Source of the DNA: Parcubacteria group bacterium
GTDB taxonomy: Bacteria > Pseudomonadota > Alphaproteobacteria > Caulobacterales > Caulobacteraceae
DNA length: 64,000 nt
Direction: 5' to 3'
Assembly: GCA_050260915.1 (NCBI GenBank)
Contig: JBLNCT010000114.1
Coordinates: 3,220-67,219, forward strand
In this document: one piece after another, positions 1-64,000 of the stretch
How the letters are laid out: each line of letters starts with the position of its first letter
How positions within the stretch are numbered: position 1 is the stretch's first letter
Position numbers and translations under genes: made by a program
The notes under the pieces: model-generated
What the model was told of the DNA's origin: nothing
The model's input: the letters and a program-made list of their open reading frames with translations, nothing else
The model's database searches: none

Positions 1-161
1 GGCCCGAAGACGGTCTGAAGATCGAGATTTACGCCAAGAACGTCCTCGACAAGACCCCGATCACCGACGCCTTCCTGAACTCCGATGACAGCGCGCTGAC
101 GACGAACGTCTTCACCCTCGACCCGCGGCTGATCGGGCTGTCCATCAAGAAGGGATTCTAA
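1..161 (+). CDS. 3' end (partial) of a TonB-dependent receptor, paralog of those at 10149 and 15457
   Basis: Frame 3 reads PEDGLKIEIYAKNVLDKTPITDAFLNSDDSALTTNVFTLDPRLIGLSIKKGF* (TAA 159-161). This is nearly identical to the C-termini of the TBDRs ending at 13556 and 18849. Confidence 0.93.
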   Translation, partial: PEDGLKIEIYAKNVLDKTPITDAFLNSDDSALTTNVFTLDPRLIGLSIKKGF

Positions 162-168
162 CTTTCAC

Positions 169-270
169 TGTCAGCCCGGAAGCCGCGCCGGCGGCTATCC
201 GGGACCTAGGGGGCATATGCGGCCTCTGGGTCCCGGCTCTCCGCGGCTTCGCCGCTGCGGCCGGATGACG
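169..270. repeat. Palindromic intergenic repeat (GTCA..CCGG ... CCGGATGAC type)
   Basis: Imperfect terminal inverted repeats gtcagcccgg / ccggatgac and internal gggacc / ggtccc arms. Same architecture as 432-565 and 18863-18980. Confidence 0.6.
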
Positions 271-281
271 GGTTTGAGTTC

Positions 282-348
282 TCCGGCTTCGGTCCCCTTC
301 GAACCGGATTCACTGAGGCGGCGGGTAACCCCCGCCGCCTTTTTCTTT
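282..348 (+). ncRNA. Conserved TBDR 3' element copy 1: hairpin with GUCCCCUU loop plus intrinsic terminator (candidate 3'-UTR sRNA)
   Basis: tccggcttcg-gtcccctt-cgaaccgga, then aggcggcggg-taacc-cccgccgcct-ttttcttt. Homologous copies at 8388, 13724 and 18993. Confidence 0.55.
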
Positions 349-431
349 GCGAGACTCTGGAGACATGTAGAGGCGAGACATCGGCGCCTTTTCGGCCCTC
401 CAGCTATCCCGATTTATCCCAGCTCATCTCT

Positions 432-565
432 TCACCCGTCATCCTGGGCCTTGTGCCCAGGACCCAGAAACGCAGGCGGGCGGGAGCATGTCCCCGACCG
501 TCCCGCTTCGACCTGGAGCGCCGGTGCGTCTGGGTCCCAGGCACAAGGCCTGGGATGACGGGTGA
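432..565. repeat. Long palindromic intergenic repeat (REP/MITE-like)
   Basis: The ~35-nt arms tcacccgtcatcctgggccttgtgcccaggacccaga and tctgggtcccaggcacaaggcctgggatgacgggtga are near-perfect reverse complements. Confidence 0.8.
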
Positions 566-603
566 TTATCCGCTCTGCCTTTGCCACCCCCATACTGCGC
601 CCC

Positions 604-722
604 ATGACCGCCGCCGCCCGTATCCCCCTCCCCAAAGTTATCCCCCTCGCGCCTGCGTCCGTTCGCGTACGTTCGTGCGCGCAATACACCCGCCCCTCCG
701 CCCTCCCGCGCGCGAGCCGGAA
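604..722 (+). repeat. Duplicated ~110-bp intergenic segment, copy A (copy B at 19115-19222)
   Basis: Shares atgacc..tatcccc..cgtgcgc(g)caatac(a/g)cccgcccctccg..ccgcgcgcg with 19115-19222. Confidence 0.55.
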
Positions 723-766
723 CTCCCCGCTTCCTTGCGCCTTCCCACCCGCGCTAGGAGCGAGGG

Positions 767-2176
767 ATGAGCGCAGCGGCGGCGACCCATCAGGACGGCC
801 TCCCCATACCCCAGCGGTACTGGTCGGTGGCGGCGATCTGGCTGGCTATCACCATGGCCGTGCTGGACGGGGCCATCGCGAACGTGGCGCTGCCGACCAT
901 CGCCAACCAGCTGCATGCGACCGCCGCGGAGTCGATCTGGGTGGTCAATGCCTATCAGCTGGCGATCACCGTCTCGCTGCTGCCGCTGGCGGCGCTGGGC
1001 GACATCGTGGGCTACCGGCGGGTGTACCTGGTGGGGCTGGCGCTATTCACCCTGGCGTCCGGCGGCTGCGCCATGGCCCATACGCTGCATGAGCTGACCA
1101 TCGCGCGCGTGGTGCAGGGCGTCGGCGGCGCGGGGATCATGGCGATCAACGGGGCGCTGGTGCGCTTCACCTATCCCGCGCGGCTGCTGGGGCGGGGGAT
1201 AGGGCTGAATGCGGTGGTGGTGTCGCTGTCGGCGGCGCTGGGGCCGAGCATTGCGGCCGGCATCCTGAGCTTCGGCTCCTGGCCCTGGCTGTTCGCGGTG
1301 AATGTGCCCATCGGTGTGCTGACCATCCTGATCGGCTGGCGCTCGCTGCCCCTGACGCCCAGAGCCGACCGCCGGTTCGACTGGATCAGCGGCATTCTCA
1401 ATGCGCTGACCTTCGGCCTGCTGATTTACGGCGCCGAGAGCACCGCGCGGAACGCCGGTGGCACCGGCGTCTATGCGCTGGCCGGAGGCGCTGTGGCCGC
1501 CGTCCTGCTGCTGCGCCGCGAGCTTGGGATGAAGGCGCCGCTGGTTCCGCTCGACCTGATGCGGATCCCGATCTTCCGGCTGTCGGTCTTCACCTCCATC
1601 GTCTCGTTCGCGGCCCAGATGCTGGCCTTCGTGGCGCTGCCCTTCTTCTTCCAGAACATCCTGCACCGCAGTGTCGTGGAGACGGGCCTGCTGATGACCC
1701 CTTGGCCGCTGGCCGTCGGCGTCGCCGCGCCGATAGCAGGACGCCTGTCCGACCGTTTGCCAGTCGGGATTCTGGGGGCGGGGGGCCTGGCCGTCTTCGC
1801 CCTCGGCCTGGCGCTCCTCGCCCTGCTCCCGCCCAGCGCTGACAACGCGGAGGTCGTCTGGCGGATGATCGTCTGCGGCCTGGGCTTCGGCTTTTTCCAG
1901 TCGCCCAACAACCGCGCCATGATCTCCGCCGCCCCCCGCCACCGCAGCGGCGCGGCCGGCGGCATGCTGGCGACCGCGCGCCTGCTCGGCCAGACGACGG
2001 GCGCCACGACGATGGCCGTGCTCTTCCACCTGCTCGGCGTCGGCGCGACCCACACCGGCCTCGCCATAGCCTCCGGGCTCGCGGTCGGTGGAGCGCTGGT
2101 CAGCAGCCTGCGCCGCGGCCGCCGCGCCGTCGCCCCGCCCGAGCCGACAGGTCCGGAGGCCGCCGAACTGGGCTGA
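767..2176 (+). CDS. yebQ: MFS drug:H+ antiporter, DHA2 (14-TMS) family, YebQ-like
   Basis: DGLPIPQRY..MAVLDGAIANVALPTIA, FQSPNN and SGAAGGMLATARLLGQ motifs match E. coli YebQ as recalled; many hydrophobic helices. Confidence 0.85.
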   Translation: MSAAAATHQDGLPIPQRYWSVAAIWLAITMAVLDGAIANVALPTIANQLHATAAESIWVVNAYQLAITVSLLPLAALGDIVGYRRVYLVGLALFTLASGGCAMAHTLHELTIARVVQGVGGAGIMAINGALVRFTYPARLLGRGIGLNAVVVSLSAALGPSIAAGILSFGSWPWLFAVNVPIGVLTILIGWRSLPLTPRADRRFDWISGILNALTFGLLIYGAESTARNAGGTGVYALAGGAVAAVLLLRRELGMKAPLVPLDLMRIPIFRLSVFTSIVSFAAQMLAFVALPFFFQNILHRSVVETGLLMTPWPLAVGVAAPIAGRLSDRLPVGILGAGGLAVFALGLALLALLPPSADNAEVVWRMIVCGLGFGFFQSPNNRAMISAAPRHRSGAAGGMLATARLLGQTTGATTMAVLFHLLGVGATHTGLAIASGLAVGGALVSSLRRGRRAVAPPEPTGPEAAELG

Positions 2177-2198
2177 CTCGAAAAAAATCCTCGTCTCG

Positions 2199-2226
2199 GG
2201 GTGCATGATTTCCGCAAACTGCACTC
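2199..2226 (+). promoter_or_regulatory. Putative ECF-sigma-1 promoter (autoregulatory copy)
   Basis: gggtgcatgattt..c..aa...cactc is repeated with identical spacing at 3834-3861 upstream of TBDR1; preceded by an A-tract. Confidence 0.6.
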
Positions 2227-2281
2227 TGGCTGAGTAGGGGCGGAGTGTGTCGGCCCCCAAGCCAAAGGGGAGGGGGCGCGC

Positions 2282-2806
2282 GTGGCGCAGCCGCCGGACA
2301 GGGCGCAGGAGAAGGCTGCGGGTGTCGATCCCGCCGAGCTGCGCGTCTGGATGGAGCGCTATGGCCCGGGCCTTCGCCGCTATTTCGCCCGCCGCGTCCC
2401 GCCCGCCGAGGCGGAGGAGCTGGTGCAGGACGTCTTCCTCGCCATGCATGCGAGGAGCGCGGCCGAGCCCATCGACAACGTCCAGGGCTACCTCTTCCGC
2501 ATCGCCGCCAACCTGCTGTCGAAGCGCCACGAGGCGGGCGGCCACACGGGGCTGGACGAGGCGCCCGATATCGCCGAGGGCTTCTCCCCCGAGCGCATCC
2601 TCATCGGCCGGCAGGAGGCGAGCCGCGTGCTGATCGCCATCCGCAACCTGCCGCCCCGCACCCGCGAGGCCTTCGCCCTGCACCGGTTCGAGGACATGAC
2701 CTACGAGGCCATCGCGCGGCGCCTCGGCATTTCCGTCAGCGCTGTCTCGAAGCTGGTCGCCCGCGCGCTCGCCCACGTGACCGTCGAGCTGAGGCGCGCC
2801 CCATGA
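2282..2806 (+). CDS. ECF RNA polymerase sigma factor (FecI-like) #1
   Basis: AEELVQDVFL (region 2) and LPPRTREAFALHRFEDMTYEAIARRLGISVSAV (region 4). GTG start after a G-rich RBS. Confidence 0.93.
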   Translation: MAQPPDRAQEKAAGVDPAELRVWMERYGPGLRRYFARRVPPAEAEELVQDVFLAMHARSAAEPIDNVQGYLFRIAANLLSKRHEAGGHTGLDEAPDIAEGFSPERILIGRQEASRVLIAIRNLPPRTREAFALHRFEDMTYEAIARRLGISVSAVSKLVARALAHVTVELRRAP

Positions 2807-3843
2807 GCCGGCCCAACGACATCCCCCTGCTGATCGAGCACGCCGCCGACTGGTTCGCGCAGAAGCGCTCCGGCCGGATGACGGCCGAGGAACTGCAGGC
2901 GCTGCACGCCTGGCTCAACGACAGCCCCGAACATGCCGCCGCCTATCATGAAGTCGCCGGCGCCTGGGATGTGGCCGGCGCGGTGCGCTCCGATCCGGAG
3001 ATCCTCCAGGTCCGCGAACGGGCGCGCCGAGAGCGGCCGCGCGGCTGGACGGCGGCGGTTGCGGCGTCTGTCGCCGTGGCGGTCCTGGGCAGTTGGTCGG
3101 CGCTGGGAGTGGGCGGCTATGTGCCGGCGCCCCTGATCCTGACGGGAGGAGAGCAGACCTTCCGCACCGGGGTTGGCCAGACCGCGACTGTGCGGCTGCA
3201 GGACGGCTCCCTGATTACCCTCGACACGGACTCGGTGGTCCGGGCGAAGGAGACAGACCATCGGCGCATGCTGTGGCTCGCCAAGGGCCAGGCCTTCTTC
3301 AAGGTCGCCCACGACAAGAGCCGCCCCTTCACGGTGGCCGCCGGCGACAAATTGGTCACCGCGACCGGCACCGCGTTTTCCGTGCGGCTGGACCGCAAGG
3401 CCGTGGAGGTGACGCTGGTCGAGGGTCACGTGCGCGTCGAGGAAACCGCGCCCGATGTTGCGCTCCCGTCGAAGAAGCCGCGCTTCACGGAGGCGACGGA
3501 AATGCAGGCGGGCTCGAAATTGGTGGCCGCGCAGGACCGCAACTGGACGCTCGACAAGGTCGACTCGAAAAAGGCCGTCAGCTGGATGGACGGCGAACTC
3601 ATCTTCGAGGATCGCCCGCTCGTCGAGGCCGCGGCGGAACTCAACCGGTATTCGTCAAAGAAAATCGTAATCCGCGACCCCGTCATAGCCAATTCGCCGA
3701 TCGTCAGTGTTGTAAAGGCCGGCGACGTGGAAGGTTTCGTCCGCGTGGTGACGACGGCCGGCTTTGCGCGCGTGGTTTCCGACAACGACCGCGAGGTCGA
3801 ACTCGCCGCTCCCGAAGAAAATTCGGCGGGGGCGGGTGCATGA
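2803..3843 (+). CDS. FecR-family anti-sigma / transmembrane sensor #1
   Basis: Start reassigned to ATG 2803 (ATGA overlap with the sigma stop). AADWF..WL..SPEHAAAY N-terminal domain, a TM helix, LQDGSLITLDTDS and W.DGELIFED.PL..AAAELNRY FecR motifs. Confidence 0.92.
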   Translation: MSRPNDIPLLIEHAADWFAQKRSGRMTAEELQALHAWLNDSPEHAAAYHEVAGAWDVAGAVRSDPEILQVRERARRERPRGWTAAVAASVAVAVLGSWSALGVGGYVPAPLILTGGEQTFRTGVGQTATVRLQDGSLITLDTDSVVRAKETDHRRMLWLAKGQAFFKVAHDKSRPFTVAAGDKLVTATGTAFSVRLDRKAVEVTLVEGHVRVEETAPDVALPSKKPRFTEATEMQAGSKLVAAQDRNWTLDKVDSKKAVSWMDGELIFEDRPLVEAAAELNRYSSKKIVIRDPVIANSPIVSVVKAGDVEGFVRVVTTAGFARVVSDNDREVELAAPEENSAGAGA

Positions 3844-3861
3844 TTTTTCAGAACCCCACTC
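3834..3861 (+). promoter_or_regulatory. Putative ECF-sigma-1 promoter upstream of TBDR1
   Basis: Same motif and spacing as 2199-2226; overlaps the FecR1 stop codon. Confidence 0.6.
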
Positions 3862-3912
3862 ATGTAAATCAAGGGGAGTGTGTTGCTCCCCAAAGAATTG
3901 GGGGAGGTCCAA

Positions 3913-6900
3913 GTGACAAAGAGGGGAATGAAGCGGCACGCGCTGCTGCTGTGCGGGGCTGCGTCTATTGCGCTGGCCACGGCGGGATTTGCCGAAGCGG
4001 CTGAGGCCGCGCAGTTCGACATCCCGGCCCAGCCGCTGTCCACCGCGCTCGCCCAGTTCGGCGTGCAGAGCCAGCATGGCGTTTTTGCCGATTCCGCGCT
4101 TACCAGCACCCGGATGACCCAAGGCGTCTCCGGCGAGAAAGACGCGGAACTCGCCCTGAACGAACTCCTTGCCGGCACCGGGCTTTCATGGCGACGCGAC
4201 GGCCAGTCCTTCGTCATCGTGAGGGCCTCCGACCCCCAGTCCGGAAGCGCCGCGGGGGACGGCGCTGACGGAACCGTCGCCGCCCTGGTGGTCACCGCGC
4301 AAAAGCGCGAAGAAAATATCCAGGACGTGCCGATCGCTATGTCGGCGTTCACGCAGGAAGACCTGACGCGCAGCCAAGTCGCCGGCGGCCCCGACCTGAT
4401 GACCCAGGTCCCGAATTTCACCTTCACCAAGACCAACTTCACCGGCTATTCGATCCAGATTCGAGGGATCGGCACGCAGGCCATTTCGGCCACGACGGAT
4501 GCGGCCGTGGCCGTCGCGTTCAACAACACGCCCTTCATCCGTAACCGCTTCTTCGAGCAGGAATTCTACGACCTTCAGCGCGTCGAGGTGCTGCGCGGTC
4601 CGCAGGGGACGCTCTACGGCCGCAATGCGACGGCCGGCGTCGTGAACCTGATCTCGCAGAAGCCGAAGTTCAGCTACGAGGCCAGAGCCTCGCTGGACGT
4701 CAGCAACTACAGCAGCCACCGTCTCGAGGGCATGATCAACATGCCGTTGGTCGAGGACAAGGTCGCCCTGCGCATCGCCGGCGCCTGGACCAAGCGCGAC
4801 GGCTACGACACCAATCAGATCACGGGCAATCAGATCGACGGCCGCGATCTGTGGTCCACGCGTGTCTCGCTGCGTGTCGAGCCGACCGATTTCATCCACG
4901 CCAACCTGATCTGGGAACACTTCCAGGAAAACGACGACCGCCTGCGCTCGGGCAAGCAGCTCTGTAACACGCACGAAGTCACCGAGGTCGCGGGGTTTGA
5001 GACGACGCACTACCAGACCTTACCCGAAGTCGGGCAACCGCTGCTCGGCGCGGGTGTGCAGGCCTCGTTCAGCCAGGGCTGTCTTCCGGCCTCGCTTTAT
5101 GCGCCGGAGTCGTTCCAGACGCCGAATGGCCTGACGCTGCCCTACTATGCGCCGCTCAGCGCAATCGGCCTGCCGGTGTCCGGCGGCTCCTTCGATTTCG
5201 TGGACCCATACGTCAGCCGCACGCAGTCGCATGACCTGCGCACCATCGAGTCGACGGTCGACCCGGACTATCGCGCCAAGACCGACGTGGCCGAACTGCA
5301 GGTCAGCTTCGACCTTGCACACGACCTGACGCTGGCCTCGGAGACGGCCTACCTGGCGGACCGCGTCTTCTCGATGGAGGACTACAACCGCTTCAACACA
5401 GCGCCGGGCGTCTGGGAGAGGCCAGAGGATACCCCGCCATGGATCCACTATCGTGAAGGCGTGCTCCTGCACGGCGACCAAGGCGGCGTCTTCTGCGACC
5501 CGCAGGTCGGCTGCTCCGACCGCCTCGTCGCGGTCGACCTGTCGACCGCCAACTCGCGGCAGTTCAGCCAGGAATTCCGCCTGTCGTCGAATTATGCGGG
5601 CGCGTTCAACTTAAGCCTCGGCGCCAATTTCCTGCGCTACGACACCGATGAAAAATACTACGTTTTCATCAATAGCCTGACCCTGATTGCCGCCCTTTCG
5701 ACGAACGGCTTCGGGACGATGACGCCGTATCAGGCGGGCGTCAGCGATAACGCGGAGTGCATGAGGAACGGCGCCGAGCCGCCTGATCCCAACGCCATCG
5801 CCGATATCGGCTACTGCACCGCCATCGATCCGAACCCGATCGGCAGCCTGAACGACCTTGGCCACAACTACTTCCTGTCGAAGAACCCCTACAAGCTGAT
5901 CTCCTACGCGGTCTTCGGCGAAGCCTATTACGACCTCACGGCCAACCTGAAGCTGACCGCGGGCCTGCGCTGGACGGTGGACAAGAAGGAAGCGCCGAGC
6001 ATTCCGAGTTGGGTCGTCGCGTCGAAGTCCGTCGGCTATCCGGTGGAAGAGGTGATCCGGCAGACATGGCGGGAGCCCACCGGCCGCCTTACGCTGGACT
6101 GGAAGCCTGACCTGTCGTTCACCGACGACACGCTGGTCTACGCCTCCCTGGCTCACGGCTACAAGGCGGGCGGCGCCAACCCGCCGCCGACCGGACCGGT
6201 GGCCTATTGCAGCAACTGCGGGGAAAACCTCGACGTCTCGAACGCCAAGGTCTCCGCGTCGCACCCGAAGACCTTCGACCCGGAGTATGTCAACGCTCTG
6301 GAGATCGGATCGAAGAACACGCTGCTCGACGGCCGCCTGACCCTGAACGGCGATTTGTTCTACTATGACTATACCGGCTACCAGATTTCCCAGATCGTCG
6401 ACCGCTCGGCGGTAAACCTGAACATCGACGCCAGGGTCTGGGGCGCCGAGCTGGAAGCCGACTGGCGGCCCAGCGAGAACCTGCGGCTGGGCTTCAAGGG
6501 CGGATACGAGAACACCCGCATCGCCGACGGCATGAAAGCCATCGACCTGATGGACCGCACCGCCGGGCACGAGGGCTGGATCGTCGTCCGGCCGTTCCCG
6601 ACCTTCACCTCCAACTGCATCATGCCGGCCGAGCTCTTCGTCGGCACGGGCGTCCTCAACGGCGGCGGCGGCCCTGATCCGCACCTGATCAACCTGGGCG
6701 GCAAGGGCGGCGGCAATCCGGGGCCGTGCGAGATTGCCTATTCCCTGGGCCACGACCCGGTGACCGATGCGCCTTACGTCGACCTGACGACCGTGCCTGG
6801 CCCGGTGACGGAAGGTTACCTCAGCACACTGATCAATCACCCCGACTACAAGGGCTGGAACCCCGCCTGGGCGCCCAACAACGGCGAAGGCTTCGACAAG

Positions 6901-8385
6901 GACCTGTCCGGCAACGCCCTGCCGAACGCGCCGAAGTTCACGGCGACGGTGACGGCTGATTACACCGTGCCGCTGCCGCACGACTGGCTGGTCACGCTGC
7001 ACAGCGACTTCTACTACCAGTCGGAAGCCTGGACCCGGATCTTCAACACGCCGGGCTACGACAAGCTCAAGGCCTATACCAACGTGAACCTGGCCGCGAT
7101 CTTCTCCAACGAAGACGCCGGCTGGAGGGTCATGGCCTACGTCAAGAACGTCTTCGACCATGACGCGATAACCGGCGCCTTCCTGAACTCCGACGACACG
7201 GGCCTGACCACCAACGTGTTCCTGAACGAGCCCAGGCTCTTTGGCCTGCGGGTCACGAAGGAGTGGACGGGCCAGGGCTGGTGGACCGGCGCCAACCCCA
7301 ACCATACCGGCCCATATCCCTTCACCATCGAAGTCGGCGGTCAGGTCCAGCGGCAGGACGCTGCGTATTCGGTCGGCGCGCCAGGGTTCGCGAACGCGTT
7401 CTCGGACACTCTGGACATCTTCGCCGCCCCGCAGAACCGCGACCTCGATTGGGGTGACGGGCGGGAGCTGAAGCTGACCTACCGACCGAACGGCAGCCCC
7501 TGGAGCCTGTCGGCCGGCATGCGTTACGGCCGCACCAACACCGGAACGACGCGGCTCCATGCGCTGGAGAGCTCCGGTCCCGCGCAATGCGCCTTCCCGA
7601 CCACCGGGCCGTTCGCGTCGTTCGGCCGGCGGTTCTGCGATCCGACCTACGTCTACGGCAGTTATCCCGCCGGTTATTTCTACAGCAGCTTCGCGCTGCG
7701 GTCGGCGACCAACGTGGCGGACGCCTCGGCGCGGTCGCACGAGGAGCACTACCTCGGCGACTTCGAGGTCGGCCGGGACGTGGGGCTCGGCCTCCTGGGC
7801 CAAGGCCGCTCTTCGGTCGAGGGCGGGCTGCGCTATGCCGACTTCAAGTCCTCCACCGCGTCGTCGATGAGCGGCATCCCGAATTCGACGGTGCCGGACG
7901 CCTGGATCTTCAAGTACGCCAGCCTCGACCGTTACAGCGCCGCGATCCAGGCGGATCGTGAATTCAAGGGCGCCGGGCCAATGGTCGCCTGGGACGCGGG
8001 CAAGGCGCTGTGGAGCGATGGCGGCGCGGGGCACGTTGACCTCGACTGGCGCATCGGCGGCGGCGTGTTGTTCGGCAAACAACACACGACGATCGCCGGC
8101 GAGCAGACGGCCGCCCATTACTACGGCCGCTTTGTTTACGGCCCGCCGCGGCTAGGCGAGCCGGTGACGACGCCGATAAACATCGCGCGGGACCAGTCCG
8201 CGACCGTCCCCGTCCTAGACCTCTCCCTCGGCCTCTCCTACGAGATCGAGCGCATCAAGGTCGGCGCCGGCTACCGTTGGGAGCGCTACTACAACGTCCT
8301 CGACGCCGGCTACGCGGAACACAAGTCGTACGACCGCACCATCGACGGGCCGTACTTCAAGATCGCCGTCGGCTTCGGCGGCTGA
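3913..8385 (+). CDS. TonB-dependent receptor #1 with N-terminal STN signalling domain and an extra ~370-aa C-terminal beta-barrel-like domain
   Basis: Signal peptide, STN (FDIPAQPLSTAL), TonB box region VVTAQKREE, plug motif VEVLRGPQGTLYGRNATAG; barrel end homologous to the paralogs at ~7266. Start GTG 3913 chosen for RBS ggggagg (ORF track start 3880). Confidence 0.93.
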   Translation: MTKRGMKRHALLLCGAASIALATAGFAEAAEAAQFDIPAQPLSTALAQFGVQSQHGVFADSALTSTRMTQGVSGEKDAELALNELLAGTGLSWRRDGQSFVIVRASDPQSGSAAGDGADGTVAALVVTAQKREENIQDVPIAMSAFTQEDLTRSQVAGGPDLMTQVPNFTFTKTNFTGYSIQIRGIGTQAISATTDAAVAVAFNNTPFIRNRFFEQEFYDLQRVEVLRGPQGTLYGRNATAGVVNLISQKPKFSYEARASLDVSNYSSHRLEGMINMPLVEDKVALRIAGAWTKRDGYDTNQITGNQIDGRDLWSTRVSLRVEPTDFIHANLIWEHFQENDDRLRSGKQLCNTHEVTEVAGFETTHYQTLPEVGQPLLGAGVQASFSQGCLPASLYAPESFQTPNGLTLPYYAPLSAIGLPVSGGSFDFVDPYVSRTQSHDLRTIESTVDPDYRAKTDVAELQVSFDLAHDLTLASETAYLADRVFSMEDYNRFNTAPGVWERPEDTPPWIHYREGVLLHGDQGGVFCDPQVGCSDRLVAVDLSTANSRQFSQEFRLSSNYAGAFNLSLGANFLRYDTDEKYYVFINSLTLIAALSTNGFGTMTPYQAGVSDNAECMRNGAEPPDPNAIADIGYCTAIDPNPIGSLNDLGHNYFLSKNPYKLISYAVFGEAYYDLTANLKLTAGLRWTVDKKEAPSIPSWVVASKSVGYPVEEVIRQTWREPTGRLTLDWKPDLSFTDDTLVYASLAHGYKAGGANPPPTGPVAYCSNCGENLDVSNAKVSASHPKTFDPEYVNALEIGSKNTLLDGRLTLNGDLFYYDYTGYQISQIVDRSAVNLNIDARVWGAELEADWRPSENLRLGFKGGYENTRIADGMKAIDLMDRTAGHEGWIVVRPFPTFTSNCIMPAELFVGTGVLNGGGGPDPHLINLGGKGGGNPGPCEIAYSLGHDPVTDAPYVDLTTVPGPVTEGYLSTLINHPDYKGWNPAWAPNNGEGFDKDLSGNALPNAPKFTATVTADYTVPLPHDWLVTLHSDFYYQSEAWTRIFNTPGYDKLKAYTNVNLAAIFSNEDAGWRVMAYVKNVFDHDAITGAFLNSDDTGLTTNVFLNEPRLFGLRVTKEWTGQGWWTGANPNHTGPYPFTIEVGGQVQRQDAAYSVGAPGFANAFSDTLDIFAAPQNRDLDWGDGRELKLTYRPNGSPWSLSAGMRYGRTNTGTTRLHALESSGPAQCAFPTTGPFASFGRRFCDPTYVYGSYPAGYFYSSFALRSATNVADASARSHEEHYLGDFEVGRDVGLGLLGQGRSSVEGGLRYADFKSSTASSMSGIPNSTVPDAWIFKYASLDRYSAAIQADREFKGAGPMVAWDAGKALWSDGGAGHVDLDWRIGGGVLFGKQHTTIAGEQTAAHYYGRFVYGPPRLGEPVTTPINIARDQSATVPVLDLSLGLSYEIERIKVGAGYRWERYYNVLDAGYAEHKSYDRTIDGPYFKIAVGFGG

Positions 8386-8387
8386 CA

Positions 8388-8457
8388 CCCCGGTCCCCTC
8401 TGAACCGGAACAACCTGAGAGGCGGCGTCTCCCCCGGGCGCCGCCTCGAATTTTTTT
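8388..8457 (+). ncRNA. Conserved TBDR 3' element copy 2 (degenerate) plus terminator
   Basis: ccggtcccctctgaaccgga, then gaggcggcg-tctcccccggg-cgccgcctc-gaattttttt. Confidence 0.45.
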
Positions 8458-8465
8458 CACCCCCC

Positions 8466-8499
8466 CCGACCTGTAGGGTTCGCGCCCTCTTGCGTCAGT
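8466..8499 (+). promoter_or_regulatory. Putative ECF-sigma-2 promoter (autoregulatory copy)
   Basis: CCGACCTGTAGGG..CGCGCC..TTGCGTCnGT, repeated with the same 34-nt length at 10069-10102. Confidence 0.65.
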
Positions 8500-8541
8500 A
8501 CAAACGGTGGAGTGTCATTTCCGCCGTCGAAGGGGGCCCCA

Positions 8542-9078
8542 GTGGCGCAGCCGCCGCATCCGTCCAGCATGGCGCAAGCGGTCATCCGCGAGGAGGACCT
8601 GCGCGCCTGGATGGTCGAGTACGGGCCCGCGCTGCGCCGGTACTTCGAGCGCCGCGTCGGCGCCGCCGAGGCGGAGGACCTGGTGCAGGACGTCTTCCTC
8701 CACCTCCAGGCCCGCGCCGTCGGCGGGGCGGTGGACAACGTGGAGCGCTACCTCTTCCGCATCGCCGGCAACGTGCTGGTCAGCCGCCACCGGCACCGCA
8801 ACGCCCGCGGCTTTCCCCTCACCGATGCGCTGGACGAGGCGCTCGAGCCCGTCGAAACCATCGCCGCCGAGCGCGTGCTGATCGGCAAGCAGGACGTCGC
8901 CCGCGTCATCGCCGCCATGCAGGCCCTGCCGCCCCGCACGCGCGAGGCCTTCATCTTCCACCGCTTCAACGAGATGACCTATCCCGCCATCGCGCGCCGC
9001 ATGGGCATCTCGGTCAGCGCCGTCGGCCAGCTGATCGCGCGTGCGCTGGAAAAGCTGACCGAGGAGACCTGCGCATGA
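8542..9078 (+). CDS. ECF sigma factor (FecI-like) #2
   Basis: AEDLVQDVFL and LPPRTREAFIFHRFNEMTYPAIARRMGISVSAV. GTG 8542 gives the same MAQPP start as sigma #1 (ORF track 8512). Confidence 0.93.
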   Translation: MAQPPHPSSMAQAVIREEDLRAWMVEYGPALRRYFERRVGAAEAEDLVQDVFLHLQARAVGGAVDNVERYLFRIAGNVLVSRHRHRNARGFPLTDALDEALEPVETIAAERVLIGKQDVARVIAAMQALPPRTREAFIFHRFNEMTYPAIARRMGISVSAVGQLIARALEKLTEETCA

Positions 9079-10052
9079 GCCGGGCCGCCGCATCGGACTG
9101 GTTCGCGCGGCGCCGCTCCGGGGCGCTGACGCCGGACGCGCAGGCGGAGCTCGACGCCTGGCTCGCCGACCCCGACAACCGCGCCGCCTTCGCCGACGTC
9201 GAGGCCACCTGGGCGCTGGTCGACGCCGCCCGCGACGACCCCGCCATGCTGGCGATGCGCGAGGCCGCCGAGCGCGCCCATCCGCCCGCGCGGCGCCGAT
9301 GGGTCGTCGGAGGCGCCATCGCCGCCAGCCTGGCCGCCGCCGCCGTCGCCTGGCCGCTCGCGACCTCGCCTGACCTCGCCGCCCGCCTGCCGATCCCCGG
9401 CGCCGACACCCGCACGGTCAGCACCGGCGCGGGCCAGATGACCACCATGACCCTGCCCGACGGCACGCTGGTCACGCTCGACGCCGACACCGTGCTGAAG
9501 ATGCGCGACACGCCCCGCCAGCGGCTGGTCACCATGGAACGCGGCCGCGCCTTCTTCCGCGTGGCCAGGGATGCGCGCCGCCCCTTCAACCTGATCGCGG
9601 GGGGCAAGAAGGTCACCGCGACCGGCACGGCGTTCGACGTCAGCCTCGCCAACAACTGCTTCGAGCTGGTGCTGGTCGAGGGCAAGGTGAAGGTCGCCGA
9701 CGCCTCGGTCTTCCGCCGCCCACAGGCCGCCGAGCTGGCCCCCGGCTCGCGCCTGGTCGTGGCGACGGAAGGGCGCTGGGCCGTCACCCGCGTGAACGTG
9801 GAAAAGGAAACCGGCTGGCTGAAGGGCTGGCTCACCTACGACCGCGCGCCGATGGGCAAGATCGCGGCCGACCTCAACCGCTATTCCGAAAAGCAGATCG
9901 TCATCGCCGACCCGCACGTCGCGGCCACCCCGATGATGGGCGCCTTCAAACCCGGCGACATCGACAGCTTCGTGCGCGCGGCGCGTTACTACGGCTACGC
10001 GCGCGTGACCTCCGAGTCCGGCGGAGAGGTGGTGCTCGCCGCCCCGGAATAG
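9075..10052 (+). CDS. FecR-family anti-sigma #2
   Basis: ATGA overlap with sigma #2; ASDWF, LPDGTLVTLDADT and DLNRYS motifs. Confidence 0.92.
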   Translation: MSRAAASDWFARRRSGALTPDAQAELDAWLADPDNRAAFADVEATWALVDAARDDPAMLAMREAAERAHPPARRRWVVGGAIAASLAAAAVAWPLATSPDLAARLPIPGADTRTVSTGAGQMTTMTLPDGTLVTLDADTVLKMRDTPRQRLVTMERGRAFFRVARDARRPFNLIAGGKKVTATGTAFDVSLANNCFELVLVEGKVKVADASVFRRPQAAELAPGSRLVVATEGRWAVTRVNVEKETGWLKGWLTYDRAPMGKIAADLNRYSEKQIVIADPHVAATPMMGAFKPGDIDSFVRAARYYGYARVTSESGGEVVLAAPE

Positions 10053-10068
10053 AATTTTTTCAGCGGCG

Positions 10069-10102
10069 CCGACCTGTAGGGCGCCGCGCCGATTGCGTCT
10101 GT
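10069..10102 (+). promoter_or_regulatory. Putative ECF-sigma-2 promoter upstream of TBDR2
   Basis: Matches 8466-8499; preceded by the T-tract gaatttttt. Confidence 0.65.
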
Positions 10103-10148
10103 CGCTTCAGGGGGCTTCGCGCTCCCGGGAAAAAGGGGGAGCGAAACG

Positions 10149-13100
10149 ATGCACAAATCCGACCTGAAGCGCCTGCTGTGCGGCGCCGCCGCGATGGCGC
10201 TGGCCTTGCCGATGGCCGCCCACGCCGAAGTCGCCAACTTCAACATCGCGGCCCAGCCGCTGAGCTCCGCGCTGAAGGAATTCAGCATTCAGAGCCAGTA
10301 TAGCCTCGTCGCGCCGCCCGACGTGATCGCCGCGAAAACGACCGCCGGAGTGTCGGAGTCCGCCGAGCCCGAAATCGCGCTGGCCGCGCTCCTGCAAGGC
10401 ACGGGCCTCAGCTACCGCCGCGAAGGAAACACCTTCCTCATCGTGGGAGCCGACGCCCCCCAGTCCGGCAGCGCCGCGGGGGACGGCGCCGGGACCGTTG
10501 AAGCCCTGATCGTCACGGCTCAGAAAAAGGAAGAGGCGATCCAGGACGTGCCGATTGCTATCAGCGCGTTCACGGAGAAGAGCCTGGAGGAGCAGAAGAT
10601 CGAGGGCGGGTTTGACCTGCTGAAGGCGATCCCGAACGTTACGTTCTCGAAGAACAACTTCACGTCCTACAACTTCAGCATCCGCGGCATCGGCACCAAG
10701 GCCGTAAGCGCCACGACCGACCCGGGCGTGGCCGTCAGCTTCAACAACGTCGCCCTGATCCAGAACCGCCTGTTCGAGCAGGAGTACTTCGACGTCGAAC
10801 GCGTAGAAGTCCTGCGCGGGCCGCAGGGCACCCTCTATGGCCGTAACGCCACGGCGGGTGTCGTAAACCTGATCTCAGCCAAGCCGGATATGGATGAATT
10901 CAAAGGCTGGCTGAAGGGCGAGGTTGGCAACTACCACACCAAGCGTCTCTCGGCGATGGTCAACGTCCCTCTCATCGAGGACAAGCTCGCTATCCGCTTT
11001 GCGGGCGCTCTGACGGAGCGGCAGGGGTATGACTACAACACCGGCACCCACCACGCGGTGAACGGCCGTGATCTTTGGTCAGGCCGGATCACGATTGGCT
11101 TCGATCCGACGGAAAGCCTCCACGCCGACTTGGTCTGGGAGCGCTTCAACGAAGACGACAATCGTTCGCGCACCGGCAAGCAGCTCTGCCACCGTGATGA
11201 TGGCCGGGAGTACGTGGGAACTACGCCCACCGCTTCTGTGGACGTGTTTGGACAAGATTTCACCGTACTCCGGCAGGCGCTGTTCTCCCAAGGCTGCAAG
11301 GCCGGTTCTCTGTACGAGAACGCGGCCTTTGGTACGCCGAACGGACTTGCGTTGCCACTCGTCTGGGGCCTCCTGATGACCGGTAGCAATGGCTTCTACT
11401 CACTGAACTACCCGTATTCTGGCTATACGGGACCGCAAACCCTTATCGCTCTCCAGGACCCCTATGGTGGGATGATGCAATCTCGCGACCTGCGCATGAT
11501 AAATTCCTTCCGGGATCCGGTTTATCGGGCTAAGGCCGATATAGTCGAGCTCAATATAAACTGGTCTCCTCGCGATGCCATCACGATAACATCTCAGATG
11601 GCATACAATCGAGATTCTACGTATTCATTTCAAGATTATAACCGGTTTAACACGACTCCAATCTTTGTTGATACGTCAAATTTTTCAGTTTTCGCGTATA
11701 ATGTCAATCCGACCGCATACCGGACGCTGGCTCCCGGCGGCGTCTTTTGCGACCCGCAACTCGGTTGCTCAAATACCTTCGCAGCGTTTGATATTGCTCA
11801 GGCGAAGGGTGAGCAGTTCAGCCAGGAGGTCCGAATCCAATCTTCTTTCGGGGGTGCGTGGGACTTCAGCGCCGGGGCTAACTACACCCAATACAGGACG
11901 AGCGTAGATTATTACGTGATGTCCAATTTGATGACGGCAATGGCGATGGTAAAGCCGTTCAATTTGCCTGAGGAATATCCGGGCGCGGTCGCCGGTTGGG
12001 ATTACTGTTACGGGACTCCCATGTTCTCCGGCGGAGTCAAATATCCGTTAGGTGCGGCAGGTAGTGGCTGTCCCTACATCGATCCTAATCCGGTCGAAAG
12101 CCTCAATGGTGAGGGGCACAACTATTTTCGCTCCAAGAATCCTTATAAGTTGAAGTCGGGAGCGGTGTTTGGCGAGCTGTACTGGCGGCTCAGGGATGAC
12201 CTGAAGCTGACAGCGGGGGGGAGGTACACTGACGACCGGAAAGTGTTTATTCCCGTTCCAAGTCAGTTGCTGCTTGCCGAGGGCTACATCGCTGGGGGTG
12301 ACGTGAATCGCGGTTACCCAGAGCTAGAGCCCATAAAGCAGCGCTGGGGGGAATGGACCGGGCGAATAGGGGTGGACTGGAAGCCGAGACTGTCGTGGAG
12401 CGATCAGACGCTCATCTATGCCTTCTACTCGCATGGTTACAAAGCCGGCGGCGCTAATCCGCCGCAGCCAGGGTTCAGTAAACAAACGTTCCTGGACGTG
12501 CAGGGCTTCACTAAAGAGCAGCAAATCTCTCTGCTCGACTTCTACCCGGATGGGCCGGTACGCGATTACGTTTCACGCTTCGTCTTCCATCCAATCTTTG
12601 AACTCACCGGCGTGGACTATGGCCCCACATTCAAGCCTGAGTTTGTCAACGCGTATGAACTCGGAACGAAGAACACATTGTTCGGTGGCGGGCTCGCCGT
12701 AAACGCGGATACGTTCTTCTATGATTACAAAGATTACCAAGTCTCTCAGATCAAAAATAGAACAGCCGTGAATGAAAATTTTGATGCAAAGGTATGGGGT
12801 GTTGAGTTTGAAGCGCTGTTCGCGCCATCGAGAGATTTAGCGATAAACGCCAGCCTCGGCTACCTCGGCACTAGGATAGCAGACGGTGAGACGTCGATTG
12901 ATATCATGAATCGAACACAAGGAAATCCAGACTTGGTCGTTGCTAAGCCGTGGCCGCAATTGCCGTCAAACTGCGTTGTGCCGGTTTGGGTTGCGGAAAA
13001 CTGGCTTCAAAATCATGCCCAGCTTGGCCAATTCTTTGATCTCTGCGGCGGCGCTAACGGCTTTGTGGCGGCATTCCCATCGGCGTTTGTGATGGACACG

Positions 13101-13556
13101 CACACCTCGAGTCTCTATGATCCGAACTACTACAACGGCGAGAATGGTACATTCAATATAAACGGCGGTGCTGGGATTCGCGCCGACCTGGGAGGCAATC
13201 AACTGCCGAATGCGCCGCATTGGACGATGAACATCGGCGCCCAGTACGGCCGCGACATCCTCGAAGGCTCCTGGCGGGCGACGGTGCGGGCCGACGCGTA
13301 CTGGCAGTCGCAGTCCTGGGCGCGGGTCTACAACGACGACCCGTACGACAAGCTCCACGGCTGGTACAACGTGAACCTGTCCGTCTGGCTGGAGCGTCCC
13401 GAAGACGATCTGAAGATCGAGTTCTACGCCAAGAACCTGCTCGACAAGACGCCGATCACCGACGCCTTCCTGAACTCCGACGATAGCGGCCTGACCACCA
13501 ACGTCTTCGTGCTCGACCCGCGCCTGATCGGGCTCAGCATCAAGAAGGGGTTCTAG
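10149..13556 (+). CDS. STN-containing TonB-dependent receptor #2
   Basis: Signal peptide, STN, IVTAQKKEE, VEVLRGPQGTLYGRNATAG; C-terminal Phe (KKGF). Confidence 0.95.
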   Translation: MHKSDLKRLLCGAAAMALALPMAAHAEVANFNIAAQPLSSALKEFSIQSQYSLVAPPDVIAAKTTAGVSESAEPEIALAALLQGTGLSYRREGNTFLIVGADAPQSGSAAGDGAGTVEALIVTAQKKEEAIQDVPIAISAFTEKSLEEQKIEGGFDLLKAIPNVTFSKNNFTSYNFSIRGIGTKAVSATTDPGVAVSFNNVALIQNRLFEQEYFDVERVEVLRGPQGTLYGRNATAGVVNLISAKPDMDEFKGWLKGEVGNYHTKRLSAMVNVPLIEDKLAIRFAGALTERQGYDYNTGTHHAVNGRDLWSGRITIGFDPTESLHADLVWERFNEDDNRSRTGKQLCHRDDGREYVGTTPTASVDVFGQDFTVLRQALFSQGCKAGSLYENAAFGTPNGLALPLVWGLLMTGSNGFYSLNYPYSGYTGPQTLIALQDPYGGMMQSRDLRMINSFRDPVYRAKADIVELNINWSPRDAITITSQMAYNRDSTYSFQDYNRFNTTPIFVDTSNFSVFAYNVNPTAYRTLAPGGVFCDPQLGCSNTFAAFDIAQAKGEQFSQEVRIQSSFGGAWDFSAGANYTQYRTSVDYYVMSNLMTAMAMVKPFNLPEEYPGAVAGWDYCYGTPMFSGGVKYPLGAAGSGCPYIDPNPVESLNGEGHNYFRSKNPYKLKSGAVFGELYWRLRDDLKLTAGGRYTDDRKVFIPVPSQLLLAEGYIAGGDVNRGYPELEPIKQRWGEWTGRIGVDWKPRLSWSDQTLIYAFYSHGYKAGGANPPQPGFSKQTFLDVQGFTKEQQISLLDFYPDGPVRDYVSRFVFHPIFELTGVDYGPTFKPEFVNAYELGTKNTLFGGGLAVNADTFFYDYKDYQVSQIKNRTAVNENFDAKVWGVEFEALFAPSRDLAINASLGYLGTRIADGETSIDIMNRTQGNPDLVVAKPWPQLPSNCVVPVWVAENWLQNHAQLGQFFDLCGGANGFVAAFPSAFVMDTHTSSLYDPNYYNGENGTFNINGGAGIRADLGGNQLPNAPHWTMNIGAQYGRDILEGSWRATVRADAYWQSQSWARVYNDDPYDKLHGWYNVNLSVWLERPEDDLKIEFYAKNLLDKTPITDAFLNSDDSGLTTNVFVLDPRLIGLSIKKGF

Positions 13557-13562
13557 GCGCAA

Positions 13563-13718
13563 CCCTCCTCCCTCGAGGGGAGGAGGGCAGGGTGGAGGGT
13601 GTGGCCGCTGAGTTTGGCGAAGAAGCACTGTTGGGCGCAGAGCCAAACAGCGCCAGCCTGTCAGCTCACTGCACTCACCCCTATCCCCGGCCCTTCCCCC
13701 CTCGAGGGGGAAGGGAGA
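13563..13718. repeat. Intergenic repeat with paired CCCTCCnCCCTCGAGGGG hairpins (resembles Caulobacter CIR-type repeats)
   Basis: Terminal palindromes ccctcctccctcgaggggaggaggg and cccttcccccctcgagggggaaggg. Confidence 0.65.
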
Positions 13719-13723
13719 GTTCC

Positions 13724-13791
13724 CCGGCTTCGGTCCCCTTCGAACCGGATCACTGCAAGGCGGTCGCCCCCACCGGCGGCCGCCTTTTCTT
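13724..13791 (+). ncRNA. Conserved TBDR 3' element copy 3 plus terminator
   Basis: ccggcttcg-gtcccctt-cgaaccgga, then aaggcggtcgcc-cccacc-ggcggccgcctt-ttctt. Confidence 0.55.
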
Positions 13792-13833
13792 CGCCCGCTT
13801 GACACCTTCGCCAACCCGCCGACGCTTACGCGT

Positions 13834-14367
13834 ATGTACGCACGTGAGGTCCGCACCGACACGGCCGCCCGGCAGGCGCTGGACGAGCGCTACCGCGCGC
13901 CTCTGATGGCCTTTTTCCTGCGCCGGCTCTCCGACCGCGCGGAGGCCGAGGACCTGGTGCAGGAAGTCTTCGTCCGCATGGTCGCCCGCGGCGCTTCCGA
14001 CGACATCCGCAGCGCCGACGCCTTCGTCTTCGCCATCGCCGGCAACCTGCTGCGCGACCGCGCCCGCCTCCAGGCCACCCGCAGCGCCTCGGCCCACACG
14101 TCCCTCGACCCCGCCGACGACGCGCCGGACGAAAATCTTGTTGAGCATTCCACGCCCGACCGCGTCTTACTCGGTAGGGAGCGGCTCACGCTCGTCCAGC
14201 GGGCGCTGACCGAGCTGCCCGAGCGTACGCGTAACATCTTCGTCCTCTACCGCATGGAGAACATGCGCCGGCGCGACATTGCGATGCTTTATGGAATCAC
14301 CGTCAGCGCCGTGGAAAAGCACATCGCCAAGGCGCTGGACCACCTGATGGCGAGGCTGGAGCGATGA
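13834..14367 (+). CDS. ECF sigma factor (FecI-like) #3
   Basis: AEDLVQEVF and LPERTRNIFVLYRMENMRRRDIAMLYGITVSAVEKHIAKA. A TTGACA at ~13798 suggests a housekeeping-type promoter. Confidence 0.93.
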   Translation: MYAREVRTDTAARQALDERYRAPLMAFFLRRLSDRAEAEDLVQEVFVRMVARGASDDIRSADAFVFAIAGNLLRDRARLQATRSASAHTSLDPADDAPDENLVEHSTPDRVLLGRERLTLVQRALTELPERTRNIFVLYRMENMRRRDIAMLYGITVSAVEKHIAKALDHLMARLER

Positions 14368-15341
14368 GCGCGAACGACACCCGCCGCGCCGACGCCGCGC
14401 TTTGGCGCACCCGCCTGGAGGAGGAGCCCCAGCTCGCGCTGACGCCCGAATACCTCGATTGGTCCGCCGAGCCCGCCAACCGCGCGCTGTCCGACCGGGC
14501 CGACGAGGCCTGGGACCTGGTGGGCGAGCTCTCCGCCACGCCGGAGATGATCGCGCTGCGCCACGCAGCCCTTGCCGACGCCCGCAAAACCGCCGCCCGC
14601 CGCTGGTCGCCCCGCCTGCCGCGCATGGCCGCGGCCATAGCCGCCGGCGTGGTGCTGGCCGCCAGCGCGGGCGGCGCCTGGCTGCTCTCGCCCACCATCT
14701 ACCGCACCGACATCGGCGAGCGCCGCGTCGTAACCCTGCAGGACGGCTCGCGCATCTCCCTCGACGCCGCCAGCGAGGTGAAGGTTCGCTATACCCACGG
14801 CGCGCGGAAGCTGGAGCTCGTCCACGGCCAGGCCCGCTTCGACGTCGCCCGCGACCTTGCGCGCCCCTTCGTGGTCGACGCCGGCGACCGCACGGTTTCG
14901 GCCACCAAGGGCGCCTTCAACATCGACCGCGCCGCGCGGAAGGTCTGCGTCACCCTGCTCGACGGCGCGGCCATCATCCGCCCCGACGCCGGCCTGTTCC
15001 ACCGCGCGGCGCCCGAAAAACCGCGCCTGCTCAACGCCGGCCAACAGCTGACCGTCGCCTCCCGGGGCGAGGCCGTCGCGACCGCAGACCCGCGCGAAGT
15101 CACCGCCTGGGAACGCGGCGAACTCGTCTTCACCAACGAGCCCCTGGCCGACGCCGTGGCGCGCGTGAACCGCTATTCCGTGCGCCGCATCGAGGTCGAC
15201 CCCAGCGCGGCGCCGTTACGCATTTCCGGCGCTTTCAATGCGGGCGACACTGCGTCCTTCCTCGACGCGATGGCCAGCTACTTCAACCTCGAGGCCGTGC
15301 CCTCGTCCGACGGAAAGGTGATGCTGCAGGCGCGATCCTGA
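14364..15341 (+). CDS. FecR-family anti-sigma #3
   Basis: ATGA overlap; LQDGSRISLDAAS and W.RGELVFTNEPLADAVARVNRY motifs. Confidence 0.93.
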   Translation: MSANDTRRADAALWRTRLEEEPQLALTPEYLDWSAEPANRALSDRADEAWDLVGELSATPEMIALRHAALADARKTAARRWSPRLPRMAAAIAAGVVLAASAGGAWLLSPTIYRTDIGERRVVTLQDGSRISLDAASEVKVRYTHGARKLELVHGQARFDVARDLARPFVVDAGDRTVSATKGAFNIDRAARKVCVTLLDGAAIIRPDAGLFHRAAPEKPRLLNAGQQLTVASRGEAVATADPREVTAWERGELVFTNEPLADAVARVNRYSVRRIEVDPSAAPLRISGAFNAGDTASFLDAMASYFNLEAVPSSDGKVMLQARS

Positions 15342-15456
15342 CGGCCGTGAAAATTTTTTTGCCGGAGTGCTGAGCATCCGCGTCCCCGTCCCGTCCTCCA
15401 CTACGAGAGCCCGCGTTGCAGCGGGCCTGGCGGCGCCCGGGGGAGGGGCTTCTACG

Positions 15457-18400
15457 ATGACGAATACTCGGAAGATCTTGATGGGCGCCTCGGCGCTGGC
15501 CGGCGCGCTGTCGATCGCGCTGACGGCGACGGCTGCGAGCGCCGAGACAAGGCCGATCGCCTTCGACCTGCCGGCCCAGCCGCTGGGCGAATCCTTACGC
15601 GATTTCTACCGGGAGTCCGGCGAGCAGATCGTCTTCTCCGAAGACCTCGTCGCCGGCCGCACCAGCCCGGCGCTGAAGGGCAGCTACACCGCAGACCAGG
15701 CGCTCGCCATGCTGCTCGAGGGCACCAACCTCAGCGCGCGACGCACCAGCACGGGAGTGGTGATGATCGAAGCCCCCCAGTCCGGCAGCGCCGCGGGGGA
15801 CGGCGCTGACGCGGGGACGGTTGCTGCGCTCGTCGTGACGGCGCAGAAGCGTGAGGAGAACATCCAGGATGTGCCGATCGCGATCTCGGCCTTCACGGAG
15901 AAGTCGCTCGAAGAACAGAAGATCGAAGGCGGCTTCGACCTCCTGAAGGCGATCCCGAACGTCACCTTCTCGAAGAACAACTTCACCAGCTACAACTTTA
16001 GCATTCGGGGCGTAGGCACCAAGGCGATCTCCGCCACCACCGATCCGGGCGTGGCGGTGTCGTTCAACAACATCGCCCTGATCCAAAACCGCCTGTTCGA
16101 GCAGGAGTACTTCGACGTCGAACGCGTCGAGGTGCTGCGCGGGCCGCAGGGCACGCTCTATGGCCGCAACGCGACCGCCGGTGTGATCAACGTCATCTCG
16201 GCCAAGCCGAACCTGCAGGACTTCTCCGGCTGGATCAAAGGCGAGGTGGGCAACTACCACGCCAAGCGCCTCTCAGCGATGGTCAACGTCCCCCTCGTCC
16301 AGGACAAGCTCGCCATCCGCCTTGCAGGGTCACTCACCGACCGGCAGGGCTACGACTACAACGAAGGCACCCACCGCGCGGTGAACGGTCGCGACCTGTG
16401 GTCAGGCCGCGTGACCGTCGCGTTCAACCCCACGGACCGGTTCCGCTCCAACCTCATTTGGGAGCGCTTCAACGAAGACGACAACCGCTCGCGGACCGGG
16501 AAACAGCTGTGTCATCGTGACCCGGGACCGACGATGATCGGGAACACGGCCGTCGCCCAGCCTGACGAGTCCGGCGGCTACTTCGATGCCCCCCTTCGCC
16601 AGGCGTTGTTCTCGCAGGGTTGTTTGCCCGGTTCGTTGTACGACGATGCGGCCTTCGGAACGCCGAACGGCCTGTCTCTGCCTTTCATCTTCGGAATGCA
16701 CCAGGCCCAGCAGATTATACAGGTTGGCCCATACAATCCGGAAACACACGTTTTCGAGGACTTCCTGCAGCTACGTGATCCGTACGGTGGCATGATGCAG
16801 TCGCGGGACCTCAGAGTCATCGACTCGATCATGGATCCGGTCTATCGCGCCAAAGCGGACGTCGTTGAGCTGAATCTCGAATTTGATGTCACAGACGCCC
16901 TGAAATTGTTCTCCCAGGCAGCGTACGACCGCGACACAGTTTATTCTTCGCAGGATTATAACCGGTTCAATACTGGGGAAATATTCCGGGATTCCTCAAT
17001 TCTATTGGGAGGCTACGCGAGTCTCTCACCCGGAGGAGTGTTTTGCGATCCGCAACTGGGCTGCTCCAAGTCTATGGTCGGGTACGATATTTCGAAGGCC
17101 AAATCAGAGCAATTTTCTGAAGAGATACGCCTTCAGTCAAGCTTCACAGGCCCGGTGAACTTCAGCGCCGGCGCCAACTACACGCGCTTCAGAACCTTGG
17201 TGGACTACTATGTCTTTAATAACATGATAACGGCCATGGCGATGTTGCCGCCGTTCATGGCCTGGGATCCACCGTCCCAGCCGGTCGCCTTTGATACCTG
17301 TTCCATGTTTATAGATCTTACCGGTACGATCTTCCCCGCCGGAGATCCCCGTTCCGCGTGTCCTTACATCGATCCCAACCCGCTCGAAAGCATCAACGGC
17401 GAGGGCCACAACTACTTCCGCAGCAAGAATCCCTACCGGCTCCTGTCCACCGCGGCATTTGGCGAACTGTACTGGCAGTTTTCCGATGCTCTGAAGGTGA
17501 CGGCGGGGCTCAGGTACACCGATGACCGCAAGACGTTTACGCCGGTGCCGAGCCAGGTGCTGCTTGCACCGAGCTTTTTTGCCGGCGGCACTGTCGCGCG
17601 CGGGTATCCGGCGCTGCCCGATATAAAGCAGCATTGGGGCGAGTGGACCGGGCGGCTTGGCGTGGACTGGAAACCGGAACTCCCCTTCACGGACCAAACT
17701 ATGGTCTATGCCTTCTACTCCCGGGGCTACAAGGGCGGCGGAGCGAACCCGCCCACGCCAGGCTATGGCGACAAATCGCTTGTCGACTACCTCGGAGATT
17801 TCCTCAGCTTTATCGTACCGCAACAGGACATCGAGCGGTTCACGCGTCCGATCTTGCAGCTTCCGGCTGACTACGAGCCGACCTTCAAACCCGAGTTCGT
17901 CAACGCCTTCGAAACGGGCGTCAAAAACACGCTGTTGGGCGGCGCGCTTGTGTTGAATGGCGACGCGTTCTTCTATGATTATAAGGACTACCAAGTTTCC
18001 CAAATAAAGCTGCGGACGGCCGTCAACGAAAACTTCGATGCGAAAGTCTGGGGGCTAGAGTTCGAATCGCTGTTCAGTCCAAGCCGCAATTTTCACATCA
18101 ATGCGAACCTTGGCTATCTGAACACCCGGATTGGAAATGGCCAGCGTTCCATTAACATCATGGATCGAACGCAGGGCAATCCGAACTATGTGCTTGCGAA
18201 GCCGTGGCCGTTGCTCCCCGCGAACTGTATCGTGCCCGAGCACGTTGCGGAGGAGTTCGCAGGATTCTTCACACGGCCGGATGGCTCCACTTACCGAAAG
18301 TACACTATTAACCAGGCGACTTTCCTTTGCGGGGGGAGCAATGGCTTTCTCGAGGCGCTAGGCATCACCAATGGCGTCATCGATACCCGTACCGGAGCCC

Positions 18401-18849
18401 TCTACGACCCGTACGCCCGTGACGCCAATGGCAATCTGCTCTATCCGGAAATCAACGGCGGGGCCGGCCTCTACGAGGACGTGTCGGGCAACCACCTGCC
18501 CAACTCGCCGCACTGGACGATGAACATCGGCGCGCAATATAGCCACGATATCCTCGATGGCTCCTGGCGAGCGACGGTCCGCGGCGACGCTTACTGGCAG
18601 TCGCAGTCCTGGGCTCGGGTCTACAACGATAACCCATACGACAAGCTGCACGGCTGGTATAACGTGAACCTGTCAGTGTGGCTGGAGCGGCCTGAGGACG
18701 ACCTTAAGATCGAGTTCTACGCCAAGAACCTGCTCGACAAGACGCCGATCACCGACGCCTTCCTGAATTCCGACGACAGCGCGCTGACGACGAACGTCTT
18801 CACGCTCGATCCCCGACTGATCGGGCTGTCTATCCGCAAGGGCTTTTAG
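15457..18849 (+). CDS. STN-containing TonB-dependent receptor #3
   Basis: Start reassigned to ATG 15457 (RBS gggaggg, signal peptide MTNTRKILMG); STN, plug motif, terminal Phe (RKGF). Confidence 0.95.
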   Translation: MTNTRKILMGASALAGALSIALTATAASAETRPIAFDLPAQPLGESLRDFYRESGEQIVFSEDLVAGRTSPALKGSYTADQALAMLLEGTNLSARRTSTGVVMIEAPQSGSAAGDGADAGTVAALVVTAQKREENIQDVPIAISAFTEKSLEEQKIEGGFDLLKAIPNVTFSKNNFTSYNFSIRGVGTKAISATTDPGVAVSFNNIALIQNRLFEQEYFDVERVEVLRGPQGTLYGRNATAGVINVISAKPNLQDFSGWIKGEVGNYHAKRLSAMVNVPLVQDKLAIRLAGSLTDRQGYDYNEGTHRAVNGRDLWSGRVTVAFNPTDRFRSNLIWERFNEDDNRSRTGKQLCHRDPGPTMIGNTAVAQPDESGGYFDAPLRQALFSQGCLPGSLYDDAAFGTPNGLSLPFIFGMHQAQQIIQVGPYNPETHVFEDFLQLRDPYGGMMQSRDLRVIDSIMDPVYRAKADVVELNLEFDVTDALKLFSQAAYDRDTVYSSQDYNRFNTGEIFRDSSILLGGYASLSPGGVFCDPQLGCSKSMVGYDISKAKSEQFSEEIRLQSSFTGPVNFSAGANYTRFRTLVDYYVFNNMITAMAMLPPFMAWDPPSQPVAFDTCSMFIDLTGTIFPAGDPRSACPYIDPNPLESINGEGHNYFRSKNPYRLLSTAAFGELYWQFSDALKVTAGLRYTDDRKTFTPVPSQVLLAPSFFAGGTVARGYPALPDIKQHWGEWTGRLGVDWKPELPFTDQTMVYAFYSRGYKGGGANPPTPGYGDKSLVDYLGDFLSFIVPQQDIERFTRPILQLPADYEPTFKPEFVNAFETGVKNTLLGGALVLNGDAFFYDYKDYQVSQIKLRTAVNENFDAKVWGLEFESLFSPSRNFHINANLGYLNTRIGNGQRSINIMDRTQGNPNYVLAKPWPLLPANCIVPEHVAEEFAGFFTRPDGSTYRKYTINQATFLCGGSNGFLEALGITNGVIDTRTGALYDPYARDANGNLLYPEINGGAGLYEDVSGNHLPNSPHWTMNIGAQYSHDILDGSWRATVRGDAYWQSQSWARVYNDNPYDKLHGWYNVNLSVWLERPEDDLKIEFYAKNLLDKTPITDAFLNSDDSALTTNVFTLDPRLIGLSIRKGF

Positions 18850-18862
18850 GCAAACCCACAGT

Positions 18863-18980
18863 CGTCATCCCACGGTCGGCTGAAAGCCGATCCGGGGGAC
18901 CCAAGCGGCGCACCTTATCTTGCACTGCAGCTTGGGTCCCCCGGACGTCACCCGCTTCGCAGGTTCGCCGGGGGATGACG
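18863..18980. repeat. Palindromic intergenic repeat (CGTCATCCC ... GGGATGACG)
   Basis: Terminal inverted repeats plus internal ccgggggaccca / tgggtcccccgg arms. Confidence 0.7.
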
Positions 18981-18992
18981 CGGCTTTGATTG

Positions 18993-19060
18993 TCCGGTTT
19001 CGGTCCCCTTCGAAACACGGATCAACTGGGCGGCCGCTCCCCAGCGGCCGCCTTTTTCTT
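18993..19060 (+). ncRNA. Conserved TBDR 3' element copy 4 plus terminator
   Basis: tccg-gtttcg-gtcccctt-cgaaac-a-cgga (stem changed but still paired), then ggcggccgct-cccc-agcggccgcc-tttttctt. Confidence 0.55.
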
Positions 19061-19114
19061 CGTTGGGGCCGGTGAGGTTGTCCCCGTCGTCCGCGGCAGC
19101 CCTACACTGGGGCG

Positions 19115-19222
19115 ATGACCCATCTTATCCCCGCCCTCGCGAAATCCCCCTACGTGCGCGCGCATCGCATCGCGCGTGCGCAATACGCCCGCCCCTCCGT
19201 CCGGCCGCGCGCGCGACCCGGT
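19115..19222 (+). repeat. Duplicated ~110-bp intergenic segment, copy B
   Basis: Homologous to 604-722. Confidence 0.55.
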
Positions 19223-20268
19223 CACTGGTCGGCGAAGGCGCAGCCGTCGATGGAGGCGATGAAGTCGGGGCCGAAGACCTTCGACGGGGTCTGGAAGCCG
19301 GGCTTGGCGGCGCCGGCCAGCACTCGCTGGACGATCTCCAGGGAGGTGAGGGCTGTCAGGGTGTACCCCTCCGGCGTGGCCAGGCGGGAGACCGCCTTGT
19401 CGCCCGCGTCATTCACGGCCTCGCCGATCAGCACGGCCTTGCCGGCGGCGCGCTCCTGCGGCGTCGGGCCCTCGGGCATGCGGTCGATGGCGCGTTTGAG
19501 CAGGGCCTGCATGGGCCGGCGGCTGAGCAGCCAGCGCATGAAGCCGTTCAGCCTGGCCATCTGCTCCATCTGCGGCGCGGCTTCGAAGTAGACGGTGATG
19601 TCCGGCACGCCCGTCGAGTACCAGGCGCTCGCCACATCGCCCCAGCCGACGGCGATGCCGGGCCTCGGCCCCTCGCCAAAGTCGAACGCCCGGCGCGGCG
19701 GCGGCCAGGCGGTCTCGATGGCCCCGCCCCGGCGCACCCGCACCGGATTGCCGACGCTCTCGATGCTGGACTTCAGCGTTCCGCGCGAGGCCTTCTCCAA
19801 CCCGCCGATGGCCAGCGTCAGCTTCGTCGGGTTCTTCACCCGCCCCGCGACCCGCGCCGCCAGACAGTCGCTAGGGACCACGTCGAAGCCTACGCCCGGC
19901 ATCAGCATCACGCCCTCCGCCGCCGCCTCGTTCGACCGCGCCGCCAGCGCTTCGATCACCGCGATCTCCCCGGTAATGTCGAGGTAATGCGCCTTGTTGC
20001 GGATGCAGGCGTCGGCCATCTGGCGCGAGGTCGCCGAGAAGGGCCCGGCGATGTGCAGGACCACCTCGATCCCCGCCAGCGCCCGGTCCAGCGCGGCCGG
20101 GTCGTTGATGTCCGCCGCCTGCCACTCGAACCCAAGCGGCTCGGCGACGGCGCGGACCTTCTCCGCATTTCGCCCGGCCAGCACCGGCGCCATGCCGATG
20201 GCCTTGGCCCGTTCGGCGACCAGCTTCCCCGTGTAGCCGGTCGCCCCGTAGATCAGCACGCCCCCCAT
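19222..20268 (-). CDS. Saccharopine dehydrogenase-like NAD(P)-binding oxidoreductase
   Basis: IYGATGYTG Rossmann motif, AGPFSAT, HYLDITGE, GVGFDVVPSDCL. Confidence 0.88.
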   Translation of the reverse strand: MGGVLIYGATGYTGKLVAERAKAIGMAPVLAGRNAEKVRAVAEPLGFEWQAADINDPAALDRALAGIEVVLHIAGPFSATSRQMADACIRNKAHYLDITGEIAVIEALAARSNEAAAEGVMLMPGVGFDVVPSDCLAARVAGRVKNPTKLTLAIGGLEKASRGTLKSSIESVGNPVRVRRGGAIETAWPPPRRAFDFGEGPRPGIAVGWGDVASAWYSTGVPDITVYFEAAPQMEQMARLNGFMRWLLSRRPMQALLKRAIDRMPEGPTPQERAAGKAVLIGEAVNDAGDKAVSRLATPEGYTLTALTSLEIVQRVLAGAAKPGFQTPSKVFGPDFIASIDGCAFADQ

Positions 20269-20280
20269 GCGCTTGTCCCC

Positions 20281-21081
20281 TCACATGTCCCAGATTGATC
20301 GGAACCCCGCCTCGCTGCGTAGCAGCTGGTAGGGCGCCTTCTTGTCGATGTGGCCGATCAGGCCGTTGTAGACGCCGTAGCCGACCAGCTCCTGCAGCCT
20401 CGGCTCAAAGGTCTTCACCAGCTCCGGCGAGAGGCCGAGCTGCTGGTTCTCCTGCTGGCGGATGAAGCCCGCGCAATAGTTCATGGCGATGCCGGTGCGG
20501 CGCTTCTCGGTCTTGTTCGCCCCGCCGCCGTGCCACAGCGCCCCGTCCCAGATCAGCACCGACCCCTTCGCCATCTCGGCCGGGATCGTCTCATAGTCGC
20601 CGCCGTAGGTTGGGTTCGCCTTGGTGTGCGAGCCGGGGACCAGCCGCGTCGCGCCGTTGGCGTCAGTGAAGTCGGTCAGCGCCCACATGGAATTGCAGAC
20701 GATCGGCCGGTGCGGCTTGTCCAGCGGGATCACCATGTCGTCGGCATGGATCGGCTGGGCGCTCTCGCCGGGATCGATGGCGATGGAGGAGAGGGAGGAG
20801 ATCAGGCAGCCGGGGTCCAGCACGCCCTCGATCACCGGCAGCACATTCTGATGCACCGGGATCTTCGTGAACGGCTCGCCATAGGCCAGCAGGTTGTAGA
20901 TGCGGACGGTGTGGTGGCCCTCGAACAGGTTCATCGCGGGCTTGGCCGACAGCTCCCGCTCCAGCCGGTCCAGCGCTTCGTTCAGCGCGTCGACCAGGTC
21001 CGCCTCGATGGCGTTCTCGACGATGGTGAAGCCGTCGCGGCGGATGTTCTCCAGGTGCGTCTCGCGGGCCGTCTCATCCAT
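20281..21081 (-). CDS. Phytanoyl-CoA dioxygenase (PhyH) family Fe(II)/2OG enzyme
   Basis: Start reassigned to ATG 21081; QPIHADD (HxD), GATRLVPGSH, WHGGGAN. Confidence 0.88.
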   Translation of the reverse strand: MDETARETHLENIRRDGFTIVENAIEADLVDALNEALDRLERELSAKPAMNLFEGHHTVRIYNLLAYGEPFTKIPVHQNVLPVIEGVLDPGCLISSLSSIAIDPGESAQPIHADDMVIPLDKPHRPIVCNSMWALTDFTDANGATRLVPGSHTKANPTYGGDYETIPAEMAKGSVLIWDGALWHGGGANKTEKRRTGIAMNYCAGFIRQQENQQLGLSPELVKTFEPRLQELVGYGVYNGLIGHIDKKAPYQLLRSEAGFRSIWDM

Positions 21082-22489
21082 AGGCGTTCGCCTTCCACTG
21101 GTCGAAGCGGGCCAGCGCCTCCTCGGGGGAGAGGCGCGGCTCGTAGGTCCTGTCATAGGTCGCGAAGTTTGCGGTCTCCTCGGGGCCGAGCAGCCCCACG
21201 CCCCGCGCCGCGCAGATGGCCGCGCCCGCCGCCGTCGCCTCGCGGAGCGCATGTCGCTGGACCGGCAGGCCCAGGATATCCGCCTGCGCCTGCATCAGCG
21301 CATCCGAGTTGGTCATCCCGCCGTCGACCCGCAGCGCCTCCGGCCGCGTCAGCCCCGCCCCGTCATAGACCGCGTCGAACGCCTCCCGCACCCTGCAGGC
21401 GAGGCCGTCCACCGCCGCCCGGACCAGATGGCCGGCCGTCGTGGCGGTGGCTAGCCCGCCGATGGAGCCCTTCCGCGAGAAGTCTCCGTGCGGCGCGCCA
21501 AGGCCCTGCAGCGAGGGCAGGAACCAGGCGCCGGCCGCATCGGGGGTCTCCTCCGCCAGCCGTTCGAACTCCGCGTGGTCTTCGATCCCGAACGTCCGCC
21601 GGAACCAGTCGAACGCAGAGCCCGCGGTGATGACCATGCCCTCCAGGCAGAACCGCGTGCGGCCGCTCACCGACGACAGCACGAACGGCGGCGTGGTCAT
21701 GTTGACGAACTTCAGCTCGTCGCCCGTCGAGACGTTCAGCGTCGCCGAGGTGCCGTAGGTGACCTTGCCCGCGCCCGCCGCCTCGCAGCCGTGGCCGATG
21801 AGGGCGCTCTGCTGGTCGGCGACGACGGCGGCGATGGGGACCTCGGCGCCCAGCGCGCTCGCAGGGCCCATGACGCCCCAGGTGTCGACGAGCTCGGGGA
21901 AGCTGGCGGGATCGAGCCCCTGGTGCTGCATCAGCCCCTCGTTCCACCCAAGCGTGGCGAGGTCGAGATAGCCCATCGGCCAAGCCTGGCTGCGGTCCGT
22001 GGCGTGCACCTGGCCCCGGCTCAGGTTCCAGATGATCCACGCATCGACATTGCCCCATGCCAGGTTCGAGCGGTCGGCGATCCCCGCGACCACGCCCTCC
22101 AGCTTGGCGGCCGCCTGCTGCGGCATGACCATGTAGCCGGCCTGCTGCAGCTCGGTCGCGCGGGCCGCGCCGCGCAGGTCGCTCCACACCACCACGGGCG
22201 CGAGCGGCCGGCCCGTCACGCGATCCCAGCAGACGATGCTCGCTCGCTGCGAGGTGACGCCGATGGCGGCGAGGTCGGCCGCGGAGGCGCGCGCCCTCGC
22301 CAGCGCCGCGTCGATCACTTCCCGCGTCGAGCGCACCAGCGAGGCGGCGTCCTGCTCGACCTGTCCGGGGCGTTCGGAGACGGACTGGACCGGCGTCGAG
22401 GCCAGCGCCTTCAGCTCCCCGCCGGGTGTGAAGATCACCGCGCTCAGCGAGGTCGTGCCAATGTCGAGGGCGAGGATCAGGTCAGGCAT
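21074..22489 (-). CDS. FGGY-family carbohydrate kinase (glycerol kinase-like)
   Basis: ALDIGTTS, IGVTSQRAS..WD, ADQQSAL.G, KVTYGTS, LRVDGG. Confidence 0.9.
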   Translation of the reverse strand: MPDLILALDIGTTSLSAVIFTPGGELKALASTPVQSVSERPGQVEQDAASLVRSTREVIDAALARARASAADLAAIGVTSQRASIVCWDRVTGRPLAPVVVWSDLRGAARATELQQAGYMVMPQQAAAKLEGVVAGIADRSNLAWGNVDAWIIWNLSRGQVHATDRSQAWPMGYLDLATLGWNEGLMQHQGLDPASFPELVDTWGVMGPASALGAEVPIAAVVADQQSALIGHGCEAAGAGKVTYGTSATLNVSTGDELKFVNMTTPPFVLSSVSGRTRFCLEGMVITAGSAFDWFRRTFGIEDHAEFERLAEETPDAAGAWFLPSLQGLGAPHGDFSRKGSIGGLATATTAGHLVRAAVDGLACRVREAFDAVYDGAGLTRPEALRVDGGMTNSDALMQAQADILGLPVQRHALREATAAGAAICAARGVGLLGPEETANFATYDRTYEPRLSPEEALARFDQWKANAYG

Positions 22490-23873
22490 CGGGCAGCAGC
22501 ACCCCAGGGTTCATGATCCCGTTCGGATCGAGCGCCGACTTTATCTTGCGCAGCAGCGCCACGCCCGTCTCTCCGAGCTCGCGCGTGAGGTAGCCGCGCC
22601 GCACGCGGCCGATGCCATGGTGGTGCGAGAGGCTGCCGGCGTGCCGGTCGGTGGCCTCCATGATCCGCCGCCAGCCGTCGTGATAGACGGCCTCCATCTT
22701 CGCCGGATCGCTCACCGCCACCGCGAAGGTGAAGTAGAGGTTCAGCCCGCTGCGATAAACGTGGCTGGAGTGGGCCGAACCCGCTAGCACGCCCTCGACG
22801 TCCGCCAGGGACCTGGTGGCGTCGTCATAGACATCGCCGATCTTCGTCCAGTCGGCGGAGACCTCGACGGTATCCAGCACGATGTTCCGCTGCAGGAAGA
22901 TGTCCCAGCTCGGCACTGAGTTGCGGTGGCCAAGCCAGTGCTCGACGATGCTCTCCGGGCCGGCGACCAGGCCGAAGCGGCCGGCCAGTTCCGTGACCGC
23001 CGCCTTCTCCGCTTCGACAAGCGCGCGGGGGCCTTCGTGCACCATGATGACGGTGCAGTCCTGGGCCAGCGTGTTCAGCCGGGCGGTCTCGCGCTCGTCG
23101 TACTGGCGCATGACCGGCGGCGCCCAGCCGCGTTGCACGACCTCGCGCTGGAACTCGAAGCCGGCTCGCATGTCCGGCGCGAAGAAGCAGGAGAAGGCCC
23201 GGGCCTCCGGCGCGCGGCGCAGCGAGAAGGTGACGCCGGTGATCACCCCCAGCGTCCCCTCCGACCCCAGCATCAGGTGGCGCAGGTCAGGACCGGACGA
23301 TTGCCGCGGTCCCTTGCCGAGCGTCACCAGCGAGCCGTCGGGCAACACCGCTTCGACCGAATGGACGATGCCCTCGATGTTGCCGTAAGCCGTCGAGAAC
23401 TGGCCCGACGCCCGTGTTGCAATCCAGCCGCCGACGCTGCTCACCGCTACCGACTGCGGCCAATGGCCGATGGTCAGGCCCTGGCCTGCGACCTCATTCT
23501 CCGCCTCCAAGCCGTTCTTGCCCGCATCGAAGCTCGCCAGCAGGTTCACCGGGTCGATGGAGCGCGTGGCGTTCATCGACGACATATCGAGCAGGATGGC
23601 GTCCGGCGAGGCGACCACGCCGCCGACCACGCCGCTGCCGAGGCCGAAGGGGATGACCGGCGTCTTCGTGTCGTTGGCGATCTTCAGAAGCGCCTGCACG
23701 TCGGCCACGCTGGCCGGCCGCACCACGCAGGCGGGCTCCGGCCCCGGCTGGCCGATGTGGTCGCGGACGTGGCTCGCCACCCAGTAGTCGTGGCGGCGGG
23801 CGTTTAGCACCTCCGGGTCTGTCGAGACTCGCTCGCCCAAGACCGACCGCAGTTTTGAAATCACATCACCCAA
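22482..23873 (-). CDS. FAD-binding oxidoreductase, alkylglycerone-phosphate synthase (AGPS)-like
   Basis: GHWPQS..VSSVGGWIATRASGQFST.YG, GPDLRHLMLGSEGTLGVIT, H.SHVY..G..LYFT, SHHHGIGR; TTG start with RBS aagggga. Confidence 0.85.
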   Translation of the reverse strand: MGDVISKLRSVLGERVSTDPEVLNARRHDYWVASHVRDHIGQPGPEPACVVRPASVADVQALLKIANDTKTPVIPFGLGSGVVGGVVASPDAILLDMSSMNATRSIDPVNLLASFDAGKNGLEAENEVAGQGLTIGHWPQSVAVSSVGGWIATRASGQFSTAYGNIEGIVHSVEAVLPDGSLVTLGKGPRQSSGPDLRHLMLGSEGTLGVITGVTFSLRRAPEARAFSCFFAPDMRAGFEFQREVVQRGWAPPVMRQYDERETARLNTLAQDCTVIMVHEGPRALVEAEKAAVTELAGRFGLVAGPESIVEHWLGHRNSVPSWDIFLQRNIVLDTVEVSADWTKIGDVYDDATRSLADVEGVLAGSAHSSHVYRSGLNLYFTFAVAVSDPAKMEAVYHDGWRRIMEATDRHAGSLSHHHGIGRVRRGYLTRELGETGVALLRKIKSALDPNGIMNPGVLLPDA

Positions 23874-23887
23874 ACTGTCCCCCTTAC

Positions 23888-23983
23888 CCGCTCATTCCCG
23901 CGAAAGCGGGAACCCAGGCTTTTTCTGAAACGCACCGCTCTACGACAAAAAACCTGGGTCCCCGCTTTCGCGAGGATGAGCGG
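23888..23983. repeat. Palindromic repeat (CATTCCCGCGAAAGCGGGAA type) overlapping the glpD 3' end
   Basis: Arms ccgctcattcccgcgaaagcgggaacccagg and cctgggtccccgctttcgcgaggatgagcgg. Confidence 0.8.
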
Positions 23984-25556
23984 AAGATTGGAAGCTCATG
24001 CTGGTCTCATGGATAGACCGGCAGTGCTGGACTTGCTGCTCGCGTTCGGAGTCCGACCAGCTGAGCAGCTCGCCCATCACCCGCGATGCGCCCTCCAGCG
24101 CACCGATCCCCGCATCATGGTCGAACCAGGCGCGGGCGCTGCGGCGGACCCAGTAATCCTCGAGTCTCAGCGCCCCCTCGAACAGCACGGCGCGCTTCGC
24201 CTCGGCCTCAGGCCCGCCCACCACTTCCGGCGCTTCCGACCCGTACAGCTGCACCAGCCGTTCGGCTTCGACCTCCGACAGTCCCTCAGCGCGCAGCTGC
24301 TGCGTCACGGCCGCCACATTCACGTCCCCGCTGACCAGCGGCGTCTTCGCGGTCACCGATTTGGTCGCCTTGCCTCCCAGCGCCTTCTGGACCATGTCGA
24401 CCACGTCCTGCGCCATCTGGCGGTAGGCGGTCAGCTTGCCGCCGGCGATGGACAGCATCTCTCCAGGCCCGGTCCAGATCTCGTCCTTGCGGGAGATGTC
24501 GGAGGGGTTCTTGCCTTCCTCCGCCACCAGCGGCCGCACGCCCGACCACGCCGAGGTCAGGTCGCCGTAGGTCAGTCTGGGCGTGGTGAACCGCGCCGCG
24601 ACCGCATCCAGCAGGTAGTCGACATCCGCCGTCTCGATCCGCGGCCAGTAGTCGGCGCCTTCGTAGAAGGTGTCGGTGGTGCCGATGTAGGTCATGTCGC
24701 GCTTGGGCACGGCGAAGATCGAGCGCTTGTCCGGCGTGGAGATCACGACCGTGCGGCTGATCGGCAGCTTCGCGCTGGGGAGCGCCAGGTGGATGCCCTT
24801 GGTCAGCGCCAGCCGCTTGGGCGCGCCTCGGTCCTCCAGCTGGCGCAGGCTGTCCACCCACGGCCCGGCGGCGTTGACCACCACCTTCGCCCGCACCCGC
24901 GCGCCGCCGTTTCCGCCGAGCCCGTCGCCGACGACCGCCCCCACCACATGCCCGCCCTCGACCAGCAGCTCGGTCACCGGCGCATAGTTCGCCGCCACAG
25001 CGCCATAGACGGTGGCGCTGCGCACGTTCGCCAGCGTCAGCCGCGCGTCGTCGGTCAGGTACTCGGGATAGACGATGGCGCCGGCCAGGTCATCGACCCG
25101 CATGGCCGGCTCCTGCCGCGCCAGCTCCTCCCGCGACCAGGTCTCGTGCTTGCGGTCCTTGGCGACCCCGCCGAGCTTTTCGAAGGTCCAGAGCCCCGCG
25201 TTCAGCTTGGCGATGCCGGCCATGTTCTTTGCAGGCACGATGAAGGGCGTGAGCTTCGTCAGGTGCGGCGCGATGGCCTCGACCGCCTTGCGCTCCGAGG
25301 CCGCCTCGCGGACCAGCGCCAGGTCGCCCTGCGCCAGGTATCGCAGCCCCCCGTGGATCATCTTCGACGAGCGCGACGAGGTGCCCGACGCGAAGTCCCG
25401 AGCCTCGACCAGCGCCACCTTCAACCCGCGCATGGCCGCGTCGCGGGCCACGCCAGCGCCGGTCACCCCGCCGCCGATCACCAGCAGGTCGAAGGTCCCG
25501 GCCTCCAGGCTCGCGAACACCTTCGCGCGGTCGCGGAAATCGAGGGCGCCTTGCAT
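23940..25556 (-). CDS. glpD: FAD-dependent glycerol-3-phosphate dehydrogenase/oxidase
   Basis: IGGGVTGAG, DFASGTSSRSSKMIHGGLRYL, TDDARL, GVRPL, GGKLTAYR. Start reassigned to ATG 25556 (RBS gggaga). Confidence 0.9.
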   Translation of the reverse strand: MQGALDFRDRAKVFASLEAGTFDLLVIGGGVTGAGVARDAAMRGLKVALVEARDFASGTSSRSSKMIHGGLRYLAQGDLALVREAASERKAVEAIAPHLTKLTPFIVPAKNMAGIAKLNAGLWTFEKLGGVAKDRKHETWSREELARQEPAMRVDDLAGAIVYPEYLTDDARLTLANVRSATVYGAVAANYAPVTELLVEGGHVVGAVVGDGLGGNGGARVRAKVVVNAAGPWVDSLRQLEDRGAPKRLALTKGIHLALPSAKLPISRTVVISTPDKRSIFAVPKRDMTYIGTTDTFYEGADYWPRIETADVDYLLDAVAARFTTPRLTYGDLTSAWSGVRPLVAEEGKNPSDISRKDEIWTGPGEMLSIAGGKLTAYRQMAQDVVDMVQKALGGKATKSVTAKTPLVSGDVNVAAVTQQLRAEGLSEVEAERLVQLYGSEAPEVVGGPEAEAKRAVLFEGALRLEDYWVRRSARAWFDHDAGIGALEGASRVMGELLSWSDSEREQQVQHCRSIHETSMSFQSSAHPRESGDPGFLS

Positions 25557-25654
25557 GTCTCTCCCGTCGGGTTGCTTCGTTGAACAACCCTGCAACGCAT
25601 CTGACAGGGATGCGGGGGCGATGTCATTAGTGACGCTAGCGTCAACCTTGCGCC

Positions 25655-25680
25655 GGAACGGCTAGGCTCCGGCGCCCGTT
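25655..25680 (+). promoter_or_regulatory. SigT/EcfG general-stress promoter
   Basis: GGAAC-N17-CGTT, the established alphaproteobacterial EcfG consensus. Confidence 0.7.
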
Positions 25681-25714
25681 ATGCGCGCAACACTTCTCAC
25701 TGGAGGGCCAGATC

Positions 25715-26023
25715 ATGGCGACCGAACGAGTGACTGAGCGCAGCGACGGCGCGACCACCGAGCGCGTCGTCGAACGGGACGGCGGCGGCACGACCGTCGT
25801 ACGCGAAGGCGGCGGCGGGGCCGGCCTGCTGATCGCGCTGGCGGTGATCGTGCTGGTGGCGATCGCGGCGTGGTTCCTGTTCAACTCCGCCCGCAACGAC
25901 AACCTGCAGACCTCGGCCGTGACCGGCGCGGCTTCGGACGTGAGCCAGGCGGCGAGCAGCGCAGCCAGCAGCGTCTCCGGCGCGGCGCAACAGACCGCTG
26001 ACGCCGCCAACCCGAACAAGTAG
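25715..26023 (+). CDS. Small single-pass membrane protein, unknown function
   Basis: RBS ggagg; repeated TTERVVER segment, one TM helix, Ala/Ser-rich tail; SigT promoter upstream. Confidence 0.75.
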   Translation: MATERVTERSDGATTERVVERDGGGTTVVREGGGGAGLLIALAVIVLVAIAAWFLFNSARNDNLQTSAVTGAASDVSQAASSAASSVSGAAQQTADAANPNK

Positions 26024-26026
26024 CGG

Positions 26027-27430
26027 TCAGTCGATCTTGAGCCGCAGGAAGACAGTCCCCGCCGTGGGACTGTCGTAGCCGAGCGCGTCCGGCGCATCGA
26101 AGGCGCTGACCTGCGCGCCGAAACCGACCTTCACCTTCTCCGCCACGCGGAAGTCGCGGATCGCGCCCACCGACACCTTGCGCACGGTGTAGATCGGCCC
26201 GTGCTCCTCGCCCGAGAGCTCGTCCTGCTGCACCTGCTCGGCGCGGGTGAAGAAGGTCCAGGCGTCGTTGGGCATCAGCTCGGCTTCGAGCAGCGTCCCG
26301 TCCAGCGCCGGGCCGGGGACCTTGTCCTTGCGCGCCCAGGCGGCGGTGGCGGCGAAGGTCCCGTGGTCTCCGAACGGTCGGACGTACATGGCGCTGGCCG
26401 AGACGCGGCGCTCGCCGTGGTCCGGCTCCAGCGCCTCGGGGCTCTTGATCGATGCCCAGCTCGTCTGGAAGGCCCAGTTGGCGGTCGGGTTGAAGCTGAT
26501 CCGGGCTGACGAGGAGTCGAGGTCGCCGGTCTCGATGTCGAAACGGTTCTGGTCGGGCTCGCGGCCCCGGAAGCGCGAGGCGTCGACCTTCCACTTGTCC
26601 CAGACCAACCCTGCCGTCACCACGCCGAAGGTGATGTGGGTGGAGTCCAGCCAGTGGTGGGTGATCGGCGCTTCCACGATGTCGAGCCCCGAGGGGCGGT
26701 GCATGAAGGCCGGCGGCCCGAACGCCGGCTCCCCCGGCAGGCCGGCATAGACGAAGACGCTCTTCCGCAATCCGATCGGGTGGCTGTAGCTCGCCGAGAG
26801 CTCCATGAAGAGGTCATGCGGGTGCTGGCGGTCGATCAACGGATCGGCGCCATTGGCCGTCTCTCCGGCGGCCATCAGGAGCGGATAGCCGCTCTTGCCC
26901 ATGAAGGGGTCGGGACTGACCATGGCCCGCAGGCCCAACGTCCCGCCGCCCAGAGGCCGCTGCGCCATGGCGCCGACCATCCCGCTGACGAACGCCTTTT
27001 CGCCGCCCCGCGGCCCGCCCTGATCCGTATAGGCCAGGTTCAGCAGCGCGTGGCTCATGACCATCCAGCCGCCGCTCATCGCGTGGACGCCGCTCATCGG
27101 TGAGGCGTCCGGAACCCAGCTGGTGCCGGAGCCGTCGCGGTAGGCCTCGTACGGTCCAAGCGCGCTTTCGGGGACATGCATCATCGACATGGCCTCCTCG
27201 TGCGTCGTGCCCTGCGCCATGTCGCGGTGGTCGGTCTCCGGCATGTCCATGTCCATCCCGCCCTCGCCGTGGACCATCTGGTCGTTGTCCATCGCGCCGT
27301 GATCGGGCGGCGGCTGGTCCTGGGCGGGAGCAGGATGCTCCATCCCCGGCATGCCGCTCATGTCCCGGGCGAAAGCGGGGGAGGCGAGGACGAGGGCGGT
27401 GGCGGAGGCGAGGGGGAGGATGATGCGCAT
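26027..27430 (-). CDS. Exported His/Met-rich protein, probable outer-membrane beta-barrel linked to metal (Cu) homeostasis
   Basis: Signal peptide; Met/His-rich N-terminus (MDMDM, HGAMD, HRDM); QHPHDLFMEL and HHWLDSTHI motifs; alternating beta-strand C-terminus. Confidence 0.7.
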   Translation of the reverse strand: MRIILPLASATALVLASPAFARDMSGMPGMEHPAPAQDQPPPDHGAMDNDQMVHGEGGMDMDMPETDHRDMAQGTTHEEAMSMMHVPESALGPYEAYRDGSGTSWVPDASPMSGVHAMSGGWMVMSHALLNLAYTDQGGPRGGEKAFVSGMVGAMAQRPLGGGTLGLRAMVSPDPFMGKSGYPLLMAAGETANGADPLIDRQHPHDLFMELSASYSHPIGLRKSVFVYAGLPGEPAFGPPAFMHRPSGLDIVEAPITHHWLDSTHITFGVVTAGLVWDKWKVDASRFRGREPDQNRFDIETGDLDSSSARISFNPTANWAFQTSWASIKSPEALEPDHGERRVSASAMYVRPFGDHGTFAATAAWARKDKVPGPALDGTLLEAELMPNDAWTFFTRAEQVQQDELSGEEHGPIYTVRKVSVGAIRDFRVAEKVKVGFGAQVSAFDAPDALGYDSPTAGTVFLRLKID

Positions 27431-27436
27431 GGCGTC

Positions 27437-27465
27437 GATGTATATACCCCATGGGGGTATGTCAA
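27437..27465 (-). promoter_or_regulatory. Sigma70-type promoter with a CsoR/RcnR-type operator in the spacer
   Basis: Minus strand TTGACA-N17-TACATC, 6 nt before the ATG (leaderless). The pseudo-palindrome ATACCCCATGGGGGTAT (27444-27460) matches the CsoR-family C/G-tract operator pattern. Confidence 0.75.
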
Positions 27466-28011
27466 TCAGACCCCGCGCAACTCCAACCCTGCACCGTCCG
27501 GAAGCGTTTCGGCGCCGCCATTCAGCGGCCTTTGCATGAAGACTATGTCCACCCAGCGACCGTGCTTGAAGCCGACGGCCGGCATGACGCCCTTGATCTC
27601 AAATCCCAGCGAGCGGTGCAGTCCGATGGAGCCAGCGTTATCGCTGTCGCCGATCACGGCCATGATCTGGCGCAAACCGAGCGCCTCGCAGGCGTCGATG
27701 ACCTTGAGCAGCACCGCCGCGCCGAGCCCGCGTCCCTTGAAGCCCGGCGCCACATAGACGCTGTCCTCGACTGTGTAGCGGTAGGCGGCCCGCAGCCGGA
27801 ACGGCGCGGCGTAGGCCAGCGCCGCGACCTCGCCGTCCACCTCGGCGACGACGTAGGGCAGGCCGCGGTCGGTCACGCTTTTGAGCCGCGCGGCCATTTC
27901 ATCGGGCGACGGCGGGACCTCCTCGAAGGTGCCGAAGCCGTGCAGGCAGGCGTCGCCGTAGATGGCGGCGAGGGCGGGGGCGTCGGCGGGCGTGGCCGGG
28001 CGGATGAGCAT
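27466..28011 (-). CDS. GNAT N-acetyltransferase, phosphinothricin/methionine-sulfoximine (Pat/MnaT) family
   Basis: GTFEEVPPS, AYRYTVEDSVYV, KGRGLG, GFKHGRWVD. Confidence 0.9.
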   Translation of the reverse strand: MLIRPATPADAPALAAIYGDACLHGFGTFEEVPPSPDEMAARLKSVTDRGLPYVVAEVDGEVAALAYAAPFRLRAAYRYTVEDSVYVAPGFKGRGLGAAVLLKVIDACEALGLRQIMAVIGDSDNAGSIGLHRSLGFEIKGVMPAVGFKHGRWVDIVFMQRPLNGGAETLPDGAGLELRGV

Positions 28012-28019
28012 GTCAGTGC

Positions 28020-28128
28020 GTCCTTCGACACGGCCCCTTCGACAGGCTCAGGGGCCTGCTCAGGATGACGAAACCTGGTGCTGAGCTAGTCATCCTGAGC
28101 AGCCCGCGCAGCGGGCGTGTCGAAGGAC
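28020..28128. repeat. Palindromic repeat (CCTTCGACAGGCTCAGG family) overlapping the ptrB 3' end
   Basis: Outer arms gtccttcgacacg / cgtgtcgaaggac, inner arms tgctcaggatgac / gtcatcctgagca, and the ccttcgacaggctcagg core. Confidence 0.8.
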
Positions 28129-30218
28129 GACCACCCCCGCTCCACGGCCCAGATGGCGAAAGCGTAGTCGAGGGCGATCTCCTTGAGGAAGTCGAAGCGC
28201 CCGGACGCCCCGCCGTGGCCGGCTTCCATGTTGATCTTGAGAAGCACCGGATCGCCGCTGGTGGTGTGCTCGCGCAGCCTGGCCACCCACTTCTCCGGCT
28301 CCCAGTAGGTGACGCGCGGGTCCGACAGGCCCCCGGTCGCCAGGATCGCGGGATAGGGCTTGGCCTCGACGTTGTCGTAGGGGCTGTAGCTGGCGATCAG
28401 GTCATAGGCCGCCGGGTCCTTGATCGGGTCGCCCCACTCCGGCCACTCGGCGGGGGTGAGCGGCAGGGTGGTGTCGCTCATGGTGTTCAGCACATCGACG
28501 AACGGCACCGTGGCGATGATCCCGGCCCAGAGGTCCGGCCGCATGTTGGTGACCGCGCCCATGAGCAGCCCGCCCGCCGATCCGCCGTACGCCACGATCT
28601 TCTTCGCGCTCGTGTAGCGCTCGGTGATCAGATGCTCGGCGCAGGCGATGAAGTCGGTGAAGGTGTTGACCTTCTTCTCCCGGCGCCCGTCGAGGAACCA
28701 GCCCCAGCCCTTTTCCGAGCCGCCGCGAATGCAGGCCGTCGCCCAGATCCAGCCTCGGTCCACCAGCGACAGGTTGCGGATCGAGAACGCCGGCTCCTGG
28801 GCCATGCCATACGAGCCGTAGCCGTAGAGGAGGAGCGGGGCGCTGCCGTCCAGCGGCGTGTCCTTCTTCATCAGCACGAAGATCGGGACCTCCGCCCCAT
28901 CGGCCGCCTTGGCGTGCAGGCGGTGGGTCACGTACTTCGCCGGGTCGTGGCCGGAGGGGATTTCCTGCGTCTTGCGCAGCGTCCGCTCGCGGGTGGCCAT
29001 GTCGTAGTCGAACCACTGCCGGGGCGTGGTCATCGAGGTGTAGACGAAGCGCGTCAGCGTCGTGTCGTACTCGTAACCGCCCTCCAGCCCCAGCGCGTAA
29101 GCCTCCTCCTCGAAGCCGATGGCGTGCTCCTCGCCGCCGCGCTTCGTCACGACGATGCGGTTCAGCGCATCGACCTTCTCCAGGCGCACGAAGAAGTCCT
29201 TGTAGGCCCGCATCCCGACGACCAGCCGGCCGGGTTCGTGCGGTATCCACTCGCGCCAGCCGCTCTTGCCGGGGTTCGCCTCCTCCGCGGTCATCAGCTT
29301 CCAGTCCACCGCGCCGTCGGCGTTGGTGCGGATGACGAAACGGCCGTCCCAGTGGTCGATGTCGTAGCGGACGCCGTCCTGCCTCGGCTCCATCACCTTC
29401 GGCATGGCCGTGGGATCGGAGGCCGGGATCAGGTGGACCTCGCTGGTCTCCTGGTTGCCGCAGCCGATGGCGATCCACTCCCGCGACGACAGCGTGTGGA
29501 CGCCGAGGAAGAAGCCCTCGTCCTTCTCCTCGTAGATCAGGACGTCGTCGGCCGCCTTGCCGTCCGCCGGGCGCCGGAAGACCTTCACCGGCCGCCCGTT
29601 CTCGTCGCGCAGGATCCAGAACAGGAACCGGCTGTCCGGCGACCAGCAGAAGTCGTAGGCGCTCTCGATGACCTCGCCGACGGCCGCGCCGGTGGCGATG
29701 TCCTTCACATGGATGCGGTAGACCTCCGAGCCCTGCTCGTCGACGGCCCAGGCGAACAGCCGGTGGTCGGGCGAGTGGTCGGCGGAGCCTACCTGGTAGA
29801 AGGGCTTGCCCTTGGCCTGCGCCTGTTCGTCCAGCAGCACCTCCTCCGGCCCGCCGCCACGGGGGCGCCGCGCATGCACCGGATGCTCGGCGCCTAGGTC
29901 GTAGCGGACGTAGTATTCAAACGAACCGTCGGGGGCCGGCACGGAGGAGTCGTCCTCCTTGATCCGCCCCTTCATCTCCTCGAACAGCTGCTTCTGCAGC
30001 GCTTCCGTCGAGGCCAGCATGGCGGCGGTGTAGGCGTTCTCCGCCGTCAGGTGCTCCTTCACGTCGGCCTTCAGCACCGACGGGTCGCGCAGCACCTTCT
30101 GCCAGTTGTCGTCCTTCATCCAGGCGTAGTCGTCCACGCGGACCCGCCCCAGCTGCTCGATCCTTTTCGGCTCCTTGCGGGGGACGGGCGGGGTGGGAAG
30201 CGGCATCGAAATCCTCAT
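28086..30218 (-). CDS. ptrB: Oligopeptidase B (protease II, S9A family)
   Basis: RVDDYAWMKD, YGYGSYG, GGSAGG nucleophile, DPRVTYWEP, GHGGASGR. Confidence 0.93.
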   Translation of the reverse strand: MRISMPLPTPPVPRKEPKRIEQLGRVRVDDYAWMKDDNWQKVLRDPSVLKADVKEHLTAENAYTAAMLASTEALQKQLFEEMKGRIKEDDSSVPAPDGSFEYYVRYDLGAEHPVHARRPRGGGPEEVLLDEQAQAKGKPFYQVGSADHSPDHRLFAWAVDEQGSEVYRIHVKDIATGAAVGEVIESAYDFCWSPDSRFLFWILRDENGRPVKVFRRPADGKAADDVLIYEEKDEGFFLGVHTLSSREWIAIGCGNQETSEVHLIPASDPTAMPKVMEPRQDGVRYDIDHWDGRFVIRTNADGAVDWKLMTAEEANPGKSGWREWIPHEPGRLVVGMRAYKDFFVRLEKVDALNRIVVTKRGGEEHAIGFEEEAYALGLEGGYEYDTTLTRFVYTSMTTPRQWFDYDMATRERTLRKTQEIPSGHDPAKYVTHRLHAKAADGAEVPIFVLMKKDTPLDGSAPLLLYGYGSYGMAQEPAFSIRNLSLVDRGWIWATACIRGGSEKGWGWFLDGRREKKVNTFTDFIACAEHLITERYTSAKKIVAYGGSAGGLLMGAVTNMRPDLWAGIIATVPFVDVLNTMSDTTLPLTPAEWPEWGDPIKDPAAYDLIASYSPYDNVEAKPYPAILATGGLSDPRVTYWEPEKWVARLREHTTSGDPVLLKINMEAGHGGASGRFDFLKEIALDYAFAIWAVERGWSSFDTPAARAAQDD

Positions 30219-30238
30219 GGCTGCGACAAGGCGGCAAC

Positions 30239-31144
30239 TTGTTCGCCGTCCCGGCTCCGGTCAAATGGCGTAGTCGGGAATCGGGGTCCAAACCCCACAA
30301 CAAAAGAGTAACGGTCATGGCCGTCGACCTCTCCGTCGACATGATCAAGGCCACCGTGCAGATCGAGCAGCCGCATGCGGACGGCACGCGCACGGTCGGC
30401 ACCGGGTTTTTGGTGAGCGATCCCACGCCGGACGGGCGTCCGCGCATCGTGATGGTGACCGCCGCCCACGTCTTCGACACCATGCCGCTTGCGCAGGCGC
30501 GCATCGGCTACCGCCTCCAGGGGGCGGACGGCGGCTGGCGCTACAGCCCGCAGCCCTTCGAGATCCGCGCCACCGGCGGCAAGCCGATGTGGACCAAGCA
30601 CCCAACCCGCGACGTCGCGGTGATGGAGGTGAAGGCGCCGCCGGAGTTCGCGAAGGCCGCCATCCCGCTGAACTGGCTGGCCAGTGACGACACCTTCAAC
30701 CGCTACGGCGTCGAGCCGGGCGACGAGATGGAGGCGCTGGGCTACCCGCTGGGTCTCGCGGCCAACCAGGCGGGCTTTCCGATCCTGCGCTCAGGCCGCG
30801 TGGCCTCCTATCCGCTCGCGCCGTCGGCGGAGTTCCCGACCTTCCTGCTCGACTTCACCGTCTTTCCCGGCAACTCCGGGGGGCCGGTCTATATCGATCA
30901 GCACAAGACCGATGCGTCCGGCCAGCCGCAGGACGGCCAGTTCATCGCCGGCATCCTGACGCAGCAGGTGGAGCTCTCCGGCGACCGGCTGGAGATCGGC
31001 ATCGTCACCCACGCCCGCTACATCCGCGAGGCGGTGGAGATGCTCGACGGCCACATGCCCGCGCCTGTGAACCTGGCCCGCGCCGAGCCGGAGATGCAGG
31101 GCGCGGAGGCCGCATCCGCCCTCAACCTCGGACAGTCACGCTAG
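30239..31144 (+). CDS. Trypsin-like serine protease
   Basis: GTGFLV, VTAAHV, DVAV, GNSGGPV catalytic motifs; true start may be ATG 30317. Confidence 0.82.
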   Translation: MFAVPAPVKWRSRESGSKPHNKRVTVMAVDLSVDMIKATVQIEQPHADGTRTVGTGFLVSDPTPDGRPRIVMVTAAHVFDTMPLAQARIGYRLQGADGGWRYSPQPFEIRATGGKPMWTKHPTRDVAVMEVKAPPEFAKAAIPLNWLASDDTFNRYGVEPGDEMEALGYPLGLAANQAGFPILRSGRVASYPLAPSAEFPTFLLDFTVFPGNSGGPVYIDQHKTDASGQPQDGQFIAGILTQQVELSGDRLEIGIVTHARYIREAVEMLDGHMPAPVNLARAEPEMQGAEAASALNLGQSR

Positions 31145-31146
31145 TA

Positions 31147-31171
31147 GGAACGGGGCTGGCGCGGACTCGTT
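31147..31171 (+). promoter_or_regulatory. SigT/EcfG general-stress promoter for csbD
   Basis: GGAAC-N16-CGTT. Confidence 0.75.
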
Positions 31172-31198
31172 ATCTCCTTGATCGCAAAGGAGATCGTC

Positions 31199-31381
31199 AT
31201 GAGCACCAATCGTGTGGAAGGCGCTATTCGCAAGGGTACGGGCGCCGTGAAGCAAGGCGCCGGCAAGGCCATGGGCGACGAGCGCATGGAAGCCGAAGGC
31301 GCCGCCGAGAAGACCACCGGCAAGGTCCAGAACGCGGTCGGCCGCGCGCAGGACAAGATCGGCAACGCCATCAAGCACTAG
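31199..31381 (+). CDS. csbD: CsbD-family general stress protein
   Basis: NRVEG..RKGTGAVKQGAGKAMGDERMEAEG..EK..GKVQ; RBS aaggaga. Confidence 0.92.
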   Translation: MSTNRVEGAIRKGTGAVKQGAGKAMGDERMEAEGAAEKTTGKVQNAVGRAQDKIGNAIKH

Positions 31382-31410
31382 CCGCTTCTGCAGGGAGCAG
31401 CTTCCTCGGG

Positions 31411-31440
31411 AGGGCCGTCCGGGCGACCGGGCGGCCCTTT
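31411..31440. terminator. Hairpin between convergent csbD and lipoprotein genes
   Basis: agggccgtccg ... cgggcggccct-tt. Confidence 0.6.
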
Positions 31441-31444
31441 CGCG

Positions 31445-32011
31445 TCAGGCGGGCTTCAGCTCGACGCTGTAGATGTGCCAGTGGCGCTGCGCGGCGGTCG
31501 AACCCGGCACGTCGTTGACCCGGCGCAGCACGACCGTACCGGCCAGCTTCTCCGCGCCGCCGCTCTTCAGCGTGGCGGAGGCCTTCACGGGAATCTCGAT
31601 GTAGCTCGAGCCCGCCGCCCCCTGCTGCTGGCCGGGCGCTCCGACGGTGGCGTCGAAGGTCGCGTACTTGTCGTATTGCTTGGCCAGCGCATCCTTCGTT
31701 GGCGCGCTGCTTCCCCAGAGTGCGAGCGCCATCGGGTACTGCTTGGCGCCGATCAGGGCGAAGTATTCGCGGGCGATCCCGGCGGCCACGTCCGGTGTGA
31801 CCTCGCCGGCGGGCGTCGGCGCATCCGGCGCTTCTGCCGGCGCAGGCGCTTCTGCCGACGTCGCGTTCGTGGCAGGCGCTGGGGCAGGCGCGGCGGCCGG
31901 CGCGGGCTCGGGAGGCGGAGCCGCGGGCGCGTTCTCGGCCTTCTTCGGGCTGCAACAGGCGAGCATCAGGCTCGCGGCGATCAGGGCAGGGGTGCGCGAA
32001 TCCATGCTCAA
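31445..32011 (-). CDS. Putative lipoprotein with Pro/Ala-rich linker
   Basis: Lipobox-like LMLACC, PA-rich linker, C-terminal globular domain (GAAGSSYIEIPV..LRRVNDVPG). Confidence 0.7.
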   Translation of the reverse strand: MSMDSRTPALIAASLMLACCSPKKAENAPAAPPPEPAPAAAPAPAPATNATSAEAPAPAEAPDAPTPAGEVTPDVAAGIAREYFALIGAKQYPMALALWGSSAPTKDALAKQYDKYATFDATVGAPGQQQGAAGSSYIEIPVKASATLKSGGAEKLAGTVVLRRVNDVPGSTAAQRHWHIYSVELKPA

Positions 32012-32077
32012 GCTTACCTCGCTGTCGATGGAGCGCCAGCGCTGGACGACGCGTCGCCGTCATCCTATCGCTGGCCG

Positions 32078-32575
32078 ATGGCCGAAGCCTTCAATGAGAT
32101 AACGCTCTCCGCCGACAAGGAGACCCGCTACCGCGAACTGGCGGCCGAGATCGCCTCGGTGCTGGAGGGTGAGCGCAATGTCACGGCCCGCATGGCGACG
32201 GTCGCCTCGATGCTGGCCAACAGCTTCGACCACTACTTCTGGACCGGCTTCTACGTCGTCGATCCGGACAAGCCGGACGAACTGGTCGTCGGCCCCTACC
32301 AAGGCACCCTCGGCTGCCTGCGCATCGCGTTCGGCAAGGGCGTCTGCGGGACAGCCGCCGCCACGCGAGTGACCCAGCTCGTCCGCGACGTGAACGCCTT
32401 CCCAGGCCACATCACCTGCGACAGCCGTTCGCAAAGCGAGATCGTGGTCCCTGTGCTCGGCCCCTCAGGCGACCTGATCGCGGTGTTCGACGTCGATTCC
32501 GACCGACCCGCCGCCTTCGACGAGATTGACCAGCGCTGGCTGGAAACCATCCTCACCGAGACCTTCGCCCGATGA
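32078..32575 (+). CDS. msrC: GAF-domain protein, free methionine-(R)-sulfoxide reductase type
   Basis: WTGFY, LVVGPYQGTLGCLRIAFGKGVCG, HITCDSRSQSEIVVP, VFDVDS. Confidence 0.85.
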   Translation: MAEAFNEITLSADKETRYRELAAEIASVLEGERNVTARMATVASMLANSFDHYFWTGFYVVDPDKPDELVVGPYQGTLGCLRIAFGKGVCGTAAATRVTQLVRDVNAFPGHITCDSRSQSEIVVPVLGPSGDLIAVFDVDSDRPAAFDEIDQRWLETILTETFAR

Positions 32576-33090
32576 GCCGCATCCGCACCCTCGAGCTGCG
32601 CGGCGACCACGAGGCCGACGCCCGCGCTCTGCGCGACGCCTTCGGCTGCTTCACGACGGGCGTCACGGTGGTCACCACGACCGGAGAGCGCGGCGCGCCG
32701 GTAGGGTTCACCGCCAACTCCTTCGCCTCGGTGTCGCTGGACCCGCCGCTGGTGCTGGTCTGTGTCGACCTCTCCGCCAACAGCCTCCCGGCGTTGGAGG
32801 CCGCGGGCGTGTTCGTGGTCAACGTCCTCCACGCCGGCCAGCAGGAGATCGCGCGGCGCTTCACCAGCAAGGGCGGCGACCGCTTCGCCGACACCGCCTT
32901 CGAGCGCTGGGCCACCGGCGCGCCGGTGCTCGACGGCTGCATGGCCAACTTCGAGTGCCAAACCGAGCGAGCCTTCGACGCCGGCGACCACCGCGTCTTC
33001 ATCGGCCGCGTCCTCGAGGTCCGTATGGACCCTGACCACGAGCCCCTGGTCTTCCTGCGCGGCGGCTACTGCGGGGTGCGGACCGACTGA
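32572..33090 (+). CDS. Flavin reductase family protein
   Basis: LRDAFGCFTTGVTVVT, GFTANSFASVSLDPPLV, AGDHRVFIG. Confidence 0.92.
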   Translation: MSRIRTLELRGDHEADARALRDAFGCFTTGVTVVTTTGERGAPVGFTANSFASVSLDPPLVLVCVDLSANSLPALEAAGVFVVNVLHAGQQEIARRFTSKGGDRFADTAFERWATGAPVLDGCMANFECQTERAFDAGDHRVFIGRVLEVRMDPDHEPLVFLRGGYCGVRTD

Positions 33091-34394
33091 GCCGCCGGCG
33101 TCACCCGCCACACGATGTTGCCCACGTCGTCGCTCACCAGCAGCGCACCGCGCGAGTCCTGCACCACGTCCACCGGTCGGCCGTAGGCATGGCCGTCGGC
33201 GCTCAGGAAACCGTCGAGGAAGACCTGCGGCATGCCTGCAGGCTGTCCGCCCGCGAATGGCACATAGATCACCCGGTAGCCCGCGCGGGGGTCCCGGTTC
33301 CAGGAGCCGTGCTGGGCCACGAACGCGCCGCCCCGGTACTGCGCGGGCAGGAGCTGTCCGGTGTAGAAGGCAAGGCCCAGCGGCGCGGTGTGCACGCCCA
33401 GCGCATAGTCAGGCTTGATCGTCTTCGCCACGAGGTCCGGCCGCTGCGGCTTGACGCGGTCATCGACCCGCCCGCCCCAGTAGGCATAGGGCCAGCCGTA
33501 GAAGCCGCCGTCCTTCACCGCGGTCATGTAGTCGGGCGGGATGTCGTTGCCGAGCTCGTCGCGCTCATTGACCGTGACCCACAGCGCGCCCGTCGTCGGC
33601 TCCCACGCCAGCCCGTTGGGGTTGCGCATGCCGGACGCCAGAATCCGCTCGCCCGTGCCGTCCGGGTTGAACTCGTGGATCGCGGCGCGGCCGGTCTCGT
33701 TCTCCATCCCGTCTTCGCCGATGTTCGAGTTGGAGCCCACCGTCACATAGAGCTTCGAGCCGTCCGGCTTGGCGATGAGGTTGCGGGCCCAGTGGTAGTC
33801 CGGGGCGATGGCGTTCAGCGCCAGCACCTTCTGTCCGGGCGCGGTGATCTGCGTCTGGCCCGCCTGGTAGGGGAAGCGCAGCACCGCGTCGGTGTTGGCG
33901 ACGTAGAGCCAGTTGCCCACCAGCACCATGCCGAAGGGCGAGTGCAGCCCCTTCAGGAAGACGTTCTTCGTCTCGGGCACGCCGTCGCCGTTGGCGTCGC
34001 GCAGCAGGACGATGCGGTCGGGGCTGGTCACGCCGGCGCCCGCCTTCTTCATCACCTGCGCCGCGACGGCCGCCTTGATGCCCTTGGGTGGGTAAGCCGG
34101 CCCGTTCGTCTCGGCCACCAGCACGTCGCCGTTCGGCAGCACGTAGAGCCAGCGTGGGTGGTTCAGTCCGTCGGCGAACGGCGTGACGGTGAAGCCCGCC
34201 GGCGCAATGGGCCGCTTGTCCGCGGGCCAGCCCTGTGCGGGCGCGACGTTCATCACCGGCAGCAGGCCCTTCTGGATCGCGCCGAGCTGCGGGTTGGGAC
34301 CGTAGGTCTGCTCGGTCGGCAAGGCCTTGCCGCCTCCGCAGGCGCCTAACGTCAGCGATAAGGAGAAAAGCAGGGGGTACAGAAGCCTACGCAT
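33066..34394 (-). CDS. PQQ-dependent sugar / L-sorbosone dehydrogenase family lipoprotein
   Basis: Lipobox LGAC; HPRWLYVLPNGDVLVAE, GMRNPNG, NERD.LG, GRPVDV. Confidence 0.88.
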   Translation of the reverse strand: MRRLLYPLLFSLSLTLGACGGGKALPTEQTYGPNPQLGAIQKGLLPVMNVAPAQGWPADKRPIAPAGFTVTPFADGLNHPRWLYVLPNGDVLVAETNGPAYPPKGIKAAVAAQVMKKAGAGVTSPDRIVLLRDANGDGVPETKNVFLKGLHSPFGMVLVGNWLYVANTDAVLRFPYQAGQTQITAPGQKVLALNAIAPDYHWARNLIAKPDGSKLYVTVGSNSNIGEDGMENETGRAAIHEFNPDGTGERILASGMRNPNGLAWEPTTGALWVTVNERDELGNDIPPDYMTAVKDGGFYGWPYAYWGGRVDDRVKPQRPDLVAKTIKPDYALGVHTAPLGLAFYTGQLLPAQYRGGAFVAQHGSWNRDPRAGYRVIYVPFAGGQPAGMPQVFLDGFLSADGHAYGRPVDVVQDSRGALLVSDDVGNIVWRVTPAAQSVRTPQ

Positions 34395-34453
34395 ACGAAC
34401 CTCCCTTGGCCGTCACCTTAAAGCTTAGGCCATCGGGAATGTTCCAGCGAGCC

Positions 34454-35167
34454 TTAGCCCCGGTTGCGGTTTGGAGCCGGAGCCCAGTAGGCGGTCAGCA
34501 CCCTCGCGGCGTCGACCTTGCGGCCGTCGGGGTTGGTAATCTCCAGGTGCACGTGGTCGGTCATGCCGTTCGGGTACTTGCCCTGCAGCGTGTGCGAGGT
34601 CCCGACGGTTTGGCCCAGGTGCACCGCGTCGCCGACGTCCACCTTCGGGTTCACGTAGAAGACCCGCGCCTTGTAGTGGAGCGCCGGGTTGGTGACCTCG
34701 ACGAACTTCAGGTTCGTGTCTCCCGCGTATGCGAAGCCGATCTTGGTGATGAAGCCGGAGATCGGCGCCTTCACCGCCTGGCCCGCCGTCGCCTTGAAAT
34801 CGACGCCCAGGTGAGGCCGCGAGCCGCCGTCGCGCGGCGCGCCGAACACGCCGTAGCCGTAGGCGTCGGAGGTCCGCTGAGCCTGTCCGGTCGGATTGAC
34901 GAAGTCCGGCGCGCCGTCGCCGTCAACGTCCTTGCCCACCCACTTGAGCACGCGCGGCGGCTTTGGCGCGACCGTCGCCTGAACCGCTTCGACAGCCCTT
35001 GCGGCCAGCCGGTGGGGCGCGACCGCCGCCGCGGCGTCCACCAGCATCCCGGTGAGGGCCCCCACCACCGCCATGGCCGCAAGCCCGCCAGCCCAGCGCG
35101 CGTCGTGACGCACCGCGTGGGCGGCGAAATCGGACAGCCATGTGCGCAGCCGCGCAGGCGTAGTCAT
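34454..35167 (-). CDS. M23 family metallopeptidase
   Basis: HLGVD (HxxxD) and HVH zinc motifs. Confidence 0.85.
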   Translation of the reverse strand: MTTPARLRTWLSDFAAHAVRHDARWAGGLAAMAVVGALTGMLVDAAAAVAPHRLAARAVEAVQATVAPKPPRVLKWVGKDVDGDGAPDFVNPTGQAQRTSDAYGYGVFGAPRDGGSRPHLGVDFKATAGQAVKAPISGFITKIGFAYAGDTNLKFVEVTNPALHYKARVFYVNPKVDVGDAVHLGQTVGTSHTLQGKYPNGMTDHVHLEITNPDGRKVDAARVLTAYWAPAPNRNRG

Positions 35168-35327
35168 TGCTGGAGAGGTCCCCTTGTCTCGACCGGGGCG
35201 GCGCTTGCGTGGGCCGCCGTTCTTTCGTTGCGGGCTATATGGCGGCGGGCGGCGCCGATAATTAGGCCTATTTGTTGCGGCCTCTGGTCGCCCCCGCTAC
35301 CGAAGGCCGTCGCACCGGAGAGTCGCC

Positions 35328-35858
35328 ATGAAGCACAGCCTGTCCCTCGCCATCCTCGCCGCTCTCCTGGTTGCGGGCGGTCCCGCCATGGCCAAGACCC
35401 ACCACAGGCCCGCTCCCAAGGCGCAGCCGAAAGCCCATGCGCAGAGCAACGCGAGCTTTCTGAAGGACGCGCTTCAGGGCGACAACTCCGAGATCCGCCT
35501 GGGCCGGCTGGCCGAGCAGCAGGGCCACGCCGCCGGGGTGAAGAGCTTCGGCCGGATGCTGGCGCGCGACCACACCGCCGCTCGCAAGGATGCGCTGGTG
35601 GTCGCCCGGGCCCATGGCGTGCGTGACACCATGGAAATGACCCCGGAGGCCCGCGCCGAGTACCACAAGCTCCGCCGCATGCACGGCTGGGCCTTCGACC
35701 AGGAGTTCGCCCACTACATGGTCAAGGACCACCGCAAGGACATCTCCGACTTCGAACAGCAGGCCCGCCACGGCGACCGCTCCACGCGTCGTCTGGCGCA
35801 GCGCACGCTACCCGTTTTGCGCAAGCATCTGCGGACCGCCGAGCAGCTCGCCCGCTAG
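35328..35858 (+). CDS. DUF4142 (ferritin-like) exported protein
   Basis: Signal peptide; EIRLGRLA..VKSFGRMLARDH, FDQEFAHYMVKDHRKDI..F, TLPVLRKHL. Confidence 0.88.
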   Translation: MKHSLSLAILAALLVAGGPAMAKTHHRPAPKAQPKAHAQSNASFLKDALQGDNSEIRLGRLAEQQGHAAGVKSFGRMLARDHTAARKDALVVARAHGVRDTMEMTPEARAEYHKLRRMHGWAFDQEFAHYMVKDHRKDISDFEQQARHGDRSTRRLAQRTLPVLRKHLRTAEQLAR

Positions 35859-35908
35859 CGGGAGCACAATCTCAGGTGTAAAAGGGAGACGGACTGGGGA
35901 GCCCCGTT

Positions 35909-36550
35909 TTGTCGGAGGCGCGCCCCGTGCTGTCCTTTCACAGGTTCACCGAAATCGAGGTGCGCGACAGGCCGTTTCGGCACCTGGTCGGCTCCGGATT
36001 CCTCGACCGCGCCGACGCCGACGAGCTGGCCGAGGACTTTCCCGATCCGGGCAAGACCGGCTTCTTCCCGGCGGAGGAACTCCGCTGCGGCCCGGCGTTC
36101 GAGGCGTTGATCGACGAACTGCGCTCCTACGAGTTCTCGCGTGAGGTGGGCGAGCGGCTCGGCCTCGATCTCACCGAGCATCCGCAGATGATCGTCGTAC
36201 GCCGCTGGTCCGCGGCAAAGGATGGTCGCCCGCACACCGACGGGCGCGACAAGGTCGCCACCGCGCTTCTCTACCTGAACGAGGTCTGGACCGACGGGGC
36301 TGGCTGCCTGCGCTACCTCGAAGGCCCCGACCTCGACGGGCCGGGCAGCGAGCCCATCCCGCCGCGCTACGGCATGCTCACCGCCTTCTCCCGCTCAGAG
36401 ACCTCCTGGCACGGACACAAGCCCTTCACCGGAGAACGTCGCGCGGTGCAGGTCTTCTGGCTGAAGGACGACGCGGCCCTCAAGCGCAAATCCGACCGCC
36501 ACAAGCGCACGGCGTTCTGGCGCCTGTTCTCCCCGGGCGTGCACGCGTAA
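35909..36550 (+). CDS. 2OG-Fe(II) oxygenase superfamily protein
   Basis: PHTD (HxD), TALLYLN, SWHGH. Confidence 0.82.
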   Translation: MSEARPVLSFHRFTEIEVRDRPFRHLVGSGFLDRADADELAEDFPDPGKTGFFPAEELRCGPAFEALIDELRSYEFSREVGERLGLDLTEHPQMIVVRRWSAAKDGRPHTDGRDKVATALLYLNEVWTDGAGCLRYLEGPDLDGPGSEPIPPRYGMLTAFSRSETSWHGHKPFTGERRAVQVFWLKDDAALKRKSDRHKRTAFWRLFSPGVHA

Positions 36551-36573
36551 GCCGCCGGTGTTAGTGGAGCGGC

Positions 36574-36639
36574 GTGACCCACCCCGCCCACCGCCTCTCC
36601 GTCGCCCCGATGATGGACTGGACATATTCATCAATATAA
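36574..36639 (+). pseudogene. dusA: Truncated 5' fragment of tRNA-dihydrouridine synthase A left by island integration
   Basis: RBS ggagc, then GTG-THPAHRLSVAPMMDWT followed by YSSI*. APMMDWT is the DusA N-terminal signature, which normally continues DRHCR; the sequence becomes AT-rich immediately after. Confidence 0.85.
36604..36623 (+). other. Attachment site (left junction) of a dusA-associated genomic island
   Basis: gccccgatgatggactggac is the region of dusA targeted by the published dusA-associated integrase family; composition shifts abruptly at 36624. Confidence 0.75.
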
Positions 36640-36969
36640 TCAATATGTTATAGGCCAGCGTGTGCAAGAATTGCACACGGATGTTCACGTTCTCTTTCGC
36701 TTTCATTCTCCCGATTTCGGTCGATCCAGTCGCCAATAGGCGCTATCGCCCCGCAAGGATTCGCTGCTGTGCGTCCGAGCGCACGGCGATCCGCGCCCAT
36801 ACGGCACCACTTCATCCCTGCGCCGCCTCTTGGCCGCCGGCCAACAGGCAACGGGCGCGCCATTGGAACTTATCCCCACGATAGACCCAAGGTATATTCC
36901 GAAGATAAATATCAAAGTGCACAGCTGAATCAGATTGACTTTCGGTAGAATTAATCGCATACATATATT

Positions 36970-37740
36970 ATGGACGTATCACGCGGTGAAAAACTAAAGG
37001 GCCTTCTCGACGCCTGGCAGCCGGGGACAGTGGCGACCACCGCTTGGCTGAGACGCCTGGGCGTGTCGCCTCAGCACGCCCATGGATATGTCTCCGGCCG
37101 CTGGCTTGAGCCGGTGGCGAACGGTGTATTCAAGCGGCCCAGCGAGACCCTGACCTGGCAAGGTGCGCTCCATAGCCTGCAGTCGCAGCTCGACCTCCAG
37201 GTCCACGTCGGCGCGCTGACCGCCCTCGCGGCAGATGGGTCCGCCCACTATGTGCGGCTTGGGCGCGAAGTCGTCTTCCTCTTTTCGAAGACCGGCGTAA
37301 TCCTGCCCGCCTGGTTCAAGGCCTATGACTGGCCGGTCGCCCTCCGACATACGCAGACGCAATTCCTTCCGCCCGGCCTGGGTGTGAGAGACGCGATGAT
37401 GGGCGGGTTCAGCCTCAGGGCGTCGACGCCCGAGCGGGCCATCCTTGAATGCCTGCACCTGGCGCCGCAGGCGGTCGATCTGGTGGAAGCCTATCAGGTG
37501 CTGGAAGGCCTTCGGTCGCTGCGCCCCGCGCTGATGCAGTCGCTGCTGGACGCCTGCGCCTCGATCAAGGTCAAGCGCCTCTTCCTCTTCATGGCGGAGA
37601 AGGCGGCCTTGCCGGTGCTTCCGCATCTTCGCACCGAAGGGCTCGATCTCGGAATCGGCGACCGCGCCCTGGTGAAGGGGGGCGTCTATGTCGCCCGACA
37701 TCGCTTGGTCTTGCCCAGGGAATTGGCCGACCATGAATAA
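36970..37740 (+). CDS. abiEi: Type IV TA antitoxin AbiEi
   Basis: N-terminal wHTH (WLRRLGVS..YVSGRWLE...GVF), STPERAILE, CASIKVKRLFL. Confidence 0.87.
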   Translation: MDVSRGEKLKGLLDAWQPGTVATTAWLRRLGVSPQHAHGYVSGRWLEPVANGVFKRPSETLTWQGALHSLQSQLDLQVHVGALTALAADGSAHYVRLGREVVFLFSKTGVILPAWFKAYDWPVALRHTQTQFLPPGLGVRDAMMGGFSLRASTPERAILECLHLAPQAVDLVEAYQVLEGLRSLRPALMQSLLDACASIKVKRLFLFMAEKAALPVLPHLRTEGLDLGIGDRALVKGGVYVARHRLVLPRELADHE

Positions 37741-38653
37741 CGCCTACCGCGACCAGGTGCGCCTGTTGCTCGATGTCCTTCCCCTCGTCGCCGAGGAGAA
37801 GGCCTTCGCCCTGAAGGGCGGGACGGCGATCAACCTCTTCGAGCGCGACCTCCCCCGGCTCTCCGTCGATATCGACTTGACCTACCTGCCGTTCGACGCG
37901 CGTGAGCCTGCCCTAACTGGGATCTCGGAAGCGCTCCAGCGGGTCAAGGCCCGCATCGAAAGGACGGTCGCCAACACGCGGGTGACGCTCGTCGGGCAAG
38001 CGGGCGAGCTCGAAGCCAAGCTGCACTGCCAGCGCGGGCGAGTGCAGATCAAGGTCGAGGTCAACCCGACCCTGCGGGGCCATCTCCTGCCGACGCGCCT
38101 TCTCGCCTGCACGCCGCGAGTGCAGGAAGAATTCGAAGTGTTTGTCGAGACGCCGGTGGTCTCGCACGGCGAACTGTTCGGCGGAAAGATTTGCGCGGCG
38201 CTCGACCGCCAGCATCCGCGCGACCTGTTCGACGTCCATCTGCTCCTGGATGCCGAGGGCGTAACCGACGAGGTCAGGCTGGGCTTCATCGCTGCGCTCC
38301 TTGGCCACGGCCGCCCGATCAATGAATTGCTGGGGCCTACGCCCAAGGACCAGCGGCAGGCCTTCGACGGCCAGTTCGCCGGCATGGCGTTCATCGATTT
38401 CAGCTACGACGACCATGCGGCGACGCTGATGCGCCTTGTCGAGGCCATAACGGCCTCGCTGACCGCCGAGGACAAGGCCTTCCTGCTTGCTTTCAAGGCC
38501 GGGGAGCCAGACTGGACGCTGTTCCCTCTGGCCGACGCCGCCAAGCTGCCGGCCGTGCAATGGAAGCTCGGCAACCTGCGGAAGCTAAAGGCCGGCAACC
38601 CCGCCAAACACGCGCAAAGTCTCAAGGCGCTGGAGCATGTGTGGAGTCGCTAG
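37733..38653 (+). CDS. abiEii: Type IV TA toxin AbiEii (nucleotidyltransferase)
   Basis: Start ATG 37733; ALKGGTAINLF..RLSVDIDL, GGKICAALDRQHPRDLFD. Confidence 0.92.
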   Translation: MNNAYRDQVRLLLDVLPLVAEEKAFALKGGTAINLFERDLPRLSVDIDLTYLPFDAREPALTGISEALQRVKARIERTVANTRVTLVGQAGELEAKLHCQRGRVQIKVEVNPTLRGHLLPTRLLACTPRVQEEFEVFVETPVVSHGELFGGKICAALDRQHPRDLFDVHLLLDAEGVTDEVRLGFIAALLGHGRPINELLGPTPKDQRQAFDGQFAGMAFIDFSYDDHAATLMRLVEAITASLTAEDKAFLLAFKAGEPDWTLFPLADAAKLPAVQWKLGNLRKLKAGNPAKHAQSLKALEHVWSR

Positions 38654-38909
38654 GGGTTGTTGCTCAGGCCATGCCGGCGCAGCTCGCCGGCGACCCGGTA
38701 CGTTTCCTCGAAACCGCCACCGTCTCACGCGGCCGACCGGAGCTTGGCGGGGCCGTAGGTGTGGCGGTTCGACCCATGCGCGCATGCACGAGAACCATCA
38801 TCCCGTTCACGGAATTTCTGGCCGATCTTGTCGGCAAGCCAGCCCGCCCGCCGGCGCCTTGAGCGGCGCGCCGCCGCCGCCGAACGTGAGCACCCACCCG
38901 CCCCTTCCA

Positions 38910-39170
38910 TCAGCTGATGGAGCGAGCTTCTTGGGGTCTGGCGGGTAGCACGCGATCTAGCCCTGGGTCGGAGGTGGACGACTTGGCGCCGCGGTCCACC
39001 CAATGCTGCAGATCGTTGATCGAGTAGACTACCCGCCCCCCGATCTTTCGATAGGTCGGGCCGGTTCCATAGGTCCGGTGCTTTTCGAGGGTGCGGCCAG
39101 AAAGGCCGAGGAATCGGCCCGCCTCCGAGGTCCGAAGTAGGCGGGGCGGCATGGGAGCACCTTCAAACAT
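38910..39170 (-). CDS. AlpA/excisionase-like HTH DNA-binding protein of the island
   Basis: PPRLLRTSEAGRFLGLSGRTLEKHRTYGTGPTYRKIGGRVVY is typical of ICE backbone HTH proteins. Confidence 0.88.
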   Translation of the reverse strand: MFEGAPMPPRLLRTSEAGRFLGLSGRTLEKHRTYGTGPTYRKIGGRVVYSINDLQHWVDRGAKSSTSDPGLDRVLPARPQEARSIS

Positions 39171-39410
39171 GACAACTTCTCCGCTGGCTGCCCTTAGGAC
39201 GCCGCACGGTGCGCGCGTAGAGCAGCATGCGACTCAGCTATCCACGCGAAAAACTGGCAGGAAATGCGTAACCCTACTCGCCGGGCCAGGGCGGCGGCCC
39301 CGCCGGTCCCTCCTTTCCCCTCGCGGGAGATCAGGCCGGACATCTTGTTGTTTTACATAGGAAAACGCAACGAGTTTTGGCCTGTGTAGCGCCTGTGTAG
39401 GCTGTTGCGG

Positions 39411-40031
39411 CTAGCCCCATAGGCCGGCCCATGGCTTCACGTGGGCCCACCATTCGACCGGCGTTAGGATGCGAAGTGGAAGCTGCTGTAGGCGCTCGCG
39501 CTTGCGTACGATGGTGCGCCGATCGCAAGTGCAGAAGACATCGCAGCCGAAGCCAACGGCATTTCCGATGAGCTCTCGGTCAGCCAGGCCTGGCAGAGCC
39601 GAGACGAATGGCGCATCCACGAGCCTCCGGCCGAAGGTTGCGGCAAACGCGCTATTCTCGTCCGGCAGTTCCACCAGTTGGACCGCATAGGCGAGAAGCT
39701 CGTCTCTTGTGTCGGGGTCTGGCGTTTGGTCGATCTCGTCGAGGGTCTTGCGCGAGGCTAGGATGTCCCAGCTGGCGCGGGCGCCGACGTGGAACACGTG
39801 CATCAGCGCCTCGGTATCGACCGCGGTGGTGTGGTCGAGCTCGCTGGAAATTGTCGCCTGTGCGAAGATTTGCTCGCTGTGCTTCACCAGCAGGTTCACG
39901 ACGTTTGTGTCCAGGAAGACGCGGCGTGGAATGCTCTCGAACGGATACTGCGCGCAATCGTCACTGTGCTGCTGCTGGCTCCGGTAGAGCACCCATTTCC
40001 GACGGCCGGGATCCCAGTGCTCAAGGCCCAT
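39411..40031 (-). CDS. PIN-domain-like protein
   Basis: VFLDTN first-strand Asp, D..L...A....CD.F.TCD terminal motif; strong RBS aggagagg. Confidence 0.65.
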   Translation of the reverse strand: MGLEHWDPGRRKWVLYRSQQQHSDDCAQYPFESIPRRVFLDTNVVNLLVKHSEQIFAQATISSELDHTTAVDTEALMHVFHVGARASWDILASRKTLDEIDQTPDPDTRDELLAYAVQLVELPDENSAFAATFGRRLVDAPFVSALPGLADRELIGNAVGFGCDVFCTCDRRTIVRKRERLQQLPLRILTPVEWWAHVKPWAGLWG

Positions 40032-40092
40032 TGCAGATGTCCTCTCCTGGCCGTGTACAAGCCTCGGTGTGACCCATGTGCTGACCGATCAA

Positions 40093-41091
40093 CTACTCGG
40101 AAGCGAGCGGCTTGGACTGCCACAGGTCCCACCACTCAGGATCATCTCTTTGGACCTTGAGAAGCAGACTGGCGTTCACTCGAATTTCCGGATCAAACGC
40201 TTCGCCGTCCGCAATGTCTCGCAAGATTCGGAGGCCATCAGGTAGGTTTGGGATGATGGCGAAGAGCCCGTTTCCTCGCTCGCCGCGCTCGAAGTTGCGG
40301 TCTTGAACGAACCCGAGCAGCGCGACGACCTCGGTCTTGCCGAATTCCAGGATCGCTCGCTGGGCGGGAAACCTGATCGACGACGGGACCTCATCCGAGA
40401 AATAGCCTTCGTCCGGGTGGCCCATAATCCGCACCAAACCAAGGAAGACGCCTAACGAACAGCTGGCACGCCGTTCGCGAAACAGCCGGAGGATGAGGTC
40501 CCAGGCGGTGGCTTCGCGCCGGAACCTCGCCAGCAAGGTTCGGACACCGAGATCGTGCGTATCCGGGTCCCTATCGCTTGCCCAAGCCAGGGCGGTGGCA
40601 AGGTCGATACGCGGGGGTTGGCCAAGCAAGGCAGGCAAGAGCACCTGCGGGAACCGCTCATGATCGAACCGATTCCAGTCGGATTTCCGGAACGTGACCG
40701 TCGCCGGACGGTCGTCGGCGCGATGGGTGGCCTTTGCCTCGGCCTGTAGGTCAACCCACCACGCCGAGTTTGCCGTAGGATCGTAGACGACGCCGATGGT
40801 GGTGAGGTCGTGCCGGGCCCAGAAGCGAAGCTGCGGCCGAGTCGCAGGCACACGACATGTCCCTTTGGTGCAGAAACTGGCTCCAGCCTTGATCTGTAGG
40901 GCGATCTCCTTGGCTGTAACCTGCTCGCCATCCACCAAAAGGGCGAAGGCATCGTGGCCATAGTCGTGAGCCCGATCGATCTCCTTGAAGACGGAGTTCG
41001 CCGTTTCAACGACCGAACGCACAAAGGCGACGCCCTGGCGCTCCATGGCGTTTGTACGGCGCCGGATCGGCATTCCGGGCCGATCCGTCAT
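40093..41091 (-). CDS. DUF4365-domain (PD-(D/E)XK-like) protein with unknown helical C-terminal domain
   Basis: E..GV..V, DYGHD, IALQIKAG motifs; start probably ATG 41091 (ORF track 41232). Confidence 0.7.
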   Translation of the reverse strand: MTDRPGMPIRRRTNAMERQGVAFVRSVVETANSVFKEIDRAHDYGHDAFALLVDGEQVTAKEIALQIKAGASFCTKGTCRVPATRPQLRFWARHDLTTIGVVYDPTANSAWWVDLQAEAKATHRADDRPATVTFRKSDWNRFDHERFPQVLLPALLGQPPRIDLATALAWASDRDPDTHDLGVRTLLARFRREATAWDLILRLFRERRASCSLGVFLGLVRIMGHPDEGYFSDEVPSSIRFPAQRAILEFGKTEVVALLGFVQDRNFERGERGNGLFAIIPNLPDGLRILRDIADGEAFDPEIRVNASLLLKVQRDDPEWWDLWQSKPLASE

Positions 41092-41274
41092 TTCGCTCCC
41101 GGTCTCCGGTGCTGCCGAGGCTTCCTGTACTGCCGTCTGACCGTGATCATTTCTTATCCTTATCCCTGAGCAGCAGTGTGGCTTCCCTTGGCCTCGCTTC
41201 AAAGAGGCGGTTGCCCTTGTCTTGTGAAGCATCCGACCGTACTTTGACCGAATATAAGGTCAAAGGAGCGGCGC

Positions 41275-41712
41275 ATGACGCAAGCGGTGAAGAAGGCGAC
41301 GAGCAGGACGGGCCCTCGGCCGGCGCGCGAGGTTGTCCGTTCGCGTGCTCATGGCCGGCTTTCGATCGCCAGTCTGATAGACGAGCGCGGCACCGTGAAG
41401 GTTGATGACGTGGCCGATGCTTTCGCAATGTCCAAAGCACAGTTGGCGGAGACCGCCGGGCTCGCCCGCGAAGTGTTCCAGAAGGCTAGCCGCCGCAGTG
41501 GACCCAAGGCGCAAACTCGCGTTCGCGAGATGCTGGAGATCATTAGCCTCGTGCAAGGCTGGGCCGGCGGACCCGCACAGGCGATGGCTTGGTACAGGGC
41601 CGAACCAATCCCGGCATTCGGAGGGCGCACGGCTGAGGCCCTCGTTAAGTCGGGGCAGGCCGGCGCGGTGCGCGACTATGTCGACCACCTGGCAACCGGC
41701 GGCTACGCTTGA
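41275..41712 (+). CDS. Xre/MbcA/ParS-type antitoxin (DUF2384 C-terminal)
   Basis: AMAWYRAEPIPAFGGRTAEALV..G....V.DY motif; lies directly upstream of RES. Confidence 0.88.
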   Translation: MTQAVKKATSRTGPRPAREVVRSRAHGRLSIASLIDERGTVKVDDVADAFAMSKAQLAETAGLAREVFQKASRRSGPKAQTRVREMLEIISLVQGWAGGPAQAMAWYRAEPIPAFGGRTAEALVKSGQAGAVRDYVDHLATGGYA

Positions 41713-42227
41713 GGTTCACGGGCGAGTGCTTTCGTGCACACGACCCGAATTGGTCCTGGACACCGCTCTCGGGGGCGGGCGCTGCCCTCAAGGGGCGGCG
41801 TTTCAACTGGCCAGGCCTTGAAACGCTCTATCTATCGCTCAGCTACCACACCGTGTTTCGCGAGGTTTCGGGTGGGTTCGCGCATCGGCTGACGCCCTAT
41901 GTCCTGTGCAGCTATGACATGGACTGCGAGGACATTGCGGATCTCCGAACGGACGCCGAGCGGGCGGCCTTTGGCATCTCTCTCTCCGACCTGAGCTGCG
42001 CCTGGGGAGAAGCCTTGGCCACTGGTCGCGAGCCCGCGTCTTGGGCGGTCGTCCGCCGGCTGCTCACCGAAGGGCATGCCGGGATCCTCGTGCCGAGTTT
42101 TGCCGCCGGGGCGACGGTCGATGATCAGAACCTCGTGCTTTGGCGGTGGGGCCCCGACCTGCCGCACAAGGTCACCGCCTATGACCCGACCGGCAAGCTG
42201 CCGAAGAACCAACTTTCTTGGACATGA
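41709..42227 (+). CDS. RES-domain toxin (NAD+ phosphorylase type)
   Basis: R(AH), GRRFN, LYLS..E, GILVPSFA..NLVLW; 4-nt overlap with the antitoxin. Confidence 0.88.
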   Translation: MRFTGECFRAHDPNWSWTPLSGAGAALKGRRFNWPGLETLYLSLSYHTVFREVSGGFAHRLTPYVLCSYDMDCEDIADLRTDAERAAFGISLSDLSCAWGEALATGREPASWAVVRRLLTEGHAGILVPSFAAGATVDDQNLVLWRWGPDLPHKVTAYDPTGKLPKNQLSWT

Positions 42228-42236
42228 CCCCGCGCC

Positions 42237-44048
42237 TTGAGCCCGCCGGGTCGGATCGGTAGCCCCGTGGCGATAAGCCCCCTTCTCAACTTTGTTCGAC
42301 GCAATCGCGCCGCCATCCTTCAGGCGAGCGGCGGCGCGACGAACTTCTGTTTGGCGCTCGTGGCGGAACGACGGGATGACCTGCTCGTTGGCGAGGCCCT
42401 CGATCTTCTCGCCTCGCTCGCCGCTGACGAGCGGGAGTACGCTATCTCCAGCGCCTACGCCCTGCTGATCGGGGCCGACCGCCGTAAGCTTCTCTCGGCC
42501 TATTTTACGCCGCCGATCCTGGCCGAGGCCGCCTTGCAGGCGGCAGACCAATTCCTGGGCGGAGCCTCTCCCGCCGTGCTGGATCCCGCGTGTGGCGGCG
42601 GCGCGTTTCTCGCCCCGGTCGCCCAGCGCTTGGCCGCTGCCAAGGTCGCCCAGGGGATGCCTGCGGGGAAGGCCGTCAAGCAGGCGTTGCGCGGCCTCAA
42701 GGGGATCGAACTCGATCCAGGCTTGGCGAGTCTTTCGCAGGCGCTGCTGAAGGCGATGATCCTCCGCCGCTTTGGCGTGAGCGCAGATTGCCGTGTCGTC
42801 CAGACCAAGAATGCGCTCTCGGTCGCTCCCAGGCCGATCTTCGATCTCGTGATCGGCAATCCCCCCTACGGCCGCGTCGCCGGGCGGGTGAGTGAGGCGT
42901 TGCTGACAGGCGCGGGCCGGGCGAACCTCGGCGGCCACACGAACCTCTACGGCTTGTTCCTGCTGCGGGGCCTTGAATGGTTGAAGCCCGGCGGAGGCCT
43001 CGTTTTTGTCCTCCCGACCAGCTTCGTCGCCGGCCCCTACTTCAGCGGCTTGCGCCATGAGGTCCTCCAGAAGGCGGAGGTCCTCCGCATCGACGTGCAC
43101 GAGCAGAGGGACGACCTCTTCGTCGATGCCGTCCAGGACGTATGCTTGCTCACGCTGCGTCGCAGGCAGGAAGCCATCGAACCGACGGCTGGTCCTGCGC
43201 ACGCTTACGAAATGGGACTTATTGACAGCCGTGGGGTCCGGCGACCGCTCGGGTGCGCCGAAGCAACCCCCGATGGCGAGCCTTGGATGCTGCCGAATGC
43301 GTTCTCGGCGGCGACCACCCAGAAGCTCAAGCTAATCTCCTCCGGCGTCCGGCCAACAGTCCTGGCTGACTACGGCTATGGCCTACGGGTGGGTAAGGTT
43401 GTTCCCACCCGCGAGCGCGATCACCTGCGGCTGAAGCCCGGCGACGGGCTCCTGCCGCTGCTCTGGGCGTCAGAAGCGAGGCCCGATGGCAGCTTCGCCT
43501 TTGCCAATGGCAAGCGGAGCAAGCTCGCCTCCTGGTATGCGCCGCCCGCTGGGGGCGCTGCCTATGTCACCAAGTGGCCAGCGGTCATTGTTCAACGGAC
43601 GAGCAATCGGGACCAAAAGCGACGGCTGAACGCCGCTGCGGTGCCGCCGGCCTTCTATCGAGAGTACGCGCCGCGAGGTTTCGTGGCGGAAAACCACGTG
43701 ATCGTGCTGGAGGCGCTGACGGAGACGCCGTTGGTCACCCCTTCTGTCCTGGCAGCACTCCTCAACTCAGCCCCGGTGAACGAGCGCTTCTCCGCAGTTT
43801 CAGGGAGCTTCAGCGTGTCCGCAAAATTGCTAGCCCGGCTGGCACTGCCGCCGGCCGGCGCCCTTCCCACCCTGGTGACCACGAACTTCGATGAGCTTGT
43901 GCGCGCGGCTTTGGACTCGGTGGCCGGGGTACTCGCCACCTTAGAGCCGTCGGGCGATCCGCAGGACGCCGTCGACCAGGCGCGCGACCTGAGCAGCCCC
44001 GCGGCCGTCGACGAGGAGGCCGGCCTCGAGCGACGTGCCATCACCTAG
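42237..44048 (+). CDS. N6-adenine DNA methyltransferase (Eco57I/PstI/BsuBI-like, gamma class) without an adjacent restriction endonuclease
   Basis: YFTP, LDPACGGGAFL (motif I), VIGNPPY (motif IV), NLY..F...L..LKPGG....VLPTSF, C-terminal ENHV..LLNS target-recognition region. Confidence 0.9.
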   Translation: MSPPGRIGSPVAISPLLNFVRRNRAAILQASGGATNFCLALVAERRDDLLVGEALDLLASLAADEREYAISSAYALLIGADRRKLLSAYFTPPILAEAALQAADQFLGGASPAVLDPACGGGAFLAPVAQRLAAAKVAQGMPAGKAVKQALRGLKGIELDPGLASLSQALLKAMILRRFGVSADCRVVQTKNALSVAPRPIFDLVIGNPPYGRVAGRVSEALLTGAGRANLGGHTNLYGLFLLRGLEWLKPGGGLVFVLPTSFVAGPYFSGLRHEVLQKAEVLRIDVHEQRDDLFVDAVQDVCLLTLRRRQEAIEPTAGPAHAYEMGLIDSRGVRRPLGCAEATPDGEPWMLPNAFSAATTQKLKLISSGVRPTVLADYGYGLRVGKVVPTRERDHLRLKPGDGLLPLLWASEARPDGSFAFANGKRSKLASWYAPPAGGAAYVTKWPAVIVQRTSNRDQKRRLNAAAVPPAFYREYAPRGFVAENHVIVLEALTETPLVTPSVLAALLNSAPVNERFSAVSGSFSVSAKLLARLALPPAGALPTLVTTNFDELVRAALDSVAGVLATLEPSGDPQDAVDQARDLSSPAAVDEEAGLERRAIT

Positions 44049-44792
44049 GCCGAGGACGTTGGCTGAGCCGACATAGGCAAGGCTCTCGTCGGCGAGCAGC
44101 AGCTTGGCGTGAAAGGTTTCGATCGGCAACACGCGGCCGCTGCTGCGCGGATGCGGGAGGTGATAGTCGAAGACGCAGACGTTCAGGTCCCGCAACCAAT
44201 CGCGGTGCTCGACCGACAGGTCCACAGCGTGCTGTTCGATGTCGCGCAGCACCACATAGCGCTCCACGCCAGGCCGCACGGCGGTGAGCACAGCGCGCAA
44301 CCATTGGAATCCGTCCCGATCAATGAAGGGGGTCATCACCACAAGCCGATGGCTGGCGGCTTGCGCCAGGCGCAAAAAGGCGGCCGGCGTACTGAGATAG
44401 CCGCCCGGTCGACCAGGCGAGCTCGCCAGCTCTTGGGCCAAGCGGCTAGGCGCCATCGGCATTGTGACGACGAACTCTGACGATGAGGCATCCATTCTCA
44501 GCCGCCGGAAGTGGTCCGCGCCGCGAAGCATCTGCGCCAACCGTTGCAGTTCGGCCGCAGCCAAGGGCGATTGCCAGTCCGCGCCATCGTCCGATCCGAC
44601 ACACACGCCCGCCGCCGCCAAGCCAGCGAGAACCGCTGCCGCGTCTCCTGGATCCACGCCGGCCGCCGCCGCCGCACAGATGCTGTCGGCGGACCAGACT
44701 CCATCGCCCAGGCTGGCGAGGCCTTCCAGCAACTGCGCGGCCATCCCGGGCCAAGGGACGGCGCAGCGAATCACATCCGCGTCGCTGGCCAT
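43941..44792 (-). CDS. drmC: Phospholipase D-family nuclease, DISARM DrmC-like
   Basis: HAKLLLAD..AYVGSAN (HKD motif), single PLD domain; TGATG coupling to drmB. Confidence 0.8.
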   Translation of the reverse strand: MASDADVIRCAVPWPGMAAQLLEGLASLGDGVWSADSICAAAAAGVDPGDAAAVLAGLAAAGVCVGSDDGADWQSPLAAAELQRLAQMLRGADHFRRLRMDASSSEFVVTMPMAPSRLAQELASSPGRPGGYLSTPAAFLRLAQAASHRLVVMTPFIDRDGFQWLRAVLTAVRPGVERYVVLRDIEQHAVDLSVEHRDWLRDLNVCVFDYHLPHPRSSGRVLPIETFHAKLLLADESLAYVGSANVLGLGDGTSLEAGLLVDGRGAAQVARLVDGVLRIARRL

Positions 44793-47014
44793 CAGGAGGG
44801 CGGGGCGTCGCCTGCGCGGCGGAGCCGGTTCACAATCTCGAAGTAGCCAATCAGCGGCTGGTCATTGAGATCCCAAAGAGGTGCGCGGCCGCCCACCAGC
44901 GTGGCGCGGGAGAGAAGCTGGTTTCCGGCGATGCACGAGGTCTCCGGGATCATCACGCAGGCGGGACAGGCGCCGCCGCGGTGATCACAAAGCGTCCCGG
45001 AGCCGCACCTCAGTTCGCGCCGTCCGACCAGGTAGTGCAGGAAGGCGCCATTGTGGTCACGCCACATCGAAGAGATGTTGCCGAGATCCTCAGTCATCCC
45101 CCGACGATGCACGAGGAAGGCAAGGTCGGCCGGGAAGATCGCCTCGCTCATCGACCCCAGGTCGAGGCCCGAGTATCTCGCGACCGCGTGCATGGTGTGG
45201 TGCGCCATCGTGTGGAGCAGCAGGTAAGTCAGCGACGCCACGTCGCGTGTCCTCACTCGGGAGCCTTCGTCCCGCACCCTGAACTCACGCAGGAACGGAC
45301 CGAAGTCGTCGTAGCGTTCGATCAGGGCCGCCCCGATCGTCTTCGGCGGCGGCGGCGGGGGGTCCAGCACGCCGTTCAGCCGCAGGAATTCGGCCACGGC
45401 CATTGGGTCCAGGCGAACGTAAATCGCTTCGTTCTGCTGCTCGATGACGTAGATCGGACGCTTCTGGGTGGGAAGGCGCGGAAAGCCCATCAGCCGCACC
45501 GGCATCCGGCGATTCTTCTGGACCGTCTCAGGCGTGGCGGAGACGCGGGTGAAGCCGAACGAGAACTCCACCATGTCCAGGTTCCGGATCAGGTGAATGG
45601 CCTCAATGCCCGCCCGATCGAGGTCTTCGCCGACCCGGCGTCCATAGGCCTCGGTTAGGTCGGGGTCGCCGAACTCCGGGCAGAGATCCGCGTGCGCCTG
45701 GCGTAGATTGGCGGACTCTCCGGCTGGATCAATCTTCCGCCGCCGCAACGCGTCGTGTTCGATCGTGCTACGAAGTGGGTCATAACGGCGGGCGTAGTTC
45801 CGCCGCTCGTCGACCCGTGCGCTTAGGGCGGGGCTAGCGACCGTCTCGCGCACCACGATGCCGGCGGCGTACCAATCCTGCAGCAGGGCGCGCGCCGCCT
45901 CGCCGGAATCCCGGGCCAACGCTTCATTACCACCCGCACGGGCGGTCTCTTCCATCCGACGCATCATGGCGTAGCTCGCCCAGGCGGAGCCTCGGCCGTT
46001 CTGCTCAAGCTGTTCGCGAATGCGCTCATCGCTTGGATCGCTGGAGCCGAAGCCGTGGATCGAGGCGATGCGGGCCGTGAGCTCACTCTCGCGCCCGGGC
46101 TTCATCAGGGCGACGACCTCGGGATCGGAGTCGTAGACGATGAACCGCGCGGACTGCACGTAGAACACCGGCGACGCGCGGTAGGAGACCGGGATCATGT
46201 TGATCTCGCTCCACTCATGCGGCGCGCCGGCGTCCATGCGCGGCTTCAAGAGATCCAGACTGAACGGATCGGTCTGGTACACCTCACGCTCGGCGCGGCA
46301 GCCAACGCAGCGGAAGCGCCACCGCGAGAACTGAGCGCCGTTCTTAAGCAGCTGGAACTCCTCAACACCGCATTGGCAGCGTGGAATCTTTCGGAGCTCG
46401 CCGGCTCGATCCAGGGTGTAGCGGTAGGGAGAGAGCCCTTCGAGGCCGCCTGACCAATGCACATAGACCACGTCGAGCTGGCGCCATCGACACTCGCGGC
46501 GCCCCTCGCCCCCAGCCGTGCAGGCGCCTCCCAGAGGATCGGCGACCTGATGCGCCGGCGACACGAACTCGCGCACCCTTTCGCAATTGTCACAGCGATA
46601 GACGAGCGGCCCAGGTAAGTAGCCCATGCGCTCCGGCCGCATGAACTCAAAGCCATCCAGCGCGATGTCGACGGTATTACGGACCGGGTTGTAGAAGCAC
46701 AGGTCGAGCAGCTGCACCTCATAGACGGGCGCGTTTCGGCCGCCGCCGATCGCCATCCCGCGCGCCAGCCAGTTTTGGCAGTACTCCTCAAGACCTTCGA
46801 CGATCTGGTCCCGCCGTGTTTGTCGCGCCGAGAAGTCGATGACCGGCCCCTCCACCGGCGCGGCGATACAGGCCCCCTTGCCGCCCTCCCAGGTGAACAT
46901 CGCGCCGGGTGCATAGGCCGTCGCGAGCTGCGGCTGCGACCGGGTCATCCGCGGCGGATACTGGCGGATCGGAGCGCCTGCTGGGCCACCGCCGCCGGGT
47001 GGTTGATCGGTCAT
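44792..47014 (-). CDS. drmB: DUF1998-domain protein, DISARM DrmB-like
   Basis: SQPQLATAYAPGAMF N-terminus, LLHTMAHH, ACPACVMIPETSC..NQLLSR Zn-binding C-terminus. Confidence 0.85.
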   Translation of the reverse strand: MTDQPPGGGGPAGAPIRQYPPRMTRSQPQLATAYAPGAMFTWEGGKGACIAAPVEGPVIDFSARQTRRDQIVEGLEEYCQNWLARGMAIGGGRNAPVYEVQLLDLCFYNPVRNTVDIALDGFEFMRPERMGYLPGPLVYRCDNCERVREFVSPAHQVADPLGGACTAGGEGRRECRWRQLDVVYVHWSGGLEGLSPYRYTLDRAGELRKIPRCQCGVEEFQLLKNGAQFSRWRFRCVGCRAEREVYQTDPFSLDLLKPRMDAGAPHEWSEINMIPVSYRASPVFYVQSARFIVYDSDPEVVALMKPGRESELTARIASIHGFGSSDPSDERIREQLEQNGRGSAWASYAMMRRMEETARAGGNEALARDSGEAARALLQDWYAAGIVVRETVASPALSARVDERRNYARRYDPLRSTIEHDALRRRKIDPAGESANLRQAHADLCPEFGDPDLTEAYGRRVGEDLDRAGIEAIHLIRNLDMVEFSFGFTRVSATPETVQKNRRMPVRLMGFPRLPTQKRPIYVIEQQNEAIYVRLDPMAVAEFLRLNGVLDPPPPPPKTIGAALIERYDDFGPFLREFRVRDEGSRVRTRDVASLTYLLLHTMAHHTMHAVARYSGLDLGSMSEAIFPADLAFLVHRRGMTEDLGNISSMWRDHNGAFLHYLVGRRELRCGSGTLCDHRGGACPACVMIPETSCIAGNQLLSRATLVGGRAPLWDLNDQPLIGYFEIVNRLRRAGDAPPS

Positions 47015-47017
47015 CGC

Positions 47018-50000
47018 TCAGTCCTCGATATCAATTGGGGGCGGCTCGGCGTCGACGTCGGAGCGGGACAACACGCGCTGTCCCCGGATCACGCGCATCA
47101 CCTGGCGGACCGTCTCCAGGTGGACGTTTCTATTGCGCCACGGATCGCGGGTGGCCGCCATAATGACCCCACCGGCGTCGACGTCGCGCAGAGACGTCAT
47201 CGGCCGGCGCACGCGCGCCGTTTCAATGCTGCGCCAGAAATTTGCGATCCGGCTGCTGTCGGACCGGTGCGTGAACCTCTCGAGAAGTTCGCGGAAGCGA
47301 TCCTCGAGCAGGCGTTCGTAGTGGTCGGCATGGATCGCCGCGCCGGTGTGGTCGCCCCGGCCATAGAGTCCCACCGCGTCAACGCCGAACGCGGTGAGCG
47401 CCCGCACGGCGGCCGCGTATCCGCCCCCGGCATGATGATCCGCCCAGGCCTTGACGCTGGCGGCCACGGTGAAGGTGCGCGCCGACGTCTTGGCGGTCTC
47501 CGGGGCGGCGGCGAACAGCTCCTGTTCGACGAGGCCGCACAGATAGGCTTGAAGGAAGCTCGGAATGATCCGCTGGATGGCGCGATCGGCCCAGCGCTGG
47601 ACCGCCGGCGGCGGGATCATCCGCTCCAGGAATCGATGAAACTGGTCATGGGTCTCGATCACATAGCGGTCGCGCCGGCTGTGGGGTGTGGGCACCAGCA
47701 GGCTGAAGCCGACGTGGGTGCGTCCCACGCGGCTCGACGCCTGGATGTATTCGGCGATGTCCGCCGGAAGCCCGGCGAAGAACATCGCATTGAACTTGTC
47801 GACGTCCACCCCATGGCTGATGGCCGAGGTGGCGACAATGTTCCGGAGCGACTCTGACAGGGGCGGAAACGGCGTGCCGGACTCCGTGACGCCCTCCGCC
47901 CGGCGCATCACGTCCTGGATTTCGGCGACGGTCACCCCGCCGGAGATCAGGTCGGTGGTGAAGGGAAGGTCGCCAAGCCCTTCGCCGGCCTGGTCCCGCT
48001 CGACCTGGGACTGGAGGGTTTCAATGATCTGGTCGCCGCCCTTCTTGTTGGTGACGTAGGTCAGGGAGATGCGCAGCAGGTCGAGCAGCGTGGCGAGCAG
48101 ATCGGGTCGCCCATCAAGGGTGGCGGCGCGTTCCAGCGCCCGGCGGCGCAGCGGCGACAGGGGATCGTCGGCCGGCAGGACCTCGACCATCTCGGCGACG
48201 ACATCGCCTACGCGGCCTTCGACCAGCGCCTTCCAGAGCCGCGTGATCGTCAGGTGATAGGCCGAGACGATGGCGGAGGTCGTCATAGTATGAGACCGAC
48301 CGTTGGTCATCATAGAGACATAGATGCGCATCCGAGGTGCCGAGAGTTCAGGCCTCAAGCGCGCGGGCAGCGACGCGGCAAAGGCTTGGCGTTCCGGCGC
48401 TAGGGGTTCCCGCGGCGCGGCGTAGAAGGACTCGTAGAGATTGGGGCCCGGACAGGGGAAGCGAAGGGGGTTTCGCTGATAGAGCACACGCAGCTGCCGG
48501 TCCGGATCAGAGATCGTCGCCGTCGCGGCGATGACCTTGGCGAGACGAGGCCGTCGCGCCGAAGAGCCCGGCGGGGCCCAGGTGGCCACCTCGTTGCGCA
48601 GGACCGTCGACCCCAGGCGGGTGAGGATCGTCTCCAGAGCCGTTTCGAAGAGACCCGCGAAGGTTCCAAGGCTCTCGTCGAGAAGGTGCCCCTCGTCCTG
48701 GATCACCAGGCTGGGAAAGGGATCATGGAAGACGTTCGCGCCCGAGGCGAAGGCGGGACGCACGCGGGTCTGGCCGTTCTCCTCCGCCGCGCGCAAGGCT
48801 CGATCGCCGCGCGGCATGAACAGGTGCCGACTGTCCGGATCCATGTAGCGGGCGCAGCCCAGCATGCCGACGATGTGGTTGATGGTGCGGTCGTGCTGGC
48901 CGATGAGCGCCAGCTTGTCGATGGTCCCCAGAATCACTGAAGGCGCCCGCTGATAGATGGTGTCGTCCGTCAGCAGGAACGGGAGCGGCGTCCGGTGGGG
49001 CGCGGGTGGATTGGCGAGGTTCCAATCGCAGGCGGCGTTGAAGCAGACGATCCCTATCCGGCCGGCCTGGGCCGGGTACTTCCGCATCCCTGTCGGCTCG
49101 CCGCAGCACGGGCAGGTGCGCAGTTTGTCGTAGGACTCGAGCGCCTCCCTGTATCGATCGCGCCGCCGACGGGCGCGGACAGCCGCGTCGCTGTCTCCGG
49201 GCGCGGGGTTCAGTAGCGGCTGGTCATTCGGGTAGGCGGCGACGGTTACCGACGGCACGCCTCCGAAGCCCTGAGCGGCGCGGTTGGGGGTGTTGCCGGA
49301 CCCGACCCAGAACCCGACCTCAAACGGCCATCCAGGGATACGCGCCCGGAGACGCACGATCTCCGCCTGGACGAGGATGCGCGTTAGGCGCCGGGCCTGC
49401 TGCAACGTCAGCAGGCGTAGCGGATAGCGGACCATGGCCGTCACGCCCCGGTGTTTGCCGCGCAGCCGGTCGAAGAAGAGGTTGAAGATCAGCAGCCCGA
49501 AGAAGGCTTCCGACTTGCCGCCGCCGGTCGGGAAGTAGAGCAGGCTCGCGGAGAGCTCGTCACGCTCCGGGTCAAACCATCCCTCGAACTCGGGCATCCG
49601 GGACGCCAGCGTCGGCAGGTGGGCCAGGATGAAGGCGAGCTGGAAGAGCCGCCAATCTGTGAAGCGGCGCCCGCCATACGCGGCGAAGGCTTCATTCGTT
49701 CGGAGCCAGGCTTCCCAAGGCGCGGCACGCCGGGCCAACGCGGCGCGCGCCTCGGCGCCGAGCCCACTGTCGCTGGCGAGGCTCGCTGCCGCCTGCGCCG
49801 ACTCGGCCAGCAGATTGACCCCCTCACGGATGTAGCGGCTCTCCCGTCGGTAGGCGGCCAGGTCGGCTTGATGCGCGAGCCGTTCGGAATCCGCCAAGCC
49901 ATCCGGCAGCCCCGACGTGACGTCCAGACCTTCTTGGGACCGAATCCAATCGTCGTAGGCGTCCGGCAGCGCTAGAAGGTCCTGCACGTCCGTCTCGCGG

Positions 50001-51703
50001 CGGGCCAGGGTCACGTAGCTGGTCGGCACGCCAAGGATGGTTCGCGCCTCGACCTTTGGTTGGACATAGCGCGGAGCCCAGGTGGTCCTCACGCCGATCG
50101 ACCCGTGCGGGGCGTCGACCGCGCGAACACCGCAATTCAGACCCATCGCCGGGTAGTCGAGCCACTCGCGGAACCGATAAGACGGCTCCACACGGTCGAG
50201 CTTCAATGGCCTGTGGCATCGCTCGGGAACCGTCACCGTCAGCGCCACTTGGAAGAGGCCGTGCTCGAATGCGCTTGCGTCAAGGCCCGAGGGGCGGGAG
50301 GCACCGTTCTCGATGGCGAGCCGAAGATTAACCCGAGCGGGATCGACGAAGTCCGAGTCGACATCGACCACCAACGCCACTCCTGCCAAGTCCGGACGGA
50401 CGTCGTCCAAGACTGCCCGTCGGCGACCTCGTAGGGCGTCCAGATAGGCGGTCCAGCCGGCTTCCGTGCTGAAGTGGCTAGGCAGGATCCGTTCCCCGGG
50501 TCGGTACGCATCGCGCTGACCCTCTTCGGTATCGAGCCAGGCCTGCAGCGTACTGTTGATTTGCGCGACAAGCCGCGACGAGAAGCCCTCGACGGCTGCC
50601 GCGATCGTGGTGCTGTCGGAATAGTCGAGCCGGAACTCCCCCAGATCGAGCGGCCATCGGCGCCACTTCTGCGGAATTGGCTGCGGCGCGGCGTGCCGAT
50701 CGTCGAGCTGACCCGCGCCGGGCGCCAACGGGCCGACGGCACCCGCGCCCGGCGGCGGACCAGCCTCGTCCCCCCCCTCAGCGGGCGTCTCCAACTCGAC
50801 CGGCTCCGCCACATCCTCGTCCGAGACGGTCGGGGCGGTGGCATCCTGATCGGCGATGTCGGCCGCGGTCACCGCGCGACCCGAACCCGCGCCGTCCACG
50901 AAGCGGATGCCGAGCTCAGCGAAGGCGCGGTCGAACGCGTCCCGACGGATCGCGGAGATCAACGCACTCCGTTCACGGCGCGCCGCTGTTCGTCGATTGG
51001 CTTGGGCTCGCCGGGCCGCCGCGACCTGCTCGACACGCGCAGCGGCTTCGGACGTGGCCCGCGCCAAGCCCCGCGCTTCCCCGTCACTCGAGTCCTCGGC
51101 CGCCGCCTCCTCGGCGAGATCGGCCACCTCCCGCGCCTGTTCCGCTTCGGCCACGGCGTCTCCCGGGCGCTCGTCGGGCTCTTCATCCTCAACGGCGGGC
51201 AGTTCATCCAGGCGCGCCTGGATTAGCACCCGAGCGCGGTCCTCGACGGCTTGGCGGGACTGGCGTGACAGTTGGGTCTGCGGCGCCATCTCATGGCGAG
51301 GGTCGGAGATTTCCGCCCAGGTCGGCAAAAGGCGGACATAGATGGACGCCTCGGGCCGGACAATGATCTCGCCCGCCTCGTCGGCGGCCAGCTGCAGATC
51401 GAGGCCCATGGTGGCCAAGTGAATGTCACTGGTTTCGTCCTCGGTGCCGGTTTCATCGAACCGCGGTAGGAGGAAGCCGCTGACGAGCTGCGCGGAGGGG
51501 CGCCGGCCAAAGATCATGGCCCCTTCGGGCCCGTCCCCCGTGCATCGCTGGACCGTCAGGCCGAGCAAGGAGTCAACCAAGGCCTCCTTCGTCTCGGTGA
51601 GGTCCATCGCCTCGGCGTTGATGAAGCGGGTCTCAGCCTGTCCAAGGTTCGCCGCTCGTGGCGCGTCAGACGGATCGGCAGGCGGCTCGAATACGTCGGT
51701 CAT
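47018..51703 (-). CDS. drmA: Large SF2 helicase, DISARM DrmA-like (1561 aa)
   Basis: YFPTGGGKSEAF, RYPLRLLTLQQ, IQDEGHLL..LGT, AATATI, SHGVDVD, AEYIQASSRVGR. Confidence 0.88.
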   Translation of the reverse strand: MTDVFEPPADPSDAPRAANLGQAETRFINAEAMDLTETKEALVDSLLGLTVQRCTGDGPEGAMIFGRRPSAQLVSGFLLPRFDETGTEDETSDIHLATMGLDLQLAADEAGEIIVRPEASIYVRLLPTWAEISDPRHEMAPQTQLSRQSRQAVEDRARVLIQARLDELPAVEDEEPDERPGDAVAEAEQAREVADLAEEAAAEDSSDGEARGLARATSEAAARVEQVAAARRAQANRRTAARRERSALISAIRRDAFDRAFAELGIRFVDGAGSGRAVTAADIADQDATAPTVSDEDVAEPVELETPAEGGDEAGPPPGAGAVGPLAPGAGQLDDRHAAPQPIPQKWRRWPLDLGEFRLDYSDSTTIAAAVEGFSSRLVAQINSTLQAWLDTEEGQRDAYRPGERILPSHFSTEAGWTAYLDALRGRRRAVLDDVRPDLAGVALVVDVDSDFVDPARVNLRLAIENGASRPSGLDASAFEHGLFQVALTVTVPERCHRPLKLDRVEPSYRFREWLDYPAMGLNCGVRAVDAPHGSIGVRTTWAPRYVQPKVEARTILGVPTSYVTLARRETDVQDLLALPDAYDDWIRSQEGLDVTSGLPDGLADSERLAHQADLAAYRRESRYIREGVNLLAESAQAAASLASDSGLGAEARAALARRAAPWEAWLRTNEAFAAYGGRRFTDWRLFQLAFILAHLPTLASRMPEFEGWFDPERDELSASLLYFPTGGGKSEAFFGLLIFNLFFDRLRGKHRGVTAMVRYPLRLLTLQQARRLTRILVQAEIVRLRARIPGWPFEVGFWVGSGNTPNRAAQGFGGVPSVTVAAYPNDQPLLNPAPGDSDAAVRARRRRDRYREALESYDKLRTCPCCGEPTGMRKYPAQAGRIGIVCFNAACDWNLANPPAPHRTPLPFLLTDDTIYQRAPSVILGTIDKLALIGQHDRTINHIVGMLGCARYMDPDSRHLFMPRGDRALRAAEENGQTRVRPAFASGANVFHDPFPSLVIQDEGHLLDESLGTFAGLFETALETILTRLGSTVLRNEVATWAPPGSSARRPRLAKVIAATATISDPDRQLRVLYQRNPLRFPCPGPNLYESFYAAPREPLAPERQAFAASLPARLRPELSAPRMRIYVSMMTNGRSHTMTTSAIVSAYHLTITRLWKALVEGRVGDVVAEMVEVLPADDPLSPLRRRALERAATLDGRPDLLATLLDLLRISLTYVTNKKGGDQIIETLQSQVERDQAGEGLGDLPFTTDLISGGVTVAEIQDVMRRAEGVTESGTPFPPLSESLRNIVATSAISHGVDVDKFNAMFFAGLPADIAEYIQASSRVGRTHVGFSLLVPTPHSRRDRYVIETHDQFHRFLERMIPPPAVQRWADRAIQRIIPSFLQAYLCGLVEQELFAAAPETAKTSARTFTVAASVKAWADHHAGGGYAAAVRALTAFGVDAVGLYGRGDHTGAAIHADHYERLLEDRFRELLERFTHRSDSSRIANFWRSIETARVRRPMTSLRDVDAGGVIMAATRDPWRNRNVHLETVRQVMRVIRGQRVLSRSDVDAEPPPIDIED

Positions 51704-54504
51704 TCTTCACGCCCTTCGCGATCGCGGGGCTCCCGACCCACCACCGTATCCAAATGGTCCAGCGCTTGGATGCGAAGGACAGCAATCTTGTCGCGGATGT
51801 CCCGAGGGAGGCCCCCGGCGGCGCCGTGCGGATCGACCAGCACCGAGACGAAGGCCTGCGCCATCTTCAGGCCGGCGCGCTGCCGGGCGACTCGCATGTG
51901 CTGGATGCCTTCCTTCCACATCTTCTCCGCCAGCGGCGCGGAGTCGAGCACCTGCATGAAGGCGTCGAACTCGACGCGATTTTGCGGCGCATGGGGCCGG
52001 CGACGTTCGGCCGCCACCGCCTGGTGCTCGGCGACCTTCAGCCAATCGGTCACCGCCGCCTGGCTGACCGTCCGCGCGCCCAGCTGAGTCATCCTGGCCG
52101 AGACGCCGCGCGCCTTGGCTGCAAGGCTGTCACCGGGCAGGCTGGGCAGCGCCGCCTCGATTGTTGCGTGAAAAAGGGTCACCCAGTTCAGTGCGAGGAT
52201 GTGGATCGGCAGGACCCGGCGGGCCTCTTCGACAAATCCCCTGTCGGGTGCCACGATGACGTCGCCGACGGATATGTCCCGCGCCAGCGCGCGGTCGAAG
52301 GCGTTGATCTCGGCATCCCGCCGGTGACGTACGATCACCGAACCGGGTCGCGCCTTCAGCCATCGCCCGCTCTGCAGGGAAAGCACGACCACTGCTCGTC
52401 CGCTGTCGTCGTCGTCATCCACCAAGTCGATGACATCGTCCGCGGTATGCAGGATCGGCTGCGCCTCGAGTTCTAAGTCGATTGACCCCACAGCGCGGGC
52501 TTCCGCCTCGCGCCGCGCGGCGACCGAGATTGACTTGAGACGGGCAGCCAGGTCCGGCTGCGCCCGGATGTCGGGGTGGCTACCCAGGCCGCCATAGGTC
52601 GCCGTCAATCGCGTCGTGAACGCGTGGTCGCACAGGATGAGGACGTCTCCCGGCAGCCAGGTCCGGATCAGCAGGGCGGAGAGTCGGTCGAGCGTCGGCG
52701 CGACCAGCACCAGGCGTTTCCAGCTGTTCTTGTCCCGGCTGGCCTCGATCTCCGACAAGGCCAGGTCGAGATCTTCGATCGCCACGAGGCGGAGTTGGCC
52801 CGTACGGATCTTGCGTTCGACCGCGTCGGCGAGATCGCTCGCCAGCAACCGGCGCTCGGCCAACTTCAGCTCGATCCGGCTGCCCACGACCACGAGGCTC
52901 CGGCTCGACTTGCGGACCAGCGCAGCCGCCGACTGACCCAGGAGCGAGCCAATCGGCGTGTCATCATTGAGCCCGTCGAAGGCTGCCCTGACCGCCGTCT
53001 CGGCCTCCACCAGCCGCGCTCGCTCGGCCCCGGCGGCAGATCCGGAAAGCGCGTCCAACAGGGGCGTCAGAACTGTCCCTTGCGAGCGACGCTCTAAGAA
53101 CATCTCCGCCGCGCCCTGACCTTCGATCTCGCAGAGCCACTCGAACGCCGGCTGCAGGCCACATGGCAGCGATGCGGCCCGCCGCAATCCGCCCATGGCC
53201 CGCCGCAGCGCCCCCGCCGCGGCCCCATCGGACAGGCCGCGCGCCGCCGCCGAGAGCGCGCGTAAAGCCTCCGCGGAGTGGCCTGCTGCCGAGGCGACGC
53301 TCACCGTGATCGGCGACAGGGCCCCCGGAGCGGGATCGTCGATCAGGGGCTCGTCGCTCGCCCGGATCAGGACCTGCGACCTGTGGGCGGCTGTTGCGCC
53401 GGAGCCCTCGCCGATCATCCTGCCGACCTGGCGATGGACATATCCATCCTGGGCGATCGCCACGATAGGCAACCCGGGGAATCGCTTCCGGGTCGCCGTG
53501 ATGAAGTCGCGGACGAGATCCTCCCATTGATAGCCCAGACGGGAAAGCGCGGGGGGGCCGAGGTCGAGGAGGCAGAGGTCGGGATTGCCCAGCGTCGGGC
53601 GCGACAGCACGCGACGCAGGTCCGCGCGCGCCGTGACCCCGAACAGGCCGAACGGCGCCGTCGTGGGGCCGCTGAGGATCGGCCTGTGATCCGACAAGCG
53701 GCTGATCGCGGCGCCGTGGCGCACGCGCCCAAAGAGCTCGCCTACAGCTGACCCGAAGGCCGGCGGCGCGTTATCGCCGCCGTCAGCCACGAAGACGGGG
53801 TAGATCTCGGAAAGGGTCGGAAAGGCCAGGTGCGGTTGCGTGCTGTCGCGCAAGCTCAAGTTCGAGAGATGGGCGATCGTCTCGTGCAGCTTGGCCAAGC
53901 CGTCGGAGATTTCCGGCTCTTGGAGCATCCGGCGTGTGAGGTGCCGGCCGTTGCGCTTCAGCAGCTCGGCCCGGTCGATCAGCAGCGACCGCTGTGCCGC
54001 GCCGGTCGCCCCGCCCCGCCATGGAAAATAGAGCGTACGGAAGTCCGGGACGGCGTCGCACCAGATATGTCCCGCGCGGGTCTGGTCGAGCGGCGTGCAG
54101 ATCATGGCGAGCATCGCCAGGGGATGCAGCAGCAGCACATCGCGCTGACCTGTTGGCCATTGCAGTGTGGCCGACGACTCTCCCGTGGTCGCGGCGCAAA
54201 GAAAGGACCGCAGCAACTCGGCGGTCGGACGGTTCAGGGGAAGCGCCGGCCCGACCTTGGCGGCGCGTCCCGTGTCGTCGAGACGGCGAAAGCGCAGCCG
54301 CACGACCGCCGCGTAGACCTGCTCCACATCAAGGTGAGAAAATCGCGTGGTCCAGGGTTCAGCGGCGGTGGCGGCAGTGACGCGATCGGCGCGTGGTTTG
54401 AGCTTGGCGACCAAGGCACGACGCGCAAGCGCCGCTTCGTGCTGCGCCTCCTGAATCTTGCGGAGATTGTCTCCACCCCACTTCACGCCCCTACGCTCCA
54501 ACAC
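51700..54504 (-). CDS. 934-aa unknown protein heading the DISARM-like operon (DrmE-like by position and size)
   Basis: 4-nt overlap with drmA; no intact Walker A recognisable; Rossmann-like strands (LCLLDLG, IVAIAQD, LVLVAP) suggest a degenerate RecA-like fold. The DrmE assignment is inference. Confidence 0.55.
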   Translation of the reverse strand: MLERRGVKWGGDNLRKIQEAQHEAALARRALVAKLKPRADRVTAATAAEPWTTRFSHLDVEQVYAAVVRLRFRRLDDTGRAAKVGPALPLNRPTAELLRSFLCAATTGESSATLQWPTGQRDVLLLHPLAMLAMICTPLDQTRAGHIWCDAVPDFRTLYFPWRGGATGAAQRSLLIDRAELLKRNGRHLTRRMLQEPEISDGLAKLHETIAHLSNLSLRDSTQPHLAFPTLSEIYPVFVADGGDNAPPAFGSAVGELFGRVRHGAAISRLSDHRPILSGPTTAPFGLFGVTARADLRRVLSRPTLGNPDLCLLDLGPPALSRLGYQWEDLVRDFITATRKRFPGLPIVAIAQDGYVHRQVGRMIGEGSGATAAHRSQVLIRASDEPLIDDPAPGALSPITVSVASAAGHSAEALRALSAAARGLSDGAAAGALRRAMGGLRRAASLPCGLQPAFEWLCEIEGQGAAEMFLERRSQGTVLTPLLDALSGSAAGAERARLVEAETAVRAAFDGLNDDTPIGSLLGQSAAALVRKSSRSLVVVGSRIELKLAERRLLASDLADAVERKIRTGQLRLVAIEDLDLALSEIEASRDKNSWKRLVLVAPTLDRLSALLIRTWLPGDVLILCDHAFTTRLTATYGGLGSHPDIRAQPDLAARLKSISVAARREAEARAVGSIDLELEAQPILHTADDVIDLVDDDDDSGRAVVVLSLQSGRWLKARPGSVIVRHRRDAEINAFDRALARDISVGDVIVAPDRGFVEEARRVLPIHILALNWVTLFHATIEAALPSLPGDSLAAKARGVSARMTQLGARTVSQAAVTDWLKVAEHQAVAAERRRPHAPQNRVEFDAFMQVLDSAPLAEKMWKEGIQHMRVARQRAGLKMAQAFVSVLVDPHGAAGGLPRDIRDKIAVLRIQALDHLDTVVGREPRDREGREE

Positions 54505-54635
54505 CCCGCCCGCAGACCGCTACAGTTTGGCTTGCTGCACGCAGAAGTAGAAGCTCAATTTTCGCCGTCGACTGAGCCGAGGCAGGGTGAGGCCCGAGAC
54601 ACAGGTCCGCATTGGGGGAATCGAACTCTCCGCTC

Positions 54636-55673
54636 TCAGGGCACGCGGTCCCGCCCGGCGCCTTTCTGACGATCCAACATTGCGTTCGCCGAGCGAAGCT
54701 CACGCGCCAGGGCAAGGCGCTGGCTGTCCGGCGCGGGCATTGAGCGGACAAACGCTTCGACTTTGGCACCGAGCGCGCGATCAGCCGCGTGCGCTGATCG
54801 ACCGAGCAGTTGCGCCTGCGCGAGGTAGATACCCCGCACCTTCGCCTGGCGTTCGAGCAGCCGCGTTTCCCATGGCGTCCGCGCAGCACCGCCCTGAAAG
54901 GCCGCCTTGGCGGCGTCTTGGTAGGCTGTACGGCGCACTCTCGCCGTCTCACCCCTGCCGGCCTCGTGCCGATCGCGGATCTTACGCAGCGGTGTGCGCT
55001 CCGCTTTGCGCGTAACACCACGGGCCCGCCGGGGCGTCGCCTCGGCCTCAACGCCGCGATCGCGTAGCGCTTGGGCGAACACCTGCCGCCAACTCTCCAA
55101 GTCGGCCTTCTTTGGATTGAGGCGCTCTCCCTCATTGCCGAGCGCCCTGATGGCCAAGTGGACGTGCGGATGCTGGGCGTCGGTGTGCAGGGCGAACACA
55201 TAGTCGAACCGATCGGCGAAGACCTCGCGGGCGAAGGCGCGGGCCGCGTCGCGCACGGTCGCCGGATCGGTGGCGGCCGGCATGGACAACACGACCGACA
55301 GGCTGATGGGGGTGTTGGTGCGGCGCCGGCTGTCCGCCAGCGCGAGGTCGCTCCAGTCGTCGGCCAGCTCCTTCACGGTCCCTCGCCCGGTGATGGCGTT
55401 CCCGTCGCGGTCCTCCATCTCCAGCTCGCCGTTGCGCGAGATGTAGTCGAGATGGGCGCGCAGATGGCCAGGGTCGCGGGTGCGGCCCGTGACCTTGACC
55501 ATCACCTCGGGCGCCCGGTTTGCGAGGCGCGCGAGCCGTGCGCGGGCGTCGGTCGCCGGCTTGCTCAGCGACAACACTGCCGGCGTCTTCAGGAAGCGCG
55601 GCCACACCGGCGGACGCCAAGCATCCTCGAAGCCGTGGACGGTCTGGAAGTCCGTCATTCTTCCGCCTCCCAA
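54636..55673 (-). CDS. VirD2-like MOB_P relaxase
   Basis: EVMVKVTG, HLDYISR (catalytic Tyr), VVLSMP, FALHTDAQHPHVHL (HUH). Confidence 0.92.
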   Translation of the reverse strand: MGGGRMTDFQTVHGFEDAWRPPVWPRFLKTPAVLSLSKPATDARARLARLANRAPEVMVKVTGRTRDPGHLRAHLDYISRNGELEMEDRDGNAITGRGTVKELADDWSDLALADSRRRTNTPISLSVVLSMPAATDPATVRDAARAFAREVFADRFDYVFALHTDAQHPHVHLAIRALGNEGERLNPKKADLESWRQVFAQALRDRGVEAEATPRRARGVTRKAERTPLRKIRDRHEAGRGETARVRRTAYQDAAKAAFQGGAARTPWETRLLERQAKVRGIYLAQAQLLGRSAHAADRALGAKVEAFVRSMPAPDSQRLALARELRSANAMLDRQKGAGRDRVP

Positions 55674-56179
55674 TAGGCAAGGTTGCCGGCGAAGGCTTCA
55701 TGCAGGGCCTGCATATGCGCGCGGATTTCGGCTCGCACCTCGTCGAGGTAGGCCAGTTCCAGATCGAGCACCCGTCCCTCCATGACCGCCGTGTTCAGAG
55801 CGCGGGCGATCTGGTTGATGTTGACGCCTATGCGCCGCAGCTCGGCCTGGACGTCGATCAACGACAGCTCGTCCGGGCGGCTGAACGTGGGGCGCGCGTG
55901 CAGGCGCCGCCGGACGAGGGCGGCGGCCCAGGCGTTGCGTGTCAGGCCCCTCGCGGTCGCAGCTGCGTCGAGGCCCCGACCATCCGCCACTGACAATCGC
56001 ACCGTCAGCTTCACCGGCCTGGCGGCACGTCGGCTCGGCATGGGAGCGGCTGTGGCGCCGGCGCGGGAGGCGCGGTCGATGAGCCGGCGCAGCGCGGCGG
56101 AACGGCCGCCACGCTCGGCGGCCCAGCCATCGAATCGGGCCACCATCTCGTCGGAAACGCGCACGTTGATGATCGCCAT
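55655..56179 (-). CDS. mobC: Relaxosome accessory protein MobC
   Basis: RHH-like N-terminus INVRVSD; ELRRIGVNINQIARALN motif. Confidence 0.9.
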   Translation of the reverse strand: MAIINVRVSDEMVARFDGWAAERGGRSAALRRLIDRASRAGATAAPMPSRRAARPVKLTVRLSVADGRGLDAAATARGLTRNAWAAALVRRRLHARPTFSRPDELSLIDVQAELRRIGVNINQIARALNTAVMEGRVLDLELAYLDEVRAEIRAHMQALHEAFAGNLAYWEAEE

Positions 56180-56186
56180 CGGCCGC

Positions 56187-56230
56187 CGTCTGCGTAAGAC
56201 ACCGCCGCCGCCAAGGCTATCCTGCCATAG
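56187..56230 (+). other. Putative oriT with MOB_P nic site TATCCTG|C (56224/56225)
   Basis: ggcTATCCTGccat matches the RP4/T-border YATCCTG|Y consensus; the short inverted repeat gtct-gcgta-agac lies upstream; ~40 nt from the mobC start. Confidence 0.75.
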
Positions 56231-56363
56231 ACCGCGACGACCTCAGACTGGCTCCTCCCCTCGGCGACGGCGAGACGTAAGCCTACGTCCTGCCGTCGCT
56301 CGCCCCCCGCTGCTCCGCGGCGCCCCAGCCGGGCCAGTCTCGACGATGTCGCGGGGACCGCTC

Positions 56364-56975
56364 CTACGGCTTTCTCGGTCGGATAAGCTTTTGCCCTTCA
56401 TTGACCGCGTCCATCACCCCGCCGCCCAGCTTCATGTCCAGCATGAGCATCAGCTCCGTGAGGTCCGCAAACTGGACGAAAGCGCCGCGTCGCCGGTTCG
56501 CCGCCATCTGCTCGGGCGTACTGTGCAGCGCCACGCCCCATCCTTCGGAGAAAGCGCTGCTGGAATTGGCGGCGCGGGACGTCGGCGTCAGCCTGACGAA
56601 CCGAAAGCCCTTCAGCGCAGCCACCCGTCGATTCATCGTGTGGCTAAGGATGCGATCACCAAGGTCTTCGTCAGGGAAGGCCGTGCGATAGGCCCGGCGA
56701 TAGCGGGTGTAGGACACGTCCACCCAGACCTGCAGCGGCTGGTGCAGGATGTGGCAACCTTCGACGTCCCAGATCGGAAGGCGCGGGTCGCGCGGCGGTG
56801 GGGACCTGGCCTCCACCAACAATGCCCTGCGCGCCGTTCCACCGTTCAGAACGCTCTTGATATCGCCGACGTAGGTGGAGATGGCCGTCTCATCGACAGC
56901 GGCGATCGGCACATGGAGGCTCTCCGCCAGCCCATAGCGTGTGATAGCCAGCTCCCGGGCAATTCCGTCGATCAT
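56364..56975 (-). CDS. Hypothetical protein (203 aa), first gene of the leading region
   Basis: Long ORF with globular composition between oriT and ardC; no family recognised. Confidence 0.65.
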   Translation of the reverse strand: MIDGIARELAITRYGLAESLHVPIAAVDETAISTYVGDIKSVLNGGTARRALLVEARSPPPRDPRLPIWDVEGCHILHQPLQVWVDVSYTRYRRAYRTAFPDEDLGDRILSHTMNRRVAALKGFRFVRLTPTSRAANSSSAFSEGWGVALHSTPEQMAANRRRGAFVQFADLTELMLMLDMKLGGGVMDAVNEGQKLIRPRKP

Positions 56976-57004
56976 GGGCTCAAGCTATCATGAAGCTGCG
57001 CCGT

Positions 57005-57913
57005 TCAGACTGGCGCCGGCTGCAAGCTGTGCATGTAGTCGGCGGCGCGCTGGGCATGGGCGGCGGCGGTGAAGATGAAGCGTCGGTCGCCCTTCAGGAC
57101 GGCTAGCCAGCTGGCAATGTAGCCGGCGTGATCTTCGCGCGGGGTCAGTTCGAGCCCCAGGTCGGCACACAGGAACGCAGCGCCCAGCTCGGCCACCAGC
57201 TCTTCGCGGGCATAGCCTTCGTCGCCCCAGCGCTGACGGCCAAAGTCCCGGTCGAGGCGGCTCGGATGGCGCGTCCAGTGAGTTAGCTCATGGGTCACGG
57301 TGGCGTAGTAGGCCTGCGGGTCGATGAAACTCTCGAACGGCGGCAACTGCACCCGGTCTTCGGAGATGGCGTAGTAGGCCTGCGACCCGCCGTGCCGGAC
57401 ATCAGCCCCGGTCGCGGCCACGACGGCCTCGGCATGAGCCACACGTGCGGCCGGATCGAGCAGCGTCTGGGCGGGAGCAGAGAAGCTGCCAGGCAGGCCG
57501 TCAATCTGCTCGACGTTGAAGACCGCGTAGGCCTTCAAGAACGGGATCTCGTGCTCGACGTCCTGACCATTGTCGTCCTGCTCCGTGCGCTTGATGCGGT
57601 TGGCGTAGACGACGGTGGAGCCGGTCTCGCCCTTGCGGACATGGCCGCCAAGTTCAAGCGCCTGGCGGAAGGTCATCCAGATCGGAGCGCTGTAGCCATG
57701 CGCGCTGGCCTCCATCCACAGCAGGAAGACGTTGATGCCGCTGTAGGGCTGCGAGTTGTGACGCAGCGGTCGAGTGATGCAGCCGGCGAGGTGGTCGGCG
57801 GACCAGGGCTTGGTCCAGGGACGCACGCCGCATTCGAGGTCGGCGATGATCTTGGCCGTGATGCGGTCGTAGAGGTCCGGGCGCGGCTGGGGCGCCGCTT
57901 GGTGGCGGGTCAT
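57005..57913 (-). CDS. ardC: ArdC antirestriction / ssDNA-binding protein with zincin-like domain
   Basis: DLYDRIT.KII..LE.GVRPW.KPW, YSGINV..LW, WMTFRQA, HELTHWT (HExxH), YAREELVAE. Confidence 0.92.
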   Translation of the reverse strand: MTRHQAAPQPRPDLYDRITAKIIADLECGVRPWTKPWSADHLAGCITRPLRHNSQPYSGINVFLLWMEASAHGYSAPIWMTFRQALELGGHVRKGETGSTVVYANRIKRTEQDDNGQDVEHEIPFLKAYAVFNVEQIDGLPGSFSAPAQTLLDPAARVAHAEAVVAATGADVRHGGSQAYYAISEDRVQLPPFESFIDPQAYYATVTHELTHWTRHPSRLDRDFGRQRWGDEGYAREELVAELGAAFLCADLGLELTPREDHAGYIASWLAVLKGDRRFIFTAAAHAQRAADYMHSLQPAPV

Positions 57914-57984
57914 GGCGGAAGCTCCGCGAATGTGAGGGTGAGAAGGGCGCGCCCCGCCGCGTGGGCGGGGCGCTGGCTCGGCGC

Positions 57985-58296
57985 CTAGTTGGCGCTGCGG
58001 CTGCGGGACCAGATCAGGGCGTAGCCGTCTTCGGCTTCGACCATCGAGGCGTAGATCGCGCCGGGGAAGCTGGGGTCGTCGAGCTTGACCGCGAGGTAGT
58101 CACGGTTCTCCCGAGAGACCTTCTTCCAGGCCGCGCCGAACTCGGTGGCGCCGGAGAAGATGCGGAAGTCGGGGGCCTTGTCGTCCGACTTGTCGTTGCG
58201 CTTGAGGACGGCCTTCTTGACGTTGAGGGTGAGGGTCTTGATCGCGCCCGTGTAGGAGCCGTCCGCGTCCTGATGGAAGGTGCCGATGGTCGCCAT
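57985..58296 (-). CDS. DUF736 family protein
   Basis: [35 protein letters not shown]; start ATG 58296. Confidence 0.92.
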
Positions 58297-58416
58297 GTTG
58301 AAGTCTCCTGTCGTCTGCCGGGCCGCGCCCATCGCGGCCTCGAATGGCGATCGACAGGCCGGGGGGCGGGCGACCCCGCAGCCGTCAGGCCCGCAGCGAA
58401 GCGGAGGACGGTGGGT

Positions 58417-58469
58417 GGCGACTTTCTTGTCTCGCGAGGAAGGCCTTTAGGCCGGGGAAGAAAGTCGCC
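58417..58469. repeat. Nested inverted repeat upstream of DUF736/ardC
   Basis: ggcgactttctt (58417-58428) / aagaaagtcgcc (58458-58469) with an inner ggcct-tt-aggcc hairpin. Confidence 0.7.
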
Positions 58470-58679
58470 GCCCGCCGTTGCGGGAGGCGAACGGGGCCTT
58501 CAGGCCCGCACCCTTCGGCCAGATCAGGCCAGGAGAGGCCGCATGGGTCGGCTTGGGCGATAGGTGGCTGGCGGCAGTTCGGCTGATGACAGGGACGCGG
58601 GTTCCACGGCGCGCGAGATCAGCCCTCATCCACAGGAGCCGCCATCCAGCCGCCGAAACGGACTCCCAAAGCGTCCAAT

Positions 58680-58694
58680 GTTCTGCGTATGTTC
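58680..58694 (+). promoter_or_regulatory. Alphaproteobacterial LexA (SOS) box
   Basis: GTTC-tgcgtat-GTTC = GTTC-N7-GTTC, 19 nt upstream of a GTG start with RBS ggaggt. Confidence 0.65.
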
Positions 58695-58712
58695 TGGACC
58701 GGAGGTCGAGCC

Positions 58713-59078
58713 GTGGGCACAGTATTCATCGACGGGACACCGTTCTTTGCGGTCTATCACCACGATGGCCGCATGATCCGGGCGGCGGGTCTGTTCGCCT
58801 TCGCACGGCGGGAGCCGGACGGGCGCCACACGGTGCTGCATCTGGAGCTGACCGACGCCATCAGCCGCCGGGCAGAGCAAAGCCATCCGCGTTGGGGCTG
58901 GGCGCTCAGCCAGGGCATGAACGAAGTTCTGGTCCACCTTGCCGGCGCGGCTGCCGATCTCGTCGACGCCGACGCCCCCCACCTCCAAGCCCTGTGGCAT
59001 GAAGAGGCGACGGTCTGCATGGGGGAAACAACGCCGGCCGAAGACGAGGCTGCGTACGTCCGGAGGCGCGCCTACTAG
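58713..59078 (+). CDS. Hypothetical protein (121 aa), probably SOS-regulated
   Basis: Start moved to GTG 58713 because of the RBS at 58701-58706; the ORF-track ATG lies inside the LexA box. Confidence 0.65.
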   Translation: MGTVFIDGTPFFAVYHHDGRMIRAAGLFAFARREPDGRHTVLHLELTDAISRRAEQSHPRWGWALSQGMNEVLVHLAGAAADLVDADAPHLQALWHEEATVCMGETTPAEDEAAYVRRRAY

Positions 59079-59668
59079 GCGCTGGCGCGACGTTTGCGAT
59101 CGATGTCGGCCCAGTGCCGCCGCACTCTAGCCGCGACCTCTGGCCCGACGGCCACTTCCACTTCGCCGAGGTTAGCGAGTCTCGGCGGCGGCAGCGCCTC
59201 GCCGTCGCCCAGCCGGGCATGAATGGCGTCCTCGAAGGCCGTGCGAGCCAGCTCGTGACGGTCGTCTGCACCATCCCCACCCACGAGCACCTCCGGATAG
59301 TCAGCGGCGGTGATCATGAAGGTGTCGCCGCTCCATACCAACGTGGCGGGGAAAGTGACGGGATTGGTGTCGAAAGCCGGTCGCGGTCCCCACTCCAGCC
59401 CTTGTAGACCGTCGGCCTCCATTTGATCAGCGAGGTTGCGCAGCAGCGCCGCGGCAGCGGCAACCCGTTCCGCCGAGTAGTCCCAGGCTATGGCATGCGC
59501 CGCCCCGGCGATGACGCCCTCGGCAATGTCTTGGGTGATTTCGCTCTTTCGGCGGGGCGCCTGATGCTCAGCCGTGCCTTTCAGCTCGAAAATGAGCTGT
59601 CGGACGCGGCCAAAGGCTTCCGACTTCAGTCGCGCTCCTCGCCAGAAATCCGCAGGGTCGATGATCAT
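59075..59668 (-). CDS. Hypothetical protein with C-terminal HicB-antitoxin-like domain
   Basis: FPATL..GDTFMIT..DYPEVL..G......ELARTAFEDAI..RLGDGEALPPP resembles the HicB N-terminal partial RNase H fold. Confidence 0.55.
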   Translation of the reverse strand: MIIDPADFWRGARLKSEAFGRVRQLIFELKGTAEHQAPRRKSEITQDIAEGVIAGAAHAIAWDYSAERVAAAAALLRNLADQMEADGLQGLEWGPRPAFDTNPVTFPATLVWSGDTFMITAADYPEVLVGGDGADDRHELARTAFEDAIHARLGDGEALPPPRLANLGEVEVAVGPEVAARVRRHWADIDRKRRASA

Positions 59669-59700
59669 CGCATCATGCGCTGTGCGGTTTGGCGCCGGGT

Positions 59701-60141
59701 TTACGCGGCCGCGAGCAGCATCTGGCGCTCATGGGCCAGCCACTGGTCCACCGACTCCCAACTCGCGCCGTCGATTTCCGTCACGCGGCCGTCCGGTGTC
59801 AGGATGGCGTGGTCCTCGTCCGTACCGTCATTCGCGCCGTCAATCGTAATTGGGTAGAGGCGACCGTTCCCCGCGCTTCCCCAAGCGATCACGAGCATCC
59901 TCCAATAACCGCCTGGCGACTCCTCATCGGCGCGGAGAATGTAGGTGTCAGGCTGTGCCGCGAACGCCGTAACGGGACGTTTGAGGAATGAGTCCACTTC
60001 GTGTGTGTAGCACTCGACCTCACCGAGCCCGTCGATCTCTACGTCGGTGATGCCGCAGCTACGCCGCGTCACCGGCTCGCCGATGCTGCGGATACGGCCG
60101 GCGGGATACAGTTTTCCGCTACAAGCTTTGATGAAGTTCAT
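59701..60141 (-). CDS. Hypothetical protein (146 aa)
   Basis: Start ATG 60141 inferred; globular composition; no family recognised. Confidence 0.55.
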   Translation of the reverse strand: MNFIKACSGKLYPAGRIRSIGEPVTRRSCGITDVEIDGLGEVECYTHEVDSFLKRPVTAFAAQPDTYILRADEESPGGYWRMLVIAWGSAGNGRLYPITIDGANDGTDEDHAILTPDGRVTEIDGASWESVDQWLAHERQMLLAAA

Positions 60142-60308
60142 GGTCGCCTCGCTGGACCGAGTATCGTTCAGCGAGTCGGCGCGATTGCGAAGAGGGCTTG
60201 CGCCGGATCGGCAGTGGCCGGCAGCCCGAAGAAGGCCGCGCGCCCGAAGGCGCGCGGCCCATAATCCGCAAGGCGACCGGAGCCGTCTCAGCGACCCCGG
60301 CCCTTCCA

Positions 60309-62333
60309 CTACTCGGCGGCGAAGGATTGTTCCGCCGCCGCCTCTTTCGGCGTGGCGTCCCCCGCCGCGTCACCGTCCCCGTCCGGATCTTCCGGCTCGC
60401 TCAAGTCGCGTGGCGCGGTGCGCAGCAGCGGCGGCAGCCATCCGGTGGGCTTTAGAAGCTGCTCGGCGGCCTCGGCCATCTCGGCCTTCTTGAGGCCGTC
60501 CAGCCGTTCGGCGGCTTCCGGGCTGACGCCCTCCCGCACGGCCTCAGCGATCCGCGCCTTGGTGACGCGATCAAGGTAGGCATCCCGCGTCGGCGCCCAC
60601 GTCGTGGTCATGTCGAGGCTGACGGCGCTGGCCAGCACATCGGCATGACCCCACACGGCGGGCTTTCGCTCCCACGGCATACGCAGCGCGTTGACCGTCA
60701 GCGAAGCGCAGTGGGCGAGCAAGTCCAGCAGTTCGCCGCCGCCAAGGGCGTTGAGATACGCCCAAAGCTCCCCGGCCCCATCCGGTAGGCGCTTGGCCCA
60801 ATCGGCGTGGCGCTCGCTGACCGCCCGGCCCGCCAGGCTGTCGTCCAGACCGAAGGCGTGGACGCCCAACCCGGCGCTGACCGTCTTGACCTCAAGGCAG
60901 GTCGGCTGCGCCGACAGCGGATAGAAGGCGCGCAGCGCGAAGGCATGAATCACCGCGACCAGCGCCACCTCGGGCTGACGGCCCAGCGCTTCGCGCAGGC
61001 CCGCCGTCCTGTAGGCGGTCAGGTCGAGGACCAACCGGTCGGAGAGCGGCGTCAGACCGTCCGGCTCCTCCTCGTCCGTCGCCTCGCCCTCGTCCGACAC
61101 AACACCTTCGCCGTCCGCGATGACTTCGCCGGACTCGGCCTCGGGCTCCGGCGCGGCCCGTTCGTCCTCAGGCCGGATGAAGCCACGCTCGATGCAGGCC
61201 TCGCCGTCGTGGCCGAGATAGACGTAGGCGCCGCCGCGCGACACGTCGTCGGGATCGTAGGCCTCGGCGTCACCGAAGGCGTCGAGGACCGCGTCGATCT
61301 CCTTCAAGCGGGTGTCGATCTCGGGCGGCAGGTCTTCGACCTCGGCCCACTGCTCGACCAAGCCGTCATACTCCTCGGTGAGAGCGCCGATCTGCGCCGT
61401 CTCCTCGGGGGAGCGCTCGACCCGGCGGGCATAGACCCGCCGCAGGGCGTGGCTGTGCGGGAAGTCGGTGTGGACCTCCACCCACTTCCAGCCTTCGGCG
61501 CGCACCTGCTCACCCAAGTCTTCCAGCTTCTCGGCCACCATGCGGTCGAGAAGCGCCACATCCTCGAACCAGCCGCCGTAGTCCTCCACGAACAGGTCGC
61601 GCAGGATGGCGCCGCCTGCCGCGTCGTAGGCCTCAAAGCCGATGAACCGCGCGCGGCGGTCGTCGGCATGGACTTTGGCCTCGGTCATGGCCCGGCGGAT
61701 GACGTGGGCGCCTCGCTGGAAGGGACTCAGCGTCTCGAACACCTGCTCCTGCCGGGCATGGTCGTCGGTGACGCCGAAGGCCATCAGCTGGTCGAGGGTC
61801 AGTTCATCCTGACGGTAGAGGCCGATCAGCTTGGGGCTGACCGCGCCCAACCGCATCCGCTGGCGCACCACATGCGGGGTGACGCCGAACCGGGCGGCGA
61901 TCTCCTCGGCGCCCCAACCCTTCTCGTCGGCCAGCGTCTTGAAGGCCTCGAACTGGTCGGCGGGATGGAGGTCGGTGCGGTTGATGTTCTCGTCGAGGCT
62001 GATTTCGCTGGGATCGTTGACGGTGTCGATCACGCAGCGCACCGGCTCGGTCTTGCGGATTTCCTTGCGCTTGGCGCGCAAGCAGAGCGCCAGCCTGCGG
62101 CTCTCCCCGGCGGTGACGAGGTAGTAGCCGGTCGGCTGGCCCTCCTCGCCGAACTCCGGCTCCACCACCGGCGGCTGGATCATGCCCTTGGCGCCGATGC
62201 TGGCGGCGCGGGCCTCCACGTCCGCGTCGGTGTGCGCGACCTTGCGGACGTTCTTGGACGACTTCTTGAGGCGGTTGAGGGGAATGTCGACAACGGCGCC
62301 GTGGGTCGTGACGATCTCAAACTTGGCAGTCAT
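60309..62333 (-). CDS. parB: ParB/RepB/Spo0J-family protein of ICE/plasmid leading regions
   Basis: IPLNRLKKS.KNVRK, GMIQPPVV, AGESRR.AL, SLDENINRTDLHPADQFEAF, HTH; long C-terminal region. Confidence 0.9.
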   Translation of the reverse strand: MTAKFEIVTTHGAVVDIPLNRLKKSSKNVRKVAHTDADVEARAASIGAKGMIQPPVVEPEFGEEGQPTGYYLVTAGESRRLALCLRAKRKEIRKTEPVRCVIDTVNDPSEISLDENINRTDLHPADQFEAFKTLADEKGWGAEEIAARFGVTPHVVRQRMRLGAVSPKLIGLYRQDELTLDQLMAFGVTDDHARQEQVFETLSPFQRGAHVIRRAMTEAKVHADDRRARFIGFEAYDAAGGAILRDLFVEDYGGWFEDVALLDRMVAEKLEDLGEQVRAEGWKWVEVHTDFPHSHALRRVYARRVERSPEETAQIGALTEEYDGLVEQWAEVEDLPPEIDTRLKEIDAVLDAFGDAEAYDPDDVSRGGAYVYLGHDGEACIERGFIRPEDERAAPEPEAESGEVIADGEGVVSDEGEATDEEEPDGLTPLSDRLVLDLTAYRTAGLREALGRQPEVALVAVIHAFALRAFYPLSAQPTCLEVKTVSAGLGVHAFGLDDSLAGRAVSERHADWAKRLPDGAGELWAYLNALGGGELLDLLAHCASLTVNALRMPWERKPAVWGHADVLASAVSLDMTTTWAPTRDAYLDRVTKARIAEAVREGVSPEAAERLDGLKKAEMAEAAEQLLKPTGWLPPLLRTAPRDLSEPEDPDGDGDAAGDATPKEAAAEQSFAAE

Positions 62334-62737
62334 GGTCTGGCTCCTTCGGGTCAGGTTGCAGGCGCAAGGCGCGCCTGCAGCCCTGCCCGTCGGCGAGACC
62401 GGGGGTAGCAGAGGCCAGGGCGAGCGGGCGGAGGGGGATCACCCGGCCTGCACAAGCTGACGATGCTGGAGACGGTGCGCGCCGTGAGCGGCGCGGAAGG
62501 TCGGGGAGACCGTCCGGCTCGGCGGCGCACAAGCGCCGCGCACCCTGGCCGCCGCGAGGGGCGGCGCCCCTTAGCCGCTTGATTGCGACGTCAGGGCGGT
62601 CGCGCGAACTCGCCGCTTCGCCCTGGGTCGCCCCCTTGAGGCCTCCGCATTGCGGCTTGGCCGCGCATGAACGACACTACCAACCCGAATCTTCTGCTGT
62701 GGGGGAGTCGCGCCGGTGGGGGACGCAGACATCGGTC

Positions 62738-63376
62738 ATGCAAGCGTCGCCGAAAATCTACCACATCACCCACGTGGACAATCTCGCGGCCATCGTGGCG
62801 GCGGGGCGCTTGCGGTCAGACGCGGCGATGATCGCCCGCGGCGGCCCGAAGGCCGCCATTGGTATGGGCGCTATCAAGGCGCGCCGCATGAGCCTTCCAG
62901 TGGATTGCCACCCCGGCACCGCCGTCGGCGAGTACGTTCCGTTCTATTTTTGTTCTCGCTCGATCATGCTGTATGTGCTACACATGGCGAACGCTGAGGA
63001 ACTGGAGTATCGCGGCGGACAGGGGCCGATTGTGCACCTCGAAGCGGACTTGCACCAAGTGGTGAAGGCCGCCGACGCGGCCAAGGTCCGCTGGGCGTTT
63101 TCACTGTCCAACGCCGGCGCCCTCTACACGGAATTTCGCAAGGACTTGGCGGCGCTGGGTGAGTTGAACTGGGACGCGATCGCAGCGAGAGACTTCCGTT
63201 CGCAGGAGGTGAAGGAAGGCAAGCAGGCTGAGTTCCTCGTGTACGGGACCTTTCCCTGGAAGATGGTGTCTCGCATCGGCGTCCGGTCGCAGGCAATCCG
63301 GACTCAAGTCGAGGCGCTGCTTCACGGAGCCGAGCATCACCCGCCCGTCGAGCTGAGGCCGGAATGGTATTACTGA
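62738..63376 (+). CDS. darT: DarT ssDNA ADP-ribosyltransferase toxin (DUF4433)
   Basis: IYHITHVDNL, YVPFYF..RS.MLY, SNAG, KQAEFLV (catalytic Glu); start ATG 62738. Confidence 0.93.
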   Translation: MQASPKIYHITHVDNLAAIVAAGRLRSDAAMIARGGPKAAIGMGAIKARRMSLPVDCHPGTAVGEYVPFYFCSRSIMLYVLHMANAEELEYRGGQGPIVHLEADLHQVVKAADAAKVRWAFSLSNAGALYTEFRKDLAALGELNWDAIAARDFRSQEVKEGKQAEFLVYGTFPWKMVSRIGVRSQAIRTQVEALLHGAEHHPPVELRPEWYY

Positions 63377-63383
63377 GGGCGCC

Positions 63384-64000
63384 ATGATCGAATTCACTAC
63401 CGGCGATATCCTCGGCGCGGACGCCGAGGCCCTGGTGAACACCGTCAACTGCGTGGGCATCATGGGGCGCGGCATCGCCCTGCAGTTCAAGAACACCTAC
63501 CCGGCCAATTTCGTTGAGTACGAAGCGGCGTGCGCCGCCGGCCAGGTACAGCCTGGCCGGATGTTCGTGTTTGAGACCGGGCGCCTCACCAATCCTCGCT
63601 ACATCATCAACTTTCCAACCAAGCGCCACTGGCGTGGAAAGAGCCGTATCGAGGATATCGAAGCGGGCCTGAAGGCGCTCCGGTCGGAGATCGAGAAGCG
63701 GGGCATCCGCTCGATCGCGATCCCGCCACTGGGCAGCGGACTTGGCGGGCTCAACTGGGCCGATGTCCGGCCGCGGATCGAGAAGGCGCTGAGCGGACTA
63801 AACGACATCCGCATCATCATCTACGAACCCAAGGGCGCGCCTTCGGCCAAGGAGATGGCTGCTTCCAGCGCCGTGCCGAAGATGACCCCCGGCCGAGCAT
63901 CGCTGGTCGTGCTTATGCACCAGTACCTCGCCGCCCTCATGGACCCGTTCGTGTCTCTGCTCGAAGTGCATAAGCTGATGTACTTCATGCAGGAAGCGGG
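63384..64000 (+). CDS. darG: DarG macrodomain antitoxin (partial, runs off the window; absent from the ORF track)
   Basis: MIEFTTGDIL.ADAEALVNTVNCVGIMGRGIALQFK, IINFPTKRHWR, SIAIPPLGSGLGGLNW. Confidence 0.93.
   Translation, partial: MIEFTTGDILGADAEALVNTVNCVGIMGRGIALQFKNTYPANFVEYEAACAAGQVQPGRMFVFETGRLTNPRYIINFPTKRHWRGKSRIEDIEAGLKALRSEIEKRGIRSIAIPPLGSGLGGLNWADVRPRIEKALSGLNDIRIIIYEPKGAPSAKEMAASSAVPKMTPGRASLVVLMHQYLAALMDPFVSLLEVHKLMYFMQEA

Follow-up and report, generated by a model that had tools for sequence, protein, structure and literature searches.

A recurrent 3'-terminal RNA element with an invariant UCCCCU loop in TonB-dependent transducer operons of a Caulobacteraceae genome

Among the closest described counterparts of the RNA element considered here is AbnZ of Caulobacter crescentus, an Hfq-independent small RNA processed out of the acrAB-nodT operon's 3'-end and targeting tamAB; it is a single-copy RNA made up of three hairpins, with uninterrupted runs of 7 and 16 C, and its C-rich apical loops act on G-tracts located just upstream of the start codon (PMC11724286). 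The element found in the window (the whole 64,000-nucleotide stretch analysed) comes from the same bacterial family and also lies behind an envelope operon ending in the gene of an outer-membrane protein, with which it shares the operon's terminator. It differs from AbnZ in having one C-loop hairpin plus a terminator hairpin, four C embedded in a fixed UCCCCU hexaloop, approximately 48 copies and candidate targets that are the members of the host gene family itself. Membership in AbnZ was rejected, as the operon is different, there are two hairpins, C7 and C16 loops are absent and no sequence or Rfam relation was registered.

C. crescentus also possesses the sibling sRNAs SisA-D (alphaR8 family), which consist of an anti-SD motif and a terminator and repress TonB receptor mRNAs at the 5' UTR, being counteracted by the sponge CrfA via its G/A-rich stem-loop (PMC12559287). 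Conceptually the stem-loop of CrfA is similar to the G-loop hairpin described below. The alphaR8 RNAs, however, are encoded by four free-standing genes with their own promoters, unattached to receptor genes, and carry, instead of a UCCCCU hexaloop, the 10-mer UUUCCUCCCU in single-stranded form downstream of a weak hairpin. The element described here lacks this 10-mer and is not free-standing, so that its assignment to alphaR8 was also rejected. In Vibrio cholerae, RNAs OppZ and CarZ are reportedly cut from operon 3'-ends and pair with an RBS inside the same operon, thus providing negative feedback. Each of those operons uses a private seed, whereas here one seed is common to all copies and feedback would, therefore, spill over to all paralogs. 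The 3' UTR of icaR in Staphylococcus aureus is said to carry a UCCCC-type anti-SD motif complementary to the SD of its own mRNA, with experimental proof; that system is Gram-positive, single-gene and RNase III-dependent, whereas the pairing discussed below is a prediction.

Two-hairpin elements behind transducer operons

Four hairpin-plus-terminator elements had been assigned to the window in a preliminary description, and all their coordinates were confirmed on the + strand (Table 1). Each copy folds into a hairpin of 5+5 bp, with a bulged C and the hexaloop UCCCCU, which a short linker joins to a GC terminator with its U-tract. The z-scores of the combined fold range from −3.3 to −6.6, and shuffled sequences yielded no equally good structure (0/200). 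Stems of 9–12 bp followed by U4–U8, as expected for intrinsic (Rho-independent) terminators, are present in these four copies and in the 40-copy alignment discussed below, and a terminator scan of the window detected three of the four elements. The previously suggested loop GUCCCCUU had to be corrected to the hexaloop UCCCCU closed by G-C/G.U pairs. Two hairpin subtypes (..GGUCCCCUUCGAA and ..GGUCCCCUCUGAA) differ by an exchange of UC for CU that preserves both pairs. Copy 2, described earlier as having a degenerate loop, turned out to be the standard subtype found after long class-B receptors: its loop is intact, and erosion affects the 5' arm, with which the stop codon TGA (8383–8385) of a single 1501-aa ORF overlaps. 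This ORF encodes a fusion of a TonB-dependent transducer with a Legionella_OMP-like barrel. In copy 4 the inner stem is longer and the bulge is shifted to the 3' side.

Table 1. Elements and candidate pairing partners in the window (R1, placement by the covariance model; bits and z as computed for the element)
Feature	Position	Strand	Parts	R1	Bits	z
Copy 1	282..348	+	hairpin 282-308, UCCCCU loop 293-298, linker, terminator stem 315-341, U-tract to 348; −36.2 kcal/mol	282-348	79.4	−5.05
Copy 2, CU subtype	8383..8457	+	residual stem CCGG 8390-8393 / 8405-8408, loop UCCCCU 8394-8399	8383-8454	50.1	−3.31
Copy 2, 3' part	8419-8447, 8451-8457	+	terminator, U-tract
Copy 3	13723..13793	+	hairpin 13724-13749, loop 13734-13739, terminator ~13757-13786, U-tract 13785-13791	13723-13793	73.6	−4.58
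Copy 4	18993..19061	+	hairpin 18993-19021, loop 19004-19009, terminator 19028-19053, U-tract 19054-19060	18993-19061	69.3	−6.60
Receptor-1 leader	3872..3915	+	G-run AGGGGA 3872-3877, C-run GCUCCCC 3885-3891
Receptor-1 SD GGGGGAGG	3900-3907	+	probable GTG start 3913
Candidate partner, receptor-1 ORF	4233..4266	+	ultraconserved block in the linker between STN domain and TonB box; hairpin AGCGCCG[CGGGGGA]CGGCGCU, loop complementary to UCCCCU
ECF-sigma-2 RBS tcgaagggggcc	8527-8538 (feature 8527..8544)	+	probable GTG start 8542; UC-subtype seed match
Receptor-2 leader	10110..10151	+	G-run 10110-10114, anti-SD GCUCCC 10121-10126, SD GGGGGAG 10135-10141, ATG 10149
Candidate partner, receptor-2 ORF	10457..10490	+	same G-loop hairpin block
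Receptor-3 SD GGGGGAGGGG	15439-15448 (feature 15439..15459)	+	ATG 15457
Candidate partner, receptor-3 ORF	15774..15807	+	same G-loop hairpin block

Palindromic repeats of two types had been noticed between the stop codon and the element in three cases. Dispersed repeats do precede copies 3 and 4: the 167-nt insert 13557–13723 behind the stop codon 13554–13556 gave approximately 76 blastn matches in the genome, and the 143-nt insert 18850–18992 about 20. The 119-nt insert 163–281 is single, with no second copy in the genome; copy 1 lies 120 nt from the stop codon (ending at 162) that closes the class-A receptor gene upstream.

The supposed four-member sibling family is real but much larger: regular-expression and covariance-model (R1) searches revealed about 48 copies with paired and covarying stems in the 2.99-Mb genome, where a reversed control pattern gave no matches. 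All copies examined in detail (40 found by regular expression and 8 further model matches) are co-oriented with the operon and lie 0–166 nt 3' of the stop codon of its last gene, which is either a family receptor or an autotransporter gene behind the receptor. The host operons encode ECF-sigma, FecR anti-sigma and TonB-dependent transducer, sometimes with an additional beta-barrel gene, and belong to one paralog family, which comprises approximately 50 of the 61 Plug-domain genes of the genome. Roughly 50 such cassettes occupy about a tenth of its DNA. The element occurs behind three different last genes or domains and persists when repeats are inserted in front of it; it was absent after all 12 checked TonB receptors outside the family, most of which end in plain GC hairpins. 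Assembled metatranscriptome contigs, though devoid of end information, join the receptor stop codon to the hairpin, and the element is, hence, transcribed as a part of the receptor mRNA. Every operon of the family is closed by this conserved RNA module, composed of an intrinsic terminator and a preceding hairpin with an invariant UCCCCU loop.

No Rfam 15 family reached its gathering threshold, either with the element or anywhere in the window. The best match, Xoo2 (RF02241, an sRNA of Xanthomonadaceae), scored 24.8 bits against the gathering score of 45 and was rejected; the likeness covers the stretch AACCGGA..CACUG..GGCGG and the terminator, leaving the C-loop hairpin unaligned. This structured RNA motif, which may be a new element of post-transcriptional control, is previously undescribed and deserves an Rfam entry even if its role is only protein-binding or insulating.

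Conservation of the hairpin across paralogs and species

In the aligned copies base pairing is kept in 93–97% of cells, double-sided changes occur at 10 pairs, and none of 500 shuffles reached the observed values. The stretch CGGUCCCCU is invariant in 40/40 copies, and the linker and the terminator interior are variable. Hence the earlier remark that stems vary yet stay paired holds, with the addition that the C-rich loop is invariant and the terminator is the mRNA's own. Hairpin 1 preserves 78–93% DNA identity among paralogs whose proteins are 57% (A-A) or 44% (A-B) identical, and the adjacent terminator stem underwent compensatory turnover, two of its pairs showing 21 and 15 double changes. 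Since hairpin 1 is nearly invariant next to a freely covarying terminator and proteins with only ~57% identity, these comparisons indicate that the element is retained by RNA-level selection rather than by recent duplication. As in 3'-UTR-derived sRNAs, it lies 3' of the stop codon, has a terminator in common with the mRNA and contains a seed conserved far above the remaining 3' UTR.

At least two more species carry the element: two other Caulobacteraceae genomes contain 26–27 copies each, and their hairpins are nearly identical to those studied here, although the flanks are only 78–86% and 70–76% identical. It is absent from the 24 congeners searched, where orthologs lack hairpin 1. Passive inheritance of a terminator-proximal hairpin with gene duplications, which would explain why all copies follow one paralog family, was already disfavored and is hardly credible: at 44–57% protein identity neutral 3' sequence is unalignable, hairpin 1 did not share the divergence of the linker, the terminator loop and the flanks, and it is kept across species even at 70–76% flank identity.

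It is also very improbable that the element functions in DNA, where it would anchor recombination or gene conversion, or be a mobile repeat, and bracket, together with the linker block described below, an exchangeable plug-plus-barrel unit. The variable receptor core is indeed flanked by two sharply conserved nucleotide blocks, cassettes form tandem arrays, and the family has grown from 1–4 members in congeners to ~55 matches in this genome. However, the element keeps strictly to one strand and to the place behind the last gene, compensatory changes preserve RNA-type pairs including G.U, and the neighboring terminator is not homogenized, unlike conversion tracts. The element has no terminal repeats, and above 39 bits no copy turned up elsewhere than at these operon ends, whereas the mobile repeats proper (76 and 20 matches in this genome) are dispersed in both orientations. 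A REP/MITE-type repeat was rejected, since the copies examined are all co-oriented behind one operon type.

Somewhat less unlikely, though still not expected, is a role of hairpin 1 in protein binding, RNA stability or insulation, without any pairing to G-runs. It would either be recognized by an RNA-binding protein or an RNase or reinforce the terminator, and both variants would keep transcription and decay of one cassette from reaching the sigma gene that follows it in the tandem array. Beyond pairing, the stem sequence itself is almost invariant in three species, which is typical of sequence-specific recognition, and every module contains a strong terminator. Isolation should matter as the cassettes are arranged head to tail, one per 5–8 kb. 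The pairing signal considered in the next section, being unspecific for UCCCCU, is also compatible with this role. On the other hand, a terminator needs no invariant loop, and the 12 other receptors and the congener orthologs manage without hairpin 1. None of the loci has a candidate protein linked to it, and the coincidence of the C-loop with two family-specific G-run motifs would be left without explanation.

Candidate partners of the C-rich loop

Complementarity between the loop and the RBSs of these cassettes, proposed previously, was borne out, chiefly for the receptor SD GGGGGA. This motif occupies the SD region of 36 out of 47 family receptors and only 16 of 708 control genes (2.3%), and the loop 7-mer forms duplexes with receptor TIRs at −10.4 versus −6.0 kcal/mol (p 3e-19). 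The second G-run is located within the coding region: a linker hairpin with a GGGGGA loop was found in 45 of ~50 family genes, and nowhere else in the gene is nucleotide conservation as high (nucleotide identity 0.979, codon identity 0.96). The computed loop-loop duplex energy of this hairpin against UCCCCU is −12.6 kcal/mol. The 12-bp match GGUCCCCUUCGA / tcgaagggggcc, pointed out earlier for the RBS of ECF-sigma-2, is correct and includes one G.U pair (−22.8 kcal/mol), but it is a one-off, and both the receptor SD and the intragenic G-loop are stronger and more general.

Enrichment at RBSs did not prove specific for UCCCCU, because the anti-SD of 16S and a control loop with CCUCC shift alike; since C-rich controls prefer receptor TIRs equally, the match may reflect merely a strong SD. 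The seed is only 6–7 nt long, and G-runs are common at start sites of this GC-rich genome (GGGGGA is situated 4–12 nt before a possible start in 61 further genes). Many of the latter occurrences lie inside C5/G5 palindromes. The loops show no covariation with candidate partners; being invariant, they offer no loop-to-target changes to count. The sole variant, UCCGCU (contig C28), has no compensation in its own gene. Given the similar pairing of the C-rich control loop and the lack of loop covariation, action of the element as an sRNA with an anti-RBS seed can be considered only plausible, with AbnZ and the SisA-D siblings of Caulobacter as precedents.

We nevertheless tentatively favor, at somewhat less than even confidence, base-pairing of the C-loop with G-runs of the family, likely within a stable 3' fragment that would damp its own and sister receptors. 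Suitable G-runs are present in the same mRNAs: in the SD GGGGGA(G), farther upstream in the leader and in the GGGGGA loop of the linker. Most likely the last 65–70 nt would outlast mRNA decay as a stable fragment, in the manner of AbnZ, and each induced cassette may then lower translation of its own and of ~50 sister receptors, combining feedback with cross-talk.

One can also assume that the C-loop never leaves the mRNA and pairs with its own SD, like the 3' UTR of icaR in S. aureus, or by a loop-loop kiss with the linker G-loop 3–4 kb upstream, thus setting translation or decay of a single transcript. We consider this rather unlikely, but several observations speak for it. With a single shared trans-acting RNA, near-perfect conservation of each copy is unexpected; the copies are nonetheless conserved individually (loops are intact in ~45/48), which fits per-gene selection and points to a role in cis. 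Candidate partners belong to the same transcript in 36/47 (SD) and 45/50 (linker) genes, the G-loop hairpin is constrained at the nucleotide level, and in one of the other genomes (G427) 27 linker G-loop blocks were counted along with 27 3' elements. Against it, an intragenic hairpin would be melted by the translating ribosome, the loops do not covary with each other, and one class-A receptor of genome G428, whose operon carries the 3' element, has no linker G-loop; the latter case weighs against the favored reading as well. To our knowledge, there are few documented cases of long-range 5'-3' pairing in Gram-negative bacteria, which also counts against such a switch.

Possible regulation within a large receptor family

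For many environmental bacteria, TonB-dependent transducer cassettes are the main means of sensing scarce substrates and taking them up, and how cells with dozens of such cassettes avoid overloading the outer membrane is the question on which this system bears. Three RNA motifs recur in the cassettes: a G-run leader, an intragenic G-loop and the 3' C-loop. Together they might address the family as a whole, each induced cassette releasing or presenting the same UCCCCU loop, which would bind GGGGGA of ~50 sister mRNAs or kiss within its own mRNA, but this possibility is rather doubtful. If it were true, one uptake cassette, once switched on, would hold the others down post-transcriptionally, which would amount to a priority rule among receptors; alternatively, the loop-loop kiss would close its own 3–4 kb mRNA. 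We know of no described multi-copy 3'-UTR regulator of such scale with a matched intragenic partner hairpin. If the C-loop does pair with G-runs of the family, these elements would form a set of sibling 3'-UTR regulators of unusual size and provide a simple model of cross-regulation within a gene family.

The element and the operons that it closes

Four hairpin-and-terminator elements had been noticed in the window and all of them were found in place. The two-hairpin fold predicted for each copy has an energy of −31 to −37 kcal/mol (z from −3.3 to −6.6, with 0 of 200 shuffles equal). In hairpin 1, UCCGG-C-UUCGG[UCCCCU]YYGAA-CCGGA, a bulged C separates an outer from an inner stem, each of 5 bp, and the inner stem carries a hexaloop; on the 3' side follow a linker of 7–10 nt (AUCAACUG-like) and a GGCGGC...GCCGCC terminator of 9–12 bp with a U-tract. 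The loop, initially read as GUCCCCUU, is actually UCCCCU, with G-C and G.U as its closing pairs, and the hairpin exists in two subtypes, ...CCCCUUCGAA and ...CCCCUCUGAA, differing by a UC to CU exchange that retains both pairs. Copy 2 (8388) had been described as having a degenerate loop; its loop is normal, of the CU subtype, and it is the 5' arm that is eroded by the overlapping stop codon. Mimicry of tRNA or of 16S helix 45, suggested by GGAUCAC after the hairpin, was dropped because the linker differs among copies.

Far from being four siblings, the elements number about 48 in the own genome of 2.99 Mb. A 16-mer search registered 39 sites (0 in the reversed control), while a covariance model built on 40 own-genome copies yielded 53 at E≤0.01, of which about 48 score more than 35 bits. 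Every copy examined in detail (40 from the regular-expression search and 8 further model hits) follows a large outer-membrane gene on its coding strand, 0–166 nt past the stop codon. In view of such strict orientation and context, a mobile or integron attC-like element was rejected. The UC subtype stands behind class-A receptors (about 1100–1180 aa; STN, Plug and barrel; C-terminal end PRLIGLSI[KR]K[GED]F), and the CU subtype behind class-B receptors (about 1450–1560 aa), which add an in-frame Legionella_OMP-like barrel to this architecture and end in GPYFKIAVGFGG. This extra C-terminal domain of about 370 aa (PF05150, 7.5e-14) lies past the normal receptor C-terminus, and would make the class-B product a fusion of two barrels. 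The ending GPYFKIAVGFGG is shared by at least 14 paralogs of 1450–1565 aa. A few operons have an autotransporter gene (PF03797) between receptor and element, so that the element follows the autotransporter rather than the receptor, as do most copies in the uncultured Caulobacter sp. MAG.

Among 61 Plug-domain genes of the own genome about 50 belong to the family of TonB-dependent transducers residing in ECF-sigma/FecR/receptor cassettes, many of which are arrayed head to tail; combined, the cassettes occupy roughly one tenth of the 3-Mb genome. Using tblastn about 55 receptor-family matches were found here versus 1–4 in each of the 18 congeners with a match, i.e. one transducer family is massively expanded in this genome. 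The C-loop hairpin was absent behind all 12 other TonB receptors checked in it. One receptor outside the family (contig C70) has behind it a minimal hairpin, GGUUC-UUC-GAACC, which an A-rich linker joins to a terminator; this is the layout of the element without the C-loop and may represent its ancestral form.

Two families of dispersed palindromic repeats were observed near the element, one of about 160 nt (about 76 genome hits) and another of about 143 nt (about 20 hits). Both were repeatedly inserted exactly between the receptor stop codon and the hairpin (distances 141–145 and 166 nt, many copies), leaving the hairpin undamaged. Since such insertions are tolerated, the function of the element does not depend on its distance to the stop codon.

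Coordinates of the element and associated features (window positions unless a contig of the own genome is named)
Feature	Location	Strand	Remark
Element, copy 1	282-348	+	
Element, copy 2	8383-8457	+	
Element, copy 3	13723-13793	+	
Element, copy 4	18993-19061	+	
Dispersed palindromic repeat	13557-13723		
Dispersed palindromic repeat	18850-18992		
Class-B receptor	3880-8385		
Extra domain of this receptor	7267-8382		
Linker block	4233-4266		32 nt, PQSGSAAGDGA
Linker block	10457-10490		32 nt, PQSGSAAGDGA
Linker block	15774-15807		32 nt, PQSGSAAGDGA
Receptor leader	3872-3915		
Receptor leader	10110-10151		
Sigma-2 ribosome-binding site	8527-8538		
Minimal hairpin without C-loop	C70, about 47555-47633	−	receptor outside the family
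Autotransporter operon	C115, about 8870-11270		
Autotransporter operon	C83:146		
Autotransporter operon	C121:5324		

Distribution and conservation

For the comparison with Rfam and with relatives that had been proposed earlier, the covariance model was built; carriers were found in two more genomes, and Rfam offered no matching family. A scan of the whole window at gathering thresholds gave nothing, and an E-value scan of one copy only a sub-threshold Xoo2. In 24 congeners the model found only terminator-level hits (31–36 bits), and in 400 genomes of the bacterial family one copy of 48 bits (G341) besides hits of the same terminator level; about 12 candidates were scored per genome in this run, so that weak copies may have been missed. 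Congeners have 1–4 receptors of the family (about 950–1000 aa), and orthologs there are followed by plain terminators with no C-loop. The two further carriers, Caulobacteraceae MAG SMAG_U1969 (27 copies) and the Caulobacter sp. MAG (26 copies), emerged when GTDB representative genomes were scanned with a pattern and then with the covariance model. In both, hairpin 1 is preserved almost to the letter, with flanking genes 78–86% and 70–76% identical to those of the own genome, respectively. In SMAG_U1969 the element is mostly placed behind class-B receptors, in the other MAG mostly behind autotransporter genes that follow class-A receptors; therefore it marks the operon end, whatever the last beta-barrel gene.

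Receptor proteins are only 57% (A-A), 59% (B-B) and 44% (A-B) identical, a divergence at which neutral DNA would be scrambled, and hairpin 1 remains 78–93% identical and gap-free among the paralogs. This conservation points to selection rather than to recent duplication. The terminator stem within the same 70 nt undergoes free compensatory turnover (two of its pairs show 21 and 15 double-sided changes), and the linker and the terminator loop vary between copies. Paired cells make up 93.4% of the own-genome alignment and 96.8% of the cross-species one, the latter being fitted to the model, which favours structure; 10 pairs have double changes, 0 of 500 shuffles match and slid controls are far lower. 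A purely neutral element agrees poorly with these data and is the least probable of all readings; a role at the level of DNA, which fits poorly too, is very improbable. The element is a structured RNA module that is under selection, is specific to operons of the family and includes the operon terminator. Its stems are invariant and the cassettes stand in tandem, both of which would suit protein binding, transcript stability or insulation, a role that we consider unlikely.

Candidate partners of the C-loop

In 45 of about 50 family genes a block CCCCAGTCCGGMAGCGCCGCGGGGGACGGCGC is situated 309–333 nt into the gene, between the STN domain and the TonB box, next to the poorly conserved N-terminal region. 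Its predicted fold is AGCGCCG[CGGGGGA]CGGCGCU. With a nucleotide identity of 0.979 it is the top conservation peak of the 3.4-kb gene, and codon identity among identical residues reaches 0.96 versus 0.75–0.88 in the best protein motifs. Two paralogs have rebuilt the stem and kept the G-run in the loop. This loop is complementary to UCCCCU (predicted duplex of −12.6 kcal/mol), and SMAG_U1969 has 27 copies of the block. Covariation of the C-loop with this candidate partner could not be counted, the loops being invariant or wobble-compatible (GGGGGA in the own genome and GGGGGG in SMAG_U1969, via G.U), and the sole UCCGCU variant has no compensation. One class-A receptor of the Caulobacter sp. 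MAG lacks the linker hairpin, has GGGGGAGG as its Shine-Dalgarno (SD) sequence and belongs to an operon ending in the 3' element, which rules out the linker hairpin as an obligatory kissing partner. A purely intramolecular role of the C-loop, in favour of which each copy is almost perfectly conserved by itself, appears unlikely and ranks behind protein binding, stability or insulation.

The second candidate is the SD itself, as GGGGGA(G) precedes 36 of 47 family receptors versus 16 of 708 controls whose start is unambiguous. The loop was predicted to form much stronger duplexes with receptor start regions (−10.4 kcal/mol) than with background (−6.0 kcal/mol, p 3e-19), and modestly stronger ones with start regions of sigma genes. 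The 16S anti-SD and a CCUCC control loop had the same preference for receptor starts, so the signal may reflect only the strong G-rich SD of these genes. The 12-bp match proposed earlier for the ribosome-binding site of the second ECF sigma gene is arithmetically right but stands alone among 44 diverse sigma leaders. In about half of receptor leaders (21 of 43) an upstream CUCCC is paired with the SD in the predicted fold, and several have, by eye, an additional G-run upstream. The common three-part layout (G-run, CUCCC anti-SD, A-rich loop and then the GGGGGAG SD) was seen in the window and on other contigs, and could constitute an SD-sequestering switch.

GGGGGA also stands before a possible start of 61 other genes, often within C5/G5 palindromes of dispersed repeats; these genes show no theme of envelope biogenesis, and a wider trans regulon was therefore rejected. 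Small palindromes of the kind CTTCCCCC-aga-GGGGGAAG are located directly 5' of many start codons throughout the genome (e.g. contigs C24, C77, C98 and C102), and their 3' half could be an SD-like sequence locked in a hairpin.

Possible mode of action

From complementarity we infer that the UCCCCU loop pairs with G-runs of the family. In rhizosphere metatranscriptome contigs the hairpin is joined to receptor stop codons, which testifies to co-transcription only. The 3' end of the operon may survive as a stable RNA fragment, which would then act on receptor leaders, with its UCCCCU loop directed to their G-runs. We rank this reading first, as possible rather than probable, because of the hairpin-linker-terminator architecture and the close precedent of AbnZ. 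This RNA of Caulobacter crescentus, a processing product of an operon 3' end, acts independently of Hfq, and its C-rich apical loops are directed at G-tracts ahead of the start codon (PMC11724286). In the same bacterial family SisA-D siblings are anti-SD RNAs controlling TonB receptor mRNAs, which CrfA, with its G/A-rich stem-loop, is able to oppose (PMC12559287).

Full-text literature searches did not turn up a description of this element. Its kind is already known, since 3' UTRs or 3'-derived sRNAs with a C-rich anti-SD-like loop have been described; what we believe to be new is the number of copies, their strict restriction to a single expanded receptor family and the matched intragenic G-loop.

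Follow-up and report, generated by a model that had tools for sequence, protein, structure and literature searches.

An island of frozen nucleotides in the STN-to-plug linker is very probably the junction of module exchange in an expanded family of sigma/FecR/TonB-dependent-transducer loci

The window, i.e., the whole stretch of 64,000 nucleotides analysed, belongs to a 3-Mb genome (G000) carrying about 47, and at least 47, sigma/FecR/TonB-dependent-transducer loci. According to Pfam, their architecture is Sigma70_r2/r4, FecR, STN, Plug and TonB_dep_Rec_b-barrel, and sigma and FecR lie upstream in 43/43 of the loci having enough flanking sequence. Three such loci (TBDR1 to TBDR3) and the 3' end of a preceding one, whose own island is located upstream of the window (C114:284), are described here in window coordinates:

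276..350, + strand: 3' hairpin and terminator of the preceding TBDR
2282..4230, + strand: signalling module 1 (ECF sigma 2282-2806; FecR 2803-3843; TBDR1 signal peptide and STN 3925-4230)
4231..4269, + strand: TBDR1 linker island, GAC CCC CAG TCC GGA AGC GCC GCG GGG GAC GGC GCT GAC
4270..8385, + strand: transport cassette 1, long class (TonB box, plug, barrel and C-terminal Legionella_OMP-like extension)
8386..8460, + strand: 3' hairpin (GGTCCCCTCTGAACCGG type) and terminator, closing cassette 1
8512..10454, + strand: signalling module 2 (sigma 8512-9078; FecR 9075-10052; TBDR2 N-terminus and STN 10149-10454)
10455..10490, + strand: TBDR2 linker island
10491..13556, + strand: transport cassette 2, short class
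13717..13792, + strand: 3' hairpin CCGGCTTCG-GTCCCCT-TCGAACCGG and intrinsic terminator, the right end of cassette 2
13834..15771, + strand: signalling module 3 (sigma 13834-14367; FecR 14364-15341; TBDR3 N-terminus and STN ~15454-15771)
15772..15810, + strand: TBDR3 linker island
15811..18849, + strand: transport cassette 3, short class
18987..19065, + strand: 3' hairpin and terminator closing cassette 3, a REP-like insertion lying between the stop codon and the hairpin

A conserved 33-mer had been noticed in the three linkers by an earlier, sequence-only reading. It is indeed present at 4233-4265, 10457-10489 and 15774-15806 on the + strand with 0 mismatches to the degenerate pattern, which was matched by 0/100 shuffles. 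As claimed, it codes for PQSGSAAGDGA in the linker, which Pfam places between an STN domain at aa 53-100 and a Plug domain at aa 132-239, and TBDR1 is a distant paralogue (67% vs 81% nucleotide identity in the plug region). The island is longer than first noted, about 37-39 nt (GAC CCC CAG TCC GGM AGC GCC GCG GGG GRC GGC GCT GA), and includes in TBDR1 the palindrome AGCGCCG-CGGGGGA-CGGCGCT at 4246-4266, in a 7-7-7 layout. The TBDR2 island is one of the 2 copies of this genome without the GCT GAC end and reads GGC GCC GGG. The genome contains 45 copies, all in the STN-to-plug linker of sigma-FecR-TBDR loci. At least 27 others were found in a second Caulobacteraceae MAG (G041) and at least 130 in rhizosphere metagenome contigs of relatives, and 204 distinct copies from these three sources were compared. 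All islands on each multi-copy contig are co-oriented. About 400 other genomes of the family hold 0-2 motif copies each, which is chance level, no island copies occur in 24 sampled genomes of the genus, and the outgroup STN-TBDR linker is unrelated to the island. The runs found in an RNA-seq search consisted of soil metagenome contigs only, with at most 0.10 of the words.

Variation among the 204 copies demonstrates that, at the level of sequence comparison, island conservation acts on nucleotides. This is illustrated by eight frozen wobble positions (6, 18, 21, 24, 27, 30, 33 and 36), all lying inside CCCCCAGTC and AGCGCCGCGGGGG-N-CGGCGCTGA, which vary in just 0-3/204 copies; wobble positions 12, 15 and 39 are variable in 28-83/204. 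Hence, the wobble positions of the palindrome do not vary freely. The fixed codons CCC, GGG and GCT are non-preferred, the rare GCT being used in 202/204 copies. Retention of GGG, pointed out by the earlier reading, extends to 45/45 copies of the genome, other invariant Gly columns being mostly GGC, and in invariant Gly, Thr and Val columns nearby codon identity is only 0.29-0.40. PQSGSAAGDGA is nearly invariant, as ordinary peptide conservation combined with codon bias would have it. That account is nevertheless almost certainly wrong and was already refuted by the codon-column and 204-copy data: non-preferred codons are fixed here whereas invariant residues elsewhere vary synonymously, the non-synonymous positions 2 and 29 (variable in 48-50/204 copies) change more often than the eight wobble sites, and the peptide is free to change in a locus whose island has decayed.

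Frozen nucleotides could also reflect a slippery G5/G6 run, where ribosomes shifting by -1, or the slip of one G (+1) in DNA or RNA, would lead to the reading GGA CGG CGC TGA; the stop, three codons on, would yield a soluble periplasmic STN-only protein modulating FecR signalling. The -1-frame TGA does follow the G-run in 43/45 copies of the genome (three codons later in the other 2) and in 27/27 copies of G041. It survives GAC to GAA and GCT to AGT changes, is kept in a variant, type-II island, is created by the GCT retained in 202 copies, and the -1 frame is open for about 100 codons upstream of it in most copies. However, retention of GCT is explained equally well by the palindrome, which its T closes, and GCG GGG GAC (or GGC) is not an X XXY YYZ heptamer, so that only P-site slippage would be possible on the G-run. 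Besides, codons 137-145 past the island are synonymously variable and there is therefore no conserved downstream stimulatory structure, while G5 is too short for efficient DNA slippage. We consider programmed slippage very improbable. Four other readings of the island were rejected by eye: an ECF promoter (the GGA/GGC wobble destroys the GGAAC -35 element), an internal start codon (none in frame), a methylation site (no GANTC) and an antisense terminator (no U-tract).

The hairpin AGCGCCG-CGGGGGA-CGGCGCT proposed by the sequence-only reading folds when taken alone (-12.9 kcal/mol, z -2.3), but in a 57-nt context it is no stabler than shuffles (z -0.2), and Ala/Gly codons (GCC/GGC) produce stems of this kind by themselves. 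The 3' element loop GUCCCCU, its suggested kissing partner, exists and is complementary as described. The 3' hairpin qualifies as a true structured element (z -5.3 vs shuffles), whose stem covaries (TTCG/CGAA, ATCG/CGAT, GTCG/CGAC) around a conserved UCCCCU loop, and it is as clade-specific as the island. The kissing interaction itself drew no positive support: no compensatory change was seen, and the 6-nt GGGGAC/GTCCCC match is at shuffle level (p about 0.7). In G041, the dominant loop change is A to G (GGGGGGC) with an unchanged 3' UCCCCU loop, i.e., no loop-loop covariation, a change that is uninformative on kissing because a G.U pair is still possible.

The island may be kept for an RNA-level function, recombination being a by-product of its perfect identity. 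Its G-rich loop would kiss the C-rich 3' loop of the same or other TBDR mRNAs, or its hairpin would be bound by a common trans factor co-regulating the family. The frozen positions do correspond to a stem of 7 bp with its G5 loop and to the C5 block upstream, with the free wobbles in the spacer between, and the type-II island keeps the GGGGGA loop on a different stem (GCCGCC/GGCGGC). Together with the covarying, clade-specific 3' hairpin, this lends the RNA-level function some weight; given the chance-level match, the folding in context and a site about 400 nt inside a translated ORF, we regard it as unlikely, though of non-negligible probability. A genome-wide search for a trans antisense partner returned complementary 13-14-mers at chance level and nothing longer, none of them at a conserved intergenic site, and Rfam (E-value mode, window 1-20000) gave only spurious miRNA-type matches, none credible on the island or the 3' hairpin. 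An H-type pseudoknot between the C5 block and the loop G5 was rejected on geometry by reasoning, as one nucleotide would span a 5-bp stem.

Within the genome, distance matrices fall into two blocks. Sigma, FecR-N, FecR-C and STN intercorrelate at r 0.58-0.82, and plug and barrel at r 0.56-0.93, whereas cross-block correlations between signalling and transport range from -0.07 to 0.05. The switch falls between codon -1, which follows the upstream module (r 0.56), and codon +32, which follows the downstream module (r ~0.7). The closest barrel pairs of the genome (88-90% nucleotide identity) lie on different contigs next to unrelated signalling modules; their similarity runs from the island up to the T-run of the terminator, and beyond that stretch they are unrelated. 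Cassette 3 has its closest paralogue (C32_12433) on another contig. No signalling module is recently duplicated, their amino acid identity peaking at 0.68-0.71, which led us to dismiss unequal crossing-over within tandem arrays as the principal route. All copies of the genome are full-length ORFs, each provided with a sigma and a FecR of its own, and there are no silent donors.

A matching discontinuity separates genomes. Signalling modules are 1:1 orthologues between them. Module 1 has such an orthologue in G041 (L070), that of module 2 in G041 (L059) is joined to a long-class barrel, and that of module 3, on metagenome contig L134, is also joined to a long-class barrel within the same flanks. 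As the plug is ~80% identical in all paralogues, BLAST HSP ends were unusable and the breakpoint was located by rank tests instead. In 15/15 loci, the STN region was the rank-1 match to its orthologue and the rank was random directly past the island. The barrel core showed at most 73% identity to any G000 barrel in 38/38 loci, for an upstream orthologue at 84-89%, and the G041 comparison gave the same result, long/short barrel class switches included. The barrel tree groups by genome (7 label changes vs 19.6 in shuffles, 0/500 shuffles being as low), the STN tree is maximally interleaved between genomes (27 label changes), and barrel class (long/short) is randomly spread over it. The L134 and TBDR3 loci have orthologous flanks on either side, replacement being confined to the island-to-terminator stretch. 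In the decayed-island locus, 4-5/33 nt differ from the orthologue, which is the background rate, and the plug is still orthologous (ranks 1, 2, 1; n = 1 locus). Breakpoints thus fall at the island to within a few codons, whether loci of one genome or of different genomes are compared, and their position and sharpness are established, as are the cassette boundaries. The sequence-only reading had left a choice between a kissing loop, which gained no positive support, and a hotspot of recombination or gene conversion swapping the modules, which is strongly supported because the distance, orthology, barrel-clustering and barrel-copy data all break at the island.

From these results, the island is very probably the junction of module exchange. 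Being identical in the linkers and marking the point where fast-changing transporter halves were repeatedly joined anew to stable signalling halves, it resembles less an ordinary linker than a splice point built in for the reshuffling of receptors. In the explanation that we propose, the host family would be a lineage-specific, hugely expanded set of ECF-sigma/FecR/TonB-dependent-transducer loci, whose sigma, FecR and STN modules would be old, divergent and inherited stably as 1:1 orthologues. The island would form the left junction of a cassette comprising TonB box, plug, barrel, 3' hairpin and terminator. Barrels would be copied between loci, mostly non-reciprocally and mostly between unlinked ones, leading to turnover inside each genome, with the left crossover in the island or immediately past it and the right crossover at the terminator end. 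The exact letters of the island would be kept as exchange substrate, the ~37 nt of perfect identity being presumably the sole homology available beside unalignable STN regions; we infer a causal role of the island in the exchange, beyond its mere position at the exchange point. Taken as a whole, causal step included, this explanation stands in our judgement at an even balance. One point against it is that selection for recombination competence is a second-order effect and tends to be weak. Another is the pace of barrel turnover: at about one replacement in each locus after the species split, conversion by itself could not homogenise the island, and synonymous sites beside the island are not homogenised.

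Neutral concerted evolution, in which short-patch gene conversion around the linker would homogenise unselected letters, would also produce an identical island. It accounts for free-site majority alleles that are genome-specific (GGA 73% and GAC 93% in G000; GGC ~70% and GGC(Gly) ~85% in G041) although the signalling modules are orthologous, and for polymorphic codons, from 10 upstream to 27 downstream of the island, that are unlinked to both flanking phylogenies. However, synonymous polymorphism is abundant right beside the island (columns 137-141), within the same conversion zone, frozen and free wobble sites are interleaved inside it, and its identity is maintained across lineages just 65-88% identical elsewhere. 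Neutral conversion therefore appears improbable.

Other observations also weigh against the cassette explanation. A pure homology anchor would be expected to put about equal constraint on every position, yet eight wobble sites are frozen and three free, which points to sequence- or structure-specific recognition. Alternatively to homology, the 7-7-7 palindrome and the CCCCCAGTC block may constitute the site for a putative dedicated enzyme. A search covering tyrosine recombinases (PF00589) found 8 matches and no tyrosine recombinase consistently associated, a further point against; just one match (C23:9768) adjoins an array and two of the matches look like XerC/D. A last such point is that the right-hand homology (3' hairpin and terminator) differs between barrel classes, and class switches occur nonetheless. 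A local alignment of the island with the 3' element, looking for terminal-inverted-repeat likeness, was no better than shuffles. A bolder version, in which the island and the 3' hairpin-terminator would be the ends of a mobilisable in-frame cassette read by a putative dedicated hairpin/palindrome recombination machinery, is speculative and rather unlikely. If true, whole transporter domains would pass in integron-like fashion among dozens of signalling circuits wired beforehand, both inside one soil bacterium and across related ones.

In Bacteroides, programmed inversions/shufflons exchange segments of the genes for TonB-linked outer-membrane proteins of the SusC/RagA type, according to the accounts summarised in a later study (Cerdeno-Tarraga 2005, Nakayama-Imaohji 2009, cited in PMC9881135), and TonB-linked proteins are a statistically enriched target class of programmed inversion (PMC9881135). 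In both cases, a short stretch of conserved DNA, inside the TonB-dependent receptor paralogues or in their 5' region, is where one upstream part meets alternative receptor bodies. The Bacteroides systems switch reversibly within a clone, by means of a neighbouring site-specific invertase and of inverted repeats separated by a few kb; here, instead, islands are co-oriented with no recombinase consistently adjacent, the gene at each locus is complete and looks expressed, with a sigma and an anti-sigma to itself, and exchange is seen on the evolutionary time scale only.

Conversion cassettes are also known from Neisseria pilE/pilS and Borrelia vlsE, where variable segments are bounded by short conserved recombination-anchor blocks. 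The present loci resemble them in the non-reciprocal copying of a variable part, in hairpin or G-rich elements near the exchange point, and in conserved blocks flanking the variable segment (the island on the left, the 3' hairpin and terminator on the right). They differ in having neither silent promoterless donors nor a single expression site, donors and recipients all being full loci, and in the swapped unit, a whole 3-4 kb transporter domain whose conserved partner is a signalling module. The adjacent ECF sigma, FecR and STN-Plug-barrel receptor follow the gene order of FecIRA-type cell-surface signalling; what sets the present loci apart is their number (at least 47 in 3 Mb), the C-terminal Legionella_OMP extension of some barrels and the nucleotide-level freezing of the linker. 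Our literature search found no description of Legionella_OMP-extended barrels or of a nucleotide-frozen linker, and to our knowledge there is none. As for RNA, 3'UTR-derived sRNAs and loop-loop kissing regulators such as OxyS-fhlA are known, and the C-rich-loop hairpin and terminator right after the stop codon, complementary to a G-rich target loop, are reminiscent of them; unlike the OxyS-fhlA type, the present pair shows no covariation, has a complementarity of 6 nt only and is known from sequence alone.

Cassette exchange is known to vary bacterial surface proteins. We know of no description of an exchange point in a coding linker between signalling and transporter domains that is letter-frozen in more than 200 genes of several species. 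It would provide a concrete, testable sequence for studies of minimal-homology or site-directed recombination in Alphaproteobacteria, and a natural example of modular protein engineering. Such an exchange would explain how ~47 sensor-transporter circuits are maintained in a 3-Mb rhizosphere bacterium, the barrel exposed to ligands or phages being renewed without disturbing the stable wiring of sensing and regulation.

The 33-nt linker stretch reported in the sequence-only reading at 4233, 10457 and 15774 of the window, which encodes PQSGSAAGDGA, was found exactly there, without any match in shuffled sequences; this observation is confirmed and greatly extended here. The genes holding it are the receptors (TBDR1, TBDR2 and TBDR3) of three tandem ECF-sigma/FecR/TonB-dependent-transducer loci, and by Pfam it lies after the STN domain (aa 53-100) and before the Plug (aa 132-239). 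In a DNA alignment of the three receptor 5' regions, it forms an island of identity within synonymously divergent surroundings. The window corresponds to C114:3220-67219 of the source genome, G000 (2.99 Mb, 123 contigs), which contains 45 copies when up to six mismatches are allowed. All share one frame within TBDR ORFs of 1077-1564 aa, at 94-451 residues from the start of the stop-to-stop frame, and sigma and FecR genes lie upstream of every copy with enough upstream sequence (43/43). Two further long-class members of the family, at C80:23116 and C34:33364, carry a second island type, CCCCAGTCAGCCGCCGCCGAGGGGGAGGGCGGCGCTGAC, with a different stem (GCCGCC/GGCGGC), the GGGGGA loop, the leading CCCCAGTC and a -1-frame TGA being retained. 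One further family locus of G000 has a decayed island.

Two other repeated elements were observed in these loci. Immediately ahead of the next sigma gene (window 13795-13833), a TTGACA box precedes a palindromic GCGTACG..CGTACGTGAGG motif; this pair is conserved in both genomes that carry the island (loci L055, L067, L068 and L074 of the second, the Caulobacteraceae MAG G041), being a candidate common operator of the sigma/FecR operons. A promoter-like repeat, TTTTTTCA..CCGACCTGTAGGG..GCGTC, occurs upstream of sigma 2 and TBDR2 (window 8452-8499 and 10055-10102), which fits a predicted private ECF promoter pair.

Codon alignment of the 45 paralogues gave a codon identity near 1.0 over the columns D-P-Q-S-G-S-A-A-G-D-G-A-D, including non-preferred codons (CCC and GGG in 45/45, GCT in 43/45), and of just 0.29-0.40 in the invariant Gly, Thr and Val columns directly downstream. 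Positions were then counted one by one in 204 distinct copies drawn from three sources, the metagenome part coming from the matches listed. Wobble positions 6, 18, 21, 24, 27, 30, 33 and 36 were variant in 0-3 copies, wobble positions 12 (TCN), 15 (GGN) and 39 (GAN) in 28, 64 and 83, and the non-synonymous positions 2 and 29 in 48 and 50. The frozen letters fall into two blocks, CCCCCAGTC and AGCGCCGCGGGGG-N-CGGCGCTGA; the latter is a 7-bp inverted repeat with a 7-nt G-rich spacer. Because the palindrome arms were N in the metagenome search pattern, ascertainment does not explain their invariance. The region is not a mutational cold spot, since 4-5 of the 33 positions differ in the orthologous pair whose island has decayed, in line with the background rate.

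The sequence-only reading had proposed, as one of two explanations, a recombination hotspot swapping STN and transport modules, and this proposal is supported by distance matrices and orthology, both of which break at the island. Among the 35 complete loci of G000, the pairwise distance matrices of sigma, FecR-N, FecR-C and STN intercorrelate (r 0.58-0.82), as do those of the plug and barrel segments (r 0.56-0.93), and the correlation between the signalling and plug/barrel blocks is -0.07 to 0.05. The eight codons 5' of the island track the signalling module (r 0.56 vs 0.02 with the barrel), codons +12 to +32 track neither module, and the sequence from codon +32 onward tracks the barrel (r about 0.7). 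Taken singly, polymorphic codons between 10 codons upstream and 27 downstream of the island are unlinked to both trees.

Between genomes, the signalling modules have clear 1:1 orthologues, which are 72-82% identical at the nucleotide level in G041 and 84-89% in the metagenome relatives. In 15/15 loci the STN region matches its own orthologue at rank 1; the first 95 nt past the island, and the remaining plug, rank at random among the 45 G000 paralogues. Barrel cores do not exceed 73% identity to any G000 barrel in 38/38 loci, and the best G000 match of a core never lies at the orthologous locus (0/38). Barrels of different class, the long one with a C-terminal Legionella_OMP-like extension and the short one without, are found on orthologous signalling modules, and barrel class is randomly spread over the STN tree. 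The barrel tree clusters by genome (7 label changes vs 19.6 in shuffles, with 0/500 shuffles as low), and the STN tree is maximally interleaved by genome (27 label changes, the maximum). From these sequence comparisons, the island is very probably the junction of module exchange. At the decayed-island locus the plug is still orthologous (ranks 1, 2 and 1; n=1), as would be expected if exchange there needs an intact island.

The barrels have further features of their own. The Legionella_OMP match (PF05150, E 1.5e-12) falls in the C-terminal extension of TBDR1 (about 350 aa, window 7267-8385), and such an extension of about 350 aa lies past the normal TBDR C-terminus in at least 11 other G000 TBDRs of about 1450-1560 aa. 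Long-class barrels form one deep clade of the barrel tree. Over the 38 complete G000 loci, barrel-core GC is 57.0% vs 70.1% in their own signalling modules and 67.6% in the genome, and GC3 is 0.70 vs 0.85-0.87 in STN and plug. This agrees with a separate history of the exchanged part, or with its rapid divergence towards AT. The barrel cores of the window are:

4970-6870, first barrel core, low GC
11190-13090, second barrel core, low GC
16510-18410, third barrel core, low GC

A tyrosine integrase (C23:9768-10268) adjoins two TBDR loci of G000 (C23 islands 13353 and 19715), whose post-island sequence (GCTGAAGTCGAGGCGCTGATC) and barrels are G041-like rather than G000-like, and inter-lineage transfer of whole loci may have occurred. 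In 15/45 copies, the TonB-box A-L-V-V codons spell the E. coli Chi octamer GCTGGTGG, 15-25 nt 3' of the island (e.g., C80:743 and C81:10715).

On the metagenome contig L134, the sigma/FecR/STN side is orthologous to that of the TBDR3 locus (about 80%), as is the convergent downstream gene (85%), and the stretch from the island to the terminator end is a different, long-class cassette. The closest barrel pairs of G000 (88-90% identical) are on different contigs; within each pair, identity climbs sharply at the island or at most 45 nt before it and ends just past the terminator T-run, their loci being unrelated outside this stretch. Since no recently duplicated signalling module was found among the 35 complete loci, copying is non-reciprocal and confined to the cassette. 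On its right the cassette ends in a well-structured hairpin, whose UCCCCU loop is conserved and whose stem covaries, and in an intrinsic terminator after it. At several loci, long REP-like palindromic insertions (e.g., CCCTCCTCCCTCGAGGGGAGGAGGG ... CCCTTCCCCCCTCGAGGGGGAAGGG; window 13560-13712 and 18860-18985) lie between the TBDR stop codon and this hairpin, which is displaced and not destroyed.

In Bacteroides, programmed inversions are an established means of exchanging parts of SusC/RagA TonB-linked genes (PMC9881135). In contrast, the G000 sites all point the same way, no tyrosine recombinase consistently neighbours the islands and all copies are complete loci, which rules out a shufflon. 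The exchange is more like conversion-type cassette systems, but without silent cassettes. A nucleotide-frozen STN-plug junction was not described in the literature searched.

The motif was found in 0/24 sampled genomes of the same genus, and about 400 family genomes gave only 0-2 matches each to its 20-nt core, which is chance level; the 3' hairpin was likewise not found in relatives. Most of the closest TBDR homologues in relatives are missing the STN domain, and one STN-bearing outgroup TBDR has an unrelated linker. Among 185,579 species genomes, the only other carrier was G041, with at least 27 copies. The metagenome matches listed are soil and rhizosphere contigs, 65-88% identical to G000 outside the motif.

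The other explanation first proposed, in which the linker hairpin loop kisses the C-rich loop of the 3' hairpin, is unsupported. The dominant loop in G041 is GGGGGGC with unchanged 3' loops, an A-U to G.U change that is still pairable and weighs neither way. The GGGGAC/GTCCCC match is at shuffle level and a longer antisense partner was not found in the genome. Moreover, the linker hairpin is no stabler than shuffles in its 57-nt context (z -0.2), and such stems arise easily from Ala and Gly codons. Another idea is that the G-run is a slippery site. A -1 shift would read GGA CGG CGC TGA (e.g., window 4257-4269), this stop follows the G-run in virtually all copies, and it is retained in both genomes despite GAC to GAA and GCT to AGT changes; however, neither a canonical slippery heptamer nor a conserved downstream structure accompanies it.

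Whole-cassette replacement is too rare to homogenise the island: each locus has undergone roughly one such event after the species separated, and divergence between the closest barrel pairs is about 10%. Short-patch conversion does not account for codon identity falling abruptly from 100% to about 35% where the island ends, nor for the interleaving of frozen and free wobble sites within it. Hence, direct selection on the island sequence is required. The island could be an RNA or protein-binding element, recombination being a by-product of its identity, and the site-specific constraint pattern would fit this equally well. The reading favoured here is that selection would keep the letters as a recombination substrate, because the island is the only perfect homology beside unalignable STN regions and because its 7-7-7 architecture is that of a recombinase core site. 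It is in our view an even call that these letters are retained because they are the substrate of the exchange.
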